Assembly: GCA_001772865.1 (NCBI GenBank)
Contig: MEVD01000003.1
Span: forward strand, 62,812-126,811
Direction: 5' to 3'
Length of the DNA stretch: 64,000 nt
Source: a candidate division WWE3 bacterium RIFCSPHIGHO2_02_FULL_38_14
Lineage (GTDB): Bacteria > Patescibacteriota > WWE3 > UBA101185 > UBA10185
Shown: positions 1 through 64,000 of the stretch, one piece after another
Position numbering within the stretch: position 1 is the stretch's first letter
Layout of the letters: each line of letters opens with the position of its first letter
Made by a program: the position numbers and the translations under genes
The notes under the pieces: generated by a model
Databases searched by the model: none
Seen by the model: only the letters and a program-made list of their open reading frames with translations
What the model was told of the DNA's origin: nothing

Positions 1-115
1 ATATAGAGAAAGATGATTAAAAAAGTTAAAAGAAAAAATAAAGGAATATTTGCCTTAAGAAGCATTTTTATCTTTTCTACGGATTTTATCTCATACATAC
101 ATTTATGATAGTATT

Positions 116-691
116 TTGAGCAGTTATATGAAAGATTCTGAAAAATACAAAATATTCAAAAAATTTTTTATTGAGCTGCTGGAAACATTTTTAACCACTC
201 TTATTGTTCTTTTTATTATTTATGCAACCATTGCAATGCCAGAACAAGTAGTGGGGGCCAGTATGGAGCCTAATTTTCATACTGGGGAACGAATTTTAGT
301 GGAAAAACTGACCAGGCACTTTAAGCCTTTTGAAAGGGGCGATGTGGTTGTATTGAACCCGCCTGGAAATGAAAGTTCGGATTATATTAAAAGAATAATC
401 GGAATTCCGGGAGATATTATCAAAATATACGACTGCAGAGTATATGTTTCAACCGACGGTAAAAGATATATTTTGGACGAGACTTATCTTCCTGAAAGAA
501 CCTGTACATCAGAAGGTCCTAGACTTAAAGAGGGCAGATCGATTAAAATAGAAGAGAACGAATATTTGGTATTAGGTGACAACAGAGCCAGATCTTCGGA
601 TTCGAGGTTTTTTGGCCTGGTTGAGGCAAATAGTATTCTTGGAAGAGTAATATTCAGATTTTGGCCGCTGGGTAAACTGGGATTTATATAA
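116..691 (+). CDS. lepB: signal peptidase I (S26 family)
   Basis: 191 aa with an N-terminal TM segment. S26 catalytic boxes are present: GASMEPNF (Ser box), a Lys box region, and GDNRARSSDSR. Confidence 0.85.
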   Translation: MSSYMKDSEKYKIFKKFFIELLETFLTTLIVLFIIYATIAMPEQVVGASMEPNFHTGERILVEKLTRHFKPFERGDVVVLNPPGNESSDYIKRIIGIPGDIIKIYDCRVYVSTDGKRYILDETYLPERTCTSEGPRLKEGRSIKIEENEYLVLGDNRARSSDSRFFGLVEANSILGRVIFRFWPLGKLGFI

Positions 692-708
692 AAAGCAGTT
701 TGTTGCTA

Positions 709-737
709 TTGACACGCCATAAAAGATATGTTAACTT
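709..737 (+). promoter_or_regulatory. candidate sigma70-like promoter upstream of rpoB (TTGACA-17-TAACTT)
   Basis: TTGACA at 709-714, 17-nt spacer, TAACTT at 732-737. It is embedded in an inverted repeat (aaaagcag ... ctgcttttt) that may also terminate lepB. Confidence 0.3.
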
Positions 738-862
738 GCCTCTTGTCTTTGAGTATACAAAAGCTGCTTTTTGTTTTGACTGTTTATGAAGATCTGGCCG
801 GTAGAACTACCATATCTTCCATCTCATCCGGTCTTTGTGGGTGATTTTAAAAGTATAAAATA

Positions 863-3800
863 ATGCGACATAATTTTTCTAAAAGAAAAGTAACTTTATC
901 TTTGCCTAATCTTCTGGGTATTCAATTGGAGTCTTATCAGTGGCTAAGAGAAAAGGGATTAAATGAAATTTTAGAAGAATTGGGGCTGATAGAAGACTAT
1001 TCGGGAAGGGGTTGGGTATTAAAGCTTTCAAGCGCCGAAATTCAAAAGGAAAATATTTCCGTCAGCGAAGCTTTGCATTCCGGACGAACTTATGACGCCC
1101 CCTGGTACGTTTCGGCAGTTTTAGAAGATCCTCTAATTAAAAAATCCAAAAAGCAGCAAATTTATATGGGCGATATACCTCTCATGACGACAAGAGGTAC
1201 CTTTATTATTAACGGTGTAGAAAGGGTTATTGTAAACCAGCTAATTAGATCGGAAGGAGTCTTATTCACCGGTGCTCCGTCTCCCGTAACGGGACAGTTC
1301 TTAGGAGGGGCAAAGGTTTTGCCTAAAAACGGAGTCTGGCTGGAAATAGAAACATCACGCTCAGGAGTTATAAGCGTAAAAATAGACAGAAAAAGAAAAA
1401 TAACAATCTCGACTCTTTTAAGAGTTTTCGGCTTGGAAACGGATGACGATATTAGAAATGCTTTTAATGATGTTGAAACCAATCCGGAAACTAATTTTAC
1501 CGAATCTACTCTAGCCAAGGATCCCTCTTCTAATTATGATGAAGCTTGTCTTGAAATATACAGGAAAATGAGACCGGGGGAACCACTGGTTGTTGAGAAT
1601 GCCCGCGCGCTTGTGGATTCGATGTTTTTTAATAAGAGGCGCTACAGTTTAGGAGAAGTCGGAAGATTTAAAGTAAACCAGGTTTTAGGTTTAAACTTTC
1701 CGAATGATCCTAAACATAGATTATTACAACTGGAGGATTTGGTTAAAATAATTTCCAGAATAATAGAGCTTAATAACGGTTTGGGTGATCCCAGCGATGT
1801 AGACCATTTAAGTAACAGAAGAGTAAAAAGTGTAGGCGAGCTCCTTCAAAATCAAATCAGAATCGGATTTTTACAGATGGAAAAAAATATTAAGGAAAAA
1901 ATGAGTTTGGCTCCCAGAAACGAATTACCGGAGCCAAATTTGTTAGTATCGCCCAGAGCGGTAGCGGCTAAAATACACAGCTTCTTTGCTACCGGACAGT
2001 TATCTCAATTCCAAGATCAGCAAAACCCGTTAACTTCATTGGATCACTTAAGAAGGTTGTCGGTTATGGGTCCGGGGGGATTAACAAAAGAAAGAGCAAG
2101 CATGGCAGTGAGAGATGTGCATTATTCTTCATTTGGAAGAATTTGTCCGGTAAGAACACCAGAAGGTCCGAACATCGGATTAATCAACTATTTGGCTATG
2201 TACGCAAAAGTAAATCAATACGGTTTTTTGGAAACTCCGTATATTAAATTGGAGAAAGAGCCGGATGGAAGGATAAAGGTGACCGGAGAAGTAGTATACC
2301 TGGCGGCTTATGATGAAGAAGGAGTTTATATTACAGACTCATCCGTACAATTAGATGAAAACAATTATATTATTCAAAAGCAGGTTCCGTTAAGAATGGG
2401 GGGTAATTTTATTTTGGGAGATGTTTCACATGCACAGTATATGGAGCTAGTACCAAGGCAAATCGTCGGTATTTCGGCCGGTTTAATTCCGTTTTTATCA
2501 AACGATGATATTTCAAGAGCATTAATGGGTACACAGCAGATGTCTCAGGCAGTACCATTGGTAAAAGCTGAATCTCCAATTGTAGGAACTGATATTGAAA
2601 GAGAAATTTCCGAGAATGCTAATGCGGTTGTTTTTGCAGAAGACAGCGGAACCGTAATATTTGCTGATGCATCAAAAGTTATAGTAAGTTATGAAGGTAG
2701 AAAAGGAAAAGCCGAGTACAAGCCAACTAAATTTACAAAATCCAATTTGGATACGTGCTATAACCAATACGTTAGAGTATCCACAGAACAGAAAATTAAT
2801 AAAGGCGATATTTTAATCGAAGGACCGGGAGTGCAAAAAGGTGAACTGGCAATAGGAACTAATGTAATTGTAGGTTATATGATCTGGGAAGGTTATGAAT
2901 ATGAAGACGGTATTATTATTTCCGACAGACTTGTTAAAGAAGATATTCTAACCTCTATACATGTGTCCGACTACACTATTTCGGTATTGGAAACTAAATT
3001 GGGACCCGAAGAAATAACAAGGGATATTCCTAATTTGCCGGAAGATGCTTTAAGGAATCTGGATGAAGAAGGAATTGTTGCAATAGGTTCTAAAGTTAAG
3101 TCGGGAGATGTTCTGGTAGGTAAGGTCGCACCAAAAGGCGAAGCTGACTTGTCTGCTGAGGAGAGATTATTAAGAGCAATATTCGGGGAAAAGGCAAAAG
3201 ACGTACGTGATAATTCATTAGTTATGCCCCATGGCGAGCACGGTGTGGTAATAGGAGTTAAAAGAGTAAACAGAAAGCAAAATGACGAATTGCCAGCCGG
3301 TGTTTTGGAAGAAATAACCGTTTATGTTGCTCAGCAGAAAAAAATTGAAATAGGTGACAAGCTTGCGGGCAGGCACGGAAATAAAGGAGTAATTTCGGCA
3401 ATAGTATCAACCGTTGATATGCCTCATTTGGAAGACGGAACCCCGATAGATATAGTTTTTTCGTCGGAAGCTGTTTTGAAAAGAATGAATGTTGGCCAGA
3501 TTTTAGAAGCTCCGTTAGGGATGGCCGGAGAAAAGCTCGGTAGATTATATTCTATACCGGCTTTAGAAGCGGTAGATGAAAAAGAGATAGAAGCTGAATT
3601 GTTAAATGCAAATATTCCGGTAAATGGAAAAAGAAGACTTATTGACGGTAGAACGGGTGAGTATTTTGATAATGAAGTTGTAGTAGGTAATACCTATATT
3701 TTAAAACTTATTCATATGAGTGAGGAAAAAATGCACGCCAGGTCTACCGGCCCGTATTCTTTAATAACACAGCAACCGCTTGGCGGAAAGGCTCAATTCG

Positions 3801-4117
3801 GCGGGCAGAGATTTGGAGAGATGGAGGTTTGGGCGTTGGAAGCTTACGGTGCCGCCCATATTTTAAAGGAAATGCTTACGATAAAATCCGATGATTTAGT
3901 AGGCAGGACACAAGCTTACAGTGCGATCATCCAAAATAAGCCAATTCCTGAATCATCAATACCGGAGACTTTTAAATTACTTGTCAGAAAAATGAATGGT
4001 TTGGGATTAGGTCTTGAAGCCATAGGAGGAGAGACTGTAGAAGAGTCAGAGGCCGCTAGTACAGAAGCTGCCGGTGAGAATGAGGAAAATATAGTAGTTG
4101 AATCGGAGGTCAAGTGA
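863..4117 (+). CDS. rpoB: DNA-directed RNA polymerase subunit beta
   Basis: 1084 aa. Conserved beta-subunit motifs are present (FGRICPVRTPEGPNIGLI, GDKLAGRHGNKGVIS, RFGEMEVWALEAYGAA). TGA stop overlaps the rpoC GTG start. Confidence 0.97.
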   Translation: MRHNFSKRKVTLSLPNLLGIQLESYQWLREKGLNEILEELGLIEDYSGRGWVLKLSSAEIQKENISVSEALHSGRTYDAPWYVSAVLEDPLIKKSKKQQIYMGDIPLMTTRGTFIINGVERVIVNQLIRSEGVLFTGAPSPVTGQFLGGAKVLPKNGVWLEIETSRSGVISVKIDRKRKITISTLLRVFGLETDDDIRNAFNDVETNPETNFTESTLAKDPSSNYDEACLEIYRKMRPGEPLVVENARALVDSMFFNKRRYSLGEVGRFKVNQVLGLNFPNDPKHRLLQLEDLVKIISRIIELNNGLGDPSDVDHLSNRRVKSVGELLQNQIRIGFLQMEKNIKEKMSLAPRNELPEPNLLVSPRAVAAKIHSFFATGQLSQFQDQQNPLTSLDHLRRLSVMGPGGLTKERASMAVRDVHYSSFGRICPVRTPEGPNIGLINYLAMYAKVNQYGFLETPYIKLEKEPDGRIKVTGEVVYLAAYDEEGVYITDSSVQLDENNYIIQKQVPLRMGGNFILGDVSHAQYMELVPRQIVGISAGLIPFLSNDDISRALMGTQQMSQAVPLVKAESPIVGTDIEREISENANAVVFAEDSGTVIFADASKVIVSYEGRKGKAEYKPTKFTKSNLDTCYNQYVRVSTEQKINKGDILIEGPGVQKGELAIGTNVIVGYMIWEGYEYEDGIIISDRLVKEDILTSIHVSDYTISVLETKLGPEEITRDIPNLPEDALRNLDEEGIVAIGSKVKSGDVLVGKVAPKGEADLSAEERLLRAIFGEKAKDVRDNSLVMPHGEHGVVIGVKRVNRKQNDELPAGVLEEITVYVAQQKKIEIGDKLAGRHGNKGVISAIVSTVDMPHLEDGTPIDIVFSSEAVLKRMNVGQILEAPLGMAGEKLGRLYSIPALEAVDEKEIEAELLNANIPVNGKRRLIDGRTGEYFDNEVVVGNTYILKLIHMSEEKMHARSTGPYSLITQQPLGGKAQFGGQRFGEMEVWALEAYGAAHILKEMLTIKSDDLVGRTQAYSAIIQNKPIPESSIPETFKLLVRKMNGLGLGLEAIGGETVEESEAASTEAAGENEENIVVESEVK

Positions 4118-7100
4118 AATATTTAAGCGATTTAAAAAAGTTTGATGCAATAAAAATTTACTTAGCTTCTAGTGAAGAAATACTCTCATGGTCGTTCGGG
4201 GAAATTACCAAACCGGAAACAATAAACTACAGGACATTTAAACCCGAAAGAGAAGGATTATTTGATGAAAGAATCTTCGGCCCGTCCAAAAACTACGAGT
4301 GTTATTGCGGAAAATATAAAGGAATAAGATATAAAGGAGTAATCTGCGACAAATGCGGTGTTGAAGTAACTACTTCGAGAGTAAGAAGAGAAAGAATGGG
4401 GCACATCAGTCTGGCTTCTCCGGTGGCCCATGTGTGGTTTTTCAGAGGAATCCCCTCAAAAATGGCTTTACTTTTAGATATAACTCCCAGAAATATTGAG
4501 TCGATAATCTACTTCTCATCTTTTATTGTTATTCAAGTTGACGGAGCCAAGAAAGCTCAGGCAATATCTAATGTAAATAAGGATATGGATAAAGCTTTGA
4601 AGGAGCTGGAAAAAGAAATGGAAGAGCAAGTCAAAGGTTTGGAAAAAGAAATAAACACATTGACTAAAAATAAGGATGATTTGAAAAATCAGGAGCAGGA
4701 AATCAAAATCAGACAGAAAATCCAGCAAATTCGAAACGGCTTTGAAAAGAAAAAGGAGGAAAAAGAAAAAGAATTTAAAATTGTCGAAAAAAAGATTGAA
4801 AGTATTGAACTGTTTACAGTTTTATCGGATACCGAGTATTTAAACATGAGCCAGTATGTTGATATTTTCTGCAAGGTTGAAATCGGAGCCGAATCGCTGG
4901 AGAAGATCCTGGCAAGTATTGATTTGAACAAGCTGTCATCGGAACTAAGAAGGGGGCTGGAAAGTTCAAAGGGGCAGAAAGCGGCTAAGCTCACAAAAAG
5001 ATTAAAAGTAGTTGAACAGTTCAGAAGGGCTAAAATCGGACCTGAAAGAATGATATCAAGTGTGGTTCCGGTTATTCCTCCTGACCTTAGACCGTTAGTT
5101 CAGCTGGAAGGAGGAAGATTCGCTTCTTCGGATTTAAATGAGTTATATAGAAGAGTCATAAACAGAAATAATAGGTTAAGCAGACTTTTGGAACTAGGTG
5201 CTCCTGAAATAATAATAAGAAATGAAAAAAGAATGCTGCAGGAATCGGTAGACGCATTATTTGATTCCTCTAAACAAAGGCAAAAGCTTAGGACTGCAAG
5301 AGGTAAAAAAGAATTAAGATCTCTCGCGGACATGCTTAAGGGAAAGCAAGGTATATTCAGGCTTAATCTTTTAGGTAAGAGAGTGGATTATTCCGGAAGA
5401 GGGGTTATTATAAATGGACCTACGTTGAAATTAAATGAATGCGGAATTCCGAAAGAAATGGCAATAGAGTTATTTAAGCCGTTTATATTGAGAGAACTTC
5501 TGATAAAAGGATTTGCTCCCAATGTGAAAAGCGCGAAATTTGTTTTGGAGAACAGAGGACCCGAAGTTTGGGATATATTAGAAGAACTTGTAAAAGATCA
5601 TCCCGTTCTATTAAACAGAGCGCCAACTTTATGGAGGCTTGGAATTCAGGCATTCTATCCCAAGCTGATTGAGGGTAACGCCATAAGGCTTCATTTATGC
5701 GTTTGTGCCGGGTTTAATGCAGACTTTGACGGAGATCAGATGGCGGTTCATTTGCCATTATCGGAGGCTGCCAAGGATGAAGCCAGAAATGTATTAATCT
5801 CAACCAGCAATTTGCTGAATCCTTCCGACGGTTCACCTATGTCGGTTCCGAATAAAATAATATTATTCGGTATTTACTACATAACATCAATTGATGATAA
5901 GCTTCCTTTAGTTGAAAGAATATTTACGGATAAGGATGAAGTTTTATATGCGCTAAATACTTCAGATTCACTTAAACTTAGGCAGAGGGTAAAAGTGAAG
6001 GTCCAAAACGACATTATTGAAACGACTCCCGGTAGAATAATATTTAACCAAATAGTTCCGGTTTCGTTCGGATTTGTAAATGATGAAATGCCAAAGAAAA
6101 AAGTTAATGCTCTTATAGCCAGAGCTTTTGAAGAAGAATCCAACGAAGTAATTGTAAAGCTGATTGACGATCTTAAAGACATTGGACTAAAGTTTGGCAC
6201 TATATCCGGGCTGTCAGTTTCATTGTCGGATATTGATATTCCGGCCGAGAGAGAGCCTCTAATTGAAAAAGGTAGAAATTCCGTAATGGAAATCGACAAG
6301 AATTATAGGAGAGGCTTAATAACTAAATCGGAAGCTCATAGGTTGACGGAAGATGTGTGGAATCAAGTGACAGCTGAGGTGGATGAAGCGGTTTGGAATA
6401 ACTTAAAAGCTGATAATCCTGTAAAAGTGCTGGTTAAATCCGGTGCTACCAGAGCTTCTAGAGACCAGGTGAAACAGATTGCGGGAATTAAAGGATTGGT
6501 TTCGGACCCGACCGGAAAAATAGTAGAGATGCCTATTTTGGGGAATTATAAAATCGGGCTTTCCGGCTCGGAGTACTTTGTCGGTGCGAGAGGTGCAAGA
6601 AAAGGTTTAGTGGATAAAGGATTAAAAACTGCTGACGCCGGGTATTTGACCAGAAGACTGGTAGATGTTTCTCAAGATGTTTTGATCAGAGAGGAAAACT
6701 GTGGGACCACAAAAGGCAGGGAAGTGTTTTTAAATGATACCACTGTATTGCAGGCCTTTGCGGACAGGATTTCCGGCAGATATTTAGCCCAGGACGTTAA
6801 GGCGGAAAACAAAGTTGTTATGAAAAAGGGTACTTTGATTGGAATAAATGAAGCTAAAGAAATAGAAAAAGCTAAGGTGGAAAAAATTGTAATAAGGTCG
6901 CCTATGACATGTGAAACCAGAAGGGGAATTTGCGAAAAGTGCTACGGAATGGATTTGGTCACTAAAAAAGATGTTAGGGTTGGAACCGCGGTAGGTGTTG
7001 CAGCTGCTCAATCCATCGGTGAGCCGGGAACACAGTTAACAATGAGGACATTCCATACTGGAGGTATTGCTGGAAAAGACATTACTCAAGGTTTACCCAG

Positions 7101-7788
7101 AGTAGAAGAATTGGTGGAAGCAAGAGCGCCCAAATTTTTAGCAATTATGAGCGAAATAACCGGTACGGTAAAAATCTCTAAGAACGGAGATGAAAGAAAG
7201 ATTACGATTATAGCAACCGATCCGAATGAGGATCAGCAGACCGCCGATTATTTTGTTGATCCGGTTTCCGAAATACTGGTTGAGGACGGACAGTTGGTAG
7301 CCAAAGGCGAGAAACTAACCGGAGGAAATTTGGATTTGACTGACTTGTTCAGAACTGTGGGAGCTGAAGAAACTAAAAGGTATATATTAAATGAAATACA
7401 AAAGGTTTATGCCTCTCAGGGAGTTTCTTTAAACGACAAGCACGTTGAAGTAATAGTCAGGCAGATGTTTAACAATGTTAAGATAGAAGACCGGGGAGAT
7501 ACCGACTTTTTGGTAGGAGAAATAGTAACAAAAGCTAGATTTGAAGAGGAAAACGAAAAAACGATCGCGGAAGGCGGAGCCCCCGCAACAGCCAAACTCA
7601 CTTTACTGGGTATAACTAAGGCCTCGCTTTTTTCCGACAGTTTCTTATCGGCAGCATCTTTTATTCAAACCAGCAATGTGTTGACCGACGCAGCAGCTTC
7701 TGGTAGAGTCGATAAGCTGTTGGGGCTGAAAGAAAACGTTATATTAGGAAGATTAATCCCGACAGGAGAAACCGCGAGGTTGGATTAA
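4114..7788 (+). CDS. rpoC: DNA-directed RNA polymerase subunit beta'
   Basis: 1224 aa. N-terminal zinc finger [23 protein letters not shown]; catalytic [14 protein letters not shown]; C-terminal conserved region. Contains a Lys/Glu-rich coiled-coil insert (about aa 150-235). Confidence 0.97.
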
Positions 7789-7792
7789 AAAG

Positions 7793-8218
7793 ATGCCTAC
7801 TGTAAATCAATTACTTAGATATGGCCGAAAAGTGAAGAGATCAAAAATGAAGACGGTTGCTTTATCAGAAGTTTATAACTCCAGAAAGAGGACTGTTAAA
7901 ATGCACAACTCCCCCTTTAAAAAAGGGGTTTGTCTGCTTGTTAAAACCGCCACTCCCAGAAAACCGAATTCAGCATTAAGAAAAGTAGCCAGAGTAAGAC
8001 TATCGAATAAAAGGGAAGTGACGGCTTATATACCGGGTGAAGGTCACAACTTGCAGGAGCATTCAGTTGTACTTGTAAGAGGCGGAAGAGTTAAAGATCT
8101 GCCGGGAATAAAGTACACTATAGTTAGGGGATCTTTTGATTTGTTCGGAGTGCAGAATAGAAAAACCTCAAGGTCGATTTACGGAACTAAACTGCAAAAA
8201 GGAGCAGTGAAGGTTTAA
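7793..8218 (+). CDS. rpsL: 30S ribosomal protein S12
   Basis: 141 aa. [12 protein letters not shown] ... [13 protein letters not shown] ... [11 protein letters not shown] are hallmark S12 motifs. Confidence 0.97.
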
Positions 8219-8236
8219 AAATTTTATTATTTTAAT

Positions 8237-8704
8237 ATGAGATCAGGGAAAACAGACAAAAGACAGGTTCAAAGCGACTTGCTCTATAAATCAAGAGTAG
8301 TTACTCGTATGATTAATACGGTAATGCTAAACGGCAATAAATCATTAGCCGAAAAAATAGTTTACGGAGCTTTAAGCAAACTCGCGGAAGAAAGAAAAGA
8401 TGCTCTAACAGCGTTTGAACAGGCAGTGAAAAACGTAATGCCGGTTCAGGAAGTAAGGTCAAGAAGAATAGGTGGAGCTACCTATCAGGTCCCCGTTCCG
8501 CTAAAACACGACAGGTCAGAAGCCCTGGCTGTAAGATGGATAGTTCAAACGGCAAGATCAAGAAAAGGTAAACCGATGCTGGAGAAATTGTTTGAAGAGA
8601 TAAAAAATGCTCAGTCAAATACAGGAAGCGCCATTAAGAAAAAGGAAGATACTCATAGAATGGCCGAAGCGAACAAAGCATTTGCACATTTTGGAAAATT
8701 TTAA
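8237..8704 (+). CDS. rpsG: 30S ribosomal protein S7
   Basis: 155 aa. S7 signature region EVRSRRIGGATYQVPV. Position after rpsL matches the str operon. Confidence 0.95.
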   Translation: MRSGKTDKRQVQSDLLYKSRVVTRMINTVMLNGNKSLAEKIVYGALSKLAEERKDALTAFEQAVKNVMPVQEVRSRRIGGATYQVPVPLKHDRSEALAVRWIVQTARSRKGKPMLEKLFEEIKNAQSNTGSAIKKKEDTHRMAEANKAFAHFGKF

Positions 8705-8716
8705 TTAGGCGTTTTT

Positions 8717-10804
8717 ATGTCTGAGAAGTCCCCTGTAATTTCTTACCCCATAGATAAAATCAGAAATATAGGTATTATTGCCCATATTGATGCCGGAAAA
8801 ACTACCACGACCGAAAGAATTCTATTTTATACCGGAAAAACTCATAAGATTGGAGAAGTCCACGAAGGCGCCACCCAAATGGACTGGATGGCTCAGGAAA
8901 GAGAAAGAGGTATTACAATTACTTCCGCAGCAACTACATGTTACTGGAAGGATTATAGAATTAACATTATTGACACTCCCGGTCATGTTGACTTCACGGC
9001 TGAAGTAGAAAGATCTTTGAGAGTGCTGGACGGAGGAGTTGTAGTTTTTGACGGTTCACAAGGGGTAGAGCCGCAAAGCGAAACCGTTTGGAGGCAGGCG
9101 GAAAAATATAATGTACCGTTAATCGCGTTCGTAAATAAACTGGACAAAATCGGTGGCGATTTTTACATGTCTCTGAATTCGATTCAGGAAAGACTTTCTC
9201 CTAATGCATACGCTGTTCAATTGCCTGTAGGCGTAGAAAATGATTTTAATCAGGTGATTGATCTTGTAGAAAGAAAAGCATATTTATTCGAAGGGAAACT
9301 AGGTTCGGAAATAATAGAAGTCGAAGTTCCTGAGAACATGAAAGAAAAAGTTGAGGAGTACAGGACAAAATTAGTAGAAAAAGTTGCGGAATCTGATGAG
9401 AAATTGATCGAAAAATATTTGTCGGGAGAACCACTGACAATTGAAGAAATAAAAAAAGGTATGCGGAAGCTTACTTTGGAAACAAAACTGTATCCTGTTT
9501 TTTGCGGTGCTTCTTTGGGTAATATCGGAGTTCAAAAAGTATTGGACGGAGTAATTGATTATCTGCCATGTCCGGCCGATGTAGCCGACGAGACAGGAAT
9601 TATTCCGGACAGCGGTGAAAAAATAGTATTAAAAGCCGACGAAAATGAGCCTTTTACGGCTTTGGCATTTAAAATCCAGACCGATCCGTATGTAGGAAGG
9701 TTGATATATTTCAGGGTGTATTCGGGAAAGGTCAGCTCCGGTTCGTATATTCTAAATTCAACTAAAAATAAAAAAGAAAGAATAGGAAGAATTTTATTAA
9801 TGCACGCGAATCATAGAGAAGAAGTTAAAGAAGTTAAAGCAGGAGAGATAGCAGCGGCGGTTGGCCTGGAAGCTACAACCGGAGATACTATTTGTATGGA
9901 AAGCAAACCTATCATTTTGGAAACCATCCATTTTGCCGAACCGGTCATTGGTCTTGTGGTTGAGCCGAAAACCAAGGCAGACAGAGACAAATTAAGCGAA
10001 TCTCTGAAAAAGTTTATAGAAGAAGATCCCACGCTTAAAATAAAAACAGATGCGGAGACGGCACAGACTATTTTATATGGTATGGGAGAGTTACATTTGG
10101 AAATTATTGTAGATAGAATGAAAAGAGAATTCGGAGTTGAGGTTATAACTGGTAAACCCCAAGTAGCGTACAGGGAAACAGTAAAAAATTCCGTCGATCA
10201 GGAAGGAAAATATATCAGGCAGACCGGGGGTCGTGGTCAGTACGGCCATGTATTTATAAAAGTTGAACCGTTGGAAAGAGGAAAAGGAGTTGAATTTGTA
10301 AATAAAGTTGTCGGGGGCGCGATACCACGTGAATATATTCCGGCGGTTGAAAAAGGTATTAAAGAATCGTGTGAGTCGGGTGTTTTGGCTGGATATCCGG
10401 TTGTAGATGTGAGAATCACATTGTTTGATGGTTCTTTCCACGAGGTAGATTCATCCGAAATAGCTTTTAAAATGGCAGCCAGCGAAGCTTTTAAGAGTGC
10501 GCAGAGAAATGCCCAGGCTTATCTTCTTGAGCCAATTATGAATATTGAAGTGGTGACTCCTGAGGATTTTATGGGTGATATAATAGGCGATTTATCAGGT
10601 AAAAGAGGCAGGATAGAAGGTACTGAAACCAGAGGTACTGCCAGAGTAATCAGCGCAAAAGTGCCTTTGGCTGAAATGTTTGGGTATGCAACTGAACTGA
10701 GGGGTATGTCCCAGGGTCGCGCCAGCTTTACAATGGAGCCCAGCCATTATGAAGAAGTACCGGCAAACGTGACCGAATTGATAATTAAAGGTTCAAACAG
10801 GTAG
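8717..10804 (+). CDS. fusA: elongation factor G
   Basis: 695 aa. GTPase G1-G4 motifs ([24 protein letters not shown]), and domain IV/V motifs. Confidence 0.97.
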
Positions 10805-10823
10805 ATATTAACCTATAGTACAT

Positions 10824-10848
10824 AGGATGAAAAACATCCTTGCTTTTA
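10824..10848 (+). terminator. putative intrinsic terminator after fusA
   Basis: Hairpin aggatg-aaaaa-catcct followed by tgcttttat. A second small palindrome (cctatagtacatagg) lies just upstream. Confidence 0.4.
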
Positions 10849-10955
10849 TGTTAGGTTTCTGGTTTACTTCATACCTGTAATTTGTTATAAATAACTTCAC
10901 AAATAGGACTTTATATATTAATATACAAAGGTCAAATGGAAGAAAAAGTATAAAG

Positions 10956-10984
10956 TTGTAGATTGTTTGCATACTTTAAATAAT
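10956..10984 (+). promoter_or_regulatory. candidate tuf promoter (TTGTAG-17-AATAAT)
   Basis: Weak -35/-10 pair in the 213-nt fusA-tuf spacer. An SD-like gaaagga lies before the ATG at 11018. Confidence 0.25.
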
Positions 10985-11017
10985 CTTAAGGTATCCAAAT
11001 AGTTCGAAAGGACTAAA

Positions 11018-12196
11018 ATGGCAGAATTCGTTAGAAATAAAGAGCATGTAAATGTCGGAACCATCGGGCACGTTGACCATGGTAAAACCACACTTACTGC
11101 AGCTATTACAAAGGTTTTAGCCGGAAAAGGCAAAGCCGAATACCGGGCTTATGAATCTATAGATAAAGCTCCCGAAGAAAGAGAAAGAGGAATCACAATT
11201 AATATTACTCACGTCGAATATGAAACCGACAAGAGGCATTACGCGCATATAGACGCTCCCGGGCATGCCGATTATATAAAAAACATGATTACCGGCGCAG
11301 CCCAAATGGATGGCGCAATATTGGTAGTATCCGCGCCCGACGGACCGATGCCTCAGACCCGAGAACATATTTTACTAGCTAAACAGGTAAACGTGCCTGC
11401 AATGGTCGTTTTCATGAATAAATGCGATATGGTTCAGGATAAAGAAATTCTTGATTTAGTAGAGCTTGAAATCAGGGAACTGTTGACCAAGTATGGTTTT
11501 GACGGAGAAAAAGTTCCTGTGATAAAAGGATCGGCTACAAAAGCTTTGGAAGGTGATGCCGAATCAGTTAAAGCTATTGAAGAACTGATGGAAGCAGTAG
11601 ACAACTATATTCCCTCACCGGTAAGAGATTTAGACAAACCGTTTTTAATGCCTGTAGAAGATGTTTTCTCTATCAGTGGTAGAGGAACTGTGGCTACCGG
11701 GAGAGTTGAAAGAGGATCAGTTAAATTGAGTGAAGAAGTGGAAATTGTAGGAATAAAAGACACCGTAAAAACGGTTGTAACCGGTATTGAAATGTTTAAG
11801 AAATCAATGCAGCAGACTCAGGCTGGGGATAATGTAGGGGTTTTACTGAGAGGCGTCGAAAGAGAAGGAATAGAAAGAGGTCAGGTATTAGCTAAACCAG
11901 GCAGCGTAAAACCTCACACCGAATTTGAAGCACAAGTTTATGTCCTTTCTAAAGAAGAAGGCGGAAGACATAAGCAGTTCTTTAGCGGCTACAGACCGCA
12001 GTTTTATTTAAGAACTACGGATGTTACAGGTGAAATTACTCTTCCCGAAGGTGTAGAAATGGTTATGCCCGGAGATGACGTAAAAATTAAAGTTAAATTA
12101 ATAACCCCGGTTGCATTGGAAGAAGGTCTTAGATTTGCTGTCAGAGAAGGTGGACATACGGTTGGTGCTGGAGTAATCACCAAGATCAACGCTTAA
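11018..12196 (+). CDS. tuf: elongation factor Tu
   Basis: 392 aa. [27 protein letters not shown] and the C-terminal beta-barrel domains are present. Confidence 0.97.
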
Positions 12197-12213
12197 GTTG
12201 AAGAGTGAACTTT

Positions 12214-12246
12214 GGATGCCCTCAATAACATGAGGGCATCTTGATT
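12214..12246 (+). terminator. stem-loop / weak terminator between tuf and rpsJ
   Basis: Perfect hairpin gatgccctc-aataacat-gagggcatc followed by ttgatt. The T-tract is poor, so this may be a partial terminator or attenuator. Confidence 0.4.
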
Positions 12247-12253
12247 AATAGTT

Positions 12254-12577
12254 ATGGCAAAGTCACAGAGCAAAGAGTCAAAAATCAGAATAAAGCTTAA
12301 ATCTTATGACAGCAGAATCATGGATTTAAGCTGCACAAAAATTGTTGATACAGCTATAAGAACCGGTGCAAAAGTTGTAGGGCCGGTACCTTTGCCTACA
12401 AAAATAGAGAAGTTTACAGTTATTAGAGGACCGCATATTGACAAAAGGTCGAGGGAGCAATTTGAGCTTAGAACTCACAAAAGAGTGTTGGATATTTTAA
12501 ATCCTACCGGTTCTACGATAGAAAGTCTTTCTCATTTAAGCTTACCGGCAGGTGTAGATATCTCTATAAAGATGTAA
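12254..12577 (+). CDS. rpsJ: 30S ribosomal protein S10
   Basis: 107 aa. RIKLKSYD ... GPVPLPT ... [18 protein letters not shown] are S10 hallmarks. Confidence 0.95.
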
Positions 12578-12820
12578 AAGCTTGCTCACCGCCAAGGCGG
12601 TTGCGCTTCCTTTTGCATTTTCTCTATACAAAAATGTGATGATTTCATCATCCGTACGCTTTCGCGAACTAGAAGCGTATAATACAGTTTTCATTTTCGC
12701 TACGCGAAAAAGTGACGTAACTGGGTAGATTGGTTTTTAGGCGTTTTATTGATAAAATGGGCAAGATGCATAACAGCAGAAGTTAAAAAAGCAAAAAGGG
12801 CACTTTACTATTGACGTTAA

Positions 12821-12841
12821 GGCGCCCCGGCGCCTTTTTTT
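12821..12841 (+). terminator. intrinsic terminator inside the rpsJ-rplC spacer
   Basis: GGCGCC-CCG-GCGCC GC-rich hairpin immediately followed by TTTTTTT. Confidence 0.6.
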
Positions 12842-12872
12842 ATTGATTGAATTAGAGAAATTATGAGGAACT

Positions 12873-13301
12873 ATGGAACAAATTATAAAAGGAATAAAAC
12901 AGAATATGTCACAGATTTTTCTCGAAAGCGGAAATGTAATTCCTGTCACTATTATTAAAACCGAATCGGATATTTCCGAAGATTTGTTAAATAAATCAGT
13001 AGTTCTTACAGGCAAGTCTAAAGGAAAAGGATTTGCAGGAGTAATGAAGAGATGGAATTTTGCAGGTGTCGGTGAGGCTACTAGAGGCCAGTCGAATAAA
13101 CAAAGATCGGGCGGATCAATAGGCAGTCAGACACCGGGAAGAGTGTTAAAAGGGAAAAAAATGGCAGGTAGGCTTGGAAATAAAAAAGTTACTGTAAAAG
13201 GTTTGAGAATAGTGGAAATTGCAATAGATAAAAAGGAATTAAAAGTTTCTGGACCGGTGCCTGGGGCTAGAAATTCCACAATATTTTTAAGGATATTATG
13301 A
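12873..13301 (+). CDS. rplC: 50S ribosomal protein L3 (unusually short, 142 aa)
   Basis: N-terminal region (SQIFLESGNVIPVTIIK) and C-terminal core (GKGFAGVMKRWNF, GSIGSQTPGRVLKGKKMAGRLG) match L3. About 60-70 central residues of typical L3 are absent. TGA stop overlaps the rplD ATG. Confidence 0.85.
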   Translation: MEQIIKGIKQNMSQIFLESGNVIPVTIIKTESDISEDLLNKSVVLTGKSKGKGFAGVMKRWNFAGVGEATRGQSNKQRSGGSIGSQTPGRVLKGKKMAGRLGNKKVTVKGLRIVEIAIDKKELKVSGPVPGARNSTIFLRIL

Positions 13302-13927
13302 AGTCACAAGTTTTGGATAACAAAGGAATAAAAATTGAAGACATTATATTAAGTGATGATGTATTCGGTGTTAAGCCAAAAGCGGATTTAATTGCTCAGT
13401 ATGTAAGAGTATATTTATCAAATAACAGGCAAGGTACCTCTTCTGCCAAAACAAGGGCGGAAGTATCGGGAGGCGGTAAGAAACCCTGGAAACAAAAGGG
13501 TACGGGAAGAGCCAGAGTAGGGTCTTCCAGAAATCCGCTTTGGAGACATGGGGGAATTTCCCACGGTCCCAAACCTAAAGATTGGACCTTGTATATGCCT
13601 AAAAAAATGAAGAGACTCGCAACCGTTATGGCACTTTCCTCTAAAGCACTTTCCGAAAATTTAAAAATACTTTCAGAAATAAATTTAAATAAAATTAAAA
13701 CAAAAAATATCAAAGACCTGCTGGACACTTTAAAACTAAGCGGCAGAACTTTGATAGTCACGGAAAAAAAGAATGACAACATACTAAAAAGCGTTTCCAA
13801 TTTAAAATATGTGGATTTAAGTTTTGTTGGAACTCTCAATGCTTATGAAATATTAAAGTCAAAGAACCTGGTTATATTAAAAGATGCTGTGAAAAATTTA
13901 GAGAAAAAATACCATGCAGCTAAATAA
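13298..13927 (+). CDS. rplD: 50S ribosomal protein L4
   Basis: 209 aa. Motif region GGGKKPWKQKGTGRAR and position after rplC fit L4. Confidence 0.9.
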   Translation: MKSQVLDNKGIKIEDIILSDDVFGVKPKADLIAQYVRVYLSNNRQGTSSAKTRAEVSGGGKKPWKQKGTGRARVGSSRNPLWRHGGISHGPKPKDWTLYMPKKMKRLATVMALSSKALSENLKILSEINLNKIKTKNIKDLLDTLKLSGRTLIVTEKKNDNILKSVSNLKYVDLSFVGTLNAYEILKSKNLVILKDAVKNLEKKYHAAK

Positions 13928-14213
13928 TGTTTTGCAAAAACCGGTGATTACTGAAAAAAGTGTTGCTTTAACCGACACGCAGAACAGGTATGTTTTTAAA
14001 GTTAGAAGTGATGCCACAAAAGGAAAAATAGCGGATGAAGTAGAAAAAACATTTAAAGTCGATGTTCTGGACGTTAAAACAATTATGATGCCCGGCAAAA
14101 AAAGAAGGATAGCGAAAACTTTTAGATTCAGAAAAACTAAGGGATGGAAAAAAGCGATAGTGAAAATAAAAGCAGATCAAAAAATTGACATAGTTTCCAA
14201 AGAAGGCAAGTAA
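13914..14213 (+). CDS. rplW: 50S ribosomal protein L23
   Basis: 99 aa. VLQKPVITEKS ... YVFKV fit L23. 14-nt overlap with rplD. Confidence 0.9.
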   Translation: MQLNNVLQKPVITEKSVALTDTQNRYVFKVRSDATKGKIADEVEKTFKVDVLDVKTIMMPGKKRRIAKTFRFRKTKGWKKAIVKIKADQKIDIVSKEGK

Positions 14214-14217
14214 AAAA

Positions 14218-15036
14218 ATGATAAAAACATACAACCCTACCAGCGCAGGAATAAGAACCAGAAAATCTCTCGTGAGAGAATTGTCTTTTGACAAACCCGA
14301 AAAAAAGTTAATAAAAAGTTTAAAAGGACCGGCCGGCAGAAATAAAGGTAGGATTTCAAGCAGGCACAGAGAGCGTGGCTCAAAAAAACATTACCGGATT
14401 ATTGATTTTAAGAGGAATAAGATTAATATACCGGCAAGAATCGCCTCTATTGAATATGATCCCAACAGAGGACCGAATATAGCCTTGCTTAATTATGCCG
14501 ACGGCGAAAAAAGATATATTCTTGCACCGGAGGGGTTGAAAGTTGGGATGACAGTAGTTTCAAGCGAAAAAGCCGAAGCTAATTTAGGTAATTCGCTTCC
14601 CATAGGAAATATACCTTTGGGGGTATTTGTTCATAATATAGAAATCAATCCCGGTCGGGGAGGGCAAATAGTAAGAGGAGCGGGAAATTATGCCCAAATA
14701 ATGGCTAAAGAAGGCGGTTATGTAAATATTAAGCTACCGAGCGGTGAGATTAAAAAAGTTATGGTATCATGTTATGCTACTGTTGGAGTGTTGAGTAATC
14801 CGGACTTAAGAAATGTAAGACTGGGAAAAGCAGGTAGGAATCGACATTTAGGGAACAGACCTCACATAAGAGGTGTAGCAATAGCTAATCCTTCAGATCA
14901 TCCGCACGGCGGTTCATATAAAGATTCAGGAATAGGTATGCCTTCTCCTAAATCACCGTGGGGATGGAAAACCAGAGGTGTGAGAACCAGAAAAAGAGCG
15001 CATACAAACAAGTTTATAGTGAAAAGGAGGAAATAA
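14218..15036 (+). CDS. rplB: 50S ribosomal protein L2
   Basis: 272 aa with L2 signature regions ([17 protein letters not shown]). Confidence 0.95.
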
Positions 15037-15311
15037 TGAGATCTCTGAAAAAAGGTGTCTATTTAGATGCCGGATTAATGGAAAAAGTAGTTAAAATGAA
15101 AGCTTCCAAAGCAAATAAACCCATTAAAACCTGGGCCAGAAGATCTACAGTTACCCCTGAAATGGTTGGAATGACCTTTGAAGTTCACAACGGAAAGCAG
15201 CATTTGCCTGTATATATTACCGAAGCTATGGTAGGACACAAATTAGGTGAATTTGCGCCGACCAGAAAATTTAGAGCTCATTCATCAAAGAAAGGAACCT
15301 CGGAAGCGTGA
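15036..15311 (+). CDS. rpsS: 30S ribosomal protein S19
   Basis: ATG at 15036 overlaps the rpl[15 protein letters not shown] ... [28 protein letters not shown] is the S19 core. The ORF-track extension back to 14958 lies inside rplB and is rejected. Confidence 0.92.
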
Positions 15312-15673
15312 ACAATAAAGCATTAGTTTATTCAAAATTTAATAATGCGGGAATATCGCCAAAAAAGGTTGCCCCAGTGATGGATTTAGTAAGGGGGAAA
15401 AATGCAAACGAAGCCAAACTGGTGCTTTTATTTGACAGGACAAAGGCGGGGGCGTTGCTTCTGAAAACGCTAAAATCGGCGATAGCTAACGCAAAAAATA
15501 ATTTGAATATTAATGTTGATGATTTATTTATTTCACATCTGCAAGTAAATGAAGGCCGTAAAATGAAAACGGGCATGTTTGCCGCTAAGGGCAGGTTCAG
15601 GCCATTATTAAAAAGAAGAAGCCATATAATACTGGGTTTATCTAAAAAGGAAGGTTCCAAAGGAGAAAAGTAA
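15308..15673 (+). CDS. rplV: 50S ribosomal protein L22
   Basis: 121 aa. Position and L22-like composition fit. Confidence 0.9.
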
Positions 15674-15675
15674 AA

Positions 15676-16308
15676 ATGGGACAGAAAATAAATCCTTACG
15701 GATACAGGCTAGGAATATCAAAAAACTGGATGTCCAGATGGTACTCAGACAAAAAGCAATATGGGGACATTGTGCTGGAGGATATGAAAATCAGAAAATA
15801 TTTAGAAAAAAAGTTTGAAATGGCAGGTGTTAAATCAATAGAAATTGAAAGGTCGGTTAACGAGGTAAATATTATTGTAAAAGTGGCAAAGCCGGGTGTA
15901 GTTATCGGAAAAGGCGGATCGGGAGTAGAAGATGCTGAAAAGGAACTTAAGAAAATTACCAAATCTAAAATAAGATTGACTGCAGAGGAAGTGAAAAATC
16001 CCGAAGTGGAAGCCCAGCTTGTCGCCGATTATATTTCAAGGCAGTTAAAGAGAAGACTGCCCTATAGAAGGATAGTTATAGCGGCAATTTCTTCAGCAAG
16101 AGATAAAGGCGCCAAGGGAATTAAAATAAAGCTTGCGGGACTTTTAAGCGGAGGAAACTCAATATCCAGATCTGAAACATTTTTAGACGGATCAATTCCG
16201 TCTCAAACACTAAGAGCTGATGTAGATTATGCGCAGGTTCACTGTCAGATGCTTTTCGGAACCATCGGGATTAAAGTGTGGATTTTCAAGGGAGAAGCGG
16301 TAATTTAA
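15676..16308 (+). CDS. rpsC: 30S ribosomal protein S3
   Basis: 210 aa. [14 protein letters not shown] start; KH domain; [10 protein letters not shown]. Confidence 0.95.
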
Positions 16309-16324
16309 ATACAGCTTTATATTT

Positions 16325-16732
16325 ATGTTATTACCGAAAAAGGTTAAGTTTAGAAAACAGCAGAGAGGTACAAATAGAGGGCTTGCGATCAGAGGTTCTT
16401 TTATTTCCTTCGGTGATTATGCCTTAAAATCAGTAGACAGAGGTCTTCTGACTTCCAGACAAATTGAGGCCGCCCGAAAAGCTATAAGCCATGAAACTAA
16501 AAGGGGAGGGAAGCTTTGGATAAGAGTATTTCCAGATAAAGCGGTATCAAAAAAGCCGAACGAAACAAGAATGGGGAGCGGAAAATCCCCCACGGATCAT
16601 TATGCTGCTGTCATTAAGCCGGGGAAAATAGTTTTTGAATTGGGGGGAGTTACCGAAGAAACCGCCAGAAATGCTTTTTATAAAGCATCTGCTAAACTTC
16701 CCTTAAAAATGAGGTTTATATCAAAAGAATAA
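16325..16732 (+). CDS. rplP: 50S ribosomal protein L16
   Basis: 135 aa. [15 protein letters not shown] start; RMGSGKSP. Confidence 0.95.
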
Positions 16733-16733
16733 T

Positions 16734-16949
16734 ATGAAAAGCTCTGATTTAAGAAATAAAAGTGAAAAAGAATTAAAAGATTTGATACAAAAAACCGCTA
16801 AAGAACTGGAAGATGTGGTGACTGACGTAATTAAAGGAAAAGAAAAAAATATTAGAAAAATAAGACCGCTCAAAAAAGATATTGCAAGATTAAAAACATT
16901 ACTTAGTGAAAAAGAGTTTTTGAGCAAGGGAGGAAATATTAATGCCTAA
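16734..16949 (+). CDS. rpmC: 50S ribosomal protein L29
   Basis: 71 aa helical, KE-rich. Position between rplP and rpsQ supports L29. Confidence 0.85.
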   Translation: MKSSDLRNKSEKELKDLIQKTAKELEDVVTDVIKGKEKNIRKIRPLKKDIARLKTLLSEKEFLSKGGNINA

Positions 16950-17190
16950 AAAAATGTTTAAAGGAAAAATAGTTTCGGAAAAAATGAATAAAACAGTAAT
17001 AGTTGCGGTTGAATTTCCCAAGAGACATCCCAAGTATGCAAAAAGTATTAAAAATACAAAAAGGTTTAAGGCCAGAAATGAAAAAAACATAAAATTAGGG
17101 GATATTGTTTTAATAGAAGAATCCAGACCCTACGCCAAAAATGTTAACTGGAAAGTTATAGAAATAAATCCTACCAAGAAAGAAAAATAA
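16942..17190 (+). CDS. rpsQ: 30S ribosomal protein S17
   Basis: 82 aa. GKIVSEKMNKTVIVAVE, KYAKSIKNTKRFKA. Confidence 0.9.
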   Translation: MPKKMFKGKIVSEKMNKTVIVAVEFPKRHPKYAKSIKNTKRFKARNEKNIKLGDIVLIEESRPYAKNVNWKVIEINPTKKEK

Positions 17191-17191
17191 T

Positions 17192-17557
17192 ATGTTGCAG
17201 AGAGGATCAATTATTGTACCAGCAGACAACTCGGGAGCTAAAGTGTTAAAAATCATCGGGATTCCGGGAACAAATAGAAAATCCGCGGGATTGGGCGATA
17301 TTATAACTGCAGCTGTAAACGGAGCTTCTTCTACTGGGTATGTTAAGGATCACTCGATTGTGAAAGCAATAATTGTTCGTACTAAAAAAGAAGTTAGAAG
17401 AAAGGACGGAAGCTATATCAGATTTTCGGATAATGCTGCAGTTGTAATTGATAAAGATGAAAATATGATAGGAACCAGGATTTTTGGTCCGATTGCGAGA
17501 GAAATCAGGGACAGAGGAATGCTGAAAATAGTTTCACTTGCCAAGGAGGTTTGGTAA
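17192..17557 (+). CDS. rplN: 50S ribosomal protein L14
   Basis: 121 aa. MLQRGSIIVPADNSGAKV, IFGPIAREIR. Confidence 0.95.
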   Translation: MLQRGSIIVPADNSGAKVLKIIGIPGTNRKSAGLGDIITAAVNGASSTGYVKDHSIVKAIIVRTKKEVRRKDGSYIRFSDNAAVVIDKDENMIGTRIFGPIAREIRDRGMLKIVSLAKEVW

Positions 17558-17565
17558 AAATTCTT

Positions 17566-17883
17566 ATGAGGATACATAAAGGAGATAAAGTAAAAGTTAT
17601 AACAGGAAAAGATAAAGGGAAAGAAGGTAAAGTTCTCGCGGTATATTTATCTAAAAATAAGGTGCTGATTGAAGGAGTCAACAAAGTAAAAAGGCATGTA
17701 AAGCCCGGGACAGTATCAAAAGAGGGAGGAATTGTTGTGGTTGAAAAACCGATAAATGTATCAAATGTAATGTTTATAGACAGCACGTCGGGCAATCCCG
17801 TAAGAATAGGTTTTAAGATAGTCGACGGAAAAAAATATAGAATTAACAAAAAATCGGAGGAGATTATAGGAAAGGCAAAATAA
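17566..17883 (+). CDS. rplX: 50S ribosomal protein L24
   Basis: ATG at 17566 after the rplN stop. IHKGDKVKVITGKDKGKEGKV (KOW motif). Confidence 0.9.
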   Translation: MRIHKGDKVKVITGKDKGKEGKVLAVYLSKNKVLIEGVNKVKRHVKPGTVSKEGGIVVVEKPINVSNVMFIDSTSGNPVRIGFKIVDGKKYRINKKSEEIIGKAK

Positions 17884-17924
17884 AGTTTTATTCAGCGGGA
17901 TTCGCTACTGAGGTTTTGAATAAT

Positions 17925-18470
17925 ATGGAAAACAGGTTATATAAAACATATAAAGAAAAAATGGCGCAGGATCTTAAAAAACAGTTGAGTCTGGAGAATA
18001 TTATGCAAGTGCCTAAAATAAAGAAAATTAATATTAATGCTGGTATAGGCGGTTTCAAGGAAAATCGAGAAGCAACCGAGTCTTTTATAAATGAGCTGGC
18101 TGACATAACAAGTCAAAAACCTTATTACAGGAAAGCGAGGCTTTCAGAAGCGGGTTTTAAGATAAAAAAAGGCGATGTAGTAGGGTATTCAGTAACATTA
18201 AGAGGATATAAAATGTGGGCTTTCCTCGATAAACTGATAAATATAGTGCTGCCCCGCGTCAGGGATTTCAGGGGGTTAAGCAGAGATTCTTTCGATAACA
18301 GCGGGAACTACTCGCTTGGAATTAGAGAACATGTTATATTTCCCGAAGTTAATCCTAACGCGACCAGGGGAATCAGAAGCCTGCAAGTGACAATAGTAAT
18401 GAATTCTAATAACAAAGAGAGAAATACAGCTTTGTTGGAGAAAATGGGATTTCCGTTTAAAAAGGTATAA
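17925..18470 (+). CDS. rplE: 50S ribosomal protein L5
   Basis: L5 core (RLYKTYKE..., [15 protein letters not shown]). ATG 17925 has better SD spacing than the in-frame 17916. Confidence 0.93.
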
Positions 18471-18472
18471 AA

Positions 18473-18658
18473 ATGGCAAGAAAATCTTTTATTGAAAGAC
18501 ACAAAAAACCTAAAAAATTTAAAGTGAGAGAATATAACAGGTGTTCGGTCTGCGGCAATCCCCGCGGTTATATGCGTAAATTTAAAATGTGCAGAAAATG
18601 TTTTAGGGAGCTTGTTCACAAAGGATTTCTGCCCGGAGTAAAAAAGTCAAGCTGGTAA
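18473..18658 (+). CDS. rpsN: 30S ribosomal protein S14, zinc-binding type Z
   Basis: 61 aa with [10 protein letters not shown]...CRKCFRE CxxC pairs. This is the short Zn-ribbon S14. Confidence 0.9.
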
Positions 18659-18662
18659 ATAT

Positions 18663-19061
18663 ATGTTAAATGATAGATTGGCAAATATGCTAAGTACAAT
18701 TAAAAATGCGTATGCTGTAAGCAAACCTTCTGTTGAAGTAGCGCATTCTAAACAAATTGAGGAGGTTGCAAAAGTACTTGAAAAGGCCGGTTTTCTGAAA
18801 AGTGTAAAGGTGTTTAAAGAAAGCGGGGAATCTTTTAAAAAGCTTCATATTGATTTGATATATGAGGATGGAAGGGCAAAAGTTTCAGATATTAGTCGTG
18901 TTTCAAAGCCCGGGAGAAGAGTTTACAAAAACTATCGGGATATGAAACCTGTATTAGGAGGTTTTGGAGTTTCCGTCGTATCAACTTCCAGAGGCATAAT
19001 GTCTGGTTCAGACGCTAAAAAGAGAAAGCTGGGTGGGGAAATTATTTGTACTGCCTGGTAA
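18663..19061 (+). CDS. rpsH: 30S ribosomal protein S8
   Basis: 132 aa. DRLANMLSTIKNA start region; GGEIICTAW end. Confidence 0.95.
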   Translation: MLNDRLANMLSTIKNAYAVSKPSVEVAHSKQIEEVAKVLEKAGFLKSVKVFKESGESFKKLHIDLIYEDGRAKVSDISRVSKPGRRVYKNYRDMKPVLGGFGVSVVSTSRGIMSGSDAKKRKLGGEIICTAW

Positions 19062-19068
19062 TAAAAAT

Positions 19069-19608
19069 ATGTCAAGGATAGGAAAGAAAAACATTTTGAT
19101 ACCTCATGGAGTTACGGTTTCGGTAAACGGCCAAAATGTTGAGGTAAAAGGTGTAAAAGGAAATCTTTTAGTAAAAGTGAGGCCGGAAATTAAAGTGCAG
19201 GTGGAGGACAATCTGATAAAATCCAGCATTTTAAGAGAAACTAAGGAAACGAACGCATTTTGGGGAACAACAAATGCAACTATTTTGAATGCAATAAAAG
19301 GAGTAAGCGAGGGATTTGAGAAAAAACTTGAGCTGGTAGGAGTTGGCTACAGAGCTAAATTGGACGGCAATAATCTCTCTCTTTCTTTGGGTTTTTCTCA
19401 TCCGATTGTTTTTGAGCCTATAGAGGGGATAAAATTTGTAGTTCCGGATCAGCAAAACGTAATTATAACCGGCATTGATAAACAAAAAGTTGGTTTGGTT
19501 GCTTCAAAAATTAGAAAAATAAGAAAGCCGGAACCTTACAAAGGCAAAGGTATAAAATATACAAACGAAGTTATAAGAAGAAAAGCCGGCAAGTCGGGAA
19601 AGGCGTAA
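19069..19608 (+). CDS. rplF: 50S ribosomal protein L6
   Basis: MSRIGKK start at ATG 19069 just after rpsH. Two-repeat L6 fold motifs. The upstream extension to 19033 overlaps rpsH and is rejected. Confidence 0.92.
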   Translation: MSRIGKKNILIPHGVTVSVNGQNVEVKGVKGNLLVKVRPEIKVQVEDNLIKSSILRETKETNAFWGTTNATILNAIKGVSEGFEKKLELVGVGYRAKLDGNNLSLSLGFSHPIVFEPIEGIKFVVPDQQNVIITGIDKQKVGLVASKIRKIRKPEPYKGKGIKYTNEVIRRKAGKSGKA

Positions 19609-19609
19609 T

Positions 19610-19969
19610 ATGTATAAAGTAATTTTAAGAAAAGACAGAAGAATAAAAAGAAAACTAAAAATAAGAAGCAAAATATTAGGCACATCCAAAAAACCCAGAC
19701 TGTCGGTATTCAGGTCGCTACGATATACATATGCGCAGTTAATAGATGACTCTAAAGGTAAAACTATTGTTGATATTTCCAATTCTATAAAGAAATACCA
19801 TGACGGGAAAAATAAATCACAGGCAGCCTATGAGTTGGGTAAGTTAATAGCAGAAAAAGCACTTAAAAAAGGTATTATTGAAGCAGTATTTGACAGAAAT
19901 GGTTATAGATATCACGGCAGAATCAAAAGACTAGCCGAAGGGGCGAAGGAAGGCGGTTTAAAAGTATGA
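19610..19969 (+). CDS. rplR: 50S ribosomal protein L18
   Basis: 119 aa. RLSVFRS...HIYAQLIDD-like region, C-terminal GYRYHGR. Confidence 0.92.
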   Translation: MYKVILRKDRRIKRKLKIRSKILGTSKKPRLSVFRSLRYTYAQLIDDSKGKTIVDISNSIKKYHDGKNKSQAAYELGKLIAEKALKKGIIEAVFDRNGYRYHGRIKRLAEGAKEGGLKV

Positions 19970-20412
19970 AAGAAACAAGAGAATTTAGAGAATTTGAAGA
20001 GAAAGTCATTCAAATTAAAAGAGTTTCAAAAAAAACCAGCGGCGGAAACAGTATCGGATTCAGCGCACTTGTCGTGGTGGGCGATAAAAAGGGTAGAGCA
20101 GGAGTGGGGTTAGGTAAAGCTAAAGATGTGAGTTCTGCAGTGCAGAAGGCAGTTACTCAAGCTAAAAGGAATATGGTTAAAATAAATTTAAAAAACACCA
20201 CAATTGCACACGAAGTTCATTCAAAATTCGGATCAGCGGTGGTATTTTTAAAGCCCGCCCCCAAAGGTTCGGGAATAATTGCAGGAGGAGCCGTAAGAGT
20301 AGTACTGGAATTGGTAGGCATAAAGGATATTTCGGCTAAAATGCTTGGGTCCAATAACAGATCCAGCAACTTAAATTGCGCTTTGGAGGCATTAAAAAAG
20401 CTGAAATCATAA
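19966..20412 (+). CDS. rpsE: 30S ribosomal protein S5
   Basis: 148 aa. dsRBD-like N-terminus, GSGIIAGGAVR. Confidence 0.95.
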   Translation: MKETREFREFEEKVIQIKRVSKKTSGGNSIGFSALVVVGDKKGRAGVGLGKAKDVSSAVQKAVTQAKRNMVKINLKNTTIAHEVHSKFGSAVVFLKPAPKGSGIIAGGAVRVVLELVGIKDISAKMLGSNNRSSNLNCALEALKKLKS

Positions 20413-20430
20413 AATTTCAGGAATTAATAT

Positions 20431-20880
20431 ATGAATCTAAATGAATTAAGAAAAATAAGCGGAAATAAAAGACCATCTAAAAGGATCGGCCGCGGCAGAG
20501 GCAGCGGTAAAGGAATGCATACTGTCGGAAGAGGAAATAAAGGCCAGAAATCCAGAAAAGGCTATAATTTACCAATAGGATTTGAAGGAGGACAGGTGCC
20601 TTTATATAAGCGTCTTCCCACTATGGGAGGTTTTAAAAATCCGTTGTCAAAAGATATAATAATTGTAAAACTCTCTATGTTGAATGACTTTAAGGAAGGA
20701 AGTGAAATTACGCCTCAGCTTTTATTAAAGAGCGGGATTATAAAAAGAATCCCTAAATTCGGAGTTAAACTGCTGGGCAACGGAAAACTAACTAAAAAAT
20801 TGACACTAAAAGGATTTTTAGTTTCAGACTCTGCCGGTAAGAAAATACAAAAAGCCGGAGCAATACTGTTAAATGCTTAA
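20431..20880 (+). CDS. rplO: 50S ribosomal protein L15
   Basis: 149 aa. KRIGRGRGSGKG, GFEGGQVPLYKRLP. It directly follows rpsE; no L30 gene intervenes. Confidence 0.92.
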   Translation: MNLNELRKISGNKRPSKRIGRGRGSGKGMHTVGRGNKGQKSRKGYNLPIGFEGGQVPLYKRLPTMGGFKNPLSKDIIIVKLSMLNDFKEGSEITPQLLLKSGIIKRIPKFGVKLLGNGKLTKKLTLKGFLVSDSAGKKIQKAGAILLNA

Positions 20881-22129
20881 ATTTTTAAAAATTCCCGAAA
20901 TCCGCAGGAGGATTTTATTTACTCTGGGTGTTATTTTCGTTTTTAGGTTACTTGCTCATATACCTGTTCCCGGTGTTGATTCCAGTGCTCTGAAAAGTTA
21001 TTTAGAAGGCAGTACATTATTCGGACTTTTTGACCTTTTCAGCGGAGGCGGTTTTCAGAATTTTTCTATTGTTACAATGGGCTTAAACCCATATATTAAT
21101 GCTTCAATTATTATTCAGCTGTTTACAATGATGGTTCCCAGCCTGGAGGAACTGTCAAAAGAAGGCGAAACCGGGAGAGAAAAAATCAACATGTATACCA
21201 GGCTTCTTTCGGTACCAATTGCTCTACTGCAGTCATATGGTGTATATTTTCTGCTTTCGAAACAAGGTGTTATAAATACACTTAATCCTATTCAGCTTAT
21301 AGTTCTGGTTCTGACACTTTCAGCCGGGACCATGATTCTAATGTGGATCGGCGAGTTGGTTACTGAGTATGGAGTGGGAAACGGAATTTCTTTATTAATA
21401 TTTGTAGGTATTATAAGCAGACTGCCGTTAACATCTGCCCAGTTTGTTACCACCTTAAATCCTGAAAACCTTCCGAACTTAATTATATTTTTAGCTATAT
21501 CACTGTTTATAATTATGGGGGTTGTGATTGTGAATGAGGGAACGAGAAATATTCCATTGGAATATGGCAGATCGGGCCAGAAGTCCCAGAAAGTTACTAA
21601 TTACTTGCCTATTAAAATTAATCAAGCCGGAGTTATTCCGATTATTTTTGCTGTTTCCGTTGTATTGATTCCGTCGCTGATAAGCACTCCTATGCAGTCT
21701 TCGTCTAATGCTTTTTTAAGTAATTTAGGAACTTATTTAACAGCTAACTTTAACCCGAACTCGGTTTTATATAACGTTATTTATTTTGTTCTTGTGGTGG
21801 GATTTACTTATTTTTATACTACCGTTCAATTCAATCCCGAAAAAATATCAGATGATATTAAGAAGCGCGGTGGGTTTGTTCCGGGAATTAGGCCGGGAAA
21901 AAACACCACGGACTATTTAAAAGCCGTAATAACCAGAATAACCCTGGCAGGCGCATTATTTTTAGGTGCAATCGCCATCCTTCCCTATTTGGTGAACCAA
22001 TTTACAGGTGTGTCCACTTTTTCCGTCGGCGGTACCGGGCTTTTAATTGTAGTGTCGGTTATCTTGGAAACAATCAGACAAATGGAATCGATGGTTGTAA
22101 CCAAAAATTATAATAAGTTTCTGGAATAA
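20873..22129 (+). CDS. secY: preprotein translocase subunit SecY
   Basis: 418 aa, 10 TM. SecY-type motifs (GLNPYINASII, GISLLIF). Confidence 0.95.
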   Translation: MLKFLKIPEIRRRILFTLGVIFVFRLLAHIPVPGVDSSALKSYLEGSTLFGLFDLFSGGGFQNFSIVTMGLNPYINASIIIQLFTMMVPSLEELSKEGETGREKINMYTRLLSVPIALLQSYGVYFLLSKQGVINTLNPIQLIVLVLTLSAGTMILMWIGELVTEYGVGNGISLLIFVGIISRLPLTSAQFVTTLNPENLPNLIIFLAISLFIIMGVVIVNEGTRNIPLEYGRSGQKSQKVTNYLPIKINQAGVIPIIFAVSVVLIPSLISTPMQSSSNAFLSNLGTYLTANFNPNSVLYNVIYFVLVVGFTYFYTTVQFNPEKISDDIKKRGGFVPGIRPGKNTTDYLKAVITRITLAGALFLGAIAILPYLVNQFTGVSTFSVGGTGLLIVVSVILETIRQMESMVVTKNYNKFLE

Positions 22130-22149
22130 TCTCGTAGTATAATTATAAA

Positions 22150-22416
22150 ATGCTCGATAAACTTAAAGATTTAAACAAATTAAGAAAAGCTCAGTCAGAA
22201 ATCAAAAAACAACTTGAACAGATATATATATCCTCAGAAAAAAATGATATGTCTGTTTTAATCAGAGGAGACAAAAAAATCGAGAGACTGGTTGTGGACG
22301 GGGAAGAAAACAAGGAATTAAAAGATTTTTTAAATGTAGCTTTAAAAGAAGTTGACAAAAAAGTAGAAAAACAGATGAGAGGCCAGCTAGGTGATTTGGG
22401 AATTCCGGGTCTTTAA
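22150..22416 (+). CDS. YbaB/EbfC family nucleoid-associated DNA-binding protein
   Basis: 88 aa, helical. C-terminal GDLGIPGL tail is typical of the YbaB family. Confidence 0.65.
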   Translation: MLDKLKDLNKLRKAQSEIKKQLEQIYISSEKNDMSVLIRGDKKIERLVVDGEENKELKDFLNVALKEVDKKVEKQMRGQLGDLGIPGL

Positions 22417-22433
22417 TTTTTAAAATTATATTT

Positions 22434-23057
22434 ATGAAGTTTTTAATAGTAGGTCCGCAGGGCTCGGGCAAAGGAACAATCGGAGAAATGCTTAGCAAGC
22501 GCCTGGGTATTCCGCTGATTTCGGTCGGAGATATACTTAGAGATCTGCCGAAAGACCACCCAAAATATCAAGAAGTTCAAGATACAATAAACGGAGGGAA
22601 TTTAGCTCCGGTGGAAATTGTAGGGGAATTACTTAAGGAAAGGGTTTCTAAATCTGATTGTACTAACGGCTTTATTTTTGATGGCTGGGCGCGAAGACTT
22701 AAAGATATAGAATATTTTGATCCTGGTTTTGATAAAGTTATTTTATTAAATATTTCCCCCGGTACGTCGGTTAAAAGACTCTCTTCTAGGCGTACTTGTG
22801 AAAATTGTGGCAGTATTTTCAACATTGAAACGGTAAAGCCAAAAGTTGAAAACGTATGTGATGTATGCGGTGGAATGTTATTGCAAAGAGATGATGATAA
22901 GCCTGAAGCAATAATAAAAAGACTTGATATTTTTAATGAGGAGACAATGCCGGTAATTGATTACTTTCGAAAGAAAGGAGTGCTTTTAGAAATTAATGCC
23001 GAAACCTTACCCGAAGAAATTTTTGAAAATGTACTAAGAGCACTGAATAAAAATTGA
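22434..23057 (+). CDS. adk: adenylate kinase (zinc-binding lid type)
   Basis: P-loop GPQGSGKGT. LID with CxxC...CxxC (CENCGS...CDVCGG). Confidence 0.93.
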   Translation: MKFLIVGPQGSGKGTIGEMLSKRLGIPLISVGDILRDLPKDHPKYQEVQDTINGGNLAPVEIVGELLKERVSKSDCTNGFIFDGWARRLKDIEYFDPGFDKVILLNISPGTSVKRLSSRRTCENCGSIFNIETVKPKVENVCDVCGGMLLQRDDDKPEAIIKRLDIFNEETMPVIDYFRKKGVLLEINAETLPEEIFENVLRALNKN

Positions 23058-23803
23058 TTTCAATAAAAACCCCTGAACAGCTTGATAAAATGAAAGAGGG
23101 TGGAATGATATCCGCAAATGCAGTAAAAGAAGTTTTAAACTATTTGAAACCGGGAGTAAAGACAATAGAATTAGAAAGGATTGCGGAGAAATATATTTTA
23201 AGCAAAGGAGGCAAACCGTCTTTTAAAACCGTGCCGGGCTATAATTATACTACCTGTATTAATATAAATGAAGGTATAGTACACGGTCTGCCGAATAATT
23301 ACGAAATTAAACGAGGCGATATAGTAAGTATAGATTTAGGAGTTTATTTTAAGGGATTTCATACCGATATTTCCTATACGTCAGAAGTTGAAACTCAAAA
23401 GGAAAAGGAATTTCTTAACACCGGCAAAAAGGCTTTAGACGGAGCGATTTCAAAATGCGTCGAAGGAAACACCTTGGGCGATATAGGATATGTAATACAA
23501 AATGTTGTAAAGAGTCATAATTGTTCGGTTTCAAGAGAATTAGTAGGACACGGGATAGGAAAAGAACTTCACGAGTCTCCATATGTCCCGGGATATGGAA
23601 AAAGAGGTCACGGGTCTAAATTGAAAGAGGGAATGGTTTTTGCGATAGAAGTTATATATCAAAAGGGCAAACCCGACTTAGCGCTGGATAAAGACGGCTG
23701 GACTTTAATAACAAAAGATCACAGCCTCTCAGCTCTATTTGAACATACCGTGATTATAGGGAAAAACAACCCTCTGGTGATAACCGATTCACATTTTACC
23801 TAA
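23054..23803 (+). CDS. map: type I methionine aminopeptidase
   Basis: 249 aa. Metal-ligand context (D..D..H..E..E pita-bread fold motifs: DIVSIDLG, HGIGKELHE, FAIE). Confidence 0.93.
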   Translation: MISIKTPEQLDKMKEGGMISANAVKEVLNYLKPGVKTIELERIAEKYILSKGGKPSFKTVPGYNYTTCININEGIVHGLPNNYEIKRGDIVSIDLGVYFKGFHTDISYTSEVETQKEKEFLNTGKKALDGAISKCVEGNTLGDIGYVIQNVVKSHNCSVSRELVGHGIGKELHESPYVPGYGKRGHGSKLKEGMVFAIEVIYQKGKPDLALDKDGWTLITKDHSLSALFEHTVIIGKNNPLVITDSHFT

Positions 23804-23823
23804 ATTTAAATATAATTTTAAAG

Positions 23824-24771
23824 ATGTATAATACTCTGCCTATTGAGAAATACATGTTCATTCATAATTTTCTGCCTCACCCCGTTCATCGTACGAGGGC
23901 TCGGCTTCTTTCACACAGAGCTCTAATGATGTATAACTTTCTGCTAATTCTGTTTTTTATTATTACTCAGTACGCTCCAAAATTATATCCGGGAGTTTTA
24001 GGTTATGCCTCGGATATCAAAGTCAGCGAATTATTAAATTTAACTAATAAAAAACGTACTTCAGACGGTCTTCCTGCATTAACATTAAATGAAGCTCTTT
24101 CTAAAGCTGCATATAAAAAAGCGCAGGATATGTTTGCCAAGGATTATTGGGCACATGTTTCACCGGATGGTATAGAACCATGGGATTTTATTTTAGCCGA
24201 AAAATATGATTATTCTTATGCAGGTGAAAACTTGGCCAAAAACTTTAATTCATCCAAAGAAGTGGTGGATGCATGGATAAGCTCCCCATCCCATAAAGAT
24301 AATATGATAAGTAAAAATTATGATGAAATAGGTTTTGCTGTAGTGAACGGAACTTTAGATGGGTATAAAACCACATTGGTAGTGCAATTTTTCGGAAAAC
24401 CTAGAACACCTTCGTATTTGGCAGAAGCCGACAAAGAAACCGTCAATGAGAAAATTCTTGAAAGTGTAAGTGAAGAATCGGAAACAGAAATTACAGCAGA
24501 AATTCCAAAACCGGTTGGATCTGAATCGGGTTTAAATTTGCGTACATTATCGTACGAATCTTTTCCAACCTTAATTGATGTTTCAGCTGTGCAGAAAATA
24601 GTAGGATTAACGTTCGGGGGTTTTATTTCGGGTTTGTTGGCGGTTGATATTTGGTATTCAAAAAAGAAATCCATTCCAAAGTTTACCGGGCACACCCTGG
24701 CGCATCTGTCAATTTTAGCAATAGCTGTTATTGGTATCTGGCTGGCTCTATCACCCGGGAAAATATTATAG
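23824..24771 (+). CDS. CAP/SCP (PR-1/YkwD-like) domain protein with membrane anchors
   Basis: Central CAP-domain motifs (YWAHVSPDG, GENLAKNF, SPSHKDNMIS..EIGFAVV), flanked by hydrophobic TM segments. The true start may be an internal Met. Confidence 0.6.
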   Translation: MYNTLPIEKYMFIHNFLPHPVHRTRARLLSHRALMMYNFLLILFFIITQYAPKLYPGVLGYASDIKVSELLNLTNKKRTSDGLPALTLNEALSKAAYKKAQDMFAKDYWAHVSPDGIEPWDFILAEKYDYSYAGENLAKNFNSSKEVVDAWISSPSHKDNMISKNYDEIGFAVVNGTLDGYKTTLVVQFFGKPRTPSYLAEADKETVNEKILESVSEESETEITAEIPKPVGSESGLNLRTLSYESFPTLIDVSAVQKIVGLTFGGFISGLLAVDIWYSKKKSIPKFTGHTLAHLSILAIAVIGIWLALSPGKIL

Positions 24772-24781
24772 GAAATAATAT

Positions 24782-25039
24782 ATGCGTGAAGAAGAAAAAC
24801 ATCTAAAACATTATTTAATATTGGTATTAGGTATAGTGATATTTATGTTATTTATAGCCTATTTTAAATATTATAATAATGTTCAAATACTTTTGTCGGC
24901 TGGTTTGTCGGCGTTTTACTGCTTATGGGGTATAATACACCATGCTGTGGAAGGAAGGCTTTCACGACTGATCTTTCTGGAATACATTCTTATAGGTTTT
25001 CTGGTGTTTTTGCTTTTATTTACTGCTCTAAGCATATAA
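24782..25039 (+). CDS. small 2-TM membrane protein (DUF2304-like, often paired with GT2)
   Basis: 85 aa, two hydrophobic helices. Sits immediately upstream of the GT2-GtrA gene. Confidence 0.4.
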   Translation: MREEEKHLKHYLILVLGIVIFMLFIAYFKYYNNVQILLSAGLSAFYCLWGIIHHAVEGRLSRLIFLEYILIGFLVFLLLFTALSI

Positions 25040-25067
25040 GGCATATGATTCTCAAAAAAGCAATTTT

Positions 25068-26186
25068 ATGAAGATTGTAATTGTAATACCAACATATAAC
25101 GAAGCTTTAAATATAGGAAGATTAATAGACTCATTAAATGAAGTTTTCAAGTTAAAACCTGACGAGGATTTTCATATTTTAATCGTAGATGCAAATTCTC
25201 CGGATGGAACCGCCGGGGTAGTAAAGCAGAAAATGGATACTTTTGGAAATGTTCATATTCTTATTGAGGAAAAGAAAGCCGGATTGGGTGCAGCATATAT
25301 TGCGGCTTTTAAATATGCTCTTCAAAACTTGAGTCCTGATGTAATAATGGAGATGGATGCAGATTTTCAGCATAATCCTGATGATTTGATGAAGATTGTC
25401 AATGAAATTCAGAACGGAAATGATTATGTAATCGGGTCCAGATTTACTGAGGGTGGAAGTATTCCAAAAGATTGGGCACTTTATAGAAAAATTCTAAGCT
25501 ATGGCGGAAATCTGTTCACAAAGCTTGTCTTAGGAATTTATCAGGTAAATGATTTTACCTCAGGATTTAAAGCTTCGAGAGTAAAAAACTTTGTGGACAG
25601 AATAGATTTAGTTTCTGTTTTATCCGGTGGCTTTGCTTATAAAATAGATCTTTTATTCAAAATGTACAAGCTGGGGGCGAAAATAAAAGAAGTTCCCATA
25701 ACTTTCGGACTGCGGGACAGGGGTGATTCCAAAATGGAGAGAAATAATTTTATCGATTCTCTTAGGGTGGTACTTTCAATCAGATATAATGAGAATTCCA
25801 GTTTTTTTAAATTTGCCTTGGTTGGATTTGTTGGATTGTTCGTTGACGGCGGATTGTTTAATATTTTAAGGCTTACACCCCTACGTTCAAGTTTAGCCAC
25901 ACCCGTGTCCGGTTTTATTGCTATGATGACTACTTATTTGTTGAATAATTACTGGTCGTTTTCCGACCGCAAAATAGATAGCATTAATAAAAAGCTGGTC
26001 GGGTTTATAGTTTATGTAATATCGTCTACAATACCAATATTAGTACGATCCAAGTTGGTCATTATTGCTACATCAGCATTCGGAGACACTTTTTTTGTTT
26101 CCAATACAGCGTTTTTTATTGGCATAGTTTTCGGTCTAGTGTGGAATTTCCTGGTTTATAGTAAAATAATCTGGAGAAAAAGGTAA
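25068..26186 (+). CDS. family 2 glycosyltransferase (polyprenyl-phosphate sugar synthase-like) fused to a GtrA-like membrane domain
   Basis: N-terminal GT-A (IVIPTYNE, DAN-SPDGT, EMDADFQH). C-terminal 4-TM GtrA-like region ending YLLNNYWSFSDRK. Confidence 0.8.
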   Translation: MKIVIVIPTYNEALNIGRLIDSLNEVFKLKPDEDFHILIVDANSPDGTAGVVKQKMDTFGNVHILIEEKKAGLGAAYIAAFKYALQNLSPDVIMEMDADFQHNPDDLMKIVNEIQNGNDYVIGSRFTEGGSIPKDWALYRKILSYGGNLFTKLVLGIYQVNDFTSGFKASRVKNFVDRIDLVSVLSGGFAYKIDLLFKMYKLGAKIKEVPITFGLRDRGDSKMERNNFIDSLRVVLSIRYNENSSFFKFALVGFVGLFVDGGLFNILRLTPLRSSLATPVSGFIAMMTTYLLNNYWSFSDRKIDSINKKLVGFIVYVISSTIPILVRSKLVIIATSAFGDTFFVSNTAFFIGIVFGLVWNFLVYSKIIWRKR

Positions 26187-26188
26187 TT

Positions 26189-26947
26189 ATGATTGAATAC
26201 TCTGTTGTAATACCGGCATTTAATGAAGCCGATAAAATAACAACTTCCCTTACTCAAGTGCTTTCTTATATGAGGTCCTTTTCTAACTCGTTTGAAGTAA
26301 TTATTGTAGACGACGGCAGTAAGGATAACACCGCTGACATAGTGGAGAAATATCTGGAAAGTAATTCCTGCCCGGAAATTAAGTTAATTAAAAATCCTCA
26401 TAAAGGTAAAGGACCGGCGGTATGGACAGGAGTTATGAATGCGGAAGGAGAATATATATATACGGCTGATGCAGACTTATCAACTCCTATGACAGAATTA
26501 AAAAAACTGAGTCTTTGGATTAAAGAACATAATTTCGACATAGTGATAGCATCTCGTGAAGGTGCAGGTGCTCAAAGAATTAATGAACCATTTTACAGAC
26601 ATCTGCTGGGAAGAGTGTTTAATTATGTTGTTCAATTATTTGCTCTTCCGGGGATTAGAGACTCCCAATGTGGGTTTAAATTATTCAAAAAAGAAGCAGC
26701 TAAAACTACATTCAAAAAACTTAAATTATATGGAGAAACTGCAAAAACAACAGATAAAGCGTACTTAGGAGCCTGGGATGTTGAGGTTTTATATTTAGCT
26801 AGGAAGCTGGGCTATAAAATCAAAGAAATACCTGTTACCTGGGTTTATGTAAAAACGACCCGTCTAAACCCATTTAAAGATTCACTTAAGATGCTTATGG
26901 ATGTAATGAGAGTTCGAATTAATTATTTAAAAGGGGTTTATAAGTAA
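26189..26947 (+). CDS. family 2 glycosyltransferase
   Basis: 252 aa. SVVIPAFNEADKI, IIVDDGSKDNT, TADADL. Confidence 0.8.
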   Translation: MIEYSVVIPAFNEADKITTSLTQVLSYMRSFSNSFEVIIVDDGSKDNTADIVEKYLESNSCPEIKLIKNPHKGKGPAVWTGVMNAEGEYIYTADADLSTPMTELKKLSLWIKEHNFDIVIASREGAGAQRINEPFYRHLLGRVFNYVVQLFALPGIRDSQCGFKLFKKEAAKTTFKKLKLYGETAKTTDKAYLGAWDVEVLYLARKLGYKIKEIPVTWVYVKTTRLNPFKDSLKMLMDVMRVRINYLKGVYK

Positions 26948-26994
26948 ACCTGATTTTTAGGATTGCCGGACAATATTGAAGGAGTATAAAAAGT

Positions 26995-27260
26995 ATGAAC
27001 TTATGTGTTATTAGGACAGGTTATGTCGGCCTTGTAGGGGCCGCTATTTTTGCCGAAAGAGAAAATAATGTTGCTGGAGTACGGTCTGCATATTGACTGA
27101 ATGGGACGAGTTTAAAGAACTGGATTTGGCTAGAACTAAATCTTTGATGAAAAAGCCCATTTTATTTGACGGAAGGAATTTGCTAAAACAAAAGGAGGTA
27201 GAGGGAGCAGGTTTCGTTTATTTCGCTTTCGGAAAAAAGATACGGAAGAAGCGGATATAA
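26995..27260 (+). pseudogene. ugd: UDP-glucose 6-dehydrogenase (ugd) remnant: N-terminal about 30 aa plus C-terminal about 53 aa, internal deletion and frameshift
   Basis: MNLCVIRTGYVGLVGAAIFAE is the Ugd N-terminal NAD-binding motif. After a TGA at 27094, a different frame reads EWDEFKELDL...KKPILFDGRNLL...GFVYFAFGKK, which is the Ugd C-terminus. The roughly 330-aa middle is missing. Confidence 0.7.
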
Positions 27261-27281
27261 TAAGAACAGCGGTGCTTCAGA

Positions 27282-28499
27282 ATGGAGGAAATAAACGCCA
27301 GTAAAAAAAGAATACTGTATTTTATACCTACATTTCCTGTATTAACGGAAACTTTTATTGCGCGTGAAGTAATAAAGGTTATAGAAATCGGAGAGGTTGA
27401 TGTTCGTATTTTGTCCCTTAGTAAAGATAGAGGATCTATTGAAGAATTTGTAAAAGACAGGGTGACTTATAAACGTATCGGTATACCCGACTGTATTTTT
27501 GCTCTTTCATACCTTTTCCAAAACTCTAAAATGGTTTTTAGAATTTATAAGGAAATATTTTTTTCGTCAGGATTGTGGAATATTTCAAATTTGTATTTGT
27601 TTTTTAAATCTCTTGCGTATGCAAATATCATAAAGCAGTTTAACCCCGATCACATTCACTGCCACTTTTTATCAGATCCTTCTACTATTATTCTCATAGT
27701 ATCGAGAATTTTAAATATTCCTTTCAGTGTATCCGGCCACGCTAAAGACGTTTTTTTAACCGGTACATTAATAAAAGAGAAAGTAAAATATTCTAAATTT
27801 ACAACTATATGTAATTCTTTTGCTTTTGGTAAGGCGTTGGAAAAAGTTGATAAGGAAGACCGCGACAAATTGAAATTACTTTTTCATGGAATAGATATCA
27901 ATCTGTTTTCAGATCCTCCAAAAAAACATAAACCAAATCGTCCCGCGATTTTTTTGGGTGGTACACGTTTGATTGAAAAAAAAGGAATCAAATATTTAAT
28001 TGAGGCTTCGGCTATTTTGAAGTCTAAAGGGATTTCCCATCAAATTGATATAGTCGGTCCCGGCCCACAATTCAATGAATTTAAAAACTTAATTAAGCAA
28101 AAAGAGCTTAGAAATTACGTTTTTATTCACGGGGAGGGAAATGGCACCCCTTTTGAGGAAGTTAAAGAGTTTTACAAAATAGCTGATATTTTTGTTCTGC
28201 CAAGTATTGAAACCGTTGAAGGGGATGTCGACGGTGTTCCGACGGTAGTAATAGAAGCAGCCATAGCTAAGCTTCCAATAATTACTACAAATGCTGGGGG
28301 AATCACAGATTTAATAAATGAAACTACCGGTTTGATTGTGCCTCAAAGAGATGCCGATTCTCTGGCTTTGGCAATAGAGAAACTGATTTTAAACCCGGAA
28401 CTGAGAGTTAAACTAGGAAAAACCGCTTATGAAAAAGCATCCGTAATGTTTGATATAAATATAAATGCAAGAAAGCTGCAGGAGGAATTTTTGGTATGA
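27282..28499 (+). CDS. GT4 family glycosyltransferase (GT-B)
   Basis: 405 aa. C-terminal GT4 signature region (FVLPS..E..VPTVVIEAAIAKLPIITTNAGGITDLI). Confidence 0.8.
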   Translation: MEEINASKKRILYFIPTFPVLTETFIAREVIKVIEIGEVDVRILSLSKDRGSIEEFVKDRVTYKRIGIPDCIFALSYLFQNSKMVFRIYKEIFFSSGLWNISNLYLFFKSLAYANIIKQFNPDHIHCHFLSDPSTIILIVSRILNIPFSVSGHAKDVFLTGTLIKEKVKYSKFTTICNSFAFGKALEKVDKEDRDKLKLLFHGIDINLFSDPPKKHKPNRPAIFLGGTRLIEKKGIKYLIEASAILKSKGISHQIDIVGPGPQFNEFKNLIKQKELRNYVFIHGEGNGTPFEEVKEFYKIADIFVLPSIETVEGDVDGVPTVVIEAAIAKLPIITTNAGGITDLINETTGLIVPQRDADSLALAIEKLILNPELRVKLGKTAYEKASVMFDININARKLQEEFLV

Positions 28500-29695
28500 A
28501 TATAGCAGTTTTTGTAAAAGCTTCTACTTTTCACTCCGGATATGGCGGGTTGGAAACTCAAAATAAAGCACTTTGTGAAAAGCTTGCGGAAAGGGGGCAT
28601 AATGTTACGGTGTTTTCGCCTAAAAAAGAATTAGATTCAGATACGCGAAGTTTAAATAGGGTTAATTATGTGTTTGTGCCGTGTAAATTTAAAATGGGAA
28701 TGTTATTGGGATTCGGTGGCCGTTTGGATAAAAATAACTGGCTTAATAAATCTTATGATGCTTTTAAGTCTTATCATGAAAATAACAAGTATGATTTAGT
28801 TCTTGGGCATAGTTCGGCGGCGTTAGGAATTATATTTAAAAAAAATGATTTAGGAATAAAAGTGGTTTCTGTAGCTCACGGCAGCATAATTGGGGAATTA
28901 AAAACATATTATAAGGAAATGAGTTCTTTTTCGGATTATATTACTGCAATTCCTAATACAGCCTTTGCGGTAAAAAATTTCTTTTCAAGACAACGGGAAT
29001 ATGTTTTGGGGAGTGATAAAGTTATAGCTGTTTCCGGTGCTGTAAAAAACGCCTTAATAGACGAAACATTTTCACCAGAGGAAAAATTTGTTGTAATACA
29101 CAACGGTATTAATCCTCCTCCTCAAATTGAAAAAAATAAATCAGGAGAAACATTAAATTTAATATATGTGGGTAAAATGATCAAATCTAAAGGTGTATTC
29201 AATCTTATAAATGTTTTGTCCGATCCTCTTTTTGTAGATATAAAACTAAATATGGTGGGCAGCGGAAGAAACCTGGAAGAACTTAAAAAACATTCGAATT
29301 CGAAAAACCTTTCCGTGAAAGTAGTATTTCACGGGAATGTTCCGCCAGAGAGAGTTATGCCATTAATGCAGAACAGTGATTTATTTGTGCTGCCTACACT
29401 TAGATTTGAAGGATTTCCTATGACATTAGTTGAGGCGATGTTTGCAGGCCTTCCCATAATTGCAAATGATATGGGAGGAAACTCGGACGCGGTAGTAAAC
29501 GGAGAAACAGGATTTTTAACGGATCCTTTAAACCTAAACGATTTTAAGGAAAAATTGCTAAAATTAGTCAGCAATAGGGATTTGATTAGAGAAATGAGCA
29601 TAAAAGCGCGGAAAAGAGCCGAAAAAGAGTTTACTACAGATATTATGGCTGATAAATACGAATCTGTATTTGAGCAGGTATTAAAGTTGCAGTGA
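28496..29695 (+). CDS. GT4 family glycosyltransferase (GT-B)
   Basis: 399 aa. FVLPTLRFEGFPMTLVEAMFAGLPIIANDMGGNSDAV (E-x7-E motif region). Confidence 0.8.
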   Translation: MNIAVFVKASTFHSGYGGLETQNKALCEKLAERGHNVTVFSPKKELDSDTRSLNRVNYVFVPCKFKMGMLLGFGGRLDKNNWLNKSYDAFKSYHENNKYDLVLGHSSAALGIIFKKNDLGIKVVSVAHGSIIGELKTYYKEMSSFSDYITAIPNTAFAVKNFFSRQREYVLGSDKVIAVSGAVKNALIDETFSPEEKFVVIHNGINPPPQIEKNKSGETLNLIYVGKMIKSKGVFNLINVLSDPLFVDIKLNMVGSGRNLEELKKHSNSKNLSVKVVFHGNVPPERVMPLMQNSDLFVLPTLRFEGFPMTLVEAMFAGLPIIANDMGGNSDAVVNGETGFLTDPLNLNDFKEKLLKLVSNRDLIREMSIKARKRAEKEFTTDIMADKYESVFEQVLKLQ

Positions 29696-29780
29696 AGTTT
29701 ATTTATGGTACTTAGTATGTTTAAAATACAATCAAAATTACTGATCCAGGAGTTTTAATTTATACTTTTATTAAAGAACT

Positions 29781-30986
29781 ATGAGGATATTAAGAATTAT
29801 ATATGAATGGCCTCCTCCCTGGCACGGATTAGCCCCTCACCCATATGAACTCAGTATATCGCAGGCTAATATGGGTCAAAAAATTGATGTTTTCTGCGGT
29901 TGGTGGCCTAAATCCGGTCCTGTAGAGAAGTATCCTAATATAGAGATACACCCGTTTATAAGAGAACCGCTGCCTGCTACTGTGTCATTTACAACTTCAA
30001 TCCTAATGTTTATTTTCTTTTTAATGTGGCCGTTTAAAAACAAAGTGGATATAATCCATTGCCATGGACATTTTGCAATTTGGATTTATCTTTATAGACT
30101 AATGCTGCAGAAATTCTCAAAAGATTCGGATGATCTGAGTATTCCTCTGGTAGTTCATTTTCATAATACTGTAGCCGGCAGGTGGAAAGCAGCAGAAGAA
30201 AAAGAGATTAAATTAAAATGGTATACACGATACATACAATGGCCAATTGAAAAGCTGGCAAACAAATGGGCTGTCAAAGCAGCTAATGCAATGATTTTTG
30301 TAAGTGAGGAAAATAAAAAAGAGGCAATCGAATATTATAAAGCTGATGCCGATAAGTGTTTTATTGTGGAAACCGGTGTCAATATAAACACCTTTAAGCC
30401 GACGACTTTGGAAGAAAGGGAAAAATCAAGGAATGAACTGGGTTTTGATCCCTTTGAAAAAATTATTCTGAATAACGGTTCAATGGTAGAAAGGAAAAAT
30501 ATTCATTTATTGGTGGAATCGCTTTCCTATTTACCTTCTAACTTCAGACTTTTGCTGGTAGGACCGGGAGATGTTGATTATCTTAATAAAATTAACGAAA
30601 TAATTGAAACTAATCATCTGGAAGGCCGGGTTACTAAAATAGGATATACACCATATCCTCAAATTCCTATAGCCTTTCAGGTTGCTGATATATTTGTGCT
30701 TCCTTCCGGCTTTGAAGGTCTTCCAAAAGTTGTAATGCAGAGCTTAGCTTGCGAAGTACCGGTTCTGGCATCAGGATTTAAATTAATGGATCATATTGAC
30801 GGTCTTTATTATCTGGAAAATCTCGAGCCGAAATTTATTGCCGAAAGTATTTTGCAAATAATAGAAAATCCTCGAAAGGTAGACAGATTTAAAATAATTC
30901 ATTCTTACTCATGGGAAGTGAAAGCAAAGCAGATTGATGAAATATATAAATTTGTAATAAAAAATATGGCAAATGCCGGAGTATAA
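29781..30986 (+). CDS. GT4-like glycosyltransferase (GT-B)
   Basis: 401 aa. FVLPSGFEGLPKVVMQSLACEVPVLAS region. Confidence 0.75.
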   Translation: MRILRIIYEWPPPWHGLAPHPYELSISQANMGQKIDVFCGWWPKSGPVEKYPNIEIHPFIREPLPATVSFTTSILMFIFFLMWPFKNKVDIIHCHGHFAIWIYLYRLMLQKFSKDSDDLSIPLVVHFHNTVAGRWKAAEEKEIKLKWYTRYIQWPIEKLANKWAVKAANAMIFVSEENKKEAIEYYKADADKCFIVETGVNINTFKPTTLEEREKSRNELGFDPFEKIILNNGSMVERKNIHLLVESLSYLPSNFRLLLVGPGDVDYLNKINEIIETNHLEGRVTKIGYTPYPQIPIAFQVADIFVLPSGFEGLPKVVMQSLACEVPVLASGFKLMDHIDGLYYLENLEPKFIAESILQIIENPRKVDRFKIIHSYSWEVKAKQIDEIYKFVIKNMANAGV

Positions 30987-30988
30987 GT

Positions 30989-32533
30989 GTGCGTAACCTG
31001 TTTTTTCTTTCTATAGTTTCATTTATAGCCTTACATATTTTCCTGATTAATTTTAATTACGCGGAATGGGGGGATACTTACAGGATTCTGAGAGCTTCTG
31101 AATTTATAAGAAATCTTTCATACCCGGAAGATGAAAAAAGACCGCCATTATTTTCAGCGGTTTTGGCTGTCAGACCTGAAAATGTAGATCAGATATTTTG
31201 GGGCAGAGTGGTAATGTTTTTCATGTCGATATCTGCTTTTATTGTTTTTTTTAAACTGACAGAAATTTATTTGAAGTCGGATTTTGAAAAAGTTTTAGCA
31301 GTTATTTTATTTATCCTAAATCCCGTCTATTTATATTGGTCGATAAGAATTTATGCTGACGTTCCATTTAGTATTTTATGTATGCTGGCATTGCTTTTGT
31401 ATTCTAAATGGAGATTGACATTAAACTTGGCCAAAGTGTTCATCCTGTCACTGGTAGCCAGCATGGCAATTTTGACAAGATTTGAAGGTTTTATACTATT
31501 TGCCGCTTTAGGTGTAGCTTTATTGTTCAATGGACGCTTTCAATTTAAGATTCCGGATTTAAGTAGTTTAAACTTGAAGCAGTTTTTCATGTATTCATTT
31601 ACTACTATGATATTAACAATGCCCTATCTGGTTGTTAAAAATCCTCTTGATTCGAAATATTTAGAAGAAACTGCCGGCAGGTCTTATGACTTAAAAATGG
31701 TCGCTATATTCATGCTGTCGTTTTTATTTGTGCTTGGTTTAAATATGGCAGTTTATTTTTTTGTCAGATCCAAACGCAATTTATTCGGTTTTCTCAAAGA
31801 AAATATTCATATTTTTGCTTTTTTAATATTGGAAATGCTTCTGATTCTGGTTTGGCCGGCGGCTATTCCTAGGCTTTTTGTACCATTAATTCCCGTATTC
31901 ATCATACTTTTTTCAAAAGCAATAAATGATTATTATACTTCAGATGAGAGAGCTCCTAAGTTAATATTTTTTAGTTTAACAATATTATTATTGATTATTC
32001 ATTTGGCTGGCCAATATACTTTTCGACTTCAATTTCTGGTTAATATAAAGTATTTATTGACAGCAACAATATTACTACAATTGGCTGTTTCCGCAGTTTT
32101 ATATTTTAAAAAGAAATATATATTTCTAATGGTACTGGTCATAAGTTTGTCTGTATGGTCTTTAGGGGTTTTATATGTTCATAAAGACATTTACAGATCT
32201 ATAAAAGAGGCCTCTATTTATGCAGCAGAGAATTTTGAAGGAAATGTCGGTTATAACGATGTTAGCAGTATTAGCGATTGGTATTTAAATTATTATGACG
32301 GAGGAAAAAATAATACTGGAACATATCTGTATTACTCTAAAAAAGCCGATTTGAATTACGAAAATCTGACAAAAAAGAAATTAAGCTACCTTTTAATGAC
32401 GAATGAGCATAATACGGATACAACACTGGATATCGAGCAAAGACCTTATTTAAAGCAACTAAAGGAATTCAACTATATAATAAATAACAAAGAATTCTGG
32501 ACTAAGGTATTGGAGATTAAAGAAAATGAGTAA
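30989..32533 (+). CDS. polytopic membrane glycosyltransferase, GT-C (ArnT/PMT family-39-like)
   Basis: 514 aa, GTG start. Many TM helices. N-terminal loop with Asp/Glu after TM1 and a soluble C-terminal domain. Confidence 0.55.
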   Translation: MRNLFFLSIVSFIALHIFLINFNYAEWGDTYRILRASEFIRNLSYPEDEKRPPLFSAVLAVRPENVDQIFWGRVVMFFMSISAFIVFFKLTEIYLKSDFEKVLAVILFILNPVYLYWSIRIYADVPFSILCMLALLLYSKWRLTLNLAKVFILSLVASMAILTRFEGFILFAALGVALLFNGRFQFKIPDLSSLNLKQFFMYSFTTMILTMPYLVVKNPLDSKYLEETAGRSYDLKMVAIFMLSFLFVLGLNMAVYFFVRSKRNLFGFLKENIHIFAFLILEMLLILVWPAAIPRLFVPLIPVFIILFSKAINDYYTSDERAPKLIFFSLTILLLIIHLAGQYTFRLQFLVNIKYLLTATILLQLAVSAVLYFKKKYIFLMVLVISLSVWSLGVLYVHKDIYRSIKEASIYAAENFEGNVGYNDVSSISDWYLNYYDGGKNNTGTYLYYSKKADLNYENLTKKKLSYLLMTNEHNTDTTLDIEQRPYLKQLKEFNYIINNKEFWTKVLEIKENE

Positions 32534-33044
32534 GAGTGCATTGGATAAGGATTCAGATAATTTTCTAAATGTTTTAAAACTGATTTCTGACAGGATGAAT
32601 GGATTAATGTATGCTTTCAGAGGAACTGCCGGACTGGTTATACAGGGGTTGGAAATGAAAATGGAAGATATTGATATTGTATGCAGCAAAGATACAGCAG
32701 TTGCGTCAAATACTTTGTTTAAGGATTTTCTAAAAGAGAAAGTTGAGTATAAAATATCGGATAAATTTAAATCGTATTTTGGTAAATTTAATATAAAAGG
32801 AGTTTTGGTGGAAATTTACGGAGACTGGCAGATACTTGATGCCAAAGGGGTTTGGAGTAAAATCTTTGATGGAAGCGACCGAATTAAAGTAAAATTTAGA
32901 GGTGAGGATTTTTATGTAGTTCCAGCTGATACTGAATTGTTAATGTTTGCATTAATGGGAAGGTGGAGTGCGTTTCATAAAATAAAGAAGCAAGCTTCTT
33001 CTTTTCTCGCAGGAGAGAACTCCCGCTCCAAAATAAAAATATGA
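32526..33044 (+). CDS. hypothetical protein with minimal nucleotidyltransferase-fold motif
   Basis: 172 aa. GTAGLVIQGLEMKMEDIDIV fits the Pol-beta-like hG[GS]...[DE]h[DE]h motif. Translationally coupled (overlapping) with both neighbours. Confidence 0.35.
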   Translation: MSKSALDKDSDNFLNVLKLISDRMNGLMYAFRGTAGLVIQGLEMKMEDIDIVCSKDTAVASNTLFKDFLKEKVEYKISDKFKSYFGKFNIKGVLVEIYGDWQILDAKGVWSKIFDGSDRIKVKFRGEDFYVVPADTELLMFALMGRWSAFHKIKKQASSFLAGENSRSKIKI

Positions 33045-33733
33045 AGTTATCCGTAGTTATACCAGTTTATAATGAAAAAAACACAATACAAGAGATTGTG
33101 AAAATGGTTAAAAATGTTGAAATACCCGATGTAGAAAAAGAATTAATTCTCGTTGAAGACGGTTCTAAGGACGGTACTCTGGATATATTGAAAAAAATGA
33201 AAGAAGAGCAAAAAGATTTGAATGTTTATTTTCATAAGGTAAACAGCGGAAAAGGCGCATCGCTTCGTGACGGATTTAAGCTTTCCACTGGAGATTATGT
33301 AATTGTCCAGGATGCTGATTTAGAATACGATCCCCAAGATTATAAAAAGTTAATTAATGCTTTGAAAGATTATAATGCCAAAGTGGTTTATGGCTCCAGA
33401 TTTGCAGGAGATTATAAAGATATGACGAGCCTTCATTATATAGGTAACAAAGTTCTTACTTTACTTACAAATATTCTTTTCGGGGTTAAATTAAATGATA
33501 TGGAGACTTGTTATAAACTTATACCTGGAGATTTTATTAGAAAAATGAATATTAGGTCGAACCGTTTTAATTTCGAGCCCGAAATAACAGCTAAAATTCT
33601 TAAGTCAGGGATGAAAATAGTGGAAGTCCCGATTTCATATAAAGGACGTACATGGAGCGAAGGAAAAAAAATTACCTGGAAAGATGGGATTTCCGCGTTG
33701 CTGACTCTAATTAAATTCAGATTTTTAGATTGA
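33041..33733 (+). CDS. family 2 glycosyltransferase (polyprenyl-phosphate sugar synthase-like)
   Basis: 230 aa. SVVIPVYNE, LVEDGSKDGT, VQDADLEYDP. Confidence 0.8.
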   Translation: MKLSVVIPVYNEKNTIQEIVKMVKNVEIPDVEKELILVEDGSKDGTLDILKKMKEEQKDLNVYFHKVNSGKGASLRDGFKLSTGDYVIVQDADLEYDPQDYKKLINALKDYNAKVVYGSRFAGDYKDMTSLHYIGNKVLTLLTNILFGVKLNDMETCYKLIPGDFIRKMNIRSNRFNFEPEITAKILKSGMKIVEVPISYKGRTWSEGKKITWKDGISALLTLIKFRFLD

Positions 33734-33734
33734 T

Positions 33735-35897
33735 ATGCTTAAGAAAATTTTCGATAATTTTTTACTGATAATTATAATATTTTTTTCTATTGGAGTATTT
33801 CTCGTTAATTTGCGAATGAATATTTTCAGATACGAAAACTTTGACTTCGGTAAGTTTGATTTGGGGAATATGACACAAATGGTATGGAATACCTTAAACG
33901 GACGATTTATGTATTTAACCGATTATTTCGGTACAAACCTCCCAAGGTGGTCCATGAGCCACGTAGATCCTATTTTGGTTCTATTTGTTCCTACCTTTGC
34001 TTTATGGCAGCATTCTTTAAACTTAGTAATTTCTCAGCTGATCCTGGTTATTTTTAGTTCAGTTTTAATATTTAAAATTACCGAACACAAACTCAGATCA
34101 AAATTGGCTGCTTTCTTTTTTGGCCTTTCTTATCTATTTTATCCTGCTGTTGGCTATTTAACGGCCTGGACGGGTTTTCACGGCGTTACAGTTGCAATTC
34201 CGTTTTTCCTTGGAGCTGTATATGTTTTTGAAAGGATGTATAAGTCAAATAATTACCCGCGAAGAAATCTCGTTTTATTCTGGGTGCTATTAGTAGTTAC
34301 AATGATGGGAAAGGAACAGCTACCGTTATATGTGGCGCTGTATGGTATTTTTATAGTTTTATGCCGGTCGGGAATCTGGGACTTTTTAAAAGAAAAATCA
34401 AAACTAACCGAATTGAGTGCCATTGAGGTTTTAAAGATCCTGCTTTTATCTAAAAACGTAAAGCTGGGTTTAGGTGTTTTTAGCGCTGGTGTTCTGTGGT
34501 TTATAACCGCATTTTTTGTAATAATCCCTCTATTTGCCAAATACAGAATTGAAGGATTCGATAAATTTTCCAAGTCATTAGGTCTTGATACTGATATTGT
34601 TCGGGATGTTGCCAGACCAAACTATTTTATCAGCAGATACGAAGAATTTGGCGAATCTTATACTGAAGTATTTTTTAATTTGTTCATGGACCCCCAAAAA
34701 CTAGTGAGAGTAATATTTGGGGGTGATAGGGTAGATAATTTTAGGAAGACATTTGAGCCGCTGGGGTATCTGCCGTTTGCAAACCCTCTGTTTACTATGC
34801 TTGCTGTCCCTGATTTATTGATTAACTACTCTACTACGGCAGGAGGAATCGGAACTTCGGAAATTACCAATCACAGAATTTCCATGATAATACCGGTTCT
34901 CTTTATTTCAACTATTTATGCTGTCGGTTTTATTTCAAACTATTTGTCAGTACTTTTAGTTAAAATTAAAGTTACTCGTTCCTATTTAGTATTAGTTTTA
35001 AGTCTTTTTATTCTCTCTTTAAATGTTTGGAAGACATTTGAATATAATAACCCGGTTTATTTATGGATTACTCAAGCCGTCCAAAAAAGAATCAGTTCTG
35101 TAGCTTATGCAAAGGAAGATATGGAAACCGCTAGGAGTGATAAAGTAAAAGTCGGAGATGTTTTAAGACTCTCCAAGCTGGAAAATAAAGACAGAGAATG
35201 CGCGAATAAAATAATAAAAATGATTCCCGGAGATTCTTCTATTTCGGGGCCCGACTATTTAGGAGCCCATTTAGCCAAAAGAGAAACATACGCTATATTT
35301 CCGGCTTTATACAATGAAGCAGATTATGTAATAGTGGACGTCTTCTCTAAAAAAATATTGAATATCTTAGACGTTGATTTATCTCTGGTAAAAGATGTAA
35401 TAGAAGAACTAATCAAAAGCCCGAATTATAGATTGATGACCGGTTGCGGTAATTTATTTGTATTCAAAAACGTCGGAAATTACGGAAAAGAACAGCTGCT
35501 GCCCTTGCAGGAGAAATTCATTTATCCGGAAAAGTTCAATTACGAAATATTTTTGTCTTTACATATGGTTGACTATGACTATCCTTTGATATTAAAGCGC
35601 GGGGAAAGCGGTGATGCTAAGTTTGTTTATATAAAAAGAGAGGACTCTTCCATTGATGACTATGTGTTATTTTTAACTCTTATCAACGAAAACACAGGTG
35701 AAATATACCAAGTCGCCAACCTTCCGTCATTTGCTATAAAACAGCTTCGGGACTGGAAAGAGGATATTTATTATGAAGAAACTATTGATATAACCCTTCC
35801 CGGATATTTGGATCCGGGCTCCTATAAAGTATTCGTGGGAATGTCGAATATTATAAGGACTAGGAGTATTTATTTGGGGGATATTGAAGTATTATGA
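33735..35897 (+). CDS. large integral membrane protein (DUF2079-like N-terminus; possible GT-C) with C-terminal soluble domain
   Basis: 720 aa. N-terminal FDFGKFDLGNMTQMVW...SMSHVDPIL motif block; at least 10 TM helices; soluble C-terminal third. Confidence 0.45.
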   Translation: MLKKIFDNFLLIIIIFFSIGVFLVNLRMNIFRYENFDFGKFDLGNMTQMVWNTLNGRFMYLTDYFGTNLPRWSMSHVDPILVLFVPTFALWQHSLNLVISQLILVIFSSVLIFKITEHKLRSKLAAFFFGLSYLFYPAVGYLTAWTGFHGVTVAIPFFLGAVYVFERMYKSNNYPRRNLVLFWVLLVVTMMGKEQLPLYVALYGIFIVLCRSGIWDFLKEKSKLTELSAIEVLKILLLSKNVKLGLGVFSAGVLWFITAFFVIIPLFAKYRIEGFDKFSKSLGLDTDIVRDVARPNYFISRYEEFGESYTEVFFNLFMDPQKLVRVIFGGDRVDNFRKTFEPLGYLPFANPLFTMLAVPDLLINYSTTAGGIGTSEITNHRISMIIPVLFISTIYAVGFISNYLSVLLVKIKVTRSYLVLVLSLFILSLNVWKTFEYNNPVYLWITQAVQKRISSVAYAKEDMETARSDKVKVGDVLRLSKLENKDRECANKIIKMIPGDSSISGPDYLGAHLAKRETYAIFPALYNEADYVIVDVFSKKILNILDVDLSLVKDVIEELIKSPNYRLMTGCGNLFVFKNVGNYGKEQLLPLQEKFIYPEKFNYEIFLSLHMVDYDYPLILKRGESGDAKFVYIKREDSSIDDYVLFLTLINENTGEIYQVANLPSFAIKQLRDWKEDIYYEETIDITLPGYLDPGSYKVFVGMSNIIRTRSIYLGDIEVL

Positions 35898-37387
35898 AAG
35901 AACTTACCAAATGGCAGATCATAAGTTTTTTTTCCCGCGGCGCAGCTATGGCGTTGGGCATTTTTCAGAGCTTTTTCATTGTCCGGTTGCTGACTGTCGG
36001 TGAGTATGGGGTTGTTCAACTGGCGGCTTCTATCGGCGGGGCTTTCGGTATTTATCAGCACTTAGGACTTGCTTCGGGGAGTACCAGAGAAATATCGGCG
36101 GCAAAAGACGACACCGAAATTTTTAAAATTTTTATTACTGCCTTAGTTATTAGGTATGTAGTTACCATTCCGCTGGTACTGTTTCTTTTCTTCTCAGCCA
36201 ATAGCTTAGCGGTTGACACATATAATGATGAGTCATTGATACTCCCGATTAAGATCTATGCTCTGGTATTATTATTTCAAGGTGTACAGAGCATTCTTAA
36301 TTCGGTAATATCCGGAACAAAAAGATTTAAGCATTTATTTCTGTTTCAGTCGGGAATAGCAGTTGTCAGTGTTCTGATTTTTATTCCTCTGGTATATTAT
36401 TATAGTGTTAATGGGTATTTTTACGCTCTGGCTTTTTTTAATTTGATTTCTTCTACAATACTCTCATATTTGGCGTTTAAACCTTTAAGAGGAAAATTGG
36501 TTTTTCCGAGTAAAAGCGATTTCAAGGCATTGTTAAAAGAATTGCTTTCTATCAGCCTGGCGATATATTTTGTAAAGATTCTTTATACGTGGTGGGAAAA
36601 GTCGGGACCTCTGCTTTTAGGTTTGGAAGTATCTAAAGAAACTGTAGGTATTTTTGCATTTGGATTGCTTTATGCAAAAAAACTCATGAATATTTCCGAC
36701 GCAGTGACTGATGTTAATCTTCCAGTTCTGTCGGAAAAATTTGTGAAGGATACAGCAGCGTTTAAAGAAATTTTCAGTAGTAATTTTAATAAAATATATA
36801 TTCTGATCATTTTTGTAGCCGCAAGTGCTGTTTACTGGAGCAAGGATGTAATAACTCTTTTAGTTGGAGGGAATAAATATGATGAATCTTTTCCTTATGT
36901 TCTGCCGTTGGTTTTCGCTTTTGTATTTTATTCATTTATAAATATTATTAAGTCGTCTGTCATAGTTCCGGCTAAGCTGGTAAAAGAACTTATTGCGAGC
37001 TTTGTGGTGCTTTTAGTTGGTACGGTTTTGTTTTTTATTTTGACTAATGAGAACCTTGGTAGTCTTTCTTCTATGTCTTATGCAATGTTAATTGGAGCAG
37101 CTCTAAGTACCGGATTTATGGTTATTATTTCACAGTTCAAATTAAAATTTAAATTTATTACACACGACCATTTTCTATTGATGATTCAGGGATTTACAAT
37201 CGCCTGGGTAGGTGCAGGATATGTTTTATTAAGTGGCCAACCTGCCAGTTTGATTTTAAAAGCCGTCTTATACGTTATATTTATGCTACTATTGTTTTTT
37301 GGCGCGCGAATATCCAATTTTATTTCCAAAGAAGATTTGGAATTTGCTGTTAACATATTTAATAAAATAAACGAAAAAATTAAATAA
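35894..37387 (+). CDS. MOP-superfamily polysaccharide/oligosaccharide flippase (Wzx-like)
   Basis: 497 aa, about 12-14 TM. Polysaccharide-biosynthesis-protein-like topology. Confidence 0.65.
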   Translation: MKELTKWQIISFFSRGAAMALGIFQSFFIVRLLTVGEYGVVQLAASIGGAFGIYQHLGLASGSTREISAAKDDTEIFKIFITALVIRYVVTIPLVLFLFFSANSLAVDTYNDESLILPIKIYALVLLFQGVQSILNSVISGTKRFKHLFLFQSGIAVVSVLIFIPLVYYYSVNGYFYALAFFNLISSTILSYLAFKPLRGKLVFPSKSDFKALLKELLSISLAIYFVKILYTWWEKSGPLLLGLEVSKETVGIFAFGLLYAKKLMNISDAVTDVNLPVLSEKFVKDTAAFKEIFSSNFNKIYILIIFVAASAVYWSKDVITLLVGGNKYDESFPYVLPLVFAFVFYSFINIIKSSVIVPAKLVKELIASFVVLLVGTVLFFILTNENLGSLSSMSYAMLIGAALSTGFMVIISQFKLKFKFITHDHFLLMIQGFTIAWVGAGYVLLSGQPASLILKAVLYVIFMLLLFFGARISNFISKEDLEFAVNIFNKINEKIK

Positions 37388-37388
37388 T

Positions 37389-38180
37389 ATGACTTCAAAA
37401 AATGCCTTCGATATAATGAAAGATCAAATAAGGGATAAATATGAAGGAGATCCAGAGTGGAAAGCCGAGTCGGATCGACTTTTTGGTCCTGAGGAAGCTT
37501 CTGCGCTGTGGCATGAATTGGAAAAATCTCATATAATTCCGGAGCCGGAAGCTGATGTAAATATTGTGAGTGTTTCCGCGAACATACCCACTCATGAGTT
37601 AGCGATGTTTAAGGCTGATTTGTTAACCAGAAAGGGTAAAAGCAGATTCGTTATTGGAGATATTTCTGAATTAAGAGTTAAGACATTTATAGATGAATTG
37701 GTTGAACCATATACAACATTCAGAAATAGATTTGCGTATATAAGGTGGGATGCATATAATTTACCGGTTCCGGATAGTTCTGCTGATGTTATATTTGATA
37801 GGAAAGGAGCTCTTTGGCATATTGCTCATAATTATAGGGATACCCAAAAACTTATTGAAACCTTTAAGGAATATCATAGAATACTTAAACCGGGTGGTAG
37901 TTTAGTTGTAGATAATATTGGCGGTTTTGAGGCATATTTAAAAGGGCTTTCACGAGAGCGTCAATTAGAAATAGCTTTAAAGACTTTATCAGGAATACGT
38001 TTTTCAGATATCTATCCTGATGCTCCTATGCAGTACGAGCCTTCAACAATAGATAAAATTAGAACACTAGCCCTTGCTGTGTCAGATAATACGGAATTAA
38101 TAATAACTATTGAAGATCTTTTCGAAATTCAAGACATTGGTGAAGGAGCGTTATCAGTAAAAATATTTACTAAAAAGTAA
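37389..38180 (+). CDS. hypothetical cytoplasmic protein (possible SAM-MTase-like fold)
   Basis: 263 aa, soluble. VIGDISEL...ILKPGGSLVVDN is weakly methyltransferase-like. Confidence 0.3.
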   Translation: MTSKNAFDIMKDQIRDKYEGDPEWKAESDRLFGPEEASALWHELEKSHIIPEPEADVNIVSVSANIPTHELAMFKADLLTRKGKSRFVIGDISELRVKTFIDELVEPYTTFRNRFAYIRWDAYNLPVPDSSADVIFDRKGALWHIAHNYRDTQKLIETFKEYHRILKPGGSLVVDNIGGFEAYLKGLSRERQLEIALKTLSGIRFSDIYPDAPMQYEPSTIDKIRTLALAVSDNTELIITIEDLFEIQDIGEGALSVKIFTKK

Positions 38181-38274
38181 GTATATTCTGGAAAGTAATG
38201 ACCAAAGAAATTAAATGGTTAATATAATGATACAAATATTTGAAAAAAACTGTGCAATCATTTAAGCTATTTTT

Positions 38275-39879
38275 ATGCATATTTTAAGTAAAAAATGGCT
38301 TTTATTAGGTTTGTTTGTCATTTTATTTTTTGTTACAAGAATTCCAAGGCTGAATAACGACACAATCAACCCCGACGGAGTTAATTGGCATTTCAGGACG
38401 GAGCAGTTTATTGTCGGTTTAAAATTCCGCCAGTTCGAAAGAACATATCAGCATTATCATCCTGGTGTAACTTTAATGTGGATTTCCGGAGTTCCTATAG
38501 AATTTTATAAGCAACTGAATCCGGCAGAGGTGGTTTACAGCCAGTTTAATTTTTCTACTTATGATTATATTGCAAAGCTTTCTCTGGTTTTAGTGCAGTT
38601 TTTTTTGTCACTAGTAACTATATATCTTCTGAACAGAGTTTTATCAGTTTTATATTCAAAGCATTCCTTATTGTTATCAATTGTCAGCGTTGTATTGTTT
38701 TCCATAGAACCATTTTTTATTGGGAATTCGCGTTTATATCATCTTGATATACTTCTGGCTTTGTTTTTATTCGACGGTCTTTTGTTTACTATTTTACATT
38801 TAAGGGAATTTAAATGGATATATGCAGTATTGTCCGGACTGTTTTTATCCTTGGCTTTTTTGACTAAAACACTAGGTTTAGGTGGGATTTTGTTTTATAT
38901 AATTTTTGGCGGATTATTTGCATTTAAGACTTATGGGAAACGGGAAGCGTTAAAGTATTTGTTTTCGGTGCTGGCTCCTTTCTTGATTTTTACTTTTTTG
39001 CTGTTTCCGGCGCTTTGGGTTAAACCTTTGGAAGTGATAATGGAATTGTATAAAGAAGGGGAAAGAGTAGGTGTGAGAAAAGGTCACGGCCAAATTATTT
39101 TAGGCGAATATACCCGTGACGGAGGTCTGTTTTTTTATCCGCTGGTTTTGTTAATGAAAGTTACACCATTTTTGCTGGCGGGAGTTTTTATTTTTACAGG
39201 TTTAGTGGCGCGTAATAATTTAATCAAAAAAAACAATACTATATTGAATTTAATTAAATCCGTTTTTAAAAGTACAAATCTTTCAAATCCTGTAATATAT
39301 TTATCCGTTTTGTATCTGGGATATATACTTGTCATGACGTATCCCACCAAAAAATTAGACAGATATATGATTCCGGTTTTTCCGTATTTGTCACTTATTT
39401 CTGTTTTAGGATTTTATTCTGTCAGAAATTACCTGAATAAATACACTTTGATTACCTTACTGGCTGTATCGGCTATTGTTTTTTATACTATTCCTCTAGC
39501 CAATCTCTACCCGTACTATTTTTTGTATACGAGTCCGGTGTTCGGCTCTTCTCAAAATGCCAATTCAATTCTTGCACAAAAGCCGTTCGGAATAGGCATT
39601 TATGATTTGAAAGATTTTATTAGGGATAATTATGCCGCCGTTTACGGTGACGAACCGAAGCTGGGTTTTATTGATATAAAGCCGATGAAATCTATTTATT
39701 CCAACTCGAAGATATTTGATATCCGCGAAATTAGTTCGTCTAAAATTGATCTTCTGATTTTGGGAGTTAACGAAGAATTTCCCGAAAAAGTGCTGGACAG
39801 CGACATTAAATGGGTAAAAGATAAAGTGTTATTTATAAACGGGCTGGAGTATTGGAGAGTTTATGTTAAAGAAAATTAA
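38275..39879 (+). CDS. GT-C membrane glycosyltransferase (ArnT/PMT-like), paralog A
   Basis: 534 aa. YHPGVTLMWI and PTKKLDRYMIP blocks are shared with the 41341 gene. Confidence 0.65.
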   Translation: MHILSKKWLLLGLFVILFFVTRIPRLNNDTINPDGVNWHFRTEQFIVGLKFRQFERTYQHYHPGVTLMWISGVPIEFYKQLNPAEVVYSQFNFSTYDYIAKLSLVLVQFFLSLVTIYLLNRVLSVLYSKHSLLLSIVSVVLFSIEPFFIGNSRLYHLDILLALFLFDGLLFTILHLREFKWIYAVLSGLFLSLAFLTKTLGLGGILFYIIFGGLFAFKTYGKREALKYLFSVLAPFLIFTFLLFPALWVKPLEVIMELYKEGERVGVRKGHGQIILGEYTRDGGLFFYPLVLLMKVTPFLLAGVFIFTGLVARNNLIKKNNTILNLIKSVFKSTNLSNPVIYLSVLYLGYILVMTYPTKKLDRYMIPVFPYLSLISVLGFYSVRNYLNKYTLITLLAVSAIVFYTIPLANLYPYYFLYTSPVFGSSQNANSILAQKPFGIGIYDLKDFIRDNYAAVYGDEPKLGFIDIKPMKSIYSNSKIFDIREISSSKIDLLILGVNEEFPEKVLDSDIKWVKDKVLFINGLEYWRVYVKEN

Positions 39880-41344
39880 TTTGATTCTGTTCGGGATTGT
39901 TGTATTGGCGTTATTGTTACGGATTGTAGGAATCACACACAGTTTTCCGTTTATTTTTCATCCTGACGAGCCTACTGTTGTTAGATCCGCTTTGGGAATA
40001 AGGTTCGATCCAAATCCGGGGCATTTTGACTGGCCTCATCTTTTTATATATCAAAATTATTTCCTTTTTATGTTTTTTTCAAAAATAAGAGATATTTTAG
40101 CTGCTGTCGGGCTAAAAAGTGTTGTTTCTTCCCTGTCGCCTATTATTTGGGATGATTATCTGATATTTTATTTACTGACTCGTCTTTTTGCCGCACTTCT
40201 CGGAGCTTTTACTGTAATTCCGGTATTTTATGCTGCCAAAAACCTTTTCGGCATAAAGGCGGGGTATTTTTCGGCTCTAGCGATGTCTATAATGCCTTTT
40301 CATGTCTGGCATTCCCATTATTCTCTTGTAGATGTCCCCATGGCTTTTTGGGTGGCATCAGCAATGTATTTCTGCACAAGGATACTTAAGGAAGAATCCC
40401 TGAAAAATTACCTGCTTGCCGGAGTATTAATAGGATTTGCGGCTTCAACAAAATATAATGGTGGATTGGCAGTATTAATGATATCTTTGGCCCATTTTTA
40501 CCGGGTTAAAAAGATTGATAAGAGTTTATTGTTGGTGGTATATTCAGGGTTGGTAGCAATTGTCGGATTTATATTGGGTACTCCGTACTCATTGCTGGAT
40601 TTTGATACATTTATAAGAACCGACAGTCCGCGGGGGGCGCTATGGCAGTTTACCAATGTCGGAAGTCTTCCTTTAGGAGATCATATATTTTCGTTTGTCA
40701 GATCCCTATTTTCGACTTTATTTGAAGATATGGGATATACTTTTACCGCTGTCTTTATAGGATTTTTTATTTATCTTTTAGCTGATAAGTTTATTCTGAA
40801 AAAATATAAACCGGCGAATTATATTTTGTTTTTTTATGTCGTAGCATTATTTTTAATTTATTATATTTCAGGATTTGAAAAAGCCAGGTCGCACTATTTT
40901 TTGTTTATCGTTCCTTTTATTACGGTAATATTAGGGTATTTCTCAAAATTTCTTTATGAGATAGTTGTGAACAAAAAACTGGTAAATTTAATTCTGGTGA
41001 TAGTTTTTTTCCTCCCGATGTTATTTTCGCTTAAAAACACAATTACATTTTATCGAAAGGATACCAGAGTAATTGCGTATGAGTGGCTTAAAAATAGTAT
41101 TAAAGATAATAACTATCTCTTATATGATTCGTCTCAATTTGAACCGGTTTTAAATAAATTTAAAAATACCCAGAAGGAAAAGGGATACCAGAAAGCTAAT
41201 GAAATAAAAAATTTAAACGGCTCGGGATATATTATATATAATTATGAAAATGGTGAGTCTTTAATTGAAGGGGCGTATACAGAGGTTTTTAGAATTGGAA
41301 ATTATTTAAGAAACGGTCCGAATATAATTATCTACGAAATATGA
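39863..41344 (+). CDS. GT-C membrane glycosyltransferase, family 39/83 (ArnT/PMT-like)
   Basis: 493 aa. N-terminal HPDEP...RFDP loop motif after TM1; multiple TMs; C-terminal soluble domain. Confidence 0.7.
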   Translation: MLKKINLILFGIVVLALLLRIVGITHSFPFIFHPDEPTVVRSALGIRFDPNPGHFDWPHLFIYQNYFLFMFFSKIRDILAAVGLKSVVSSLSPIIWDDYLIFYLLTRLFAALLGAFTVIPVFYAAKNLFGIKAGYFSALAMSIMPFHVWHSHYSLVDVPMAFWVASAMYFCTRILKEESLKNYLLAGVLIGFAASTKYNGGLAVLMISLAHFYRVKKIDKSLLLVVYSGLVAIVGFILGTPYSLLDFDTFIRTDSPRGALWQFTNVGSLPLGDHIFSFVRSLFSTLFEDMGYTFTAVFIGFFIYLLADKFILKKYKPANYILFFYVVALFLIYYISGFEKARSHYFLFIVPFITVILGYFSKFLYEIVVNKKLVNLILVIVFFLPMLFSLKNTITFYRKDTRVIAYEWLKNSIKDNNYLLYDSSQFEPVLNKFKNTQKEKGYQKANEIKNLNGSGYIIYNYENGESLIEGAYTEVFRIGNYLRNGPNIIIYEI

Positions 41345-42969
41345 TAACTGTTAAACTGAAATTACTTAAATGGGAACTTGCCGCTGTATTTTTTATTTTT
41401 CTTTTTTCCAGGATGCCATATTTGGGGTTTGATACGTTTAATACTGATGTCTGGAAGTGGAAGTCCAGGATTTATGATTTCGGAACCGGAGTATTTACTT
41501 TAAATTTTGAAAAAACTATTCAAAAATACCACCCTGGAGTTACTTTAATGTGGATCGGATCAGGCGCGGTGAAAGTATACAATTTTTATTACGAAACAGT
41601 TAGAAAGGTTTTGCCTCCCGACAATGATGTCCAGACAATTTTTGAATTGAATTTTGTCCAGAAGCTTTTTATTGTTATTTTTTTGGGAGTAATTTTAACT
41701 TCGATTTATTATGTTCTGGGGAATATGTTTGGAAGGCGGTATGCGGTAATTGTATTTGCGCTGATTGTGTTTGACCCCTTTTACACGGCATTATCAAGGG
41801 AAATTCATTTAGAAGGACTGCTTTCAACATTAATGCTGGGGTCGTTTTTGTGGTTTTATTATTATCTTGAAAATACCAAAGATTCTTCAAGATTTGTAAT
41901 ATCGGGAGTTTTAGGAGCTTTAGCAGTTTTAACCAAAACAACAGCCGCATTTATTGTTCCGTTTTCCTTTATATTGGCTTTTGTATTTTATTACTTACAT
42001 AATAAAAGACTTCAGGATTCACTTAAACTGGCTTTGACGCCTTTTTACAAGTGGCTGATGGTTTTTACTACCTGCTTTATTTTGTTTTGGCCGGCAATGT
42101 GGGTAATGCCTGAACAGGCACTGCAGTCACTGGTTAAAGGAGTTTTTGACGTTGGAATAGAAGAAGGACACGAGCAGCTGTATTTTGGCCGCTTGGTTGA
42201 GGATCCAGGACCAGTTTATTATTTAGTAGTTTTTGCTTTTCGAAGCTCTATTTTGCTGGTAATAGGTGTTTTTGGATTTTTAATATTTTCCAGAAAATCT
42301 TACAACTCCGAAACTAAAAAGTTTATATTTATTTCGCTGTTGTATTCAATTTTATATTTGGTTGAAATTACCCTGCCTTCTAAAAAACTGGACCGGTATA
42401 TACTTCCGGGTATGCTTGGTTTAATGCTGACCGCCGGGTTTTTTTATGACTGGCTGTTGGGAAAGTTAAAAAGTTTTCACAACTTTGCATTTTTATGGAT
42501 ATTTCTGCCTTCATTTATTTTATTCGTCCAATTGGTCCCGGACTATTTTTCGTATTATAATCCTATGCTGGGAGGGTTACCTAAAGGAATTTTCGTTTTA
42601 GAACCGAAATGGATGATCGGGCAAAAGCAGATTCAAAATTATTTCTCCGCCCTCAAAGAAAAAGAAAAGCTTATAAATTTCGGAAATAATGAATCTTTGG
42701 ATTCAGCTATTATGAAACCGGATATTAATACAAGATTGACGGTTGGATTTCAGGAAAAATATTATACACAAATACATCCGTTTATAAATGTAATAGGAGG
42801 TAGGGCGGTAATACAGGACCTGACTCCCCACGCAGTTCGGACAAAATATTTTGTATATCCGGTTTGGGATGATAAATCTAAAGAAGAAAACAGATTTAAA
42901 TTAAAATATCTGGATTCGATTTTTTTAAGAAATGTTGAAATTTACAGAGTTTATGCCAGAACCAATTAA
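41341..42969 (+). CDS. GT-C membrane glycosyltransferase (ArnT/PMT-like), paralog B
   Basis: 542 aa. Shares YHPGVTLMWI and PSKKLDRYILP with the 38275 gene. Confidence 0.65.
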   Translation: MITVKLKLLKWELAAVFFIFLFSRMPYLGFDTFNTDVWKWKSRIYDFGTGVFTLNFEKTIQKYHPGVTLMWIGSGAVKVYNFYYETVRKVLPPDNDVQTIFELNFVQKLFIVIFLGVILTSIYYVLGNMFGRRYAVIVFALIVFDPFYTALSREIHLEGLLSTLMLGSFLWFYYYLENTKDSSRFVISGVLGALAVLTKTTAAFIVPFSFILAFVFYYLHNKRLQDSLKLALTPFYKWLMVFTTCFILFWPAMWVMPEQALQSLVKGVFDVGIEEGHEQLYFGRLVEDPGPVYYLVVFAFRSSILLVIGVFGFLIFSRKSYNSETKKFIFISLLYSILYLVEITLPSKKLDRYILPGMLGLMLTAGFFYDWLLGKLKSFHNFAFLWIFLPSFILFVQLVPDYFSYYNPMLGGLPKGIFVLEPKWMIGQKQIQNYFSALKEKEKLINFGNNESLDSAIMKPDINTRLTVGFQEKYYTQIHPFINVIGGRAVIQDLTPHAVRTKYFVYPVWDDKSKEENRFKLKYLDSIFLRNVEIYRVYARTN

Positions 42970-44251
42970 GGATGTAATTTATATGGAAAGAATTAAAGCA
43001 GTATTAAAAGACCAAACAGTTTCGGGAACTATTGTAGTTACAACAGGATTGTTTGTTTCTTCAATTTTCAGTTATTTTTTGCAGTTTTCGCTGGGACGTT
43101 TTTTACCGGTCAGGGAGTACGGTGATTTTAACGCTTTATTGTCTGTTTATTATATTGTTGGAGTTCCGTCGACAGTATTAGGAATTTCTATAATAAAAGT
43201 AGTTTCGGAACTCAAAGCAGAAAAAGAACATGAAAAGGTTTCGGGATTGTTCTGGAATTTAAGCTTATTTTCTCTTATTTTCGGTGCGGTTTTGGCAGCG
43301 GTATTTTTAATATTACAAAAAAATATCGGATCGTATTTAAATATTACGGACGGAACAGTATTAAAAATTTACTCTGCATTGATAATGCTATCCTTTTTAT
43401 CTCTTATACCTCAGTCTTTTTTACAGGGTCTGTTAAAATTTAACTCTTATGCATTTTTTGTAGTTATTCTCGGACTTCTCCGACTTGTAATTCCGGTATT
43501 ATTTGTAATAGTAGGTTATGGGGTAGCCGGGGCTTATGGGGGTATTTCAATAGTTATAGTACTGACTTACTTTATATCACTCCTTCTTCTTAGATCGGAT
43601 TTTGTAATTAAAGTTCATAGAATTTCATTTAATAAATACTATAAAAGAATACTGACATTTTCCGCTTCGGTTTTGCTGGTAAACCTTGCACTTATGATGC
43701 TGAATAATATAGACGTTTTGCTGGTAAAACGGTTTTTTCTGCCCGAAGTGGCCGGTTACTACGCCGGTGTTGTAACTGTAGGAAAAATTCTGCTTTTTGG
43801 AGCGGGCACTGTTTCAGTGGTTATGTTTCCTCAGATTTCCCAGGCGCATATAAAAAATCAAAATGTTTATGAAAAACTGAAAAAATTTCTCGCACTTCAA
43901 CTTATTATTGTAATTTTGGGATTGGTTGTATTCAGTGTGTTTCCGAAATTGATTGTACGAATTATGTTTGGCAATCCTTTTTTGCCGACAGTACCTTTTA
44001 TACCGTCTTTTGCAATATTTATGTGCCTGTATGTTTTAATAACTTTTATGGTTAATTTTTTCCTCGCTGTTAATCAAACCAAAGTTTTTCTTTTTCTGCT
44101 TCCGGCAGTTACAGTTCAGTTTATTGCATTGAATATATTTAACGACTCGCTATTTACAATAATAAGAGTTAATATATCAGTTGCAGCGATGCTCCTGATA
44201 GCACTATTTGTATTTGGCTATTGGATTAAGCAAAGTGAGACAAGTAAATAA
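42932..44251 (+). CDS. MOP-superfamily flippase (Wzx-like), second copy
   Basis: 439 aa polytopic, with similar architecture to the 35894 gene. Confidence 0.6.
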   Translation: MLKFTEFMPEPIKDVIYMERIKAVLKDQTVSGTIVVTTGLFVSSIFSYFLQFSLGRFLPVREYGDFNALLSVYYIVGVPSTVLGISIIKVVSELKAEKEHEKVSGLFWNLSLFSLIFGAVLAAVFLILQKNIGSYLNITDGTVLKIYSALIMLSFLSLIPQSFLQGLLKFNSYAFFVVILGLLRLVIPVLFVIVGYGVAGAYGGISIVIVLTYFISLLLLRSDFVIKVHRISFNKYYKRILTFSASVLLVNLALMMLNNIDVLLVKRFFLPEVAGYYAGVVTVGKILLFGAGTVSVVMFPQISQAHIKNQNVYEKLKKFLALQLIIVILGLVVFSVFPKLIVRIMFGNPFLPTVPFIPSFAIFMCLYVLITFMVNFFLAVNQTKVFLFLLPAVTVQFIALNIFNDSLFTIIRVNISVAAMLLIALFVFGYWIKQSETSK

Positions 44252-44274
44252 TATAGATTCAAAATAAATTTAAA

Positions 44275-45087
44275 ATGGCTAGAAAATTAGTATCAATAAT
44301 TGTACCCGCCTATAAAAAACAAGACACTATAAAACACGATATAGAAAACATATATGATGCTATGTGCCAGAGCAGATGGGACTTTGAAATTATTGTAGTG
44401 GTTGATGGTTTTGTTGATAGTACCTTTAAGCTGGCAAAAGAACTGGAAAAGAATGTTATTAGGGTGTTCGGGTATAAGACAAATAGAGGAAAAGGGTATG
44501 CTGTGAAATACGGAATGGCCAGAGCATTAGGGGATTATTTGGCTTTTATCGACGCGGGATTGGAAATAAATCCGAATGGAATTTCAATGATATTAGAACA
44601 TATGGAATGGTATGATGCGGATATTATTGTAGCCAGTAAACGACATCCGGTATCTAAAGTTCATTATCCTTTTACGAGAAAGTTATACAGCTGGGGATAC
44701 TTTACAATTATAAAATTATTATTTGGAGTAAAAGTACGCGATACCCAGACCGGTTTAAAAGTATATAGAAGAGAAGTACTGGAAGCGGTTATTCCCAGGC
44801 TGGTAATTAAAGAGTATGCCTTTGATATTGAATTACTGGCGGTGTCACACTATTTAGGATTCAGGAGAATATATGAAGCACCTGTCGAAGTGAAGTTTGA
44901 TTTTACTACTTCAAGAATTAAAGGATTTTTGATTTTTGATGAGTTTATCAGGAGAATGCTTCACGACACATTTGCGATATTTTACAGAATGCATATACTT
45001 AAGTATTACCACGATAATAATAAAAGGAAATGGGTTTATGATAAGGAATTGGAGATGCAGTTAAATACTGGTGAATCGGAAAAATAA
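44275..45087 (+). CDS. family 2 glycosyltransferase
   Basis: 270 aa. SIIVPAYKKQD, VVVDGFVDST, IDAG..; DxD context. Confidence 0.8.
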   Translation: MARKLVSIIVPAYKKQDTIKHDIENIYDAMCQSRWDFEIIVVVDGFVDSTFKLAKELEKNVIRVFGYKTNRGKGYAVKYGMARALGDYLAFIDAGLEINPNGISMILEHMEWYDADIIVASKRHPVSKVHYPFTRKLYSWGYFTIIKLLFGVKVRDTQTGLKVYRREVLEAVIPRLVIKEYAFDIELLAVSHYLGFRRIYEAPVEVKFDFTTSRIKGFLIFDEFIRRMLHDTFAIFYRMHILKYYHDNNKRKWVYDKELEMQLNTGESEK

Positions 45088-45100
45088 AATTATTAAGTCT

Positions 45101-46111
45101 ATGAAATTCAGCATAATTATTCCGGTCAGGTCTATAAACGATCATTTAAGAGAAAATATTGCGAATTTAAAACTGTTAAAATATGAAGATTTTGAAGTGA
45201 TTATCCTTACCGATAACACCGAATCTTATGATTTCGGCGACGGCAGGTTTAAACTGTTGGCTACGGGAAGTGTGGGTCCGGGAGAAAAAAGAAATGTCGG
45301 AGCGAATACTTCAACCGGCGATATTCTGGCTTTTCTGGACGATGATGCTTATCCCAAAGACGACTGGCTGAATAAAGCTTACGAAATATTTAAAGATAAG
45401 AGTATATATGCTCTTGGGGCACCGGCTATTACACCATTAAATGCCGGTTTTCTTGAAAGATGTTCGGGGAGGGTGTTGGAGTCGATTCTTTCTAGCGCTG
45501 GTACTGTTTACAGGTACGTGCCAATGTCTCGCAGAATTATTAACGATTATCCCACTGTAAACTTTTTGGTAAAAAAAGAAGCATTTTTGAGTGTGGGAGG
45601 ATTTATAAAAGATTTTTGGCCGGGAGAAGATACCAAACTATGTCTGGATTTAATTAATAAATTTGGAAAGGAGTTTATTTATGACCCTGCGCTTATTGTT
45701 TATCATCACAGAAGAAACTTATTCAGACCGCATTTAAAACAAATTTCAAGGTACGGTCAGCACCGCGGGCACTTCGCGAGAATATTTCCTGAAAATTCCA
45801 GGAATCCTTCATATTTTGTTCCATCTTTGTATATTTTGGGACTTGTGGCCGGACCGTTAGTATGTTTATTGATTCCTATTTTGTGGTTTGTTTATTTACC
45901 GGTTGTACTTATATATTTTATGTTAATATCGATTGAGGTTGTTCGTGTTTCAATAAAAGACAAATCTTTAAAAGTAGGGTTATATGTTGCCGGAGGGATA
46001 GTTTTAACACACATAGTTTATGGTGTAAACTTTATTATTGGATTATTGAAAAAGCCGGAATTGAAATTGAAAAAATTCGGGGGTAAGGCCGGGAATTACG
46101 TAGAAGGTTAA
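45101..46111 (+). CDS. family 2 glycosyltransferase with C-terminal TM helices
   Basis: MKFSIIIPV start at ATG 45101. LDDDAYP (DxD). Three or four C-terminal TM helices. Confidence 0.75.
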   Translation: MKFSIIIPVRSINDHLRENIANLKLLKYEDFEVIILTDNTESYDFGDGRFKLLATGSVGPGEKRNVGANTSTGDILAFLDDDAYPKDDWLNKAYEIFKDKSIYALGAPAITPLNAGFLERCSGRVLESILSSAGTVYRYVPMSRRIINDYPTVNFLVKKEAFLSVGGFIKDFWPGEDTKLCLDLINKFGKEFIYDPALIVYHHRRNLFRPHLKQISRYGQHRGHFARIFPENSRNPSYFVPSLYILGLVAGPLVCLLIPILWFVYLPVVLIYFMLISIEVVRVSIKDKSLKVGLYVAGGIVLTHIVYGVNFIIGLLKKPELKLKKFGGKAGNYVEG

Positions 46112-46188
46112 AGAGATTCCGTATTTAGAAAGTAATTTTTTACAAGTCTTGTTAGTTTATTTTAGGGAATTAGTAGGAGGATTTATAA

Positions 46189-46455
46189 ATGGCAAGAGGG
46201 CAAAATGAGTTTACAACCGATCCGAAATCAAAAGTGAAAATTAAAGTGATAAATGAGCTTTGTATCAGCGCCGGGACTTGCATTATAAAAGCTCCTGGCA
46301 CATTTGACCTGGATGAAGCCGGTATTGCTTATGTTAAAGACGGCACTTGGGATGATGCTCTTGATATTATAGAAGCTGCCAAATCATGCCCAACCACAGC
46401 GATAATTATTGAAGATATGAATGGTAATCAGATTTGGCCGGCTAAAAAAGAATAA
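46189..46455 (+). CDS. small mono-cluster ferredoxin
   Basis: 88 aa. CISAGTCIIKAP...SCPTTAI Cys pattern of divergent 4Fe-4S/3Fe-4S ferredoxins. Strong SD (aggagg) upstream. Confidence 0.7.
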   Translation: MARGQNEFTTDPKSKVKIKVINELCISAGTCIIKAPGTFDLDEAGIAYVKDGTWDDALDIIEAAKSCPTTAIIIEDMNGNQIWPAKKE

Positions 46456-46456
46456 T

Positions 46457-47443
46457 ATGCATAAATCTACATTTTTCCTTATGAAACCGGATGGAAATAG
46501 TATTGGTAAAGCCAAAGAGTTGAACTTGGATTCTGTTTTTGCGAGTCACAAAAATTTGGATGAAATCGTTATAAAAACGTTGCGGGAAAATTTGAAGTCG
46601 GGTATTGAAATAAATGCGGAGGTTGGAGTATTTGCAGGAAAAGATTTGTGGGATAAATTTCCCGATGTCATTCCGGTTGAAGCAGGCGGAAAAGAACCTG
46701 CGAGAGGATGGTATTACGGAGTTTGTCCTTCACACGAAGGAGTAAGAAATGAATGTTTGCAGAATGTTAAAGCACTTTTAGAAAGAGACTTAAACGGAAT
46801 TTGGCTGGATTTTATAAGATATCCTACCAAATGGGAAGAACCTGAACCATATATATTAGATGTATGCTATTGCGACAGATGTCTGAAAAAATTCAGCGAA
46901 TATTTGGGTGAACCTATAGAAGGAAACACTTTGGAAGATAAAGTGCTACTAATTGACGGAAGTTATTATATTGAATGGATCGAATTTAAAACTGAAATGA
47001 TCACTTCAATGGTAAGAGAAGTCAGGAAGTTGATTGATGATCATAATAGAAATGTTCAAAATGATAAAAAGGTAAAGCTGGGATTTTTCGCTATTCCATG
47101 GCAGGATAAAGAACATAGTGCAGGAATTAAAAGAATAGTTGCGCAGGATTTTGGAGCGTTAAGTACTTTGGTGGATATTTACAGCCCGATGTTATACCAC
47201 AAAATGTGCGGAAAAGAAGTTTCGTGGATAAAGGAAATGGTTAATTATTTTTGGGAAGTAGGTAAACCTCAGCTGCCTTTGATTCAAACCGAGCCCCGCG
47301 AAAGTGAAATAAAAGTTGATGAATTTAAGCAGGCATTGGATTTTGCAGGTGCAAGCCCTTCAACCGGAGTATGTGTATTCTTTTTGGAAGATTTGATGAA
47401 ACAGCCTGAAAAGTTTGATACAGTAAAAGAGTATTTTAAGTGA
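46457..47443 (+). CDS. hypothetical protein, GHL10/DUF187-like (glycoside-hydrolase-like TIM barrel)
   Basis: VCPSHEGVRNECL...LNGIWLDFIRYP resembles the conserved GHL10 block. Start taken at ATG 46457 after the ferredoxin stop. Confidence 0.4.
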   Translation: MHKSTFFLMKPDGNSIGKAKELNLDSVFASHKNLDEIVIKTLRENLKSGIEINAEVGVFAGKDLWDKFPDVIPVEAGGKEPARGWYYGVCPSHEGVRNECLQNVKALLERDLNGIWLDFIRYPTKWEEPEPYILDVCYCDRCLKKFSEYLGEPIEGNTLEDKVLLIDGSYYIEWIEFKTEMITSMVREVRKLIDDHNRNVQNDKKVKLGFFAIPWQDKEHSAGIKRIVAQDFGALSTLVDIYSPMLYHKMCGKEVSWIKEMVNYFWEVGKPQLPLIQTEPRESEIKVDEFKQALDFAGASPSTGVCVFFLEDLMKQPEKFDTVKEYFK

Positions 47444-47449
47444 AAATCT

Positions 47450-48328
47450 TTATACTTTTTTAGCCACTACCAGCATAATATCGTATAAATTAATATTCAG
47501 GTTCGGTTTTAGAATTCCGGTTTTTTTAAGAAGTTTATAAAAGCTAAAAGCATATTTAATCTTATAAAAGGTAACTAATCTAAATAACAAATAATCCAGG
47601 GATAGTTGGATTGACGGGTATATAATCTCAACTACCTCAAAGCCTGACTCATTAAATATTCTGGTTATAGTGTTTTTGTCAAAATAAGAAAGGTGTTGTG
47701 GTATGTTGTATAAATGCCAGTATTTACCGCTAATTTTTGCAACAGTGCTTCCGACGTCTCCGGTAGTTAATGCGACTACACTGCCCTGTTTAGTCATTTC
47801 ACTAAGCTGCTGTAAAGTTTCTAACGGGTCCGAAACATGCTCAATAGTATCCCAAAGGGTAACAACATCAAATATTTGATTTATATAAGGCGAATCTTTA
47901 ATAACTCCCGCAAAAGCTTTTAAGTTTTTTTTCTTTGCCTGCTCAACTGCATATTCTGAAACGTCAACACCATAAACTTCCCACCTGGAAGATGCAACCT
48001 CCATAAAAGCACCTGTAGCACATCCTACATCGAGCAAGTTGCCGCCGCTATTATATTTACTCAAAATATCTACCCGGAATTTAAATGAATTCTTTAAACT
48101 TTCAGCTTCTTTTTCATAATCGCTGTAGGCATGTTTTATGCCGGGATCATTGAAAAAATCTTCAGCATAATAATTGGAAAAAAACTCATCGTCCGGATCA
48201 AAATTAAGAAAAGTCAGGCTGCATTCATTGCATTTCGCCAGTTCGTATCCGTATTTTATAAATAAAACATTGTAATTATTAGATTTGCAAAGCCGGCATT
48301 TATTTAGCTTTTTTATTGTAGTTTCCAT
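47450..48328 (-). CDS. class I SAM-dependent methyltransferase with N-terminal zinc-ribbon
   Basis: CRLCKS...CNEC zinc ribbon; LLDVGCATGAFM (motif I); VYGVDVSE (motif II). Start trimmed to the internal Met to limit overlap with the upstream GT2. Confidence 0.7.
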   Translation of the reverse strand: METTIKKLNKCRLCKSNNYNVLFIKYGYELAKCNECSLTFLNFDPDDEFFSNYYAEDFFNDPGIKHAYSDYEKEAESLKNSFKFRVDILSKYNSGGNLLDVGCATGAFMEVASSRWEVYGVDVSEYAVEQAKKKNLKAFAGVIKDSPYINQIFDVVTLWDTIEHVSDPLETLQQLSEMTKQGSVVALTTGDVGSTVAKISGKYWHLYNIPQHLSYFDKNTITRIFNESGFEVVEIIYPSIQLSLDYLLFRLVTFYKIKYAFSFYKLLKKTGILKPNLNINLYDIMLVVAKKV

Positions 48329-49040
48329 AATAATAGTTAAATAAAATTGAAGCCAGATCTTTTGATGACCGCCAAGTATCAATTATGGTAGAAACAGTAC
48401 TTCCTTCTATATGATACCAGCTCACTGGCAGCTCTTTGATTGAAAAGCCCAGTTTTTTTGCAAGAAATAATGTTTCAGAATCATATGCGAACCTGTTTAT
48501 TCTTTGTTTTTCAAAAACTGATTTAGCGGCGTTTGCTTTAAACCCTTTGAAGCCGCAAGTTATATCGGTAAAGTTTAATCCAAGAAAAATATTAGTAATA
48601 AGTGTATACCCTTTACCCAGAATCCTTCGCGGTGCATTTTGGCTTTTTTTTGTTTGAGTTAAAAAATGTTTTTTTGAACCAATAACTATATCATATTCGT
48701 CTAATTCCTTAATAAATTTATGCATTTCTGCTAAATCTATAGAAATATCAGCATCCATTACAATAATTTTCCCTCCCTTGCTGGCAAGAACGCCTAATTT
48801 TACCGCGTGTCCTTTACCCTGATTTTGTGAATAACTTACGATTTGAATTGGAATGTCGGAATACTGATTTTTCAAATCTTCGAGTAAATTAATAGTGTTG
48901 TCTGTAGATCCGTCATTAGCCAATACCAACTCAAACGGGTCTTTTAACTCTTTTAACATGTAGTCGATGGCTGTGGTCATCCTGCTTTCGGATTTCATTC
49001 TTTTTTCTTCGTTATAAAATGGTATTACTACGCTTAGCAT
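48300..49040 (-). CDS. family 2 glycosyltransferase (polyprenyl-phosphate sugar synthase-like)
   Basis: 246 aa. LSVVIPFYNEE, LVLANDGSTDNT, VMDADIS. Confidence 0.8.
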   Translation of the reverse strand: MLSVVIPFYNEEKRMKSESRMTTAIDYMLKELKDPFELVLANDGSTDNTINLLEDLKNQYSDIPIQIVSYSQNQGKGHAVKLGVLASKGGKIIVMDADISIDLAEMHKFIKELDEYDIVIGSKKHFLTQTKKSQNAPRRILGKGYTLITNIFLGLNFTDITCGFKGFKANAAKSVFEKQRINRFAYDSETLFLAKKLGFSIKELPVSWYHIEGSTVSTIIDTWRSSKDLASILFNYYYGNYNKKAK

Positions 49041-49212
49041 ATCAAACCGTTTAAATTGTTAACGTAAAATAGTATATCACGCGCAAATGGGGTTTTTTAT
49101 TATTCTTTTTGGATGAATTAATCGAATAACCTTATAGTACTGTTTACATGTTATTTATATTAATTCAAAATATGATAATTCTACAGAGTAGACACCTCGA
49201 AAGGAGAGGAAG

Positions 49213-49983
49213 GTGACTGAGATTATCTTTAATGTGGCAAACGCTTTTCCTATTGGGGCGTTCAGGATGGGGAAGGTGATAGAGATCGTACTAGCTGATG
49301 GGTACGATCGCGTAAGTGTACTGCCCACATGGGGTTTACCAGCCCAGAATTTCAAATTAAGCCCCTGGATTCGATGCGCGGAACAGCCTTGGAACCCCGG
49401 ATCGCCTTGGGCATGGTTTCATGGTTTTATGACGCGCAACTTAAAAAGTCCGAGGCTTCATGATGTGCTCCTTTTTCCTTGATATAAAGAGTGGTGGATG
49501 CCACTTTGGGAGCGGATCAAGAGGTGGGGTGCAACTCCATTTGTTCACTCATATGCGGAGGTACCTGGGCTAGTTGAAGTTCACCCTGCAATGAGATTGA
49601 GTGGCGAATCCGCCGTTGCGATGGCTGAGGTGACTAACAGGCTGCTTGTTTTCGACACGATGCATGCTGTCCGTGGGCTTCGACCGGGAGATTTGAAGCC
49701 TGGTGAATCTCTGGATAGTAAGCTTGGGGATTGGTGATTGTGGATGGGAGTCGCCGTGGCGACTAACAGACTCGGATTATTCGATTTTCACCCGACTCCT
49801 ACACAATTAGCCAAAGGCGAGTTGGATGAGCCGCTTTCAATGCTCAGATTCGCCCTGAACCGCGGGTACAAAGGTCCCATACGCGTCGAAGCGGTGTTAC
49901 CCAGGCTTGTCGACCAAGCGGTTCACTGGCGTCTAGTTGCCCACCGAATGCTCAACCTTGTACACAACGAGCTCGAATCCTAA
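49213..49983 (+). other. GC-rich island ORF: 257-codon frame with strong SD and GTG start, interrupted only by two in-frame TGA codons (49480-49482, 49735-49737). Candidate UGA-recoded gene, very recent pseudogene, or structured RNA.
   Basis: Three consecutive ORF-track ORFs (49213-49482, 49498-49737, 49738-49983) lie in the same frame. AAGGAGAGG sits 6 nt before the GTG. An upstream TAG closes the frame at 49189. Local GC is far above the flanking sequence. No recognisable protein family. Confidence 0.3.
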
Positions 49984-49991
49984 TCTCGATT

Positions 49992-50026
49992 CCTCCCCGC
50001 AAATGCCCCTTGCGTGGAGGTTTCTA
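49992..50026 (+). terminator. rho-independent terminator closing the GC-rich island
   Basis: CCUCC-C-CGCAA-AUGCCCC-UUGCG-U-GGAGG nested hairpin followed by UUUCU, 9 nt after the TAA at 49981-49983. Confidence 0.55.
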
Positions 50027-50109
50027 ATATCAAATCATAGGTAAATCTAAAGGATTTTCAGTGAAAATAAAATAAATTTATATACATATTTATAACTATC
50101 TATACAACC

Positions 50110-50138
50110 TTGCCACACATAAATTAATCATGTATTAT
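50110..50138 (+). promoter_or_regulatory. candidate promoter TTGCCA-17-TATTAT for the radical SAM gene
   Basis: The -10 element overlaps the annotated ATG at 50137. If this promoter is used, the transcript would begin near the second in-frame ATG (50146), giving a leaderless mRNA. Confidence 0.3.
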
Positions 50139-51828
50139 GACAAATATGTTCAAAATAGCTGTAGGCTATCCGCCCATCGAAACTAACAAAGGTGTTCCGC
50201 TTCTTTCCCAAAACCGACAATTTCAGTATTTCAATGCACCTACTTATATCTATCCAATGGTGCCTGCATATGCTGCATCACAAGCTAAAGCTAAAGGATA
50301 CAATGTTGTATGGGTAGACGGTATCGCGGCTAAACAAACTTATTCACAATGGCTTGAACAGCTTGATCGGGAAAAACCCGACCTTTTAATGATTGAAACA
50401 AAATCGCCAGTAGTAAAACAACACTGGAGAATAATAACTGATCTCAAACAAAAATTCCCGAATATGCTCATAACTTTAGTAGGTGATCACGTTACTTATG
50501 CTCCAAAAGAAACAATGGACAACAGTCCGGTTGATTATATAATTACTGGTGGTGATTACGATTTTATGCTTTCAGATTTGGCCAATTCAATAACCAAAGG
50601 TGATAAACTTGTGGGTGGTATTTGGGGGCGCAAAAGCGACCAAAAAGTTTCTTTGGGAGAATTAATTAAGTACGAAGATTCTCAAGTGAACGGAAATGAA
50701 GCATATTGGGTTTCCGGACCATTAAAACAAACTCACAATCTAGACGAACTGCCGTTTGTTGACCGCGACCTCACTCATTGGGAGTACTATGCCTATGAAA
50801 ACGGAAATTATAAGTACACTCCCGCCACATATATGTACTCCGGTAAGGACTGCTGGTGGAACAGATGTACTTTCTGTGTGTGGGATCATACGATAAATGC
50901 GATTGGAACTTATAGAAGATTCACTCCCGAAAGATTGTTTGCCGAGGTTAAACATGTAGTTGACAAATACGGTGTCCGCGAAATATTTGATGATGCCGGA
51001 ACTCTTTTTGTAGGTCCTCCTCTTAAAAAATTCTGTAACATGCTAATTGAATCCGGCTACAATAAAAAAGTGATTTACGGCTGCAATATGAGATTAAACG
51101 CTTTAACACAGGAGTATTATGATTTAATGGGTAAGGCTAATTTCAGGTTTATATTGTATGGTATGGAATCCGGTAACCAAAAAACTCTGGACATGCTGGA
51201 TAAAGGATTAAAAATTCACCAAATAGAAGAAGGAGTAAGAATGGCTAAAAAAGCCGGCCTCGAACCACATTTAACAATTATGCTTGGGTATCCATGGGAA
51301 TCTGAGGAAGACGCCAAAAATACTATTGCCTTATCAAAAAGACTTTTCAAAGAGGGTTATGTAGATACTATGCAGGCTACAATTGTAATTCCATATCCTG
51401 GAACGCCTCTTTACAAACAATGTATAGAAAACAACTGGTTATTGGTTGATCCTACCGACTACGAAGCCTTTGATATGAGAGGTCCAGTTATGAAGATACC
51501 TTTTGCACATGAAAGACTTTATGAACTTACACAGGAACTATATTCTTCGTTTTTTACGCCTCAGTATGCTTTGAGAAAGCTTAAGGCGGTACGCAAATGG
51601 GATGATATTAAGTTTTTAGTTTATTCAGCGAAGAAACTTATGGGTCATCTGCTTGACTTTGATGAAGAGCAGACCAAGGTAAGTATGTCTTCTCCTACGT
51701 TCTGGATAAACGCCTTTAAGAGTATGTTTACTCATTTGAAAGAGAAAAAAGAAGATAAAACTATTGAGGTAACAATTAAAGAAAGTGCTGAAGCAGAAGT
51801 TAAAGCTAAATCCGAAGTTAAAATATAA
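50137..51828 (+). CDS. cobalamin (B12)-binding domain / radical SAM enzyme (class B rSAM-like, candidate C-methyltransferase)
   Basis: 563 aa. N-terminal Rossmann-like B12-binding domain. rSAM core with Cys triad DCWWNRCTFC (Cx4Cx2C spacing, not Cx3Cx2C). GMESGNQ SAM-binding region. Confidence 0.75.
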   Translation: MTNMFKIAVGYPPIETNKGVPLLSQNRQFQYFNAPTYIYPMVPAYAASQAKAKGYNVVWVDGIAAKQTYSQWLEQLDREKPDLLMIETKSPVVKQHWRIITDLKQKFPNMLITLVGDHVTYAPKETMDNSPVDYIITGGDYDFMLSDLANSITKGDKLVGGIWGRKSDQKVSLGELIKYEDSQVNGNEAYWVSGPLKQTHNLDELPFVDRDLTHWEYYAYENGNYKYTPATYMYSGKDCWWNRCTFCVWDHTINAIGTYRRFTPERLFAEVKHVVDKYGVREIFDDAGTLFVGPPLKKFCNMLIESGYNKKVIYGCNMRLNALTQEYYDLMGKANFRFILYGMESGNQKTLDMLDKGLKIHQIEEGVRMAKKAGLEPHLTIMLGYPWESEEDAKNTIALSKRLFKEGYVDTMQATIVIPYPGTPLYKQCIENNWLLVDPTDYEAFDMRGPVMKIPFAHERLYELTQELYSSFFTPQYALRKLKAVRKWDDIKFLVYSAKKLMGHLLDFDEEQTKVSMSSPTFWINAFKSMFTHLKEKKEDKTIEVTIKESAEAEVKAKSEVKI

Positions 51829-51869
51829 TACATTTTTAACTACCTCCTAATGTATGTAATAATATCCTT

Positions 51870-54164
51870 ATGCCGCGAAAATTACTTCCTTATGCCGCAA
51901 TAATTGCTTTTATAGGCTTGGTATATATTAGAAATATTCTCCCGGTAAAAGGATTTCAAACCTTCATTTTCGGGGATTCTGCTATATATGCCCTGCAAGT
52001 TACAGGGTTGGCTAAAAACTTTTCGTCTGTTTTCGGATATAAGGATAATATTTTATTTTGGAATCCTTCTTATTTATCTGTAGGTATTCCTACAGCTTCG
52101 GTTATTGATTTTGGGGTTTTTTATCCGATTAACATTTTTATTGCCTTTATAGCTTTCTTAATCAAGAACCTTTTTATTACCTTTGACCTTTATACATTTT
52201 CGATATTTGCTCACCTGGTTTTTGGCAGCACTTTTGTTTATAAAATATTGAAAGACTTTTGGAAACTTAATCCGAAAATCGCTTTAATAGGCGCCTTTAT
52301 CTGGTCATTTAACGGTTATAATACTGAGTTTATGTCGGCCTCAGCAATTTTTCTTGCAGCTTCGTATCTTCCTGCATGTTTTTATTTCACCCTAAAATTG
52401 TTGGAATCAAACAAGTTTAAGTATTTTCTTATTTATCATTTGCTTCTTGCTTTTAGCTTTTTGTCCGGTTATGTCATTGTTCCTGTGATTATATTATTAT
52501 TTTGTTCTTTTTATTATATTTTTGCACAGTCTGCCTTAAGCAAGAAGAAAAAAGCAATAAAGTTGCTAATAGGATTACTTCTAATAACACTACCTTTAAT
52601 TGCTCCATTATATTTTTCTACATATATTAACTTTCCTTATAGTTTGAGGTCATTAAATTTAGATTTGGAAAGTTTTTTATTTAATTCGGCAAAAATTAGA
52701 AATTTAAAAGAATCAGTGTTTCCTACAAACACACCGTTTAATGACTTAAGTAAAACTAACCAAGTATTTTTATATTTTAGTCTTACTGGTCTTTTGTTGC
52801 TGATTTTGAATCGTAGTTATAGAAATATATTTTCCGATAATAGAAACAAGTTGCTGTTAATTTTTGGATTTTTAGGTTTATTAATTGCAATTGGTAAATA
52901 CGGACTGATTTCTTACTTGTTGTATTATATTCCCGGCATCGGGCTTTTTAGAAGATTGTCTGTTTTTTCTTTAGTTCCGTTATTTACTTATTCTATATTA
53001 ATTCCACAGATATTAAGAAATATATATGAACTTAAGAACTTTAAATTTACTTCTGTATTTAAAGTAATTCTCATTGTTAGTGTTTTTATCTTTTTTATTA
53101 CTTCTTATTTATATTTAACAAGACAGCCTTTAGAGATTGAAGTATCTTCTTTTTATACGTCATTTATTACAGGATTCGCTGTTCTTGTAATTGTGGCAGT
53201 TTCTTACAAACTAAGACGGCTTAATAATAACTATTTATTATACGGGCTAATATTGGCACTGTTTATTGAAGCATTGATAAATATATCCTCAAAAGCATTT
53301 ATAAATTCAAAAATTAATCCTAAAGACATGTTTATACCCAATTCTCTTATGACAAGTTTAATGAATATGGTAGAAGAAGGTGAAAGAGTTAATGTTTTGC
53401 ATACTCATTACAACTACAGCACGAGTCATATAAATTTGGATCAGACAGCCGGATATGTTTCACTCGCAAGCCTTTATGGTGGAAAAATAAATGAATATCT
53501 TGAGTCTGCCGATTCGGAGAATAAAAATTTGAAGGATCTGCTCGGAGTTAAATATGTAATAAATAAAGTCAGTAAAACTGATTCGAACCTAAAAATAATT
53601 GAAAAAGAAGATTCATCAGAATTTTACGAATTCAACTATTTAAACCTCGAATGGGAAAAAGAGAAATCCCAGGATGTTTATGCACTATATTCGCGGGAAA
53701 CCAATTTGCCACGCTTGTATGTTGCTTCACAGGTGGAAAAATCAGATCAATCAGTTCTATTATTGGATAAAATACGCAGTTCTAAAGAAAATGCAGTTGT
53801 TTTTATTGATGAGGAAGTGCCTGCTGATATAACCAGATCTTCAGAGGTTAAAATACTGGAAATTAAAAGAAATTATCTTCGGGCTGAAGTAAAAAGCGGT
53901 GGAAGTGTATTTTTAGCAAATTCAACGGGGTATTATCCCGGGTGGAAAGTAAAAATTAACGGAGAATGGCATAATCCCATTCAAACTAATTGGTTTATGC
54001 AGGGGATATTTTTAAATTCCGGATTTAATGTTGTGGAATTTTACTATATACCATATGGTATTATATTGGGGTCGATTTATTTATTTACAGCTTTGTTTAT
54101 TTGGATTTTATATTTTGCTTTAAGGGTAAGACTAAATGCATTTATTAAAAAGAAGTCTGACTAG
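51870..54164 (+). CDS. large polytopic membrane protein (YfhO/GT-C-like)
   Basis: 764 aa. About 13 N-terminal TM helices, a large extracytoplasmic domain, and a C-terminal TM anchor. Confidence 0.4.
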   Translation: MPRKLLPYAAIIAFIGLVYIRNILPVKGFQTFIFGDSAIYALQVTGLAKNFSSVFGYKDNILFWNPSYLSVGIPTASVIDFGVFYPINIFIAFIAFLIKNLFITFDLYTFSIFAHLVFGSTFVYKILKDFWKLNPKIALIGAFIWSFNGYNTEFMSASAIFLAASYLPACFYFTLKLLESNKFKYFLIYHLLLAFSFLSGYVIVPVIILLFCSFYYIFAQSALSKKKKAIKLLIGLLLITLPLIAPLYFSTYINFPYSLRSLNLDLESFLFNSAKIRNLKESVFPTNTPFNDLSKTNQVFLYFSLTGLLLLILNRSYRNIFSDNRNKLLLIFGFLGLLIAIGKYGLISYLLYYIPGIGLFRRLSVFSLVPLFTYSILIPQILRNIYELKNFKFTSVFKVILIVSVFIFFITSYLYLTRQPLEIEVSSFYTSFITGFAVLVIVAVSYKLRRLNNNYLLYGLILALFIEALINISSKAFINSKINPKDMFIPNSLMTSLMNMVEEGERVNVLHTHYNYSTSHINLDQTAGYVSLASLYGGKINEYLESADSENKNLKDLLGVKYVINKVSKTDSNLKIIEKEDSSEFYEFNYLNLEWEKEKSQDVYALYSRETNLPRLYVASQVEKSDQSVLLLDKIRSSKENAVVFIDEEVPADITRSSEVKILEIKRNYLRAEVKSGGSVFLANSTGYYPGWKVKINGEWHNPIQTNWFMQGIFLNSGFNVVEFYYIPYGIILGSIYLFTALFIWILYFALRVRLNAFIKKKSD

Positions 54165-55371
54165 GAAAGAAAAAAAGTTAGTTGCGTTTTTATCTATACT
54201 ATTGGTACTGTTTTCGTCTCTTTATATATTCTTAATTGAACCTGTTATCACAATTTATAAATACGCAAATAAAATTCCGGCTAAAATAGCCTTTGTAGAA
54301 CGAGCGGTGAGATCGCAGGATTTCAGGTTTCTGCCCTTTGAAATTGAATATTTAAAGGAAGATTTTGTAGTAATAGACCAGGCGGCAACCCGTCTTTCGG
54401 TTTTCAAGCCGGTTCCGTTTATTGGTTCATATGTGTCGGATGTAAAAGTTTTCACTTCGGTAGCTGTAGATATGATTGATACTACCTACGGCATGCTTTT
54501 ATATATGGATGATGTAATTCCGAATCTTTCATTTACAGGATGGAGTGACAATTCTGTCTCGCAGGAAGTAGTAATAAACCAACTCAGCTCCTTTTTAACT
54601 GAATACCTGCCGTTGTATAAAGAAAGAATTAAAACAATTAATGAGAGGGTAATGACAGTTGATACTTCAAAATATCCGGAAGTAATAAAAGGTATAGAAG
54701 TCAGGTCAAGCCTTGAACAGATAAAAGGATTAACAATCAATTTTACAAATTCATTTGATGTACTTGGTGAATTAGTCGGTGATTTTCCCAGTTTAACGGG
54801 AACATCAGTTCCGAAGAATTATTTATTTCTGCTTTCTTATGGATCCAAACCCCAAACTGAAAAATTTGTGGCGTATGCGGTGTTCAGAGTTAACGGTACA
54901 AATGTAAGTATAGTTAGAACAGGCGATGTCGGTCTACTGGGACAGCAATTAACTAAATTTATAGAACCGGGTAAAGAACTTGAAGCTATATGGGAAAAGG
55001 CTTTAAGTGATGTTGGACTGGAAGGAATAGTTGTCATTAACGATCAGGTTATTAAATCCATTGTTGGGGTGATCGGAAAAGTCAATGCTAATGAACTTGG
55101 TGATATTACCGCCGAAAATGTTCAGGAGAACTTGCTGAAATTTTATGAAAATGCTGGAAAAAGGGATCTGCAGAGTAAAAAAGAGAAAAGTTCGGTGGGT
55201 ACCCTGCTATTTAACTTAATTAAAGAAGCCATTTCAACCGCAAGTTTGCACAAAAAAGCCGAGCTTATAAAGGCATTAATTAATGAAAGAAATAACGGAA
55301 ATATTTCATTTTATTTTGAAAACGAAAAACTTCAGAATTTGGTAGAGTTTAAGAATTTTGAATATAATTGA
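54136..55371 (+). CDS. membrane-anchored extracytoplasmic protein (DUF4012-like)
   Basis: 411 aa. Single N-terminal TM, then a soluble domain. Overlaps the upstream gene by 29 nt. Confidence 0.35.
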   Translation: MHLLKRSLTRKEKKLVAFLSILLVLFSSLYIFLIEPVITIYKYANKIPAKIAFVERAVRSQDFRFLPFEIEYLKEDFVVIDQAATRLSVFKPVPFIGSYVSDVKVFTSVAVDMIDTTYGMLLYMDDVIPNLSFTGWSDNSVSQEVVINQLSSFLTEYLPLYKERIKTINERVMTVDTSKYPEVIKGIEVRSSLEQIKGLTINFTNSFDVLGELVGDFPSLTGTSVPKNYLFLLSYGSKPQTEKFVAYAVFRVNGTNVSIVRTGDVGLLGQQLTKFIEPGKELEAIWEKALSDVGLEGIVVINDQVIKSIVGVIGKVNANELGDITAENVQENLLKFYENAGKRDLQSKKEKSSVGTLLFNLIKEAISTASLHKKAELIKALINERNNGNISFYFENEKLQNLVEFKNFEYN

Positions 55372-55421
55372 ATAGTGGTTGAATTGAAATATTAATTATT
55401 TTATAGGAGTATATAAATCAC

Positions 55422-56387
55422 ATGTACAACCAGTTTTGGAAAAATAGATCTGTATTAGTGACCGGTGGTACTGGTCTTCTAGGTTCGGAGTTAGTTAAAC
55501 AGTTGGTTGAGAGTGAGGCTAATGTAGTAACTGCGGTTAGGGACAACGTTTCTAAATCCCGTTTTTTTATAGAAAATCTTCATGAGAAGGTCACGGTTGT
55601 TCATGGAGATGTTATTGATTTTCCATTTTTAGAAAGAGTAATTGGTGAATATGAAATTGACACTGTTTTCCATTTGGCGGCTCAAACAATTGTAAGGATT
55701 GCAAATAACTCACCGTTGTCTACATTTGAAAGTAACATGCGAGGCACCTGGAATGTTCTTGAAGCCGCAAGACTGCACTCTAAAAAAATCAGATCAGTAG
55801 TAGTGGCTTCATCTGATAAAGCATATGGAGAGAGTAAAACCCTTCCATATGACGAAGAGACCCCGCTAAAAGGAAAATACCCATATGACGTTTCAAAAAC
55901 ATGCACGGATTTAATTGCTCAAAGTTACTGGTATACCTTTAAAATGCCGGTAAATATTACAAGGTGCGGAAATCTATTCGGTCCGGGAGATTTAAATTTC
56001 AGTAGAATTATTCCTGGTACGATACTTTCGGTTAAAAGAAATGAACCTCCAATAATAAGAAGCGACGGAAAATTTATTAGAAATTATTTCTATACCAAAG
56101 ACGCGGCTTCGGGATATTTGACTATTTCTGAAAATGTTGAAAATCATGCGGGCGAAGCATTTAATTTGGGAACTGAAGAACGATTTTCGGTAATTGATAT
56201 TACAAAGATGATTTTAAAATTAATGGGTTCAAGCCTTGAACCTGTGATTAAAAATGAGGCGACAAATGAAATATACGAGCAGTATTTAAATATTAATAAA
56301 GCAAAAGAAAAGCTGAGGTGGACTGCTAAATACTCTACTGAAGAAGCCTTAAAAGAAACTATCAACTGGTACACAAAATATGTCTAA
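55422..56387 (+). CDS. rfbG: CDP-glucose 4,6-dehydratase-like NAD-dependent dehydratase
   Basis: N-terminal FWKNRSVLVTGGTGLLGS, HLAAQTIVR, SSDKAYGE, and the YPYDVSKTC catalytic YxxxK region parallel RfbG/DdhB. Confidence 0.7.
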   Translation: MYNQFWKNRSVLVTGGTGLLGSELVKQLVESEANVVTAVRDNVSKSRFFIENLHEKVTVVHGDVIDFPFLERVIGEYEIDTVFHLAAQTIVRIANNSPLSTFESNMRGTWNVLEAARLHSKKIRSVVVASSDKAYGESKTLPYDEETPLKGKYPYDVSKTCTDLIAQSYWYTFKMPVNITRCGNLFGPGDLNFSRIIPGTILSVKRNEPPIIRSDGKFIRNYFYTKDAASGYLTISENVENHAGEAFNLGTEERFSVIDITKMILKLMGSSLEPVIKNEATNEIYEQYLNINKAKEKLRWTAKYSTEEALKETINWYTKYV

Positions 56388-57714
56388 TCATCTAAGAGAA
56401 GAAATTCTTTCTCTTGTTAAAAAATACCATGACGAGAACTTTAATAAGGTATTAATAGCGGGTGAAAGTTATATACCTCCGTCAGGGAAAGTTTTCGGTT
56501 TTGAGGAAGTGCGTAATCTTGTAGATGCATCCTTAGACTTCTGGCTTACTGAGGGAAGATTCAACGAACAGTTTGAAAAAGAACTGGCGGAATTTATAAG
56601 TGTGAATTTCTGTGCTACTGTTAATTCCGGATCATCAGCGAATTTGCTGGCATTTTATGCCTTAACATCAAGGGAATTCGGCTCGAGGGCAATTAAAAAA
56701 GGCGACGAAATTATTGAAGTTGCTACGTGTTTTCCAACAACTTTAAACCCTGTTTTACAGTTTGGATGTATACCTGTATTAGTTGATGTAGAAATCCCAG
56801 CTTATAATGCTTCTGCTAAAAATGTTTTAAGTGCTGTTACAGACAAAACAAAGGCGATATTTCTTGCCCATACTTTAGGTAATCCTTACGAAGTGGAAGA
56901 AATTGCCAAATTCTGCAAAGAAAAAGGTATTTGGCTGATTGAGGACTGCTGTGACGCTTTAGGAGCTGAATATGGCGGCAAAAGAGTCGGGTCTTTTGGA
57001 GATGTGGCAACTTTGAGTTTTTATCCCGCTCATCAAATTACCTGCGGTGAAGGTGGCGCTGTTTTAACCAACAATGCTCTGCTAAATAAAATGGTAAGGT
57101 CTTTTAGAGACTGGGGCCGCGATTGCTGGTGCGCACCGGGGAACGAGAATACATGCGGTATTAGATTTAACTGGCAGTTGGGAACATTACCTCGGGGGTA
57201 TGACCACAAATACATTTATAGTCATATCGGTTTCAATTTAAAAATGACTGATTTGCAGGCATCTGTAGGTTTAGCTCAAATGCAAAGGGTTGGGGGATTC
57301 ATAAAAAAAAGAAGAGAAAATCATAATCTTCTAATTGAATATTTAAAAAAATATGAAGATTATTTTATTATGCCCGAGGCTACTGAAAATAGTAATCCGT
57401 CATGGTTCGGTTTTGTAATTACGATAAAAGACGGAGCACCGTTTACGAGGACAGATTTGATCAGATATTTAGAAAATCATAAAATAGGTACGCGGCTACT
57501 TTTTGCCGGTAATATAACAAGACAGCCCGCCTATAAAGATATTGAATTTATAGTACACGATAAGTTAGTTAATGCCGATAAAGTAATGAATGACACTTTT
57601 TGGATAGGTTGCTATCCGGCAATTAATGAAGATATTATAAAATATGTTAGTAAAACTTTTGAAGAATTTATATCACTTTCCGAGAAAGGAATTATAAATG
57701 CCAAAGCCAATTAA
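56380..57714 (+). CDS. rfbH: CDP-4-keto-6-deoxy-D-glucose-3-dehydrase (E1; RfbH/DdhC family, DegT-type PMP enzyme)
   Basis: 444 aa. SGSSANLLA, CFPTTLNP, AHTLGNP, IEDCCDALG, FYPAHQITCGEGGAV, FRDWGRDCWCAPG..NTCG (E1 Cys cluster), HKYIYSHIGFNLKMTD. A His occupies the usual PLP-Lys position, as in E1. Confidence 0.8.
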   Translation: MSNHLREEILSLVKKYHDENFNKVLIAGESYIPPSGKVFGFEEVRNLVDASLDFWLTEGRFNEQFEKELAEFISVNFCATVNSGSSANLLAFYALTSREFGSRAIKKGDEIIEVATCFPTTLNPVLQFGCIPVLVDVEIPAYNASAKNVLSAVTDKTKAIFLAHTLGNPYEVEEIAKFCKEKGIWLIEDCCDALGAEYGGKRVGSFGDVATLSFYPAHQITCGEGGAVLTNNALLNKMVRSFRDWGRDCWCAPGNENTCGIRFNWQLGTLPRGYDHKYIYSHIGFNLKMTDLQASVGLAQMQRVGGFIKKRRENHNLLIEYLKKYEDYFIMPEATENSNPSWFGFVITIKDGAPFTRTDLIRYLENHKIGTRLLFAGNITRQPAYKDIEFIVHDKLVNADKVMNDTFWIGCYPAINEDIIKYVSKTFEEFISLSEKGIINAKAN

Positions 57715-57748
57715 GACAAAGGTTTCTAAAGCTATTACAAAATCTAAA

Positions 57749-58471
57749 ATGGCAGAGATGCCCGTAGTTATATTTTGCGGAGGGATGGGAAGCAGAATTA
57801 GAGAAGAAACCATAGATAAACCCAAGCCTATGATAAATGTAGGTGGAAAGCCAATATTATGGCATATAATGAAAATGTACAATCATCAAGGTTATAATAA
57901 CTTTATTTTAACTTTGGGTTACAAAGGTGACTATATTAGGGATTTTTTAAAAAGTACCCAGGGGAAGATTTTTGAACCTTTTAATATAACTTTAGCTGAA
58001 ACCGGTGTGGATACACCTACGGGCGGGCGGCTTCTTAGATCCGCGGATTTTATTAAGACAGACACATTTTTATGCACATATGGGGACGGATTCAGTGATG
58101 TGGATTTAAATAAGGTCTTGGATTTTCATAATAACAGGGATATGGTGGCTACATTGACTAGTGTCTGTATACCTCATAAATTCGGAATAATATCATTTTC
58201 CAAGGCAGGACAATTGAAAAATTATAAAAAAGGACATTTAATGAAGGAACCCATTAACGCCGGATTTTTTGTTTTCACTAAAAAATATTTTGATTACTTA
58301 ACCGACGACATGATGATTGAGGACCCGTTTAATGCCGTTGCAAAAGATAAAAAATTCGGAGTCTATTTTCATGACGGATATTTTGGTGCTGTAGATACAT
58401 ATAAAGATTTAGAAGATTTAAACGACTTGTGGAATAATAAAAATCCACCTTGGAAGGTTTGGGAGGACTAA
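57749..58471 (+). CDS. rfbF: glucose-1-phosphate cytidylyltransferase
   Basis: MPVVIFCGGMGSRIREETIDKPKPMINVGGKPILWHIMKMY closely parallels the RfbF/DdhA N-terminus. Start taken at the internal Met (57749). Confidence 0.8.
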   Translation: MAEMPVVIFCGGMGSRIREETIDKPKPMINVGGKPILWHIMKMYNHQGYNNFILTLGYKGDYIRDFLKSTQGKIFEPFNITLAETGVDTPTGGRLLRSADFIKTDTFLCTYGDGFSDVDLNKVLDFHNNRDMVATLTSVCIPHKFGIISFSKAGQLKNYKKGHLMKEPINAGFFVFTKKYFDYLTDDMMIEDPFNAVAKDKKFGVYFHDGYFGAVDTYKDLEDLNDLWNNKNPPWKVWED

Positions 58472-58474
58472 TCA

Positions 58475-59488
58475 GTGAAAAATTCTCATCTCTCGGTTTC
58501 TATTGTAATGCCTACTTTAAACTCAATGAGAACTTTGGATGCCTGTTTGAAATCTATTCGTAGTCAGAATTATTCTCAGGAAAAAATAGAGATTTTAATT
58601 GTCGACGGTGGTTCAACAGATGCTACTAAACAGACAGCAGAAAAGTATAATTGCAGATTTATAGAAGGTGAATATAGAGATAATCAAGAACCGAGAAAAG
58701 GAATCGGTCTTTTAAATGCTAAAAATGATTTGGTTGCATATATTGATTCAGATAACATCCTTCCGGATAAAGAATGGATAAACCAATCTATAAAACCATT
58801 TTCAGAGGTTTCAGACTTAACCGGCACTGAAACTTTGAGGTATGGTTTAATGCCGGGTTTTGCCTATTTTAACAGATATTGTGCTTTGATTGGAGCAAAT
58901 GATCCGGTAGCTTTATATTTAGGGAAAAGCGAAAAACTGTCGTGGCTTTATAATGAGTGGCAAATAACTCCAGTAAAAGAAAAACACGACGGATATTTTA
59001 TAGTCGAGTTTAATGAGAGTAATATGCCTACCTTGGGTGGAAACGGATATTTTTCATGGAGGGAATTGATGCTCAAGTCCAATTGTCAGCCCGACCAGTA
59101 TTTTCATATTGACGTTGTAATGGATCTGGTGAAACTCGGGTATACTAAGTTTGCTATGGTAGAAAATGAAATTTACCATGATACCGCTGCAAGTTTGAAT
59201 AAATTAACTTCAAGAAGAAAAACATATTTTAAAACCCACAATCCAATGTATGGGAACAGAAGATATTTGTTGTTTAATCCTGCTAAAAAGAGTGATGTGT
59301 ACAATCTTTTTCTATTCGTTGTTTATTCTGCAACTTTTATTCAGCCTATTTTGTTTTCATTGAGAGGCTTTTTCAAAAAAAGGGATTTAGCTTGGTTTTT
59401 GCACCCTGCGGTATGTTTTTCCTTTATGTGGGCTTATTCTGTAGCTACAATTTCTCTTATTTCAAATCGGTTGAATAAAAATAAGTAA
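58475..59488 (+). CDS. family 2 glycosyltransferase with C-terminal TM segments
   Basis: SIVMPTLNS, LIVDGGSTDAT, IDSDN. Confidence 0.75.
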   Translation: MKNSHLSVSIVMPTLNSMRTLDACLKSIRSQNYSQEKIEILIVDGGSTDATKQTAEKYNCRFIEGEYRDNQEPRKGIGLLNAKNDLVAYIDSDNILPDKEWINQSIKPFSEVSDLTGTETLRYGLMPGFAYFNRYCALIGANDPVALYLGKSEKLSWLYNEWQITPVKEKHDGYFIVEFNESNMPTLGGNGYFSWRELMLKSNCQPDQYFHIDVVMDLVKLGYTKFAMVENEIYHDTAASLNKLTSRRKTYFKTHNPMYGNRRYLLFNPAKKSDVYNLFLFVVYSATFIQPILFSLRGFFKKRDLAWFLHPAVCFSFMWAYSVATISLISNRLNKNK

Positions 59489-60628
59489 CTATTCAGGTTT
59501 ATTCAATTTAGATAAATTCCCTTTTATAACCCCCTTAATGTCATATATTTTAGCCATATCAAGGCATTTTGATTGAAGTGATATCAAATTTTCCTTTGAG
59601 ATAAATATTTTCAGGACTTCGTCATCTGGCATTTTGTTATCAGCCTTTAATTGTAAAGCAATACCTTCATTAATAATTTCTTTATTTAGAGAAGGTTCGA
59701 GAGATATTATAAAAGGCAACCCACACATCATATATTCCCATATTTTTATAGGTTCAATATATTTAGTTGAGCCGAAGTCTTTATCATAAACCGCTAATCC
59801 CAGATCGCATTGAGAAACGAGTCTGCTTGACGCGTCTTGCCCGTTAACATCAAAAATCTGGGTGTTTTTTAGATTGTTTTTTTCAATTAATTGCCGGAAT
59901 AAATCGACTTTATTGGATGGAATAAACCAGAACTCCATTTCCGGCCTGATTTTCTGAATTTTTAAACAGATGTCTACTATATCATGGATCTGTTTATCGG
60001 TTAAAATGCTTCCAGTCCAAACTACGCGCTTGCCTGTTCTGGAATTTTGATTTGACTTGTAGTAAGTATCATTAAATATAAAGGAATTAGGTGTATATAT
60101 TGAATCACTATTATAATGTTTCTTTTTGTAATCAGCCAAGGATTCACATACAACCCAGGTTATATCAGATTTTAATGAGGCAATTCTGTCAAAATATTCG
60201 TATATTTTTTGCATAAATTTAATTGAAAATCTGTTTTCGCTAAAATCTACGCTGTAAAATACCAGTTTAAAATTCAGCAGAAACTTTAGAAAAACTGCCG
60301 GAACCGTGGATAATGGGTCAATACCGATTACAACTGAATTTCTGCTATCTAATGTTAAAAGCCTGATCAATAATGAAAATGTTAAAATAAAATCTGTTAA
60401 ATATTTTATTGGGGTGATTCTTCCGAATACTTTTGGAATTTTGATCTTTATTTGTTTATCGTGTTTGCCGTAAAAAACGGGATTCTCATAGCCGTTTAAA
60501 GGTATCTCTAGCACTAAAACGTCTAGGTTGTTCTGAACTAATCCATTGATTATAGAAAAGTAAGGGCCGGAAACTTTTTTATTATTTTTATAAAGTACGT
60601 GAGTAATTATTATGTATTTATCTTCCAT
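59489..60628 (-). CDS. GT-B glycosyltransferase (GT4/GT1-like)
   Basis: 379 aa. C-terminal Rossmann half with the EPIKIWEYMMCGLPFI region. Only minus-strand gene in this part of the island. Confidence 0.5.
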   Translation of the reverse strand: MEDKYIIITHVLYKNNKKVSGPYFSIINGLVQNNLDVLVLEIPLNGYENPVFYGKHDKQIKIKIPKVFGRITPIKYLTDFILTFSLLIRLLTLDSRNSVVIGIDPLSTVPAVFLKFLLNFKLVFYSVDFSENRFSIKFMQKIYEYFDRIASLKSDITWVVCESLADYKKKHYNSDSIYTPNSFIFNDTYYKSNQNSRTGKRVVWTGSILTDKQIHDIVDICLKIQKIRPEMEFWFIPSNKVDLFRQLIEKNNLKNTQIFDVNGQDASSRLVSQCDLGLAVYDKDFGSTKYIEPIKIWEYMMCGLPFIISLEPSLNKEIINEGIALQLKADNKMPDDEVLKIFISKENLISLQSKCLDMAKIYDIKGVIKGNLSKLNKPE

Positions 60629-60709
60629 TTCTATGTTATTATACAGCAGACATTGGGATTAACATCGGTGCCTGTTAAATATCATGCCTGATGGAATTAA
60701 ATTAGATAT

Positions 60710-61606
60710 ATGCTTGAAAAAATAAAGTGGTTTATAAATGCTTCGATTTCTTTAGACTTAGGGTTTTGGAAAGTTTCAGTCTGGAGTGTTGATAAAAAAC
60801 TGGAGTTTATTGTATTAAAATATCTCGAAATCTTCCTCAATTTATCACGAGTAAAAGTTTTTAATCTTGGAGATAGTAGCTTAAAGTTGTTCGGTAAAGA
60901 AATATTTTATGATACTGTTTTCGGTATCGCCGGGTATCAAAGCATGCTTTCGAGGCACCAGAAAATGTTAAAATTCGCAAAAATCGAAAAAGTGTATAAC
61001 ATTATTGATATAGGTGCGAATGTAGGCTTTTTTTCACTGGTATGCAGAGATTTATATAAAGATGCCGAAGTATTTGCTGTTGAGCCTGTTGTTAGCGCTT
61101 ATAAATGTTTAAAAAAGAACTTAAATAATCCTAAAGATCATATATTCCAACTGGCAATATCCGATAAAAATGGAAAAGAAAGAATGGAATTCACCGAAGA
61201 TAATACAGCAGTAAGTAGTGTCATAAGAAATGAAACTGGTTTTAATAAAATTAACAATAATGGTAAAAACACACAATTTGTGGAGGTTGAAGCAAAAACA
61301 TTGGATACTTTTGTAAATGAAAATAAACTGGAAATAATAGACATTTTGAAAGTTGATACTGAATCGTTTGAATATAATGTGCTTAAATCCGCATACAATA
61401 CACTTAAAAATACCAGATACCTTCACTTAGAAATAAGCATAGAAAATAATTCAAACTATACGTTTACCCAGATTAATAGTTTACTATTTTCTAATGACTT
61501 CAATTTTCAGCTGCTTTGTTTTAGGAATTTTACAGATAGAGGAGATGGCCCGATTCCGGTTGGGGATTTTTTATTTAAAAATATTATGATGGAGTTTTAT
61601 GGATAA
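60710..61606 (+). CDS. FkbM-family methyltransferase
   Basis: IIDIGANVGFFSLV ... FAVEP is the FkbM domain signature. Confidence 0.7.
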   Translation: MLEKIKWFINASISLDLGFWKVSVWSVDKKLEFIVLKYLEIFLNLSRVKVFNLGDSSLKLFGKEIFYDTVFGIAGYQSMLSRHQKMLKFAKIEKVYNIIDIGANVGFFSLVCRDLYKDAEVFAVEPVVSAYKCLKKNLNNPKDHIFQLAISDKNGKERMEFTEDNTAVSSVIRNETGFNKINNNGKNTQFVEVEAKTLDTFVNENKLEIIDILKVDTESFEYNVLKSAYNTLKNTRYLHLEISIENNSNYTFTQINSLLFSNDFNFQLLCFRNFTDRGDGPIPVGDFLFKNIMMEFYG

Positions 61607-63785
61607 CTCTAATAACAAAAACTTGGCATTTTTAATATTAGCATTTTTACTTGGAATGGCGTTAACTCTGCCTGTATTTACAAAAGTTCCACCACATGCA
61701 GACGAACATCAGTTTTATTTTAATGCGTTCAGTATTATGGGTGGAGAAGCCCTTCATAATTATGTTCATGTAGCTTTCACTGAATATCTGCTGGCTGCTT
61801 TTTTTACGGTAGTTAATATGTTTACAGTTTCAGGTGTTAATTTTCCACAGGCCGGTCCAACTATGGTAACGGTTTATTTTGCCAGATATTTTGGATTGAT
61901 GCTTTATATTTTGGCATTTATTTTCTGCGTTATTGTACTCCAAAAAGGAGAAAGGAAAATTAAGCTTAGAAGCGTTATTTTTACTTTTTTATATTTCGGT
62001 TCAATCGGAGTGTTTGAAAGGTTTTTCAGAGTTAATTCCGATTCAATGCTAGTTCTAATATTTCTGAATTATCTGATACTTTCATTTTGGTTTCATAAGA
62101 AAAAGGCTTCTGTTTTTAAGTTTTTTATTCTGAACTTGGTATTTTTATTTATTGCTACTTTTACAAATCTGAAATCACTTTATTTAATATTTCCAATGTT
62201 CATTCTTAATGTGGTTTGTCCTTTCTTTTTCTATAACAGAACTGAAAAACCCGTTGAAAATGGAATAAACTTGGGAAGAAACCTACCGAAAATATACCTT
62301 CTGATTTTCTACTTTGTCGGGCTCATCTTGGGAGTAATAGTCTTATGGACGGTATTTATTCCGCAGCCTCACAATACCAGAAATTTCTGGTATTCAGTCA
62401 AAAAGACTATTGTTCATGGTACTCAGTTTGATTTCGATTTTCCTGGGCAGTCATATGGAAGCTGGAAAGTATATATTTACGACCTGTTTTCAGAATATAC
62501 AGGATTTGGCGTCTTATTGGCACTTATATTATTATTTTTTGTTTATAGACGGATCGGTAAATTAAGGATTCAGCAAATATTTGATGCAATAAAGGAACAA
62601 GTTGGTTTTCATATTCTGAGTAGTGGCGAATTAATAAAATCGACCGAATTAATTCTATTATTAAGTCTTTTTGCATACTACATAGGTGTGTCTATGGCGG
62701 TCGTACACTGGTCCAGATGGGGAATACCGTTGGGAATCATTACATTAATGCTTTTTTCAGTATGGGGAGAGTATTTTTTGGAAAGAATTTTTGTAAACTA
62801 TAAATCAGCAAATCTGCCTTTAGCCAGAATTATAGTCGTTCTTCTTTTTTTAACTTTGGTGTTAAGAGTTGCCATGACAATAGATATTTACAAAACAAAT
62901 TATCCGGAATTGGATGGATGGAAACAGACATATAAGGATGTAGAAAAGTATTTAGAACAAGAAAATATACCACCCGCTGACTGGATGAAATATGCCACAT
63001 GGTTTACAGGTTATACACAAAATATAAAAACTATGTCGCTTGAGCAGATTGCCAATGTGGAAAATTCAGATATAAAATATGTTTTTGTTCCCTATTGGAA
63101 TATCGGATTTTTGCATACTAATAAGAATATTGACTTAGGTACCCACAACCAGAGAGCTATTATAGACAAATACGCGGAAAGCATTATATATAGAACTCCG
63201 TCATTAACTTCCAGTTATAGTCATATTTCAAAATTTATAGCCTGGAGAGTTTTCGGTCTGTCATATACCCCTGAATTTGAGGGGATGACGGAACCGCAAT
63301 ATGCTATTGTTAAGCTCAAGGAAAATCCCGGTGAAATAAATCTGAATTATGAAGTGGGATTTAACGATATGTCTCATTACGACTCCCCATATTCCTTGAT
63401 TTTTAACATGAAAAATCTTACTGATAGCTATATGTTTGCGCCGTGCTATTCATTTCCGGATACTGTTGATGAAAAAGAGGGGAAATCGGTACTGCCTCCA
63501 AAAGAATTCGGCATAGGTGGAAGAACTTCAGGATTATACTGTCATAGCATAAGGTTCAGGCTTTTGTTTAAAGGAAGTTATCGAATACGAGTAGAGAACT
63601 TGCCTGATGATTCTGATGGGCTGCAAAGGGTGTATTCAAATATGGCTGGATATAAATGGGACTCTGAAACAGATACTCTATCATTTGAGAATCCTACAAC
63701 AATGATTCCGGGTGAATTCGGAGTTGCCACTAAGGAAAAGTATCTTCCTGACCTGAAATTCCGGGTTTTTTATAAGCATGATTGA
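61599..63785 (+). CDS. large membrane protein, polytopic N-terminus plus soluble C-terminal domain (possible GT-C)
   Basis: 728 aa. At least 10 TM helices in the first 420 aa, then a hydrophilic domain. Confidence 0.4.
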   Translation: MDNSNNKNLAFLILAFLLGMALTLPVFTKVPPHADEHQFYFNAFSIMGGEALHNYVHVAFTEYLLAAFFTVVNMFTVSGVNFPQAGPTMVTVYFARYFGLMLYILAFIFCVIVLQKGERKIKLRSVIFTFLYFGSIGVFERFFRVNSDSMLVLIFLNYLILSFWFHKKKASVFKFFILNLVFLFIATFTNLKSLYLIFPMFILNVVCPFFFYNRTEKPVENGINLGRNLPKIYLLIFYFVGLILGVIVLWTVFIPQPHNTRNFWYSVKKTIVHGTQFDFDFPGQSYGSWKVYIYDLFSEYTGFGVLLALILLFFVYRRIGKLRIQQIFDAIKEQVGFHILSSGELIKSTELILLLSLFAYYIGVSMAVVHWSRWGIPLGIITLMLFSVWGEYFLERIFVNYKSANLPLARIIVVLLFLTLVLRVAMTIDIYKTNYPELDGWKQTYKDVEKYLEQENIPPADWMKYATWFTGYTQNIKTMSLEQIANVENSDIKYVFVPYWNIGFLHTNKNIDLGTHNQRAIIDKYAESIIYRTPSLTSSYSHISKFIAWRVFGLSYTPEFEGMTEPQYAIVKLKENPGEINLNYEVGFNDMSHYDSPYSLIFNMKNLTDSYMFAPCYSFPDTVDEKEGKSVLPPKEFGIGGRTSGLYCHSIRFRLLFKGSYRIRVENLPDDSDGLQRVYSNMAGYKWDSETDTLSFENPTTMIPGEFGVATKEKYLPDLKFRVFYKHD

Positions 63786-63832
63786 TATGTATAATTAATT
63801 TAAACGCAGGTTTCATTTTTTACGGAGGTATT

Positions 63833-64000
63833 ATGAAATATTTTATAACTGGTGCTTCGGGTATGCTGGGAACAACCTTGTACAAATTATTTACAAAGGC
63901 TGGTCATCAGGTAGTTTCTACTGATTTAAATCCTTTAGATAAGTGGACTATTAAATTAGACGTTCGTGATAAAGATAAAGTTCACTCGATGATAAAAGAA
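63833..64000 (+). CDS. NAD(P)-dependent sugar-nucleotide reductase (RmlD-like extended SDR), 5' partial at window end
   Basis: MKYFITGASGMLG Rossmann motif. Sits downstream of the CDP-dideoxyhexose genes; truncated by the window edge. Confidence 0.5.
   Translation, partial: MKYFITGASGMLGTTLYKLFTKAGHQVVSTDLNPLDKWTIKLDVRDKDKVHSMIKE

Follow-up and report, generated by a model that had tools for sequence, protein, structure and literature searches.

A conserved leader upstream of rplC, probably a control element, in WWE3 and Microgenomates bacteria

Operons for ribosomal proteins are the textbook example of autogenous control, in which free ribosomal proteins bind rRNA-like leaders, and such leaders are mostly restricted to single phyla. 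We know of no ribosomal protein leader described for the Candidate Phyla Radiation (CPR), whose gene regulation is almost unknown, and in the literature we found no description of a CPR rplC leader or of leader-peptide control of a ribosomal protein operon. Among the systems that come closest, the S10 leader of E. coli (the L4-interacting RNA; Zengel and Lindahl, summarized in PMC3616713) sits before rpsJ, folds into five hairpins, and is found only in Gammaproteobacteria. The L20 leader, of about 200 nt, has an rRNA-mimicking L20 site and long-range pairing and lacks a leader ORF (PMC1865079). In the rimP leader, a conserved terminator stem has been read as a signature of protein contact (PMC2965389), and in mycobacteria, polycysteine-encoding, cysteine-responsive upstream ORFs are found on cysteine-metabolism operons (bioRxiv 10.1101/834739).

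Here we consider the gap between rpsJ and rplC in a WWE3 genome, which probably holds a conserved and apparently undescribed control element that tunes ribosomal protein production. In the window, by which we mean the whole 64-kb stretch of DNA analyzed, rpsJ (S10; 12254 to 12577, plus strand; recognized by its ORF and Pfam S10) and rplC (12873 to 13301, plus strand), which encodes L3 in a short, 142-aa form, are separated by 295 nt. This is the longest gap in the str/S10/spc block, in which the remaining gaps are mostly -14 to +20 nt; the gene coordinates (12577 and 12873) bear out the first-pass annotation, which had reported both the 295-nt spacer splitting the two genes and the short gaps elsewhere in the S10-spc block. 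Because rpsJ comes after tuf, we group it here with the str/tuf genes, and rplC is the first gene of the proposed regulated operon. The leader would then mark where one operon ends and the next begins, rpsJ standing apart from the S10 operon. A Shine-Dalgarno-like GAGGA, read from the sequence, precedes rplC (12865 to 12869, plus strand), and GGAG, AGGA, and GAGG are enriched upstream of genes in the window.

Conservation is restricted to the 3′ ~140 nt of the spacer. The 5′ half (12578 to 12730, plus strand) lies outside the conserved element; it matches no related locus and has no further copy within the window, and in the closest relatives with a full spacer (L168 and L169, with L3 73 to 74% identical), the spacers are only 127 and 193 nt long. 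Folding of 12578-12750 gave z = -1.37 against shuffles, and that of the whole spacer gave z = -1.56. The first-pass annotation had described all 295 nt as structured, which these values and the lineage-specific 5′ half contradict. The four palindromes that it had listed are present (12589-12600, 12638-12652, 12655-12679, and 12694-12710), but they are not conserved and fold no better than shuffles, and the TATAAT that it had placed at about 12690 exists, but about 10 nt away, at 12678-12683, and is lineage specific. It had also held that a spacer not conserved in relatives would speak against a regulatory role; such a lack of conservation is seen in the 5′ half but not in the 3′ ~140 nt. The hairpin at 12589-12600 could act as a weak terminator for rpsJ. 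We considered and set aside three other accounts: the whole spacer as a single structured RNA (fold z of -1.4 to -2.0 on either strand, and a 5′ half absent from relatives); the 5′ half as a remnant of the TlyA-like gene found between rpsJ and the leader in Woesebacteria, to which it has no similarity; and repeats or a mobile element, for which we saw only weak, 17-nt direct repeats.

The top terminator-like site between 8 and 26 kb of the window consists of a hairpin, AAGGCGC-cccg-GCGCCTT (12819 to 12836, plus strand), and a T7 run (12835 to 12841, plus strand), the first two T's of which pair with the two A's at the foot of the stem. This is the GC-rich stem-loop and U-run on the transcribed strand expected of an intrinsic terminator, with a folding energy of about -10.5 to -10.9 kcal/mol; the U-run ends 31 nt upstream of the rplC start, in agreement with the strong GC hairpin and T7 previously noted about 30 nt from that gene. 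The window as a whole (64 kb) has a single match to GCGCC-N2-8-GGCGC, where 0.02 would be expected. The comparison covered about 55 leaders, non-redundant and drawn from WWE3 and Microgenomates (CPR) genomes. In a structure-blind MAFFT alignment, the terminator stem was 96.4% paired, with 15 double-change cells, and none of 500 shuffles was as good. G-U wobbles occur, and CG pairs are exchanged for UA in 8 of 20 sequences. The stem core, GCGCC...GGCGC, is unchanged in 24 to 26 of 27 sequences, as would be expected if one strand must serve two partners. The hairpins between tuf and rpsJ in the same genomes, which provide an internal control, vary freely in sequence.

That second partner would be an antiterminator. 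Its 5′ strand, the purine-rich GGGC-a-CUUUAC (12798 to 12808, plus strand), was identified by folding and by tests across the family, and its 3′ strand, G-u-UAAGG-c-GCCC (12816 to 12827, plus strand), shares sequence with the terminator's 5′ arm and loop; the folding energy of 12793-12830 is -10.1 kcal/mol. Loop and upstream strand change together among the leaders (CCCTT/AAGGG, CCCAA/TTGGG, CCCAGA/TCTGGG, CCTAA/TTAGG, CGCTTC/GAAGCG, GCCATCC/GGATaGGC, and CCTCTT/AAGAGG). Covariation analysis, which had been proposed as a check, thus turned out positive both for the terminator stem and for this alternative pairing. MAFFT alignments upstream of the hairpin missed the pairing strand, linker length being variable, and we therefore left the sequences unaligned for permutation and shuffle tests; since they share ancestry, the p-values below overstate their independence. 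Duplex energy was -7.0 kcal/mol for matched partners and -5.3 kcal/mol for swapped ones, and none of 10000 permutations was as low. When leaders were folded without the 3′ arm, 7.6 nt of the 5′ arm plus loop were sequestered, compared to 4.6 with the upstream sequence shuffled (p = 4e-12). The antiterminator averaged -9.3 kcal/mol, the terminator -10.5, and shuffled sequences -6.3.

We rejected an H-type pseudoknot as the geometry of the pairing between loop and upstream strand. This pairing takes up 2 to 9 nt of the 5′ arm, and many loops are no longer than 3 nt, which makes the upstream helix and the terminator mutually exclusive. An exclusive alternative helix with compensatory change, the mark of an attenuator, is strongly evident in WWE3 and more weakly so in Microgenomates, where the set taken alone gave a permutation value of about 0.05 and 47 of 500 shuffles did as well. 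In Microgenomates, a 5′ GGAGGUG is 90% complementary to the terminator arm and loop, CCUCY, with covariation not beyond what conservation explains, and this version of the leader may use mimicry of the Shine-Dalgarno/anti-Shine-Dalgarno pairing. A 5′ hairpin (P1) considered in Microgenomates was dropped since its covariation likewise did not exceed conservation.

Upstream of both helices lies a predicted promoter. Alignment of the leaders points to an extended -10 element, TGaTAAAAT (TGATAAAAT; 12751 to 12759, plus strand), and a -35-like hexamer, TTGGTT (12731 to 12736, plus strand), can be read in the sequence 17 nt upstream of the -10 hexamer. TTGnTAnAAT is invariant among 7 diverged leaders and sits 54 to 65 nt upstream of the hairpin; the Microgenomates leaders have TTGATATAAT at the equivalent position and TTGCnn at the same spacing as the TTGGTT of the window. 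The terminator thus lies between the predicted promoter and the start codon of the gene to be regulated, which is the arrangement of an attenuator.

A start codon follows the -10 element by 7 to 10 nt, and its column, as well as that of a stop codon, is conserved in the alignment. In the window, this is a mini-ORF, ATG CAT AAC AGC AGA AGT TAA (MHNSRS; 12766 to 12786, plus strand), and its ATG begins at the 7th nucleotide past the -10 element, which predicts a transcript with little or no leader before the start codon. An ORF of 5 to 10 codons with its stop 19 to 36 nt upstream of the hairpin is present in 25 of 29 WWE3 leaders, compared to 3.1 ± 1.7 of 29 in shuffled controls and 2 on the reverse strand; 12 WWE3 leaders have exactly 6 codons (0.6 in shuffles), and 19 of 20 Microgenomates leaders have a mini-ORF as well. 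The shared layout is one of 6 to 7 codons in most cases and a stop about 30 nt from the hairpin. In leaders L020/L111 and L104, in which ATA replaces the ATG, the GC terminator is also absent. The encoded peptide is not conserved across WWE3, and no run of regulatory codons is shared among MHNSRS, MINKRT, MIDQDT, MQFLLT, and MEVV... One can envision that the conserved ATG...ACA-TAA could be RNA or DNA motifs rather than translated sequence. One WWE3 subclade has a mini-ORF with a predicted 5′ UTR of about 15 to 22 nt, without a Shine-Dalgarno sequence, and no evident promoter; what looked like a promoter there (TGATAAAT) is really the start of the mini-ORF, ATG ATA AAT. Start codons downstream of GGAGG-like motifs and ORFs running through the terminator were also considered and are not conserved. 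For these organisms, the leader supplies a promoter consensus, TTGnTAnAAT, with a start codon 7 to 10 nt later, and sequence evidence for leaderless-type initiation in WWE3 and Microgenomates.

The hairpin and U-run lie directly upstream of rplC in most WWE3-type loci and in about 20 Microgenomates/Woesebacteria-type loci; in the loci compared, the element is always directly upstream of rplC on the same strand, with the U-run mostly 11 to 36 nt from the ATG. Six loci added later served as a prospective test, and all six have the hairpin, the complementary upstream strand, and the mini-ORF, with its stop 27 to 34 nt from the hairpin. The element is absent from some WWE3 genomes (L007, L096, and L099), and other CPR lineages have unrelated hairpin-plus-U-run elements upstream of rplC.

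Across these leaders, then, comparison reveals a conserved promoter, mini-ORF geometry, terminator, and covarying alternative pairing, and the earlier proposal of a regulatory leader or attenuator before rplC finds good comparative support in the terminator, the promoter, and the antiterminator alike. We give about even chances to the reading of the 3′ ~140 nt as a promoter-proximal leader-ORF attenuator of the rplC-led S10 operon. The mini-ORF further points to a ribosome-mediated sensor, instead of or besides a ribosomal protein. We imagine that transcription would start at about 12766, set by the extended -10 element at 12751-12759, so that the six codons of the mini-ORF at 12766-12786 would be the first codons of the transcript. 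The strand at 12798-12808, about 11 nt past the stop, would pair with 12816-12827, the 5′ arm and loop of the terminator, and the resulting antiterminator (-10.1 kcal/mol), being made first, would exclude the terminator at 12819-12836 and its U7. With no ribosome at the mini-ORF stop, the antiterminator would form and RNA polymerase would read into rplC; a ribosome at the stop would abut or cover the 5′ strand of the antiterminator, the terminator would form, and transcription would halt about 30 nt before rplC. Transcription of the ribosomal protein operon would go down when translating ribosomes are plentiful and up when they are scarce or slow. That a leaderless ORF of 6 to 7 codons senses translation capacity for the S10 operon of WWE3 and Microgenomates in this way, ribosome timing picking the helix, is a tentative proposal to which we attach somewhat less than even confidence. 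The gap between the stop codon and the antiterminator strand has a median of 12 nt (11 nt in the window), about the reach of a ribosome. It ranges from 0 to 21 nt, so direct masking by a terminating ribosome is not possible for every member.

That variability suits a protein better than steric masking by a ribosome, and the sensor may instead be one of the operon's own ribosomal proteins (L4, L3, or another), which would bind the leader and favor termination, the mini-ORF being incidental or auxiliary. Attenuators under the control of a ribosomal protein have precedents in L4 (PMC3616713) and in L20 at the B. subtilis infC leader (PMC1865079), and the conservation of the GCGCC...GGCGC core is unusual. 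However, beyond what the two competing helices account for, we noticed no motif of conserved unpaired bases, no internal loop, and no evident rRNA-like module in the leaders compared; we took a likeness to the UUCG hairpins of 16S to be uninformative. Searches of the window, the spacer, and 20 related loci with Rfam 15, at the gathering score and at E ≤ 10, returned chance-level matches only, so that the check for ribosomal protein leaders suggested by the first-pass annotation came back without a family; no tRNA or tmRNA genes were found. A protein sensor would also not account for a mini-ORF that keeps its start, stop, and length. We consider it rather unlikely.

A simpler account would dispense with regulation altogether. 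A leaky terminator might end the str/tuf/rpsJ transcripts and fix the ratio of upstream to downstream expression, its complementarity to the upstream strand having no switching role. The terminator is strong, rpsJ follows tuf as in str-operon-linked arrangements, and the unrelated elements before rplC in other CPR lineages would fit such a role. The conserved predicted promoter upstream of the terminator does not, and the U-run is often so close to the rplC ATG (11 to 20 nt) that a promoter downstream of it would not fit. Of the four Woesebacteria-type loci read through, moreover, three (L031, L036, and L060) have an ORF other than rpsJ as their direct upstream neighbor (in L036, 182 aa and TlyA-like by eye; in L031 and L060, only partly seen), which argues that the leader belongs to rplC. 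Ordinary tuf-rpsJ terminators drift freely in sequence in the same genomes. In the rplC leader, loop and upstream strand covary, in an alternative helix about as stable as the terminator. An unregulated terminator is improbable in light of these observations.

The leader might also be an independent small gene, with a transcript of about 76 nt acting as a small RNA in trans or encoding a functional hexapeptide, and with incidental readthrough into rplC. It is a full predicted promoter-to-terminator unit, and in Sinorhizobium, attenuator-derived small RNAs and leader peptides have trans functions (PMC6614838, PMC7298713). Under either reading, termination would release a leader transcript of about 76 nt, so that the embedded small RNA that had been raised as an option is compatible with a switch in cis. 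As the whole explanation, though, a small gene seems quite improbable: the unit always precedes rplC directly on the same strand, the peptide is not conserved in WWE3, the window has no second copy, and the conserved features match a cis switch exactly. Very improbable, finally, is a metabolite riboswitch (for a nucleotide alarmone, for example) or a repressor-bound DNA operator, GGCGCC-N-GGCGCC. A promoter, about 60 nt of RNA, a terminator, and a start codon in that order would suit the former, and GGCGCC is a perfect DNA palindrome, but there is no conserved multi-helix aptamer core and no Rfam match, the segment from mini-ORF to hairpin is short and variable save for the pairing strand, and G-U wobbles in the stem (L097, L098, L045, L150, and L022) and a strictly one-sided U-run favor RNA.

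If the leader-ORF attenuator works as proposed, it would be a different solution to the control of ribosome synthesis, coupling transcription of the S10 operon to ribosome activity, and the first case of a ribosomal protein operon under a leader-ORF attenuator, with feedback via active ribosomes and not via free ribosomal protein. It would also be a compact (~75-nt), well-defined RNA switch kept in at least two large CPR lineages and could be rebuilt in vitro, which is valuable for organisms that cannot be cultivated.

The likeness to the E. coli S10 leader, proposed from the outset by analogy with L4 control, holds in function: both would be 5′ leaders of the S10 operon with a terminator about 30 nt before the first start codon, attenuating rplC, rplD, rplW, rplB, and others, as proposed here for WWE3. 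The analogy does not extend to position, architecture, or Rfam assignment. E. coli uses hairpins HA to HE and HG and works through L4 and a NusA-stabilized pause, with no antiterminator or leader ORF described, whereas the WWE3 leader precedes rplC rather than rpsJ, spans about 75 nt from start to U-run, has a mini-ORF and a covarying antiterminator, and has the terminator as its sole consensus hairpin in place of five; the two have no similarity in sequence or by covariance model. The B. subtilis infC-rpmI-rplT leader (PMC1865079) is similar in that a ribosomal protein operon is controlled by a choice between antiterminator and terminator, as in other Firmicute leaders of the terminator type. 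The rimP leader (PMC2965389) is likewise an attenuator upstream of an operon for gene expression machinery and also has a conserved GC terminator stem, GGGc...gCCC there and GCGCC...GGCGC here; it differs in its operon, rimP-nusA-infB, in NusA as the proposed partner, and in having no mini-ORF or loop-covarying antiterminator described.

Two further systems share the ORF. In the mycobacterial leaderless upstream ORFs (bioRxiv 10.1101/834739), no intrinsic-terminator switch of this kind has been described, but translation of an upstream ORF as first cistron controls the downstream operon, as we propose here. The classical attenuators of trp, his, leu, thr, ilv, and pheA serve amino acid biosynthesis and not ribosomal protein genes; the WWE3 and Microgenomates peptides, unlike theirs, are of 6 to 7 residues, unconserved, and without regulatory codon runs, and the ORF is apparently leaderless. 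The 1:2 anti-antiterminator is missing here, so the predicted default of an untranslated leader is readthrough and not superattenuation. In their overall design, the two are alike: a short 5′ ORF comes first, then antiterminator and terminator helices that exclude each other, then a U-run, and the fold is proposed to depend on where the leading ribosome stands with respect to the stop codon.

The window has a GC content of 36% and tightly packed genes in the order rpoB-rpoC-rpsL-rpsG-fusA-tuf-rpsJ, followed by the r-protein genes of S10, spc, and alpha. As the first-pass annotation had stated, the rpsJ-rplC spacer is unusually long: it spans 295 nt between the end of rpsJ (12577) and the start of rplC (12873), and no other gap in the r-protein block comes close. 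A 331-nt segment spanning it is identical to a contig of GCA_001772885.1 (WWE3 bacterium RIFCSPHIGHO2_12_FULL_38_15), as are the encoded S10 and L3. The suggested Rfam scan for r-protein leaders returned no family; indeed, Rfam, tRNA, and tmRNA searches gave no match anywhere in the window. Elsewhere in this otherwise tightly packed genome, a 555-nt stretch (48658-49212) contains no ORF of at least 50 aa and no Rfam or tRNA match.

The spacer falls into two parts when related genomes are considered. We compared rplC loci (L numbers below) from species-representative genomes and metagenomes, then from closer relatives found via L3 homologues. In WWE3-type genomes, which can be recognized by a short L3 (about 142 aa), the rpsJ-rplC spacer measures 48 to 263 nt. 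The two closest relatives with a whole spacer (L3 73 to 74% identical; spacers of 127 and 193 nt) have only its 3′ part in common with the window. Every listed feature is present, the four palindromes and the TATAAT in the 5′ half (12578-12730), although the latter lies at 12678-12683 rather than about 12690. None of the related loci examined has anything corresponding to this half, nor is it repeated elsewhere in the window, and it folds no better than shuffled sequence (z = -1.37). To judge from these comparisons it is lineage-specific filler, in which 12589-12600 may weakly terminate rpsJ.

The conserved 3′ part, the leader, ends in a GC hairpin (12819-12836) followed by T7, the predicted terminator and, as anticipated, a strong one: it is the best-scoring terminator-like site in 18 kb. 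Its core pattern GCGCC-N(2-8)-GGCGC would be expected 0.02 times in the 64 kb and is found once. In most WWE3 spacers GCGCC(C)-loop-(G)GGCGC is followed by a U-run, mostly 11 to 36 nt 5′ of the rplC ATG. About 20 Microgenomates/Woesebacteria-type loci have the same hairpin ahead of rplC, as GGYGCC...GGCRCC, with one base pair switching between C-G and U-A. Non-CPR loci of the same sets have no such hairpin, and their rpsJ-rplC gaps are between a few and about 60 nt long. When 20 Microgenomates-type leaders were aligned with MAFFT without regard to structure, the stem was 96.4% paired with 15 double-change cells, which none of 500 shuffles reached. The terminator-like hairpins between tuf and rpsJ, used only as a control for the drift of ordinary terminators, have entirely different sequences in different genomes. 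In the window this hairpin, GGATGCCCTC-aataacat-GAGGGCATC, occupies 12213-12245, so that rpsJ is flanked by two terminator-like elements; it lies 10 to 25 nt 5′ of rpsJ, and most WWE3 relatives have one at the same place, with a wholly different stem and a weak T-rich tail.

Four Woesebacteria-type loci were read through, and in three of them (L031, L036, and L060) another ORF lies between rpsJ and the leader; the element therefore belongs to rplC rather than rpsJ. In L031 and L060 the ORF is only partly seen, alignable coding sequence ending directly 5′ of the leader; in L036 (1552-2100) it encodes 182 aa and, by eye, looks like a TlyA/FtsJ-type rRNA methyltransferase. Unrelated hairpins with U-runs lie just 5′ of rplC in other CPR-like lineages (L077, L085, L124, L166, L039, L051, L068, L112, and L156), several with a complementary strand upstream of the 5′ arm. 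CPR may thus use attenuation ahead of rplC more widely than in the WWE3/Microgenomates leader family alone.

The terminator has a competing partner. A purine-rich motif 5 to 20 nt upstream is complementary to its loop and to the apical part of its 5′ arm, and loop variants are matched by corresponding upstream variants: CCCTT with AAGGG in most loci, CCCAA with TTGGG (L089), CCCAGA with TCTGGG (L105 and L107), CCTAA with TTAGG (L019), CGCTTC with GAAGCG (L100), GCCATCC with GGATaGGC (L018), CCTCTT with AAGAGG (L010), and CCACTT with AAGaTGG (L092). When the loop region of each of 32 non-identical WWE3 leaders was paired with its own upstream sequence, the best duplexes averaged -7.0 kcal/mol, compared to -5.3 with partners swapped between species; 0 of 10000 permutations reached the observed average. 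We also folded 35 upstream nt with the 5′ arm and loop, omitting the 3′ arm, for 49 leaders. The resulting antiterminator averaged -9.3 kcal/mol (shuffles, -6.3; terminator hairpin, -10.5) and sequestered 7.6 of about 10.5 arm-plus-loop nt versus 4.6 with shuffled upstream sequence; the p-value here (4e-12), like that of the weaker permutation signal in the Microgenomates set alone (about 0.05), is optimistic because the leaders are phylogenetically related. In the window, GGGC-a-CUUUAC (12798-12808) would pair with G-u-UAAGG-c-GCCC (12816-12827) at -10.1 kcal/mol, versus -10.4 to -10.9 for the terminator. We rejected a pseudoknot in favor of an antiterminator: many loops have only 3 nt, and the alternative helix takes up stem nucleotides, so the two structures are mutually exclusive. 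The stem core is unchanged in 24 to 26 of 27 sequences while the loop covaries freely, because one strand must satisfy two partners.

Upstream lies a predicted promoter. The extended -10 TTGnTAnAAT is invariant when seven diverged WWE3 leaders are aligned; the window has TGATAAAAT (12751-12759) with TTGGTT 17 nt upstream, and Microgenomates loci have TTGATATAAT and a TTGCnn -35. A start codon follows the -10 by 7 to 10 nt, where transcription should begin; the ORF that it starts is very short, and the spacing between its stop and the hairpin is conserved. In 25 of 29 WWE3 leaders, an ATG ORF of 5 to 10 codons ends 19 to 36 nt before the hairpin (dinucleotide shuffles, 3.1 +/- 1.7, maximum 9; reverse strand, 2). 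Exactly six codons are found in 12, against 0.6 in shuffles, encoding for example MINKRT, MINFRT, MIRITT, MIDQDT, and MQFLLT; the window encodes MHNSRS (12766-12786). Nearly all Microgenomates leaders (19/20) have an (A/G)TG GAG GTG... mini-ORF, mostly of 6 to 7 codons, its stop 21 to 36 nt before the hairpin. From stop codon to antiterminator strand the median is 12 nt (range, 0 to 21; window, 11). In one WWE3 subclade TGATAAAT was considered as a -10 and rejected, being the mini-ORF start, ATG ATA AAT.

Other details of the mini-ORF deserve mention. In the window (12757-12786), L087, L173, and L176, an extra ATG overlaps the -10 (TAAAATG, TACAATG, or TAGAATG), in frame with the start codon 9 nt further on; if transcription began further upstream, the mini-ORF would have 9 codons. 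In both lineages the mini-ORF very often ends in ACA TAA (Thr-stop), frequently after AGA/AGG (Arg), as in L013, L093, L095, L168, L126, L150, L165, L171, and L176, which may reflect an RNA motif or a particular context for termination. In Microgenomates leaders the 5′ GGAGGUG could pair with the terminator's CCUCY arm and loop (90% complementarity, without covariation), hinting at possible Shine-Dalgarno/anti-Shine-Dalgarno mimicry.

Six additional WWE3 loci were fetched after expectations were fixed. In all six, a hairpin and U-run lay 11 to 47 nt 5′ of rplC, the arm and loop had a complementary strand upstream (new loop variants included CGAG/CUUG and UGU/CAGG), and a mini-ORF of 5 to 9 codons had its stop 27 to 34 nt before the hairpin.

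The element is not essential, being absent from some WWE3 genomes (L007, L096, and L099). L007, the closest relative by S10 (90%) among the species-representative genomes, has a 48-nt spacer (2453-2500) with no hairpin; the ATGATAG... still present, resembling a mini-ORF start, suggests secondary deletion. L020/L111 and L104 keep the extended -10 (TGGTACAAT and TGGTAGAAT), with ATA replacing ATG and no GC-rich terminator; the two appear to have been lost together. As for L3 itself, the WWE3 protein of about 142 aa (window rplC, 12873-13301; L007-L020 and L087-L113) is missing some 70 internal residues, roughly 30 to 100, of the 225-aa Woesebacteria L3, and short L3 clusters number in the hundreds in public data. 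Several MAG contigs (L031, L027, L039, L051, and L068) are titled "uncultured Gammaproteobacteria/Pseudomonadales" or "Saccharibacteria"; they carry a Microgenomates-type leader or WWE3-type short L3, so these titles look wrong.

The regulatory leader or attenuator proposed in the first-pass annotation is supported at the sequence level by the conserved hairpin, the covarying antiterminator, and the predicted promoter upstream, and the leader is quite probably a regulated terminator/antiterminator switch. The predicted order, promoter, 5′-terminal mini-ORF, antiterminator strand, terminator, U-run, rplC, reads as the anatomy of a ribosome-mediated transcription attenuator, although ribosome mediation itself we consider evenly balanced. 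The antiterminator would be made before the terminator 3′ arm and is about as stable, so naked RNA should favor readthrough. We imagine that a ribosome at the mini-ORF stop, reaching roughly the base of the antiterminator strand, would tip the balance toward the terminator. Translating ribosomes would then feed back negatively on the operon for L3, L4, L23, L2, S19, L22, S3, and further proteins. In the main rival the switch is retained but an r-protein does the sensing, on the model of E. coli L4 (PMC3616713) or B. subtilis L20 (PMC1865079). The variable stop-to-antiterminator distance and the very conserved stem give it some room, but we think it rather unlikely. A riboswitch, an independent small gene, and a constitutive boundary terminator are disfavored, as is a DNA operator, since G-U wobbles in the stem of several Microgenomates-type members favor RNA structure over a DNA palindrome.

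How does this leader compare with known systems? Rfam 15 has no match to it, and full-text literature searches found no CPR rplC leader and no leader-peptide control of an r-protein operon. Eckert and Weinberg give 20 r-leader candidates, among which an rplC-associated motif is found only in Archaeoglobi (PMC7247131). The analogy drawn earlier with L4 and the E. coli S10 leader applies to functional outcome, in that transcription would be attenuated some 30 nt ahead of the first S10-operon gene, but the leader departs from it in everything testable: position, architecture, and model match. In build it resembles trp-type leader-peptide attenuators and the leaderless uORF attenuators of mycobacteria (bioRxiv 10.1101/834739). 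Unlike either, it has no regulatory codons and no anti-antiterminator, and its targets are ribosomal proteins.

Follow-up and report, generated by a model that had tools for sequence, protein, structure and literature searches.

Canonical spc operons carry the gene for ribosomal protein uL30, rpmD, between rpsE and rplO. The locus described here belongs to a stretch of 64,000 nucleotides of DNA that was analysed as a whole and is called the window below, and it raises the question of whether that gene is truly missing and what its absence can say about the bacterium in which the operon is found. A preliminary description had put the stop of rpsE at 20412 and the start of rplO at 20431, with 18 nt between them, and these coordinates are exact. 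The features around the junction are the following.

12254 to 23803, forward strand: the S10-spc cluster as a whole, delimited from the list of open reading frames, from Pfam searches on ten proteins tested and from precomputed Pfam matches on two contigs of the same genome (L001 and L088).
19610 to 19969, forward strand: rplR (uL18), 119 aa; Pfam Ribosomal_L18p, E=1.5e-38; TIGR00060, 119.6 bits against a cut-off of 87.85.
19966 to 20412, forward strand: rpsE (uS5), 148 aa; Pfam Ribosomal_S5, E=5e-25, and S5_C, E=8e-23; TIGR01021 (rpsE_bact), 177.8 bits against a cut-off of 164.05.
20413 to 20430, forward strand: the rpsE-rplO spacer, 18 nt read directly (AATTTCAGGAATTAATAT), containing an AGGA Shine-Dalgarno motif.
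20431 to 20880, forward strand: rplO (uL15), 149 aa; Pfam Ribosomal_L27A, E=1.2e-11; TIGR01071 (rplO_bact), 137.1 bits against a cut-off of 77.95.
20873 to 22129, forward strand: secY, 418 aa; Pfam SecY, E=1.9e-103.

The spacer at 20413-20430 occupies the place that rpmD holds in canonical spc operons, and there is indeed no room for the gene, as had been claimed, since 18 nt stand against the ~55-60 codons that it would need. A spacing of this size is ordinary for the cluster, where spacers have a median of 1 nt and overlaps of 4-14 nt occur between several genes; the stop of rplR overlaps the start of rpsE (ATGA) and rplO overlaps the start of secY by 8 nt. S5 and L15 are both full length, both exceed their NCBIfam equivalog cut-offs, and neither S5 (148 aa) nor L15 (149 aa) has a compensating extension. 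The start codon of rplO is right because residue 2 of the protein aligns at position 1 of the TIGR01071 profile. Its AGGA Shine-Dalgarno motif lies 6-7 nt 5' of the ATG, inside an uninterrupted same-strand cluster, and L15 would be translated off the same polycistronic mRNA through this motif of its own.

The open reading frames and the Pfam matches bear out both halves of the first observation, namely that rpmD is absent between rpsE and rplO and that the rest of the spc order is canonical. The S10-spc cluster reads rpsJ, rplC, rplD, rplW, rplB, rpsS, rplV, rpsC, rplP, rpmC, rpsQ, rplN, rplX, rplE, rpsZ, rpsH, rplF, rplR, rpsE, rplO, secY, a ybaB-like gene, adk and map, and is preceded on the same strand by lepB, rpoB, rpoC, rpsL, rpsG, fusA and tuf. 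The surroundings of the cluster have their own peculiarities: it is lepB, not rplKAJL, that precedes rpoB (the public gene call for lepB is 187 aa long and the gene delimited here 191 aa, with different starts), map is followed by a gene for a CAP-domain protein, the block infA-rpmJ-rpsM-rpsK-rpsD-rpoA-rplQ is missing there, and infA is found by itself, in the opposite orientation, ~10 kb upstream of rpoB on a contig of the same genome (L088).

An operon of this kind has been described before. The passage of Tsurumaki et al. (2022, 10.1101/2022.01.07.475337) that cites Brown et al. (2015) states that all CPR bacteria are without L30 and that S5 adjoins L15 in CPR genomes. L30 was found in 0 of 69 complete CPR genomes, and it was wholly absent from CPR genomes in an analysis of 897 complete and draft genomes (10.1101/2022.01.07.475337; PMC6744442); the families missing across CPR include L30 (Méheust et al. 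2019, PMC6744442). The literature thus agrees with the preliminary description in treating universal loss of L30 as a published hallmark of CPR (10.1101/2022.01.07.475337; PMC6744442). Beyond L30, WWE3 is without L9, and CPR bacteria tend to have smaller versions of S14, L3 and L15 (Tsurumaki et al. 2022, 10.1101/2022.01.07.475337). We consider that the locus is very probably an ordinary S10-spc cluster of a WWE3 (Katanobacteria) bacterium of the CPR, from groundwater of the Rifle aquifer, which has no rpmD, like all CPR genomes described. The L30-less junction between S5 and L15 in this contig is a correct but ordinary case of a trait that is already known; with the absence of L30 from CPR and the adjacency of S5 and L15 both published, it adds no new biology.

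The gene might nevertheless have moved out of the spc operon to some other part of the genome, possibly in divergent form. The L30 proteins of E. coli, B. subtilis and T. thermophilus, used as tblastn probes, found no L30 in the 64-kb window, where the best match had E=1.4. A hidden Markov model (HMM) was built from the three probes and the L30 of a control locus in a Clostridiales metagenome-assembled genome (MAG; L067) and was run, unfiltered, on all six reading frames of the window and 88 loci, taking each stretch between stops that was 25 aa or longer. It had no match in the window (best E=3.4), and no other score in the window or the 88 loci was better than E=2, apart from that of the positive control, whose L30 was recovered at E=8e-34 by HMM and at E=3e-14 by tblastn. 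The probes work, because the control scored E=8e-34. The four widest intergenic gaps of the window, translated in six frames, had no match to Ribosomal_L30 (Pfam PF00327), and there was no L30 in ~19 kb of flanking sequence from the same genome. These flanks comprise ~9 kb upstream (L088), with infA, serS, a spermine synthase-like gene, bacA, secA, rsmB and a TPR protein, and 10 kb downstream (L086), with further glycosylation genes.

The search was also extended to relatives. With each GTDB species represented by one genome, a scan gave 80 loci with relatives of S5 at 49-67% identity, and L30 was undetectable by tblastn and HMM within 3 kb of S5 in 79 of them. The sole exception was the Clostridiales MAG that served as control, with the canonical order S5-L30-L15, and in every locus of the CPR clade that was examined rpsE is followed directly by rplO, without L30 nearby. 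In seven relatives S5 and L15 seemed to lie 170-360 nt apart, and a divergent L30 might have been hidden in between. Six of these gaps proved to be tails of S5, and the seventh came from an offset in how tblastn had aligned L15; the tails are C-terminal, rich in K and E and 60-100 aa long, in proteins of 211-249 aa from Parcubacteria- or Peribacteria-like loci (L012, L013, L031, L058, L072 and L074).

In total, ~83 kb of a genome that is likely near 1 Mb were searched and found free of L30, with absence from the genome as a whole inferred from the literature; the genes for bL9 and uL1 and their usual neighbourhoods lie outside the ~83 kb. That only this part was searched leaves space for a relocated rpmD, and other translation genes are indeed displaced in this genome: infA lies on the opposite strand ~10 kb before rpoB, map is not followed by an alpha operon and rpoB is not preceded by rplKAJL. 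Relocation is nonetheless very unlikely, since the published surveys of 69 complete genomes and of 897 complete and draft genomes are without L30 in CPR, and no locus of the CPR clade examined has L30 near S5 and L15.

A different reading is that the protein has a substitute, either a small protein that is not homologous and has gone unrecognised or added sequence on one of the neighbouring ribosomal proteins. One candidate is the following frame.

22150 to 22416, forward strand: a YbaB/EbfC-like open reading frame between secY and adk, 88 aa; Pfam, E=5e-4; TIGR00103, 21.9 bits against a cut-off of 49.45, E=1.5e-4.

Public gene calls assign no Pfam family to this frame. Its lack of a confident family and the lineage-specific insertions borne by CPR ribosomal proteins (10.1101/2022.01.07.475337) both speak for a substitute. 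The frame does, however, resemble the YbaB/EbfC nucleoid proteins in Pfam and in TIGR00103, S5 and L15 are unextended, and no replacement is required, L30 being a surface protein that joins late in assembly, is often lost and is dispensable in other bacteria (10.1101/2021.01.31.429008). Such a substitution is therefore very improbable. A somewhat wider form of the idea, in which the uL30 site of the 50S subunit is filled by any element that homology would not recognise, be it a small protein peculiar to the lineage, for which the 88-aa frame is a candidate, or an extension of rRNA or protein, we would rate as very improbable too; if it were true, the "loss" would be a replacement. The region of 5S rRNA near loop E that binds L30 is still retained in CPR (10.1101/2022.01.07.475337), and a literature search found no structure of a CPR ribosome. 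If the locus is an ordinary CPR operon, as we prefer to read it, its 50S subunit would be assembled without uL30 and, to go by the literature, its ribosome would function without that protein.

How far the missing gene identifies the organism is a separate matter. Independent losses of L30 have been reported in Mollicutes, Halanaerobiales, Blattabacterium, Neorickettsia, Portiera, Riesia and Blochmannia (COG-based preprint, 10.1101/2021.01.31.429008), and among the relatives collected here there are seven loci from Campylobacterota MAGs in which 9-18 nt lie between S5 and L15 and L30 is absent within 3 kb. Consequently, the inference of a CPR origin rests on phylogeny and not on the gap, because Campylobacterota and the published non-CPR lineages are also without L30. 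A tree was calculated from L5-S8-L6-L18-S5-L15-SecY of the window and the 80 loci (81 taxa, 1272 trimmed columns), by neighbour-joining on Kimura protein distances with 200 bootstraps; the seven proteins are linked, the taxa were picked by similarity of S5 and only eight of the loci are non-CPR. Nearest to the window, at 58-61% identity over the concatenation, are three named WWE3 MAGs (L006, L008 and L020) and six third-party assemblies labelled "Saccharibacteria", and the ten-member clade of the window and these nine was recovered in 200/200 bootstraps. Phylogenetic placement, proposed as a check in the preliminary description, thus puts the window in a WWE3 clade, and the seven-protein concatenation supports its assignment to WWE3, a CPR phylum. 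The deeper split between CPR and non-CPR appeared in only 63% of bootstraps, with the Campylobacterota and Clostridiales loci branching far from the window.

The proteins of the window also occur, identical, on MEVE01000008.1 (GCA_001772885.1), on MEVG01000013.1 (GCA_001772935.1) and in assemblies of Rifle-aquifer samples; judging by the order of the accessions, the MEVE and MEVG contigs belong to a WWE3 accession series. They fall between MEVA (WWE3 RIFCSPHIGHO2_01_FULL_42_13, taxid 1802617; L008) and MEWG (WWE3 RIFOXYD1_FULL_39_9, taxid 1802649; L020), which are 32 steps apart both in accession and in taxid, and on this parallel MEVE would correspond to taxid 1802621, WWE3 RIFCSPHIGHO2_12_FULL_38_15, and MEVG to RIFCSPLOWO2_01_FULL_37_24. 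Many third-party (TPA_asm) records among the loci L005-L084 bear the titles "Gammaproteobacteria", "Pseudomonadales", "Saccharibacteria", "Clostridia" and "Eisenbacteria" and sit inside Microgenomates, WWE3 or Parcubacteria clades, and their taxonomic labels look unreliable.

It has to be asked, then, whether the organism could be a non-CPR member of some L30-less lineage (Mollicutes, Campylobacterota, Halanaerobiales or an insect endosymbiont) that lost the gene independently. The recurrence of L30 loss outside CPR and the seven Campylobacterota loci with the same short gap and no L30 within 3 kb would allow it, but the closest relatives are WWE3 MAGs at 58-61% identity in a clade with 100% bootstrap, the Campylobacterota and Clostridiales loci branch far off, and identical proteins occur in assemblies that the accession order suggests to be of the WWE3 series, so that this reading is extremely unlikely. 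The CPR-like origin proposed at the outset therefore stands, since phylogeny makes the contig one of CPR (WWE3), whereas the L30 gap taken alone is not diagnostic, Campylobacterota having the same junction. Absence of L30 is necessary, and not sufficient, for calling a genome CPR.

The least tenable explanation is that an assembly or sequencing artefact, a mis-join or a collapsed region, dropped rpmD, which can practically be dismissed, as ENA, JGI and NCBI contigs from independent assemblies share the junction, as do all related CPR loci, and the frames on either side are intact up to the ends of their profiles. An identical S5 protein is recorded on 23 contigs read, from several samples (ENA, JGI and NCBI sources), and among these contigs L15 starts 18 nt after the S5 stop in 4/4 places listed; the junction is no accident of assembly, because it recurs on contigs from several samples.

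The preliminary description had drawn further support for a CPR-like origin from a zinc-type S14, a short L3 and AT-rich, compact gene packing, and each of these is present. The DNA has 35.9% GC and is ~95% coding. The two genes are as follows.

18473 to 18658, forward strand: rpsN/rpsZ, S14 of type Z (zinc, CxxC...CxxC), 61 aa with four Cys in the translation; NF005974, 100.7 bits against a cut-off of 77.
12873 to 13301, forward strand: rplC (uL3), short form, 142 aa; TIGR03625, 132.3 bits, below the cut-off of 142.9.

The S14 gene is missing from the gene calls shown for 4/4 public contigs (L001-L004), where an uncalled gap lies between L5 and S8. A longer N-terminus for L3 is impossible, because the stop-to-stop frame opens at 12867, and residues 41-140 of the protein align to positions 103-202 of TIGR03625. 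Compared with the bacterial profile, the shortening is, by this alignment, an internal deletion of ~60 residues. Short forms of L3, of 132-155 aa, are common to relatives at 53-67% identity. Strict rule-based annotation could leave L3 unnamed, because the score falls under the TIGR03625 cut-off.

The start of rplC has a second unusual feature. The rpsJ-rplC spacer (12578-12872, 295 nt) is the only long one in the cluster and contains a terminator-like hairpin at 12819-12836, AAGGCGCC-CC-GGCGCCTT, followed by a T7 run to 12843, 30 nt before the start of rplC. This site (12819-12843) is the strongest of its kind in the 13-kb region scanned. Spacers of 57-210 nt separate rpsJ from rplC in all metagenome relatives with a short L3 (L089-L102 and L117); in loci with an L3 of ~205-215 aa most of these spacers measure roughly 1-40 nt. 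An equivalent GC-rich hairpin and T-run stand shortly 5' of rplC in 12 of 14 relatives, with varying stems (GAGCC/GGCTC, GCCCC/GGGGC and CGGG/CCCG). The hairpins are clear only with each sequence folded or searched singly, as the MAFFT alignment is poor and the consensus fold has three pairs. The structure may be a lineage-conserved terminator, or an attenuator or leader of the rplC operon. The S10 leader of E. coli has an attenuator controlled by L4; the hairpin is reminiscent of it, but is placed after rpsJ. No Rfam family matched the hairpin. At gathering thresholds Rfam gave nothing in the whole window, and isrK (E=0.84), the only match in two sub-regions scanned at E<=1, is a chance one; ARAGORN found no tRNA or tmRNA in the window.

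Outside the ribosomal cluster, two stretches of the window record gene decay.

49213 to 49983, forward strand: a pseudogene interrupted by TGA codons, one frame of 256 codons with a Shine-Dalgarno sequence, a GTG start and no Pfam match.
26948 to 27281, two frames: fragments of a UDP-glucose/GDP-mannose dehydrogenase in a 334-nt gap; C-terminal UDP-binding domain, E=6e-8; N-terminal NAD-binding domain, E=2e-3.

The first has a GC content of ~52%, against 36% for the contig, and its frame is broken twice by TGA (49480-49482 and 49735-49737). A full-length, uninterrupted homolog (P0001, 63% identical) has W and R in their place, and a variant (P0002, 99% identical) has R at the second. Recoding of TGA was considered and rejected, given W and R in the homologs and the 16 ordinary genes of the window that end in TGA. 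By its sequence, the frame is a decaying gene of a rare, uncharacterised family, and it is probably foreign DNA. The second stretch is the relic of a largely deleted dehydrogenase gene. An island of glycosyltransferase and polysaccharide genes extends from 25068 to beyond the end of the window (64000, into L086), over ~40 kb or more, which is large for a reduced CPR genome. It holds many GT2 and GT4 genes, PMT/GT-C-like membrane proteins, flippases, sugar-nucleotide enzymes and a B12-binding radical SAM protein, and its downstream part includes an AftD-like GT-C of 1179 aa.

For annotation, the missing rpmD together with the phylogeny is a taxonomic flag for WWE3 and CPR, and leads one to expect a genome that is reduced, ribosomes that are unusual and a symbiotic way of life; by itself it should not serve to call CPR. 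Measured against the canonical spc operon of E. coli and B. subtilis (rplN-rplX-rplE-rpsN-rpsH-rplF-rplR-rpsE-rpmD-rplO-secY), the window has the same order and orientation for all other genes and differs in being without rpmD, in the ybaB-like frame between secY and adk and in having no infA...rplQ block after map; adk and map follow secY, as in the B. subtilis operon. With the L30-less bacteria outside CPR (Mollicutes, Halanaerobiales, Blattabacterium, Neorickettsia, Portiera and others) it shares the loss of the same protein, but those losses are independent and in unrelated lineages, and the window groups with none of them in the tree. The CPR spc operon without rpmD is the closest match, with S5 followed by L15, a small zinc S14, a shortened L3 and a compact, AT-rich genome. 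Nothing material separates the two at the junction, and the one local oddity, the 295-nt rpsJ-rplC spacer with its terminator-like hairpin, is common to close relatives.

Follow-up and report, generated by a model that had tools for sequence, protein, structure and literature searches.

Results

Gene content of the conserved part

The window, a 64,000-nucleotide stretch of DNA from a bacterium of the uncultured candidate division WWE3 (Patescibacteria) from the Rifle aquifer, carries a run of glycosyltransferase genes directly 3' of the ribosomal genes L15-secY-adk-map. Every ORF of at least 80 aa between 20 and 64 kb was scanned with Pfam, and TM topology was taken from a crude hydropathy (KD) scan and two AF2 models. 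The first part of the run, module A, contains the following features.

u1, 23824..24771, + strand: CAP/YkwD-domain membrane protein (Pfam CAP, E 3e-19; NCBIfam YkwD family below cutoff)
u2, 24782..25039, +: 85-aa protein with 3 TM segments (KD scan)
g1, 25068..26186, +: DPMS-type polyprenyl-phosphate hexose synthase (Pfam GT2 and GtrA_DPMS_TM)
g2, 26189..26947, +: small soluble DPMS/ArnC-like GT2 (Pfam, PDB)
ugd, 26995..27233, +: remnant of a UDP-glucose 6-dehydrogenase gene with an internal deletion (tblastn)
g3, 27282-28499, +: cytoplasmic GT4 (GT-B; Pfam Glycos_transf_1/Glyco_transf_4)
g4, 28496-29695, +: cytoplasmic GT4 (same basis)
g5, 29781-30986, +: cytoplasmic GT4 (same basis)
g6, 30989..32533, +: GT-C (GT39/ArnT-like) transferase (homologs)
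g7, 32526..33044, +: 172-aa lineage-specific protein (weak DUF4269 match only)
g8, 33041..33733, +: small soluble DPMS/AglJ-like GT2 (PDB, NCBIfam)
g9, 33735..35897, +: DUF2079 GT-C with a C-terminal beta-sandwich domain (Pfam DUF2079, 108.6 bits)
g10, 35894..37387, +: Wzx/MOP-family flippase (Pfam Polysacc_synt_3, 71.7 bits; Polysacc_synt, 50.6 bits)
g11, 37389..38180, +: lineage-specific SAM methyltransferase (Pfam)
g12, 38275-39879, +: PMT_2/PMT-type GT-C (Pfam; paralogy to g14)
g13, 39863-41344, +: PMT_2/PMT-type GT-C (Pfam)
g14, 41341-42969, +: PMT_2/PMT-type GT-C (Pfam)
g15, 42932..44251, +: second Wzx/MOP-family flippase (Pfam)

All these genes lie on one strand with tight or overlapping junctions, from which we infer that they form one operon; it is spacing that defines it, because promoter and terminator scans of the locus gave results no better than chance.

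The conserved first gene after adk/map is u1, which precedes g1 in 49 related loci, with u2 between the two in 49 loci. A preliminary description of this DNA had placed a DUF2304-like peptide beside a GT2. The u2 family never matches DUF2304; 27/35 weakly match DUF5656, at its C-terminus. By analogy with GacJ, u2 is a candidate membrane partner of soluble GT2s.

Residues 1-346 of g1 align with the Pyrococcus DPMS (PDB 5mlz; E 1.3e-40). What had been taken for a fusion to a GtrA flippase is, on this alignment, the 4-TM domain that DPMS-type synthases natively possess, and g1 is by sequence a full enzyme of this type, with a GT2 catalytic domain and the 4-TM domain. The other two synthase-like GT2s match more weakly: g2, for which the KD scan gives no TM segment, at E about 2e-15 with 5mlz and ArnC, and g8 at E 8e-15 with 5mlz over residues 1-209. 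The DXD motifs of g1 (D97/D99, kept in 50 orthologs), g2 (D94/D96) and g8 (D91/D93) are conserved in 50-64 orthologs. AglJ is the best NCBIfam match of g8, at 114.6 bits and below cutoff; NCBIfam equivalog matches are all far under their curated cutoffs, so that sugar and acceptor specificity are not assignable from them.

The ugd remnant retains segments corresponding to aa 1-29 (72% identity) and aa 385-432 (56%) of the intact Ugd of two related loci, L042 and L049 (tblastn). An intact Ugd is found at the same position in 36/41 relatives. As the gene is degraded here while the rest of the operon is intact, the ancestral product may have changed. The adjacent cytoplasmic GT4 genes g3-g5 (27282-30986), missed by the preliminary description, have one-to-one orthologs in 61-69 loci, and their NCBIfam and PDB matches are to generic GT4s. 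Three GT4s, together with the Ugd gene of the relatives, point to a cytoplasmic assembly stage that had been overlooked.

Assignment to the GT-C class is based on Pfam for g9, g13, g14 and g23, on homologs for g6, on paralogy for g12 (30% identical to g14 over 455 aa), and on fold for g9 and g31. An acidic residue right after TM1 is kept in each of them: D34 in g12, D35-E36 in g13, D36 in g14, and an invariant E26-W-G-D29 in g6. The g6 protein has no Pfam match itself; of its more than 268 homologs (40-49% identity), many have PMT_2/PMT matches and are named GT39/ArnT. In g9, D42, D63 and D78 are invariant. The 12 best Foldseek matches of its AF2 model (pLDDT 84) are all STT3, DPY19, AglB or PglB (E 6e-6 to 2e-3), and its C-terminal domain resembles the glycan-binding one of Wzt. 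In this model the beta-sandwich is possibly glycan-binding; large GT-Cs bearing carbohydrate-binding domains act on polymers (PMC8035078).

Both Wzx-like flippases of the preliminary description are supported by Pfam, g10 being polytopic with orthologs in 56 loci. In most relatives (29/41) the slot of g11 is occupied by a PF03706 (MprF-flippase-like) gene (LPG_synthase_TM, E 1e-45).

Variable part and module B

The variable part begins at g16/g17.

g16, 44275-45087, +: DPMS-like GT2, with DAG replacing DAD (Pfam, PDB, motif)
g17, 45071-46111, +: GT2 with a C-terminal TM hairpin (Pfam, PDB, motif)
Variable linker, 46189..51828, mixed strands: ferredoxin, GH42-like protein, methyltransferase (-), g21 (-), GC-rich block, B12-radical SAM enzyme (Pfam)
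g21, 48300-49040, -: GT2 (Pfam)
Module B, 51870..63785, +: g23-g31
g23, 51870-54164: YfhO-like GT-C (Pfam YfhO/PMT_2)
g24 to g27: DUF4012-like protein, dehydratase, DegT aminotransferase, NTP-transferase
g28, 58475-59488: GT2 (Pfam)
g29 and g30: GT4-like protein (-), FkbM methyltransferase
g31, 61599-63785: orphan GT-C (fold)

Adjacency of g15 and g16 is seen in a single related locus (L065), and g17 has no ortholog in the related loci. Beyond the window end lies a gene for an AftD-like GT-C.

From 25 to 64 kb, Pfam together with homology or fold gives 7 GT2s, 7 GT-Cs and 2 Wzx/MOP proteins; 25068-46111 alone holds 5 GT2s (g1, g2, g8, g16, g17), 5 GT-Cs (g6, g9, g12, g13, g14) and both flippases. 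About seven polyprenyl-P-sugar synthase-type GT2s had been claimed: the number stands for the GT2s of the whole stretch of about 40 kb, but only five are synthase-like, since DPMS/ArnC/GtrB is the best solved-structure match for g1, g2, g8 and g16 only, g21 is counted through its paralogy to g2 (33% identity), and g17 and g28 are not synthase-like. The upper figure of four to seven GT-Cs likewise holds only over the whole stretch. Each polytopic non-Wzx protein classifies as a GT-C, none as a transporter or Wzy.

Conservation across WWE3

We found 73 related loci, 41 of them at least 21 kb long. Thirty-two of these 41, from other WWE3 species, share the exact 13-gene order; each gene has a single ortholog there (40-65% identity), and catalytic motifs are kept. 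Downstream of secY-adk, the conserved order is u1-u2-g1-g2-(ugd)-g3-g4-g5-g6-g8-g9-g10-g12-g13-g14-g15. The core ends at g15, which comes after g14 in every related locus with a long enough flank; g7 is present in 1/73 loci, and the sub-block g6-g8-g9-g10 is retained even in the most distant ones. A gene order shared by dozens of species is clustering far beyond chance. Cross-species synteny at this identity indicates a housekeeping operon and not an island, and on this comparative evidence the 23.8-44.3 kb region is such an operon in candidate division WWE3. The composition is native as well (GC 0.34 versus 0.36 in the window), so the term 'island' has to be dropped. Nor is the density of GT-C genes exceptional, as had been proposed: it is a hallmark of the lineage, with about 9 of them within 21 kb in one distant locus.

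This conservation bears on a conventional Wzx/Wzy locus for capsule, EPS or an O-antigen-like polymer, in which the polymerase and initiator would be divergent or encoded elsewhere and the GT-Cs would decorate the product. Two Wzx proteins, GT4s and GT2s, nucleotide-sugar enzymes and methyltransferases are what such loci usually contain. However, hypervariability is typical of capsule and O-antigen loci, in contrast to the one-to-one conservation of g1-g15 across species at 40-65% identity. Moreover, ORFs from 20 to 64 kb gave no match to Pfam models of Wzy, Wzz, Bac_transf or MraY/WecA, in agreement with the preliminary description. Nor were Wzy, Wzz or a phosphoglycosyltransferase matched by the extra ORFs of relatives that were checked with Pfam (2 recurrent inserts and 10 from divergent loci); they encode Ugd, PF03706 proteins, additional PMT-type GT-Cs or housekeeping proteins. 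The sole candidate for a cryptic Wzy, g6, is by its homologs a protein of GT39/ArnT type. We therefore consider this reading very unlikely.

Discussion

A probable lipid-carrier-based assembly line

What we observe are the classes and folds of the enzymes, their conserved catalytic residues, the gene order and its conservation. The classes fit the donor logic proposed earlier, in which lipid-linked sugars are made inside, flipped, and used outside by GT-Cs, and we think it fairly probable that the operon assembles an envelope glycan in three stages, based on lipid carriers. It weighs against this reading that the scans revealed neither an initiating enzyme nor an acceptor. At the cytoplasmic face, g3-g5, fed by Ugd in most relatives, would assemble a glycan primer that is attached to a membrane lipid. 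In parallel, g1 and the soluble g2 and g8, perhaps assisted by u2, would load polyprenyl phosphate with single sugars; alternatively, like AglG/I/E, g2 and g8 could extend an oligosaccharide on its lipid. Then g10 and g15 would flip the lipid-linked intermediates outward, with the PF03706 protein additionally at work in most relatives. Classically, Wzx flips polyprenyl-PP-oligosaccharides, which makes the substrates of g10 and g15 uncertain. At the outer face, the non-redundant g6, g9, g12, g13 and g14 would extend the glycan stepwise from polyprenyl-P donors. Donors, order of action, flippase substrates and acceptor are what we infer. Module B (51.9-63.8 kb) appears separable: g25-g27 would make an NDP-amino-deoxy sugar, which g28 probably loads on polyprenyl-P and g23 and g31 would transfer outside.

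Could the pathway serve protein glycosylation instead (of the S-layer or pilins, the target preferred in the preliminary description, or of sortase-anchored proteins), with a glycan made on the lipid carrier and then transferred to protein by the PMT-like g13, the OST-like g9, or both? The former scores above the Pfam PMT cutoff (49 versus 22.7 bits) and keeps D35-E36, the latter is structurally closest to STT3, AglB, PglB and DPY19, and the gene content parallels the Haloferax Agl cluster for S-layer N-glycosylation. Genes for large surface proteins, sortase and type IV pili are also present in WWE3 genomes (PMC3812714). On the other hand, the WWDYG motif of oligosaccharyltransferases occurs in none of the GT-Cs here, STT3 models match weakly and below threshold, and the g9 C-terminal domain is glycan-binding-like in the AF2 model. 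In addition, neither the window nor the conserved flanks contain a gene for an S-layer protein, a pilin or another candidate acceptor, and five non-redundant GT-Cs exceed the needs of known protein O-glycosylation systems. A dedicated system of this kind thus seems rather unlikely to us, and a protein O-glycosylation branch through g13 may exist.

Comparison with known systems

Gram-positive bacteria have multi-component transmembrane glycosylation systems such as CsbB/GtcA/YfhO, GtlA/GtlB and GacI/GacJ/GacK/GacL (PMC8035078). In them, as proposed here, a GT-A (GT2) enzyme produces the polyprenyl-P-sugar, a flippase carries it across the membrane, and outside the sugar is transferred by a PMT_2/YfhO-type GT-C. 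In the Gac system a soluble GT-A works with a small TM protein, and the flippase GacK is of Wzx type, a precedent for such a flippase serving a polyprenyl-P-sugar system (PMC8035078). The genes might be a set of independent three-component systems (GT2, flippase and GT-C, as in Gtr, CsbB-YfhO and Arn), each adding one sugar to a different envelope molecule that already exists, with no single pathway. The component classes match, and module B, whose g23 and g28 fit the pattern best, resembles a self-contained unit and recurs without module A. However, the Gram-positive systems, each with a single GT2 and a single GT-C, modify a polymer that is already there, whereas module A brings together 3 synthase-like GT2s, 5 GT-Cs, 2 Wzx and 3 GT4s, numbers that do not pair. 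It also lacks a stand-alone GtrA-type flippase, and Pfam shows no likeness of u2 to DUF2304/GacJ. That 13 genes are conserved together in a fixed order, with g6-g8-g9-g10 kept even in the most distant loci, argues for one pathway, and separate decoration systems are unlikely. The Arn pathway modifies lipid A with L-Ara4N; ArnA, ArnD, ArnE and ArnF are absent here, and g28 matches ArnC only in the generic N-terminal half.

Mycobacterial LM/LAM and arabinogalactan are built by PimA/PimB GT4s, the GT2 Ppm1 and PimE/Mpt/Emb/Aft GT-Cs. The likeness to the assembly line proposed here lies in cytoplasmic GT4 lipid priming, flipping, stepwise outside extension from polyprenyl-P-sugars by many non-redundant GT-Cs, and the clustering of several GT-C genes; structural matches of g31 and g9 include AftB, AftA, AftD, Emb and PimE. 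In contrast, sequence-level orthology is lacking, genes of the DPA pathway (UbiA/DprE1) were not seen, the flippases are of the MOP family instead of ABC or GtrA-type transporters, and the organism is a Patescibacterium of about 0.9 Mb. Eukaryotic ALG follows similar steps: cytosolic GT4-type mannosyltransferases, flipping, then the luminal GT-Cs ALG3/9/12/6/8/10, with donors from the GT2s DPM1 and ALG5. Here the likeness is in fold and logic only (9-13% identity), and ALG7/ALG13/14-type initiation and an STT3-type transferase are absent from the WWE3 locus. The Haloferax volcanii Agl cluster (PMC3871713) shares AglJ/AglD-like GT2s, the Wzx-like AglR, the Dol-P-Man-dependent GT-C AglS, the Ugd AglM and the methyltransferase AglP. 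AglJ is the best NCBIfam match of g1 as of g8, with weaker matches of g12 and g14 to Agl23 and of g4 to Agl16, all far below cutoffs. Still, AglB/STT3 with WWDYG is missing here, and GT4s and five GT-Cs are foreign to the Agl pentasaccharide route.

Abundant glycosyltransferases and an incomplete identifiable peptidoglycan pathway have been noted in WWE3 (Kantor 2013, PMC3812714). The organism has no LPS genes and no lipid A pathway (PMC3812714), and lack of LPS genes makes the earlier term 'periplasmic' doubtful. The product that we favour is a glycopolymer anchored to the wall or to a lipid, comparable to LM/LAM, arabinogalactan or secondary cell wall polysaccharides. The chief new result is that the operon is conserved gene for gene across WWE3 and is not strain-specific; most likely, it builds a complex surface glycan on the outward-facing side of the cell membrane.

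Gene content of the window

Beyond 23.8 kb, nearly all genes of the window lie on the forward strand, with tight or overlapping junctions between them. The window is laid out as follows.

First 24 kb: rpoB-rpoC, EF-G, EF-Tu and a ribosomal-protein cluster, ending with L15, SecY, a YbaB-like gene, Adk and Map
23.8-44.3 kb: module A, comprising u1 (a CAP-domain membrane protein), u2 (a small membrane protein) and genes g1 to g15
44.3-51.8 kb: a stretch between the two modules
51.9-63.8 kb: module B, genes g23 to g31

Pfam models were run on all ORFs of at least 80 aa between 20 and 64 kb. Within positions 25068-46111, they identified five GT2 glycosyltransferases (g1, g2, g8, g16 and g17), three GT4 glycosyltransferases (g3, g4 and g5), two Wzx/MOP flippases (g10 and g15) and two methyltransferase or unknown genes (g7 and g11); five polytopic membrane proteins (g6, g9, g12, g13 and g14) are also encoded there. 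Downstream of 46111 lie the GT2s g21 and g28, the YfhO/PMT_2-like g23, the nucleotide-sugar enzymes g25 to g27, methyltransferases, a B12-radical SAM enzyme, and g31, a 728-aa membrane protein without Pfam match. The totals given in the preliminary description (seven GT2s, up to seven GT-C membrane transferases and two Wzx flippases) are correct for the whole 40-kb stretch, the three GT4 genes having been overlooked. Comparison of g3 to g5 with the PDB gave generic GT4 matches, and nothing more specific. The two flippases are well supported: against Polysacc_synt_3 and Polysacc_synt, whose cutoffs are 23 and 28.2, g10 scores 71.7 and 50.6 bits and g15 58.1 and 53.5 bits, and both are polytopic in a TM scan.

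A conventional Wzx/Wzy locus is an unlikely description of this region. As had been noticed initially, Wzy, Wzz and an initiating phosphoglycosyltransferase are missing: no ORF of at least 80 aa between 20 and 64 kb matched a Wzy, Wzz, WbaP-type or WecA/MraY-type model, and Wzy, Wzz/PCP and the initiating phosphoglycosyltransferase were also absent from the extra ORFs checked in related loci. For such a locus, the region is moreover far too conserved, as described below.

Conservation across WWE3

Proteins g6, g9 and g31 have counterparts of 100% identity in candidate division WWE3 bacterium RIFCSPHIGHO2_12_FULL_38_15, and the same gene cluster is present on Rifle and other groundwater contigs. 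A scan of the GTDB species representatives with the g6 family yielded 73 loci, almost all from WWE3/Patescibacteria MAGs, complete genomes included. When all window proteins were searched in these loci, exactly one ortholog each of u1, g1 to g6, g8 to g10 and g12 to g14 was found wherever the flanks reach, and this also holds for g15 and the small u2. The orthologs are 40 to 65% identical to the window proteins, and keep the DXD and loop-1 acidic motifs. Counts of gene order were restricted to the 41 loci that are 21 kb or longer: the exact order is found in 32, and adk lies directly upstream in 24. An intact UDP-glucose dehydrogenase gene (ugd) is present between g2 and g3 in 36 of the 41, and a PF03706 gene (LPG_synthase_TM, MprF-flippase-like) between g10 and g12 in 29 of them (for example, at 15668-16555 of locus L049).

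The cluster had been presented as an island. Its GC content is 0.344, versus 0.359 for the window, and no integrase or transposase was found by Pfam among the ORFs of at least 80 aa between 20 and 64 kb. Given this native composition and the synteny of g1 to g15 in relatives, the part from g16 on being variable, we reject acquisition as an island by horizontal transfer. Native composition and conserved order together mark the 23.8-44.3 kb segment as a housekeeping operon conserved in the WWE3 lineage; its operon structure is deduced from gene spacing. Nor is the density of GT-C genes exceptional, as was first thought: about nine GT-Cs are found in 21 kb of locus L075. Since distant loci contain even more PMT-type genes, a high GT-C density is rather a trait of the lineage. 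In the distant Patescibacteria concerned (L075, OZ246395.1; L074; L077), the kernel g6-g8-g9-g10 alone is kept, amid extra PMT/PMT_2 genes.

Lineage-specific changes and boundaries of the operon

Two genes, g7 and g11, are lineage-specific. Between g2 and g3, a gap of 335 bp contains a ugd remnant (26995-27233), of which amino acids 1-29 and 385-432 are left. As the gene is intact in 36 of the 41 relatives, the lineage has lost, or relocated, the UDP-glucuronate supply of the pathway. The slot of the PF03706 gene, which is absent here and in the RAAC2 clade, is occupied by the SAM methyltransferase gene g11 (37389-38180). The product of the PF03706 gene may provide the pathway with a third flippase.

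On its upstream side (20431-25068), the glycan operon lies directly 3' of L15-SecY-YbaB-like-Adk-Map. In bacteria, the expected continuation here is infA-rpmJ-rpsM-rpsK-rpsD-rpoA-rplQ, which is not seen. The best promoter-like site of the region (23788-23816, 11 of 12 matches) is situated just before u1; promoter and terminator scans gave counts no better than those of shuffled sequences.

The variable stretch starts at g16 and extends over 44.3-51.8 kb. This linker contains genes for a small 4Fe-4S ferredoxin (46189-46455) and a B12-binding radical SAM enzyme (50137-51828), and three methyltransferases (g20, g30 and g11) are encoded near these two. Such a combination hints at methylated or otherwise modified sugars.

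The linker also includes a sharply bounded block (49200-50010) of 50 to 60% GC, versus 25 to 35% in its flanks. It contains one 256-codon frame that is interrupted by just two TGA codons (49480 and 49735) and ends with TAA. Three other assemblies from this population carry the block at 99% identity. The block has no match in Pfam or Rfam and contains no tRNA, its RNA folding z-score is just -1.5, which is not convincing, and a repeat search returned nothing informative, only one inverted pair and two short direct repeats of two copies each. Candidate readings of the block are a gene that is foreign or pseudogenised, a recoded fragment and an unknown RNA.

GT2 enzymes and the small membrane protein u2

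All seven GT2s contain the Glycos_transf_2 domain. A DAD motif is present in g1, g2, g8 and g21, and is conserved across orthologs for the first three. The assignment of GT2s as polyprenyl-P-sugar synthases holds best for g1, whose residues 1-346 align with the dolichol-P-mannose synthase of Pyrococcus (5mlz, E = 1.3e-40). This alignment includes the 4-TM domain, so that what had been taken for a fusion to GtrA is the native architecture of a DPMS-type synthase. The assignment is weaker for the GT2s g2, g8, g16 and g21, in which a hydropathy scan detected no TM segment: over the catalytic domain, the best solved relatives of g2, g8 and g16 are DPMS, ArnC and GtrB (E from 1e-13 to 1e-15), and g21 is 33% identical to g2. 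It does not extend to g17 and g28, which end with a C-terminal TM hairpin and whose matches are confined to generic GT2 N-terminal halves. The best NCBIfam leanings of the GT2s are towards AglJ, PgfS, ArnC and PpgS; as all NCBIfam matches are far under the curated cutoffs, no specificity can be named. In the DPMS-like g16 (44275-45087), DAG replaces DAD at the canonical metal-binding DXD position; this paralog may be inactive or altered in its catalysis.

The peptide next to a GT2 that had been called DUF2304-like is u2 (24782-25039), an 85-aa protein with three TM segments, conserved between u1 and g1 in 49 loci, with Y46, H53, E67 and Y68 invariant. None of 35 members of its family matches DUF2304 at E ≤ 1, and 27 of the 35 weakly match DUF5656, the resemblance being to the C-terminal part of DUF5656. 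We propose that u2 may be a membrane partner of the soluble GT2s.

GT-C membrane transferases

All seven polytopic proteins (g6, g9, g12, g13, g14, g23 and g31) belong to the GT-C superfamily, in agreement with the preliminary description; the assignment comes from Pfam, homologs, paralogy or fold, depending on the protein. Four of them exceed Pfam cutoffs: g13 (PMT/PMT_2), g14 (PMT_2), g9 (DUF2079) and g23 (YfhO). The clear paralogy of g12 with g14 (30% identity over 455 aa, E = 3e-34) brings in a fifth. The 514-aa g6 has no Pfam match itself, and has more than 268 homologs, 40 to 49% identical, which do match PMT_2/PMT and go by the family names GT39 or ArnT. With such homologs, the idea that g6 is a cryptic Wzy was rejected.

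Topology was deduced from a simple hydropathy scan, which gave many TM segments in all seven proteins, and from AlphaFold2 models of g9 and g31, both with an N-terminal helical membrane domain of about 430-450 residues. In a Foldseek search of the PDB with the g9 model (pLDDT 84, pTM 0.80), the 12 best matches were all GT-C enzymes (STT3, DPY19, AglB and PglB; E from 6e-6 to 2e-3), and we show here, on this predicted structure, that DUF2079 has a GT-C fold. The C-terminal beta-sandwich of g9 is similar to the glycan-binding C-terminal domain of Wzt. An acidic residue expected in the loop after TM1 of GT-C enzymes is kept across orthologs in six of the proteins; for g23, the motif comes from one sequence.

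Acidic residues of loop 1, after TM1, in the GT-C proteins (at least 95% conserved or invariant, except for g23, a single sequence)
g6: E26/D29
g9: D42/D63/D78
g12: D34
g13: D35-E36
g14: D36
g31: D35-E36
g23: motif FGDS

The PMT domain of g13 (PF02366) scores 49.2 bits for a cutoff of 22.7, and its D35-E36 pair is conserved in 42 orthologs, which makes g13 a candidate GT39 protein O-mannosyltransferase. Against STT3 models, g13 stays under the cutoffs (22.1 bits versus 24.5 for STT3, and 21 versus 450 for archaeo_STT3), and the likeness of g9 to STT3 is confined to fold. A motif search found no WWD-type (WWDYG) motif in any of the seven GT-Cs; therefore, none is a canonical oligosaccharyltransferase.

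In profile comparisons, the g6 family shows no similarity to g31 and g9, and a marginal match to g13. PDB sequence-profile searches with the g31 and g9 families returned nothing. The g31 family, which is not detected by sequence profiles of other GT-C families, has 24 cluster representatives among 1.84 billion.

Module B

In other Patescibacteria, g31 homologs adjoin genes for YfhO, DUF4012, a GT2 of about 335 aa, DegT, an NTP-transferase, epimerases, an epimerase-GT2 fusion and an AftD-like GT-C, and this set of genes also fills 51.9-63.8 kb of the window. Past the window end, as seen in locus L084 (12184-17741), the genes encode an RmlD-GT2 fusion (673 aa) and a 1179-aa AftD-like GT-C, followed by unknown membrane proteins and a short-chain dehydrogenase. 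The AftD-like protein is the eighth GT-C within about 52 kb.

Judged from its sequences, module B is a separable unit predicted to make and transfer an amino-deoxy sugar, and it resembles both the CsbB-YfhO and the Arn systems. The question arises as to whether the whole region is a series of independent three-component decoration systems. Such a scheme fits module B, but not module A, the genes of which are jointly conserved and numerically unpaired.

A possible pathway for module A

For module A, the analysis shows the enzyme classes and their folds, catalytic residues that are conserved, and the order and conservation of the genes; the following steps are inferred. At the cytoplasmic face, the GT4s g3 to g5, with Ugd in relatives, would build up a primer glycan on a membrane lipid, while g1, g2 and g8 would make polyprenyl-P-monosaccharides. 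The intermediates would be flipped by g10 and g15, probably joined by the PF03706 protein in relatives. Outside, the five non-redundant GT-Cs would extend the glycan stepwise. That five different GT-Cs are each conserved one to one speaks for a defined product with multiple linkages, and not for redundant decoration, while the glycan-binding-like domain of g9 and the number of GT-Cs favour a polymer or lipoglycan as acceptor. A protein branch could be added by the PMT-like g13.

The best overall analogies to module A are the assembly of mycobacterial LM/LAM and arabinogalactan, and the ALG pathway of the ER. Soluble GT-As with a small partner and a Wzx-type flippase, as proposed here, have a precedent in GacI/J/K/L, where a soluble GT-A and its small membrane partner act with a Wzx-type flippase in a C55-P-sugar system (PMC8035078). 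The unusual pieces of module A have another in the Agl cluster of Haloferax, which includes the GT2s AglJ and AglD, the Wzx-like AglR, the GT-C AglS, the Ugd AglM and a methyltransferase (PMC3871713).

This Agl-like gene content, together with the PMT-like g13 and the OST-like fold of g9, makes it possible that module A is instead a dedicated protein glycosylation system; against this stand the lack of an OST motif and of a nearby acceptor gene. At its most ambitious, the scheme of a stepwise extended envelope glycan would make g1 to g15 the principal wall or envelope polymer pathway of WWE3, of ER/archaeal or mycobacterial style, substituting for or dominating peptidoglycan, with the DUF2079 protein g9 as terminal en-bloc transferase or polymerase, the g31 family as an unrecognised GT-C class, and the position at the ribosomal/SecY operon reflecting an essential, growth-coupled role. 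We consider this extended version improbable.

Significance

In the complete RAAC2 genome of WWE3, peptidoglycan synthesis was reported to be incomplete, and among the four candidate-phylum genomes compared, WWE3 alone was without a complete identifiable peptidoglycan pathway; the same authors noted abundant glycosyltransferases, and suggested polysaccharides, glycoproteins or a glycosylated S-layer (Kantor et al. 2013, PMC3812714). Beyond this general remark, we found no account of the operon, of DUF2079 or of the g31 family in the literature on glycosyltransferases of Patescibacteria, WWE3 or Katanobacteria and on DUF2079. The biochemical logic is already known; new variations on it are a multi-GT-C operon that is conserved, the placing of this operon behind the ribosomal cluster, and an orphan GT-C family.

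As most CPR/Patescibacteria are uncultured, next to nothing is known about their envelope chemistry. Since their way of life is attachment to other cells, glycans at the surface are probably what mediates that attachment, as well as phage or host recognition. An operon adjoining ribosomal genes, with five GT-Cs, three polyprenyl-P-sugar synthase-like GT2s and two MOP flippases, whose 13 to 15 genes are kept gene for gene across the whole class, offers a concrete and testable handle on a core envelope glycan. The locus also yields well-aligned families for orphan enzymes (DUF2079 and g31), and provides a bacterial point of comparison for the evolution of multi-GT-C pathways such as LAM/arabinogalactan, Agl and ALG.

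What the first reader, a model, noticed from the sequence alone, without database searches (positions are those of the whole stretch)
49117..50026. GC-rich foreign-looking island with a complete promoter-SD-GTG-terminator unit whose frame is broken only by two TGA codons
Between convergent/divergent glycosylation genes lies an island of about 830 bp that is far more GC-rich than the flanks. It has a candidate promoter and a TAG closing the frame at 49189. A near-perfect Shine-Dalgarno (AAGGAGAGG) sits 6 nt before GTG 49213, and a strong rho-independent terminator lies at 49992-50026. One reading frame stays open for 257 codons apart from two in-frame TGA codons (49480, 49735). At this composition roughly ten stops would be expected, so the frame is non-randomly open, and both interruptions are TGA. 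The host uses TGA as a true stop (rpoB, rplC). Three options remain: (1) a horizontally acquired gene that needs UGA read-through or recoding (Sec/Gly/Trp), perhaps from a code-4/25 organism or phage; (2) a very recently inactivated foreign gene; (3) a structured RNA with a coincidentally open frame. Each TGA is followed within 6-12 nt by a small hairpin (49488-49507; 49749-49764), and the protein shows an internal repeat (VAMAEVTNRLLVFD / VAVATNRLGLFD). No known family is recognisable.
Basis: seen in the sequence. Interest (0 to 1): 0.8.

Follow-up and report, generated by a model that had tools for sequence, protein, structure and literature searches.

The report
Freshly broken foreign sugar-enzyme gene
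The GC-rich island is a horizontally acquired gene for an unannotated TIM-barrel enzyme that two ordinary point mutations (TGG>TGA and CGA>TGA) have just switched off, so it is a young pseudogene and not a case of stop-codon recoding.

Summary
There is a GC island (0.51 versus 0.36), and one frame runs from GTG 49213 to TAA 49983, broken only by TGA 49480 and TGA 49735.

Comparative data settle what it is:
- A syntenic relative (L006) carries an intact 256-aa ortholog, with TGG (Trp) at the first site and CGT (Arg) at the second.
- Five near-identical contigs (L001-L005) carry only the first TGA and have CGA at the second site.
- At least 23 contigs carry both stops.
- One close relative (L007) has an empty site in place of window 49160-50053.

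Both stops are therefore single transitions at ordinary sense codons. The two ancestral residues differ (Trp and Arg), so no single recoding rule fits. The host, a candidate division WWE3 / CPR bacterium, ends 11 of 45 long ORFs with TGA.

Substitutions between the two alleles fall mainly on third codon positions in all three segments. No Rfam family matches. The hairpins after the TGAs are not significant.

This is ordinary. The side observations (allele mosaicism, GC3 that has not decayed) are mildly interesting.

The parts
49160..50053 (+). The whole single-gene cassette: leader, CDS and terminator hairpin. It is present in the window and in L001-L006, and absent from the close relative L007.
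   Evidence: L007 aligns to window 49032-49159 and 50054-50160, with about 34 unrelated nt in between. The cassette is 99.1-100% identical in L001-L005 and L039-L047, and 67% identical in L006.
49200..49209 (+). Shine-Dalgarno-like AAAGGAGAGG, 6 nt upstream of the GTG start.
   Evidence: Read directly. The AAAGGAGAG core is conserved in L006, and the GTG start is conserved too.
49213..49983 (+). Disrupted CDS of 256 codons for a xylose-isomerase-like TIM-barrel protein. It is now three ORFs of 89, 79 and 81 aa.
49480..49482 (+). First nonsense codon (codon 90), TGG(Trp)>TGA, a G>A transition. This is the older lesion.
   Evidence: The codon is TGA in the window and L001-L005, and TGG in L006. 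It is Trp in P0001, P0003, P0004 and P0005.
49735..49737 (+). Second nonsense codon (codon 175), CGA(Arg)>TGA, a C>T transition. This is the younger lesion.
   Evidence: The codon is TGA in the window-type allele, CGA in L001-L005 and CGT in L006. It is Arg/His/Lys across the family. The two-stop allele occurs in at least 23 contigs.
49992..50025 (+). GC-rich hairpin (CCTCCCCGCAA...TTGCGTGGAGG) plus a short TTTCT tail. It is the probable terminator of the cassette.
   Evidence: -17.6 kcal/mol, z -4.7. The 49984-50026 segment containing it is 84% conserved in L006, against 65% for the CDS. The consensus scanner did not call it.
49041..49159 (.). Pre-existing intergenic DNA upstream of the divergent GT2 gene. 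It is not part of the island.
   Evidence: It is shared with the empty-site locus L007 (105 of 128 identical) and with L006 (83%).
48300..49040 (-). Flanking family-2 glycosyltransferase gene with host-like GC (0.33).
   Evidence: PF00535.
50137..51828 (+). Flanking B12-binding radical SAM gene with host-like GC (0.38). It served as the anchor for finding related genomes.
   Evidence: PF04055, PF02310 weak.

Best explanation
Window 49160-50053 is a single-gene accessory cassette. It was acquired horizontally by a WWE3 (CPR/Patescibacteria) lineage and inserted between a GT2 gene and a B12-radical-SAM gene of a cell-surface glycan cluster.

It encodes a 256-aa member of a very small, unannotated family of xylose-isomerase-like TIM barrels. 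The inferred function is a metal-dependent sugar isomerase, epimerase or lyase-type enzyme acting in glycan synthesis.

In the window's strain the gene has been inactivated stepwise by two transitions: first TGG(Trp90)>TGA, then CGA(Arg175)>TGA. Translation should stop at codon 90, so the locus is a young pseudogene.

Shown: the two mutations, their order, the intact ortholog, the empty site, the coding-type evolution and the fold.
Inferred: the enzymatic role, the loss of function and the foreign origin.
For: - The intact syntenic ortholog P0001/L006 has TGG at the first site and CGT at the second.
- The 1-stop allele (L001-L005, 5 of 894 nt different) has TGA at the first site and CGA at the second.
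- The 2-stop allele occurs in at least 23 contigs from many samples, with 0-1 mismatches. This rules out sequencing error.
- L007 is an empty site.
- No homolog lies within +/-10 kb of the rSAM gene in 22 other WWE3-type loci (L008-L028). In six of them the GH42-like gene directly abuts the rSAM gene.
- Codon-position substitutions are 75/52/145, in one frame across both stops. dN/dS is 0.12.
- All twelve near-invariant family residues are still intact in the window copy, so the inactivation is recent.
- Composition and codon usage look foreign. GC3 is 0.52 against a host value of 0.31. Trp is 5.1% against 1.1%. The gene has 4 CGA codons, a codon the host rarely uses, since the host strongly prefers AGA for Arg.
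- The host uses TGA as a stop.
- There are weak PF01261 hits in 6 of 27 members, and weak PDB hits to MJ1311 and 4ovx.
- Remote homologs also sit next to GT2, B12-rSAM, methyltransferase and UDP-glucose dehydrogenase genes.
Against: - No expression or proteomic data exist, so low-level read-through of the two UGAs cannot be excluded.
- The 2-stop allele is nearly invariant, is found in many samples, and appears on at least two flank backgrounds. That is also what a selected allele would look like.
- There are too few substitutions since inactivation to demonstrate relaxed constraint.
- The foreign origin rests on composition and on presence/absence. No donor was found.
- GC3 is still 0.52-0.56 in both alleles although their synonymous divergence is saturated. 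Simple acquisition followed by amelioration does not predict this.
- The enzymatic activity is inferred from the fold and the gene neighbourhood only.
Confidence: 0.86

Rival explanations
1. Programmed UGA recoding. The gene is functional, and both UGAs are decoded as selenocysteine, or as Trp/Gly as in code 4/25. This could be because the gene came from such an organism, or because a suppressor tRNA exists.
For: - The frame is open apart from the two TGAs.
- The first TGA replaces a conserved Trp, as a code-4 gene would show.
- Some CPR phyla (SR1/Absconditabacteria) do read UGA as Gly (PMC3812714).
Against: - The second TGA replaces Arg/His/Lys, so no single reassignment fits.
- Neither position is Cys or Sec in any homolog.
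- Near-identical alleles have CGA at site 2, and the ortholog has TGG and CGT. The TGAs are therefore new mutations, not inherited code.
- The host terminates 24% of its long ORFs with TGA, and WWE3 uses the standard code.
- The hairpins after the TGAs are not significant, and they are not conserved or not specific to TGA.
- No tRNA lies in the window. Both stops are followed by T, which by my recollection of E. coli termination studies is not a leaky context for UGA.
Confidence: 0.02
2. A functional or selected 'off/low' allele. Either the nonsense mutations were favoured, for example loss of a surface-glycan modification under phage or host pressure, or leaky near-cognate read-through still gives a trickle of enzyme. 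The allele then spread through the population by recombination.
For: - The 2-stop cassette is 99.9-100% identical across at least 23 contigs and many samples.
- It occurs on flanks that are only about 84% identical downstream of roughly 50385 (L043).
- The 1-stop allele also sits on different flank combinations (L001, L002, L004).
- All conserved residues are intact.
- The locus is a surface-glycan cluster, a class of locus known for loss-of-function and allele-swapping polymorphism (general knowledge).
Against: - Neutral hitch-hiking of a young pseudogene in a recombining population explains the same pattern.
- The mosaics could partly be chimeric metagenome assemblies of co-occurring strains.
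- Two independent stops make useful read-through very unlikely, since the two read-through frequencies multiply.
- Nothing points to selection specifically.
Confidence: 0.09
3. A structured non-coding RNA whose frame is open by coincidence.
For: In AT-rich genomes GC-rich islands are often RNA genes (general knowledge). A stable hairpin sits at the 3' end.
Against: - There is no Rfam match at gathering threshold or at E <= 1.
- Substitutions against L006 are concentrated at third codon positions in every segment.
- Protein homologs exist down to 25% identity, with invariant catalytic-type residues.
- The protein folds confidently as a TIM barrel.
Confidence: 0.01
4. A sequencing or assembly artefact created the stop codons.
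For: Single-base errors can create stops.
Against: The first TGA is seen in the window and in the five independent 1-stop assemblies L001-L005 that were aligned. Contigs L039-L047 carry the cassette at 99.9-100% identity. Both stops are seen in at least 23 contigs from ENA, JGI and Logan assemblies.
Confidence: 0.01

Closest known systems
Xylose isomerase-like TIM barrel superfamily (Pfam PF01261 AP_endonuc_2). Structural neighbours are Art22 isomerase 8z1i, 4ovx, the C-glycoside deglycosidase subunits DfgA 7bvs and DgpC 9m3b, IolI 1i6n and D-allulose 3-epimerase 5zfs.
   Same: - Near-invariant Glu122, Asp148, His151 and Glu226, plus Asp/His at 191, sit at strand ends. This resembles the Glu-Asp-His-Glu metal site of the superfamily (the comparison is an inference).
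- The size is similar, about 250-280 aa.
- It is associated with sugar-metabolism genes.
   Different: - Sequence identity to any solved member is only 9-17%.
- No member reaches the Pfam gathering score (best 11.5 bits against 31.1; E 0.0097).
- It has its own motifs: PWNPG, HDxLxFP, LGDW.
- The family is tiny (35 hits among 1.84 billion representatives) and has been seen mainly in CPR-type contigs.
- The substrate is unknown.
Ordinary bacterial pseudogenes made by nonsense mutation in accessory or surface-polysaccharide genes.
   Same: - Single-base transitions hit sense codons.
- An intact ortholog sits at the same locus in a relative.
- The population is polymorphic: intact, 1 stop, 2 stops and absent.
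- The promoter, SD and terminator are still in place.
   Different: - The host is an uncultured CPR bacterium with a small genome, where pseudogenes are thought to be rare.
- The gene is compositionally foreign and unusually Trp-rich (13 TGG codons). That makes it a large target for G>A nonsense mutations.
UGA reassignment in CPR (code 25 in SR1/Absconditabacteria and Gracilibacteria) and selenoprotein genes.
   Same: Only the superficial feature: in-frame TGA codons in an otherwise open frame, within a CPR genome.
   Different: - The host uses UGA as a stop.
- The two sites correspond to Trp and Arg, not to Gly or Cys/Sec.
- Relatives have sense codons at both sites.
- There is no SECIS-like conserved hairpin.

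Membership tests
Xylose isomerase-like TIM barrel superfamily (PF01261 / AP_endonuc_2) | (beta-alpha)8 barrel fold whose closest structural neighbours are members of this superfamily | tested here: met
   [not shown]
Xylose isomerase-like TIM barrel superfamily (PF01261 / AP_endonuc_2) | Sequence match to the Pfam model at or above its gathering score | tested here: not met
   The window protein and P0001 have no hits even at E <= 10. 6 of 27 family members give sub-threshold hits, the best at E 0.0097; P0012 scores 11.5 bits against a cut-off of 31.1. The family is therefore a fold-level relative and not a Pfam member.
Xylose isomerase-like TIM barrel superfamily (PF01261 / AP_endonuc_2) | Conserved Glu/Asp/His/Glu metal-binding residues at the C-terminal ends of the barrel strands | tested here: inconclusive
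   Near-invariant E122, D148, H151 and E226, plus D/H at 191, lie at or just after predicted strands 120-122, 144-148, 187-194 and 223-227. No residue-level superposition on a solved metal site was done.
Xylose isomerase-like TIM barrel superfamily (PF01261 / AP_endonuc_2) | Metal-dependent isomerase, epimerase, dehydratase or lyase activity on a sugar or keto substrate | not testable with these tools
   This needs biochemistry on the intact allele (P0001).
Pseudogene by nonsense mutation | Orthologous or allelic copies carry sense codons at the stop positions, one base away | tested here: met
   Site 1 is TGG in L006. Site 2 is CGA in L001-L005 and CGT in L006.
Pseudogene by nonsense mutation | The stops are real in the organism's genetic code | tested here: met
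   11 of 45 long ORFs, including rpoB, end in TGA. ORFs of at least 150 aa under table 11 cover 86% of the window. PMC3812714 reports 22% UGA stops in a complete WWE3 genome.
Pseudogene by nonsense mutation | Relaxed selection or further decay after inactivation | tested here: inconclusive
   Only 0-8 differences occur among the stop-carrying alleles. All conserved residues are still intact. This is consistent with very recent inactivation but is not proof of non-function.
Pseudogene by nonsense mutation | No full-length protein is made | not testable with these tools
   This needs metaproteomics or ribosome profiling.
Selenoprotein gene (bacterial Sec recoding) | Cys or Sec at the homologous position in relatives | tested here: not met
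   Trp at site 1 and Arg/His/Lys at site 2.
Selenoprotein gene (bacterial Sec recoding) | A conserved SECIS hairpin immediately 3' of the UGA | tested here: not met
   The hairpins have z -1.2 and -1.6. The first is equally present in L006 with TGG, and the second is absent from L006. No Rfam hit was found.
Selenoprotein gene (bacterial Sec recoding) | selA/selB/selC/selD in the genome | not testable with these tools
   Only the 64-kb window is available, and it holds no tRNA at all.
Reassigned UGA (translation table 4 or 25) | UGA is not used as a terminator, and in-frame UGAs occur at conserved Trp (code 4) or Gly (code 25) positions | tested here: not met
   UGA terminates 24% of long ORFs. 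The two sites are Trp and Arg, and neither is Gly in the close subfamily.
Mobile gene cassette (integron cassette, IS or MITE-borne gene) | Terminal inverted or direct repeats, or an attC site, and a nearby integrase or transposase | tested here: not met
   Only short AT-rich chance-level repeats occur at the borders. The neighbours are glycan-synthesis genes. More distant homologs share neither the leader nor the terminator.

The most novel reading that the evidence does not exclude
The stop-carrying alleles may not be junk. They could be selected 'off' or 'trickle' states of a CPR-specific glycan-modifying enzyme. On this reading, nonsense mutations, possibly with leaky UGA read-through at the former Trp codon, tune or abolish a surface-sugar modification. 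Cassette-level homologous recombination then shuffles the intact, 1-stop, 2-stop and empty states among co-existing WWE3 strains. That would be a capsule/O-antigen-style diversity system in an ultra-small episymbiont. Sustained selection or repeated import would also explain why the gene keeps a GC3 of 0.52-0.56 in a genome with GC3 0.31.
Probability: 0.07. Interest if true: 0.5.

Novelty: new member of a known kind. Interest (0 to 1): 0.22.

Why it matters
The main value is as a clean negative. An apparently 'recoded' GC-rich ORF in a CPR genome turns out to be a two-hit pseudogene, and the order of the two hits can be read from population data.

There are three practical consequences:
- Public catalogues currently list its fragments as separate 89, 79 and 75-81 aa hypothetical proteins. 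One of them is even a cluster representative (P0006).
- The intact allele P0001 defines a small, unannotated xylose-isomerase-like TIM-barrel family. It is linked to GT2 and B12-radical-SAM glycan clusters in CPR bacteria, and it could be given a family model and tested biochemically.
- The locus is a compact example of gene gain, decay and loss, together with allele mosaicism, in a lineage usually described as streamlined.

Tried and rejected
- Pfam and NCBIfam scans of the repaired protein gave nothing even at E <= 10.
- The first AF2 run, with a 3-sequence alignment, was unusable (pLDDT 48.6). It was replaced by the 27-sequence run.
- The genome-contig scan with P0001 found no relative. The second scan was therefore spent on the neighbouring rSAM gene, which identified the host clade and the empty site.
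The 3-sequence version returned only one more copy of the intact allele (L048).
- The profile search of the 5.8-billion-protein set added only P0037.
- A literature search for the top structural neighbour Art22 found nothing relevant.
- I asked whether the conserved non-coding flanks mean the cassette is mobile with conserved ends, and rejected the idea. The outer flanks are simply the neighbours' upstream regions and are also present at the empty site. Distant homologs do not share the leader or the terminator. There are no terminal repeats.
- I asked whether the whole family is intrinsically GC-rich, and rejected that too. P0023 has host-like GC in a 0.29-GC genome (0.293).
- I looked for a rate asymmetry of the window allele against the L006 allele, using the outgroups P0003-P0005. 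The differences were inconsistent, so there is no signal of long-term relaxation.

Full report
**1. The observation**

The island is real. GC rises from 0.32-0.37 in the flanks to 0.50-0.53 across 49250-49999. The 771-nt frame from GTG 49213 to TAA 49981-83 has GC 0.515 and GC3 0.52. The 45 long ORFs of the window average GC 0.357 (sd 0.026) and GC3 0.314 (sd 0.028).

The frame contains exactly two internal stops, TGA at 49480-82 (codon 90) and TGA at 49735-37 (codon 175). Shuffled sequences carry 11.9 +/- 3.3 stops, with P(<=2) = 0.0006. The other five frames carry 7-16 stops.

The SD-like AAAGGAGAGG at 49200-49209 is present, and so is the hairpin at 49992-50020 (-17.6 kcal/mol, z -4.7).
- The T tract after the hairpin is weak, and the terminator scanner did not call it.
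- Promoter-like matches are at chance level.
- The hairpins after the two TGAs are not significant (z -1.2 and -1.6).

**2. What the two TGAs are**

A search of 5.8 billion proteins returned two relatives.

P0001 is an intact 256-aa protein, 63% identical over the full length. It is encoded in contig L006 at the same position: GT2 gene on the minus strand, then this gene, then the radical-SAM gene, all within the same glycan cluster.

P0002 (161 aa, 99% identical) starts at the ATG after the first TGA and runs straight through the second site with an Arg. It is encoded in five independent contigs, L001-L005.

The DNA alignment shows the following:
- Site 1 is TGA in the window and in L001-L005, but TGG (Trp) in L006.
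- Site 2 is TGA only in the window-type allele. It is CGA in L001-L005 and CGT in L006.

Both stops are therefore single transitions, G>A and C>T, at ordinary sense codons, and they were acquired in that order. The family alignment has Trp at site 1 in the close subfamily and Arg/His/Lys at site 2. No single decoding rule (Sec, Trp or Gly) fits both sites.

The two-stop allele is not an error. It is on record in at least 23 contigs from ENA, JGI and Logan assemblies, with 0-1 mismatches over 894 nt. No intact version of this particular allele was found.

That both stops are TGA is unremarkable. The gene has 13 TGG and 4 CGA codons, and 17 of its 34 single-transition routes to a stop produce TGA, so P(both TGA) is about 0.25.

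**3. Coding, not RNA; standard code**

Differences between the window and L006 fall 75/52/145 on codon positions 1/2/3. The same bias appears in each of the three segments, so one frame was under protein-level selection across both stop sites. dN/dS is about 0.12, with dS saturated.

Rfam gives nothing at gathering thresholds over the whole window, and nothing at E <= 1 over the island.

The host reads TGA as stop. 11 of 45 long ORFs, including rpoB, end in TGA, and table-11 ORFs of at least 150 aa cover 86% of the window. This matches the 22% UGA stops reported for a complete WWE3 genome, in contrast with SR1, which reads UGA as Gly (PMC3812714).

The first post-TGA hairpin is equally present in L006, where the codon is TGG. 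It simply encodes the conserved WWMPLW peptide. The second hairpin is not conserved.

**4. Host and history of the locus**

I used the neighbouring radical-SAM protein to scan one genome per species. It returned 22 bacterial loci (L007-L028), labelled candidate division WWE3, Patescibacteria or, by automated naming, Saccharibacteria.

None of these loci encodes a homolog of the island gene within 10 kb. In L008, L011, L014, L015, L017 and L018 the GH42-like gene directly abuts the radical-SAM gene. The methyltransferase(-)/GT2(-)/island(+) block of the window (47450-50053) is therefore an accessory insertion of this sub-clade.

L007 is the closest species representative, with a radical-SAM protein 97% identical. 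It matches window 49032-49159 and 50054-50160 but has only about 34 unrelated bases in between. This is an empty site, and it delimits the cassette as 49160-50053.

The 'conserved non-coding flanks' outside these borders are just the upstream regions of the neighbouring genes.

No terminal repeats, integrase or transposase accompany the cassette. More distant homologs do not share its leader or terminator.

Foreign origin is inferred from three things:
- composition (z about 6-7.5);
- codon and amino-acid usage, with Trp at 5.1% against 1.1% and CGN codons where the host prefers AGA for Arg;
- the presence/absence pattern.

No donor was identified.

**5. The protein**

An exhaustive HMMER search of 1.84 billion representatives found only 35 relatives at E <= 1e-3. 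Three of them are at 35-44% identity, and the rest are near 25%. None has a Pfam or NCBIfam model.

With a 27-sequence alignment AlphaFold2 gives pLDDT 93.7 and pTM 0.91, with an alternating beta/alpha pattern.

Near-invariant E122, D148, H151 and E226, plus D/H191, at strand ends resemble the superfamily's Glu-Asp-His-Glu metal site. This is an inference.

Gene context is consistent. The window copy lies in a cluster with GT2s, a polysaccharide flippase-type protein, PMT/YfhO-type membrane proteins, an NDP-sugar epimerase/dehydratase, a DegT aminotransferase and an NTP-transferase. The remote homolog P0023 lies beside a B12-radical-SAM gene, a Methyltransf_23 gene and a GT2 gene. P0007 lies beside a GT2 gene and a UDP-glucose dehydrogenase gene.

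The most likely role of the intact protein is therefore a metal-dependent sugar isomerase, epimerase or lyase-type step in cell-surface glycan synthesis. This is inferred and not shown.

**6. Mechanism and status of the window copy**

Translation from GTG 49213 should terminate at codon 90. That leaves an 89-residue fragment lacking most of the barrel and all the putative metal ligands.

All twelve near-invariant residues are still encoded, and the stop-carrying alleles differ by at most 8 bases. The inactivation is therefore very recent. I put 0.86 on 'young pseudogene of a horizontally acquired accessory gene'.

The main residual alternative, at about 0.09, is that the off or leaky state is itself selected and spread by recombination. 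True recoding, RNA and artefact together get about 0.04.

**7. Things that remain odd**

(a) The cassette and its flanks are mosaic across contigs.
- L001 combines L006-type flanks with the window-type cassette.
- L002 has a window-type left flank and an L006-type right flank.
- L043 is identical to the window up to about 50385 and then only about 84% identical.
- Downstream of 50381, L001, L002, L006, L007 and L043 are 100% identical to each other, although they carry the 1-stop, the intact divergent, the empty and the 2-stop states.

This looks like frequent homologous recombination at a surface-glycan locus. Chimeric assembly of co-occurring strains cannot be excluded.

(b) The two alleles are far more divergent than their neighbours. 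They are 63% identical at the amino-acid level, with dN 0.29 and dS saturated. The neighbouring genes are 82-96% identical, with dS 0.6-0.8 next door.

(c) Both alleles keep GC3 at 0.52-0.56. A more distant homolog in a related MAG has GC3 0.37, close to its host value. Simple 'acquire once, then ameliorate' does not predict this. Separate imports of divergent alleles, or selection on composition, would.

**8. Verdict**

Its favoured exciting reading (recoding) is not supported. Its option 2 is correct. The object is a new, divergent member of a known fold superfamily, caught as a two-hit pseudogene. It is ordinary biology, of modest interest for annotation and for CPR population genetics.

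Noticed in passing
window 47150-51400; L001, L002, L004, L006, L007, L043, L048: The flanks and the cassette recombine independently. Downstream of about 50381 there are discrete radical-SAM haplotypes. One of them is 100% identical in contigs that carry the intact, 1-stop, 2-stop and empty states, and the breakpoint near 50380 is sharp. This is either a recombination hot spot at a glycan locus or chimeric strain assemblies.
   Followed up: partly
window 49213-49983 and L006 8521-9291: Both alleles keep GC3 at 0.52-0.56 in genomes with GC3 about 0.31, although their synonymous divergence is saturated (pS 0.72). The related homolog in L031 has GC3 0.37. The lack of amelioration is unexplained.
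   Followed up: partly
window 47450-50053 versus L008, L011, L014, L015, L017, L018: In other WWE3 genomes the GH42-like gene is followed within 55-115 nt by the radical-SAM gene. The methyltransferase(-)/GT2(-) pair has host-like GC and is, like the island, an insertion specific to this sub-clade. It was evidently acquired separately from the GC-rich gene.
   Followed up: partly
L036 7047-9872: The B12-binding radical-SAM gene next to the remote homolog P0023 is 941 aa long and carries intein (Intein_splicing) and LAGLIDADG_3 homing-endonuclease domains.
   Followed up: no
It joins two successive beta-alpha units, each ending in a conserved Asp. It exists only in this allele and not in L006. 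It is either chance or a small intragenic conversion.
   Followed up: partly
window 49213-49983; L039-L047: Public gene calls split the pseudogene into separate hypothetical proteins of 89, 79 and 75-81 aa. The 79-aa piece (P0006) is even a 50%-identity cluster representative. These fragments pollute protein catalogues.
   Followed up: yes
L007, L009-L011 and others (record titles): MAGs whose radical-SAM gene is 76-97% identical to WWE3 genomes are labelled 'uncultured Candidatus Saccharibacteria' or 'Saccharimonadales'. The taxonomic labels of these automated assemblies look unreliable. L031 (homolog P0003) and L010 come from the same such MAG, GCA_035480775.1.
   Followed up: no
window 48300-48382: The mechanically listed methyltransferase ORF (TTG start at 48382) overlaps the 3' end of the GT2 gene by 83 nt. 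Public gene calls use a shorter 292-aa version that overlaps by 29 nt. Overlapping starts and stops (ATGA/GTGA type) are frequent throughout the window, for example rpoB/rpoC at 4114-4117.
   Followed up: no
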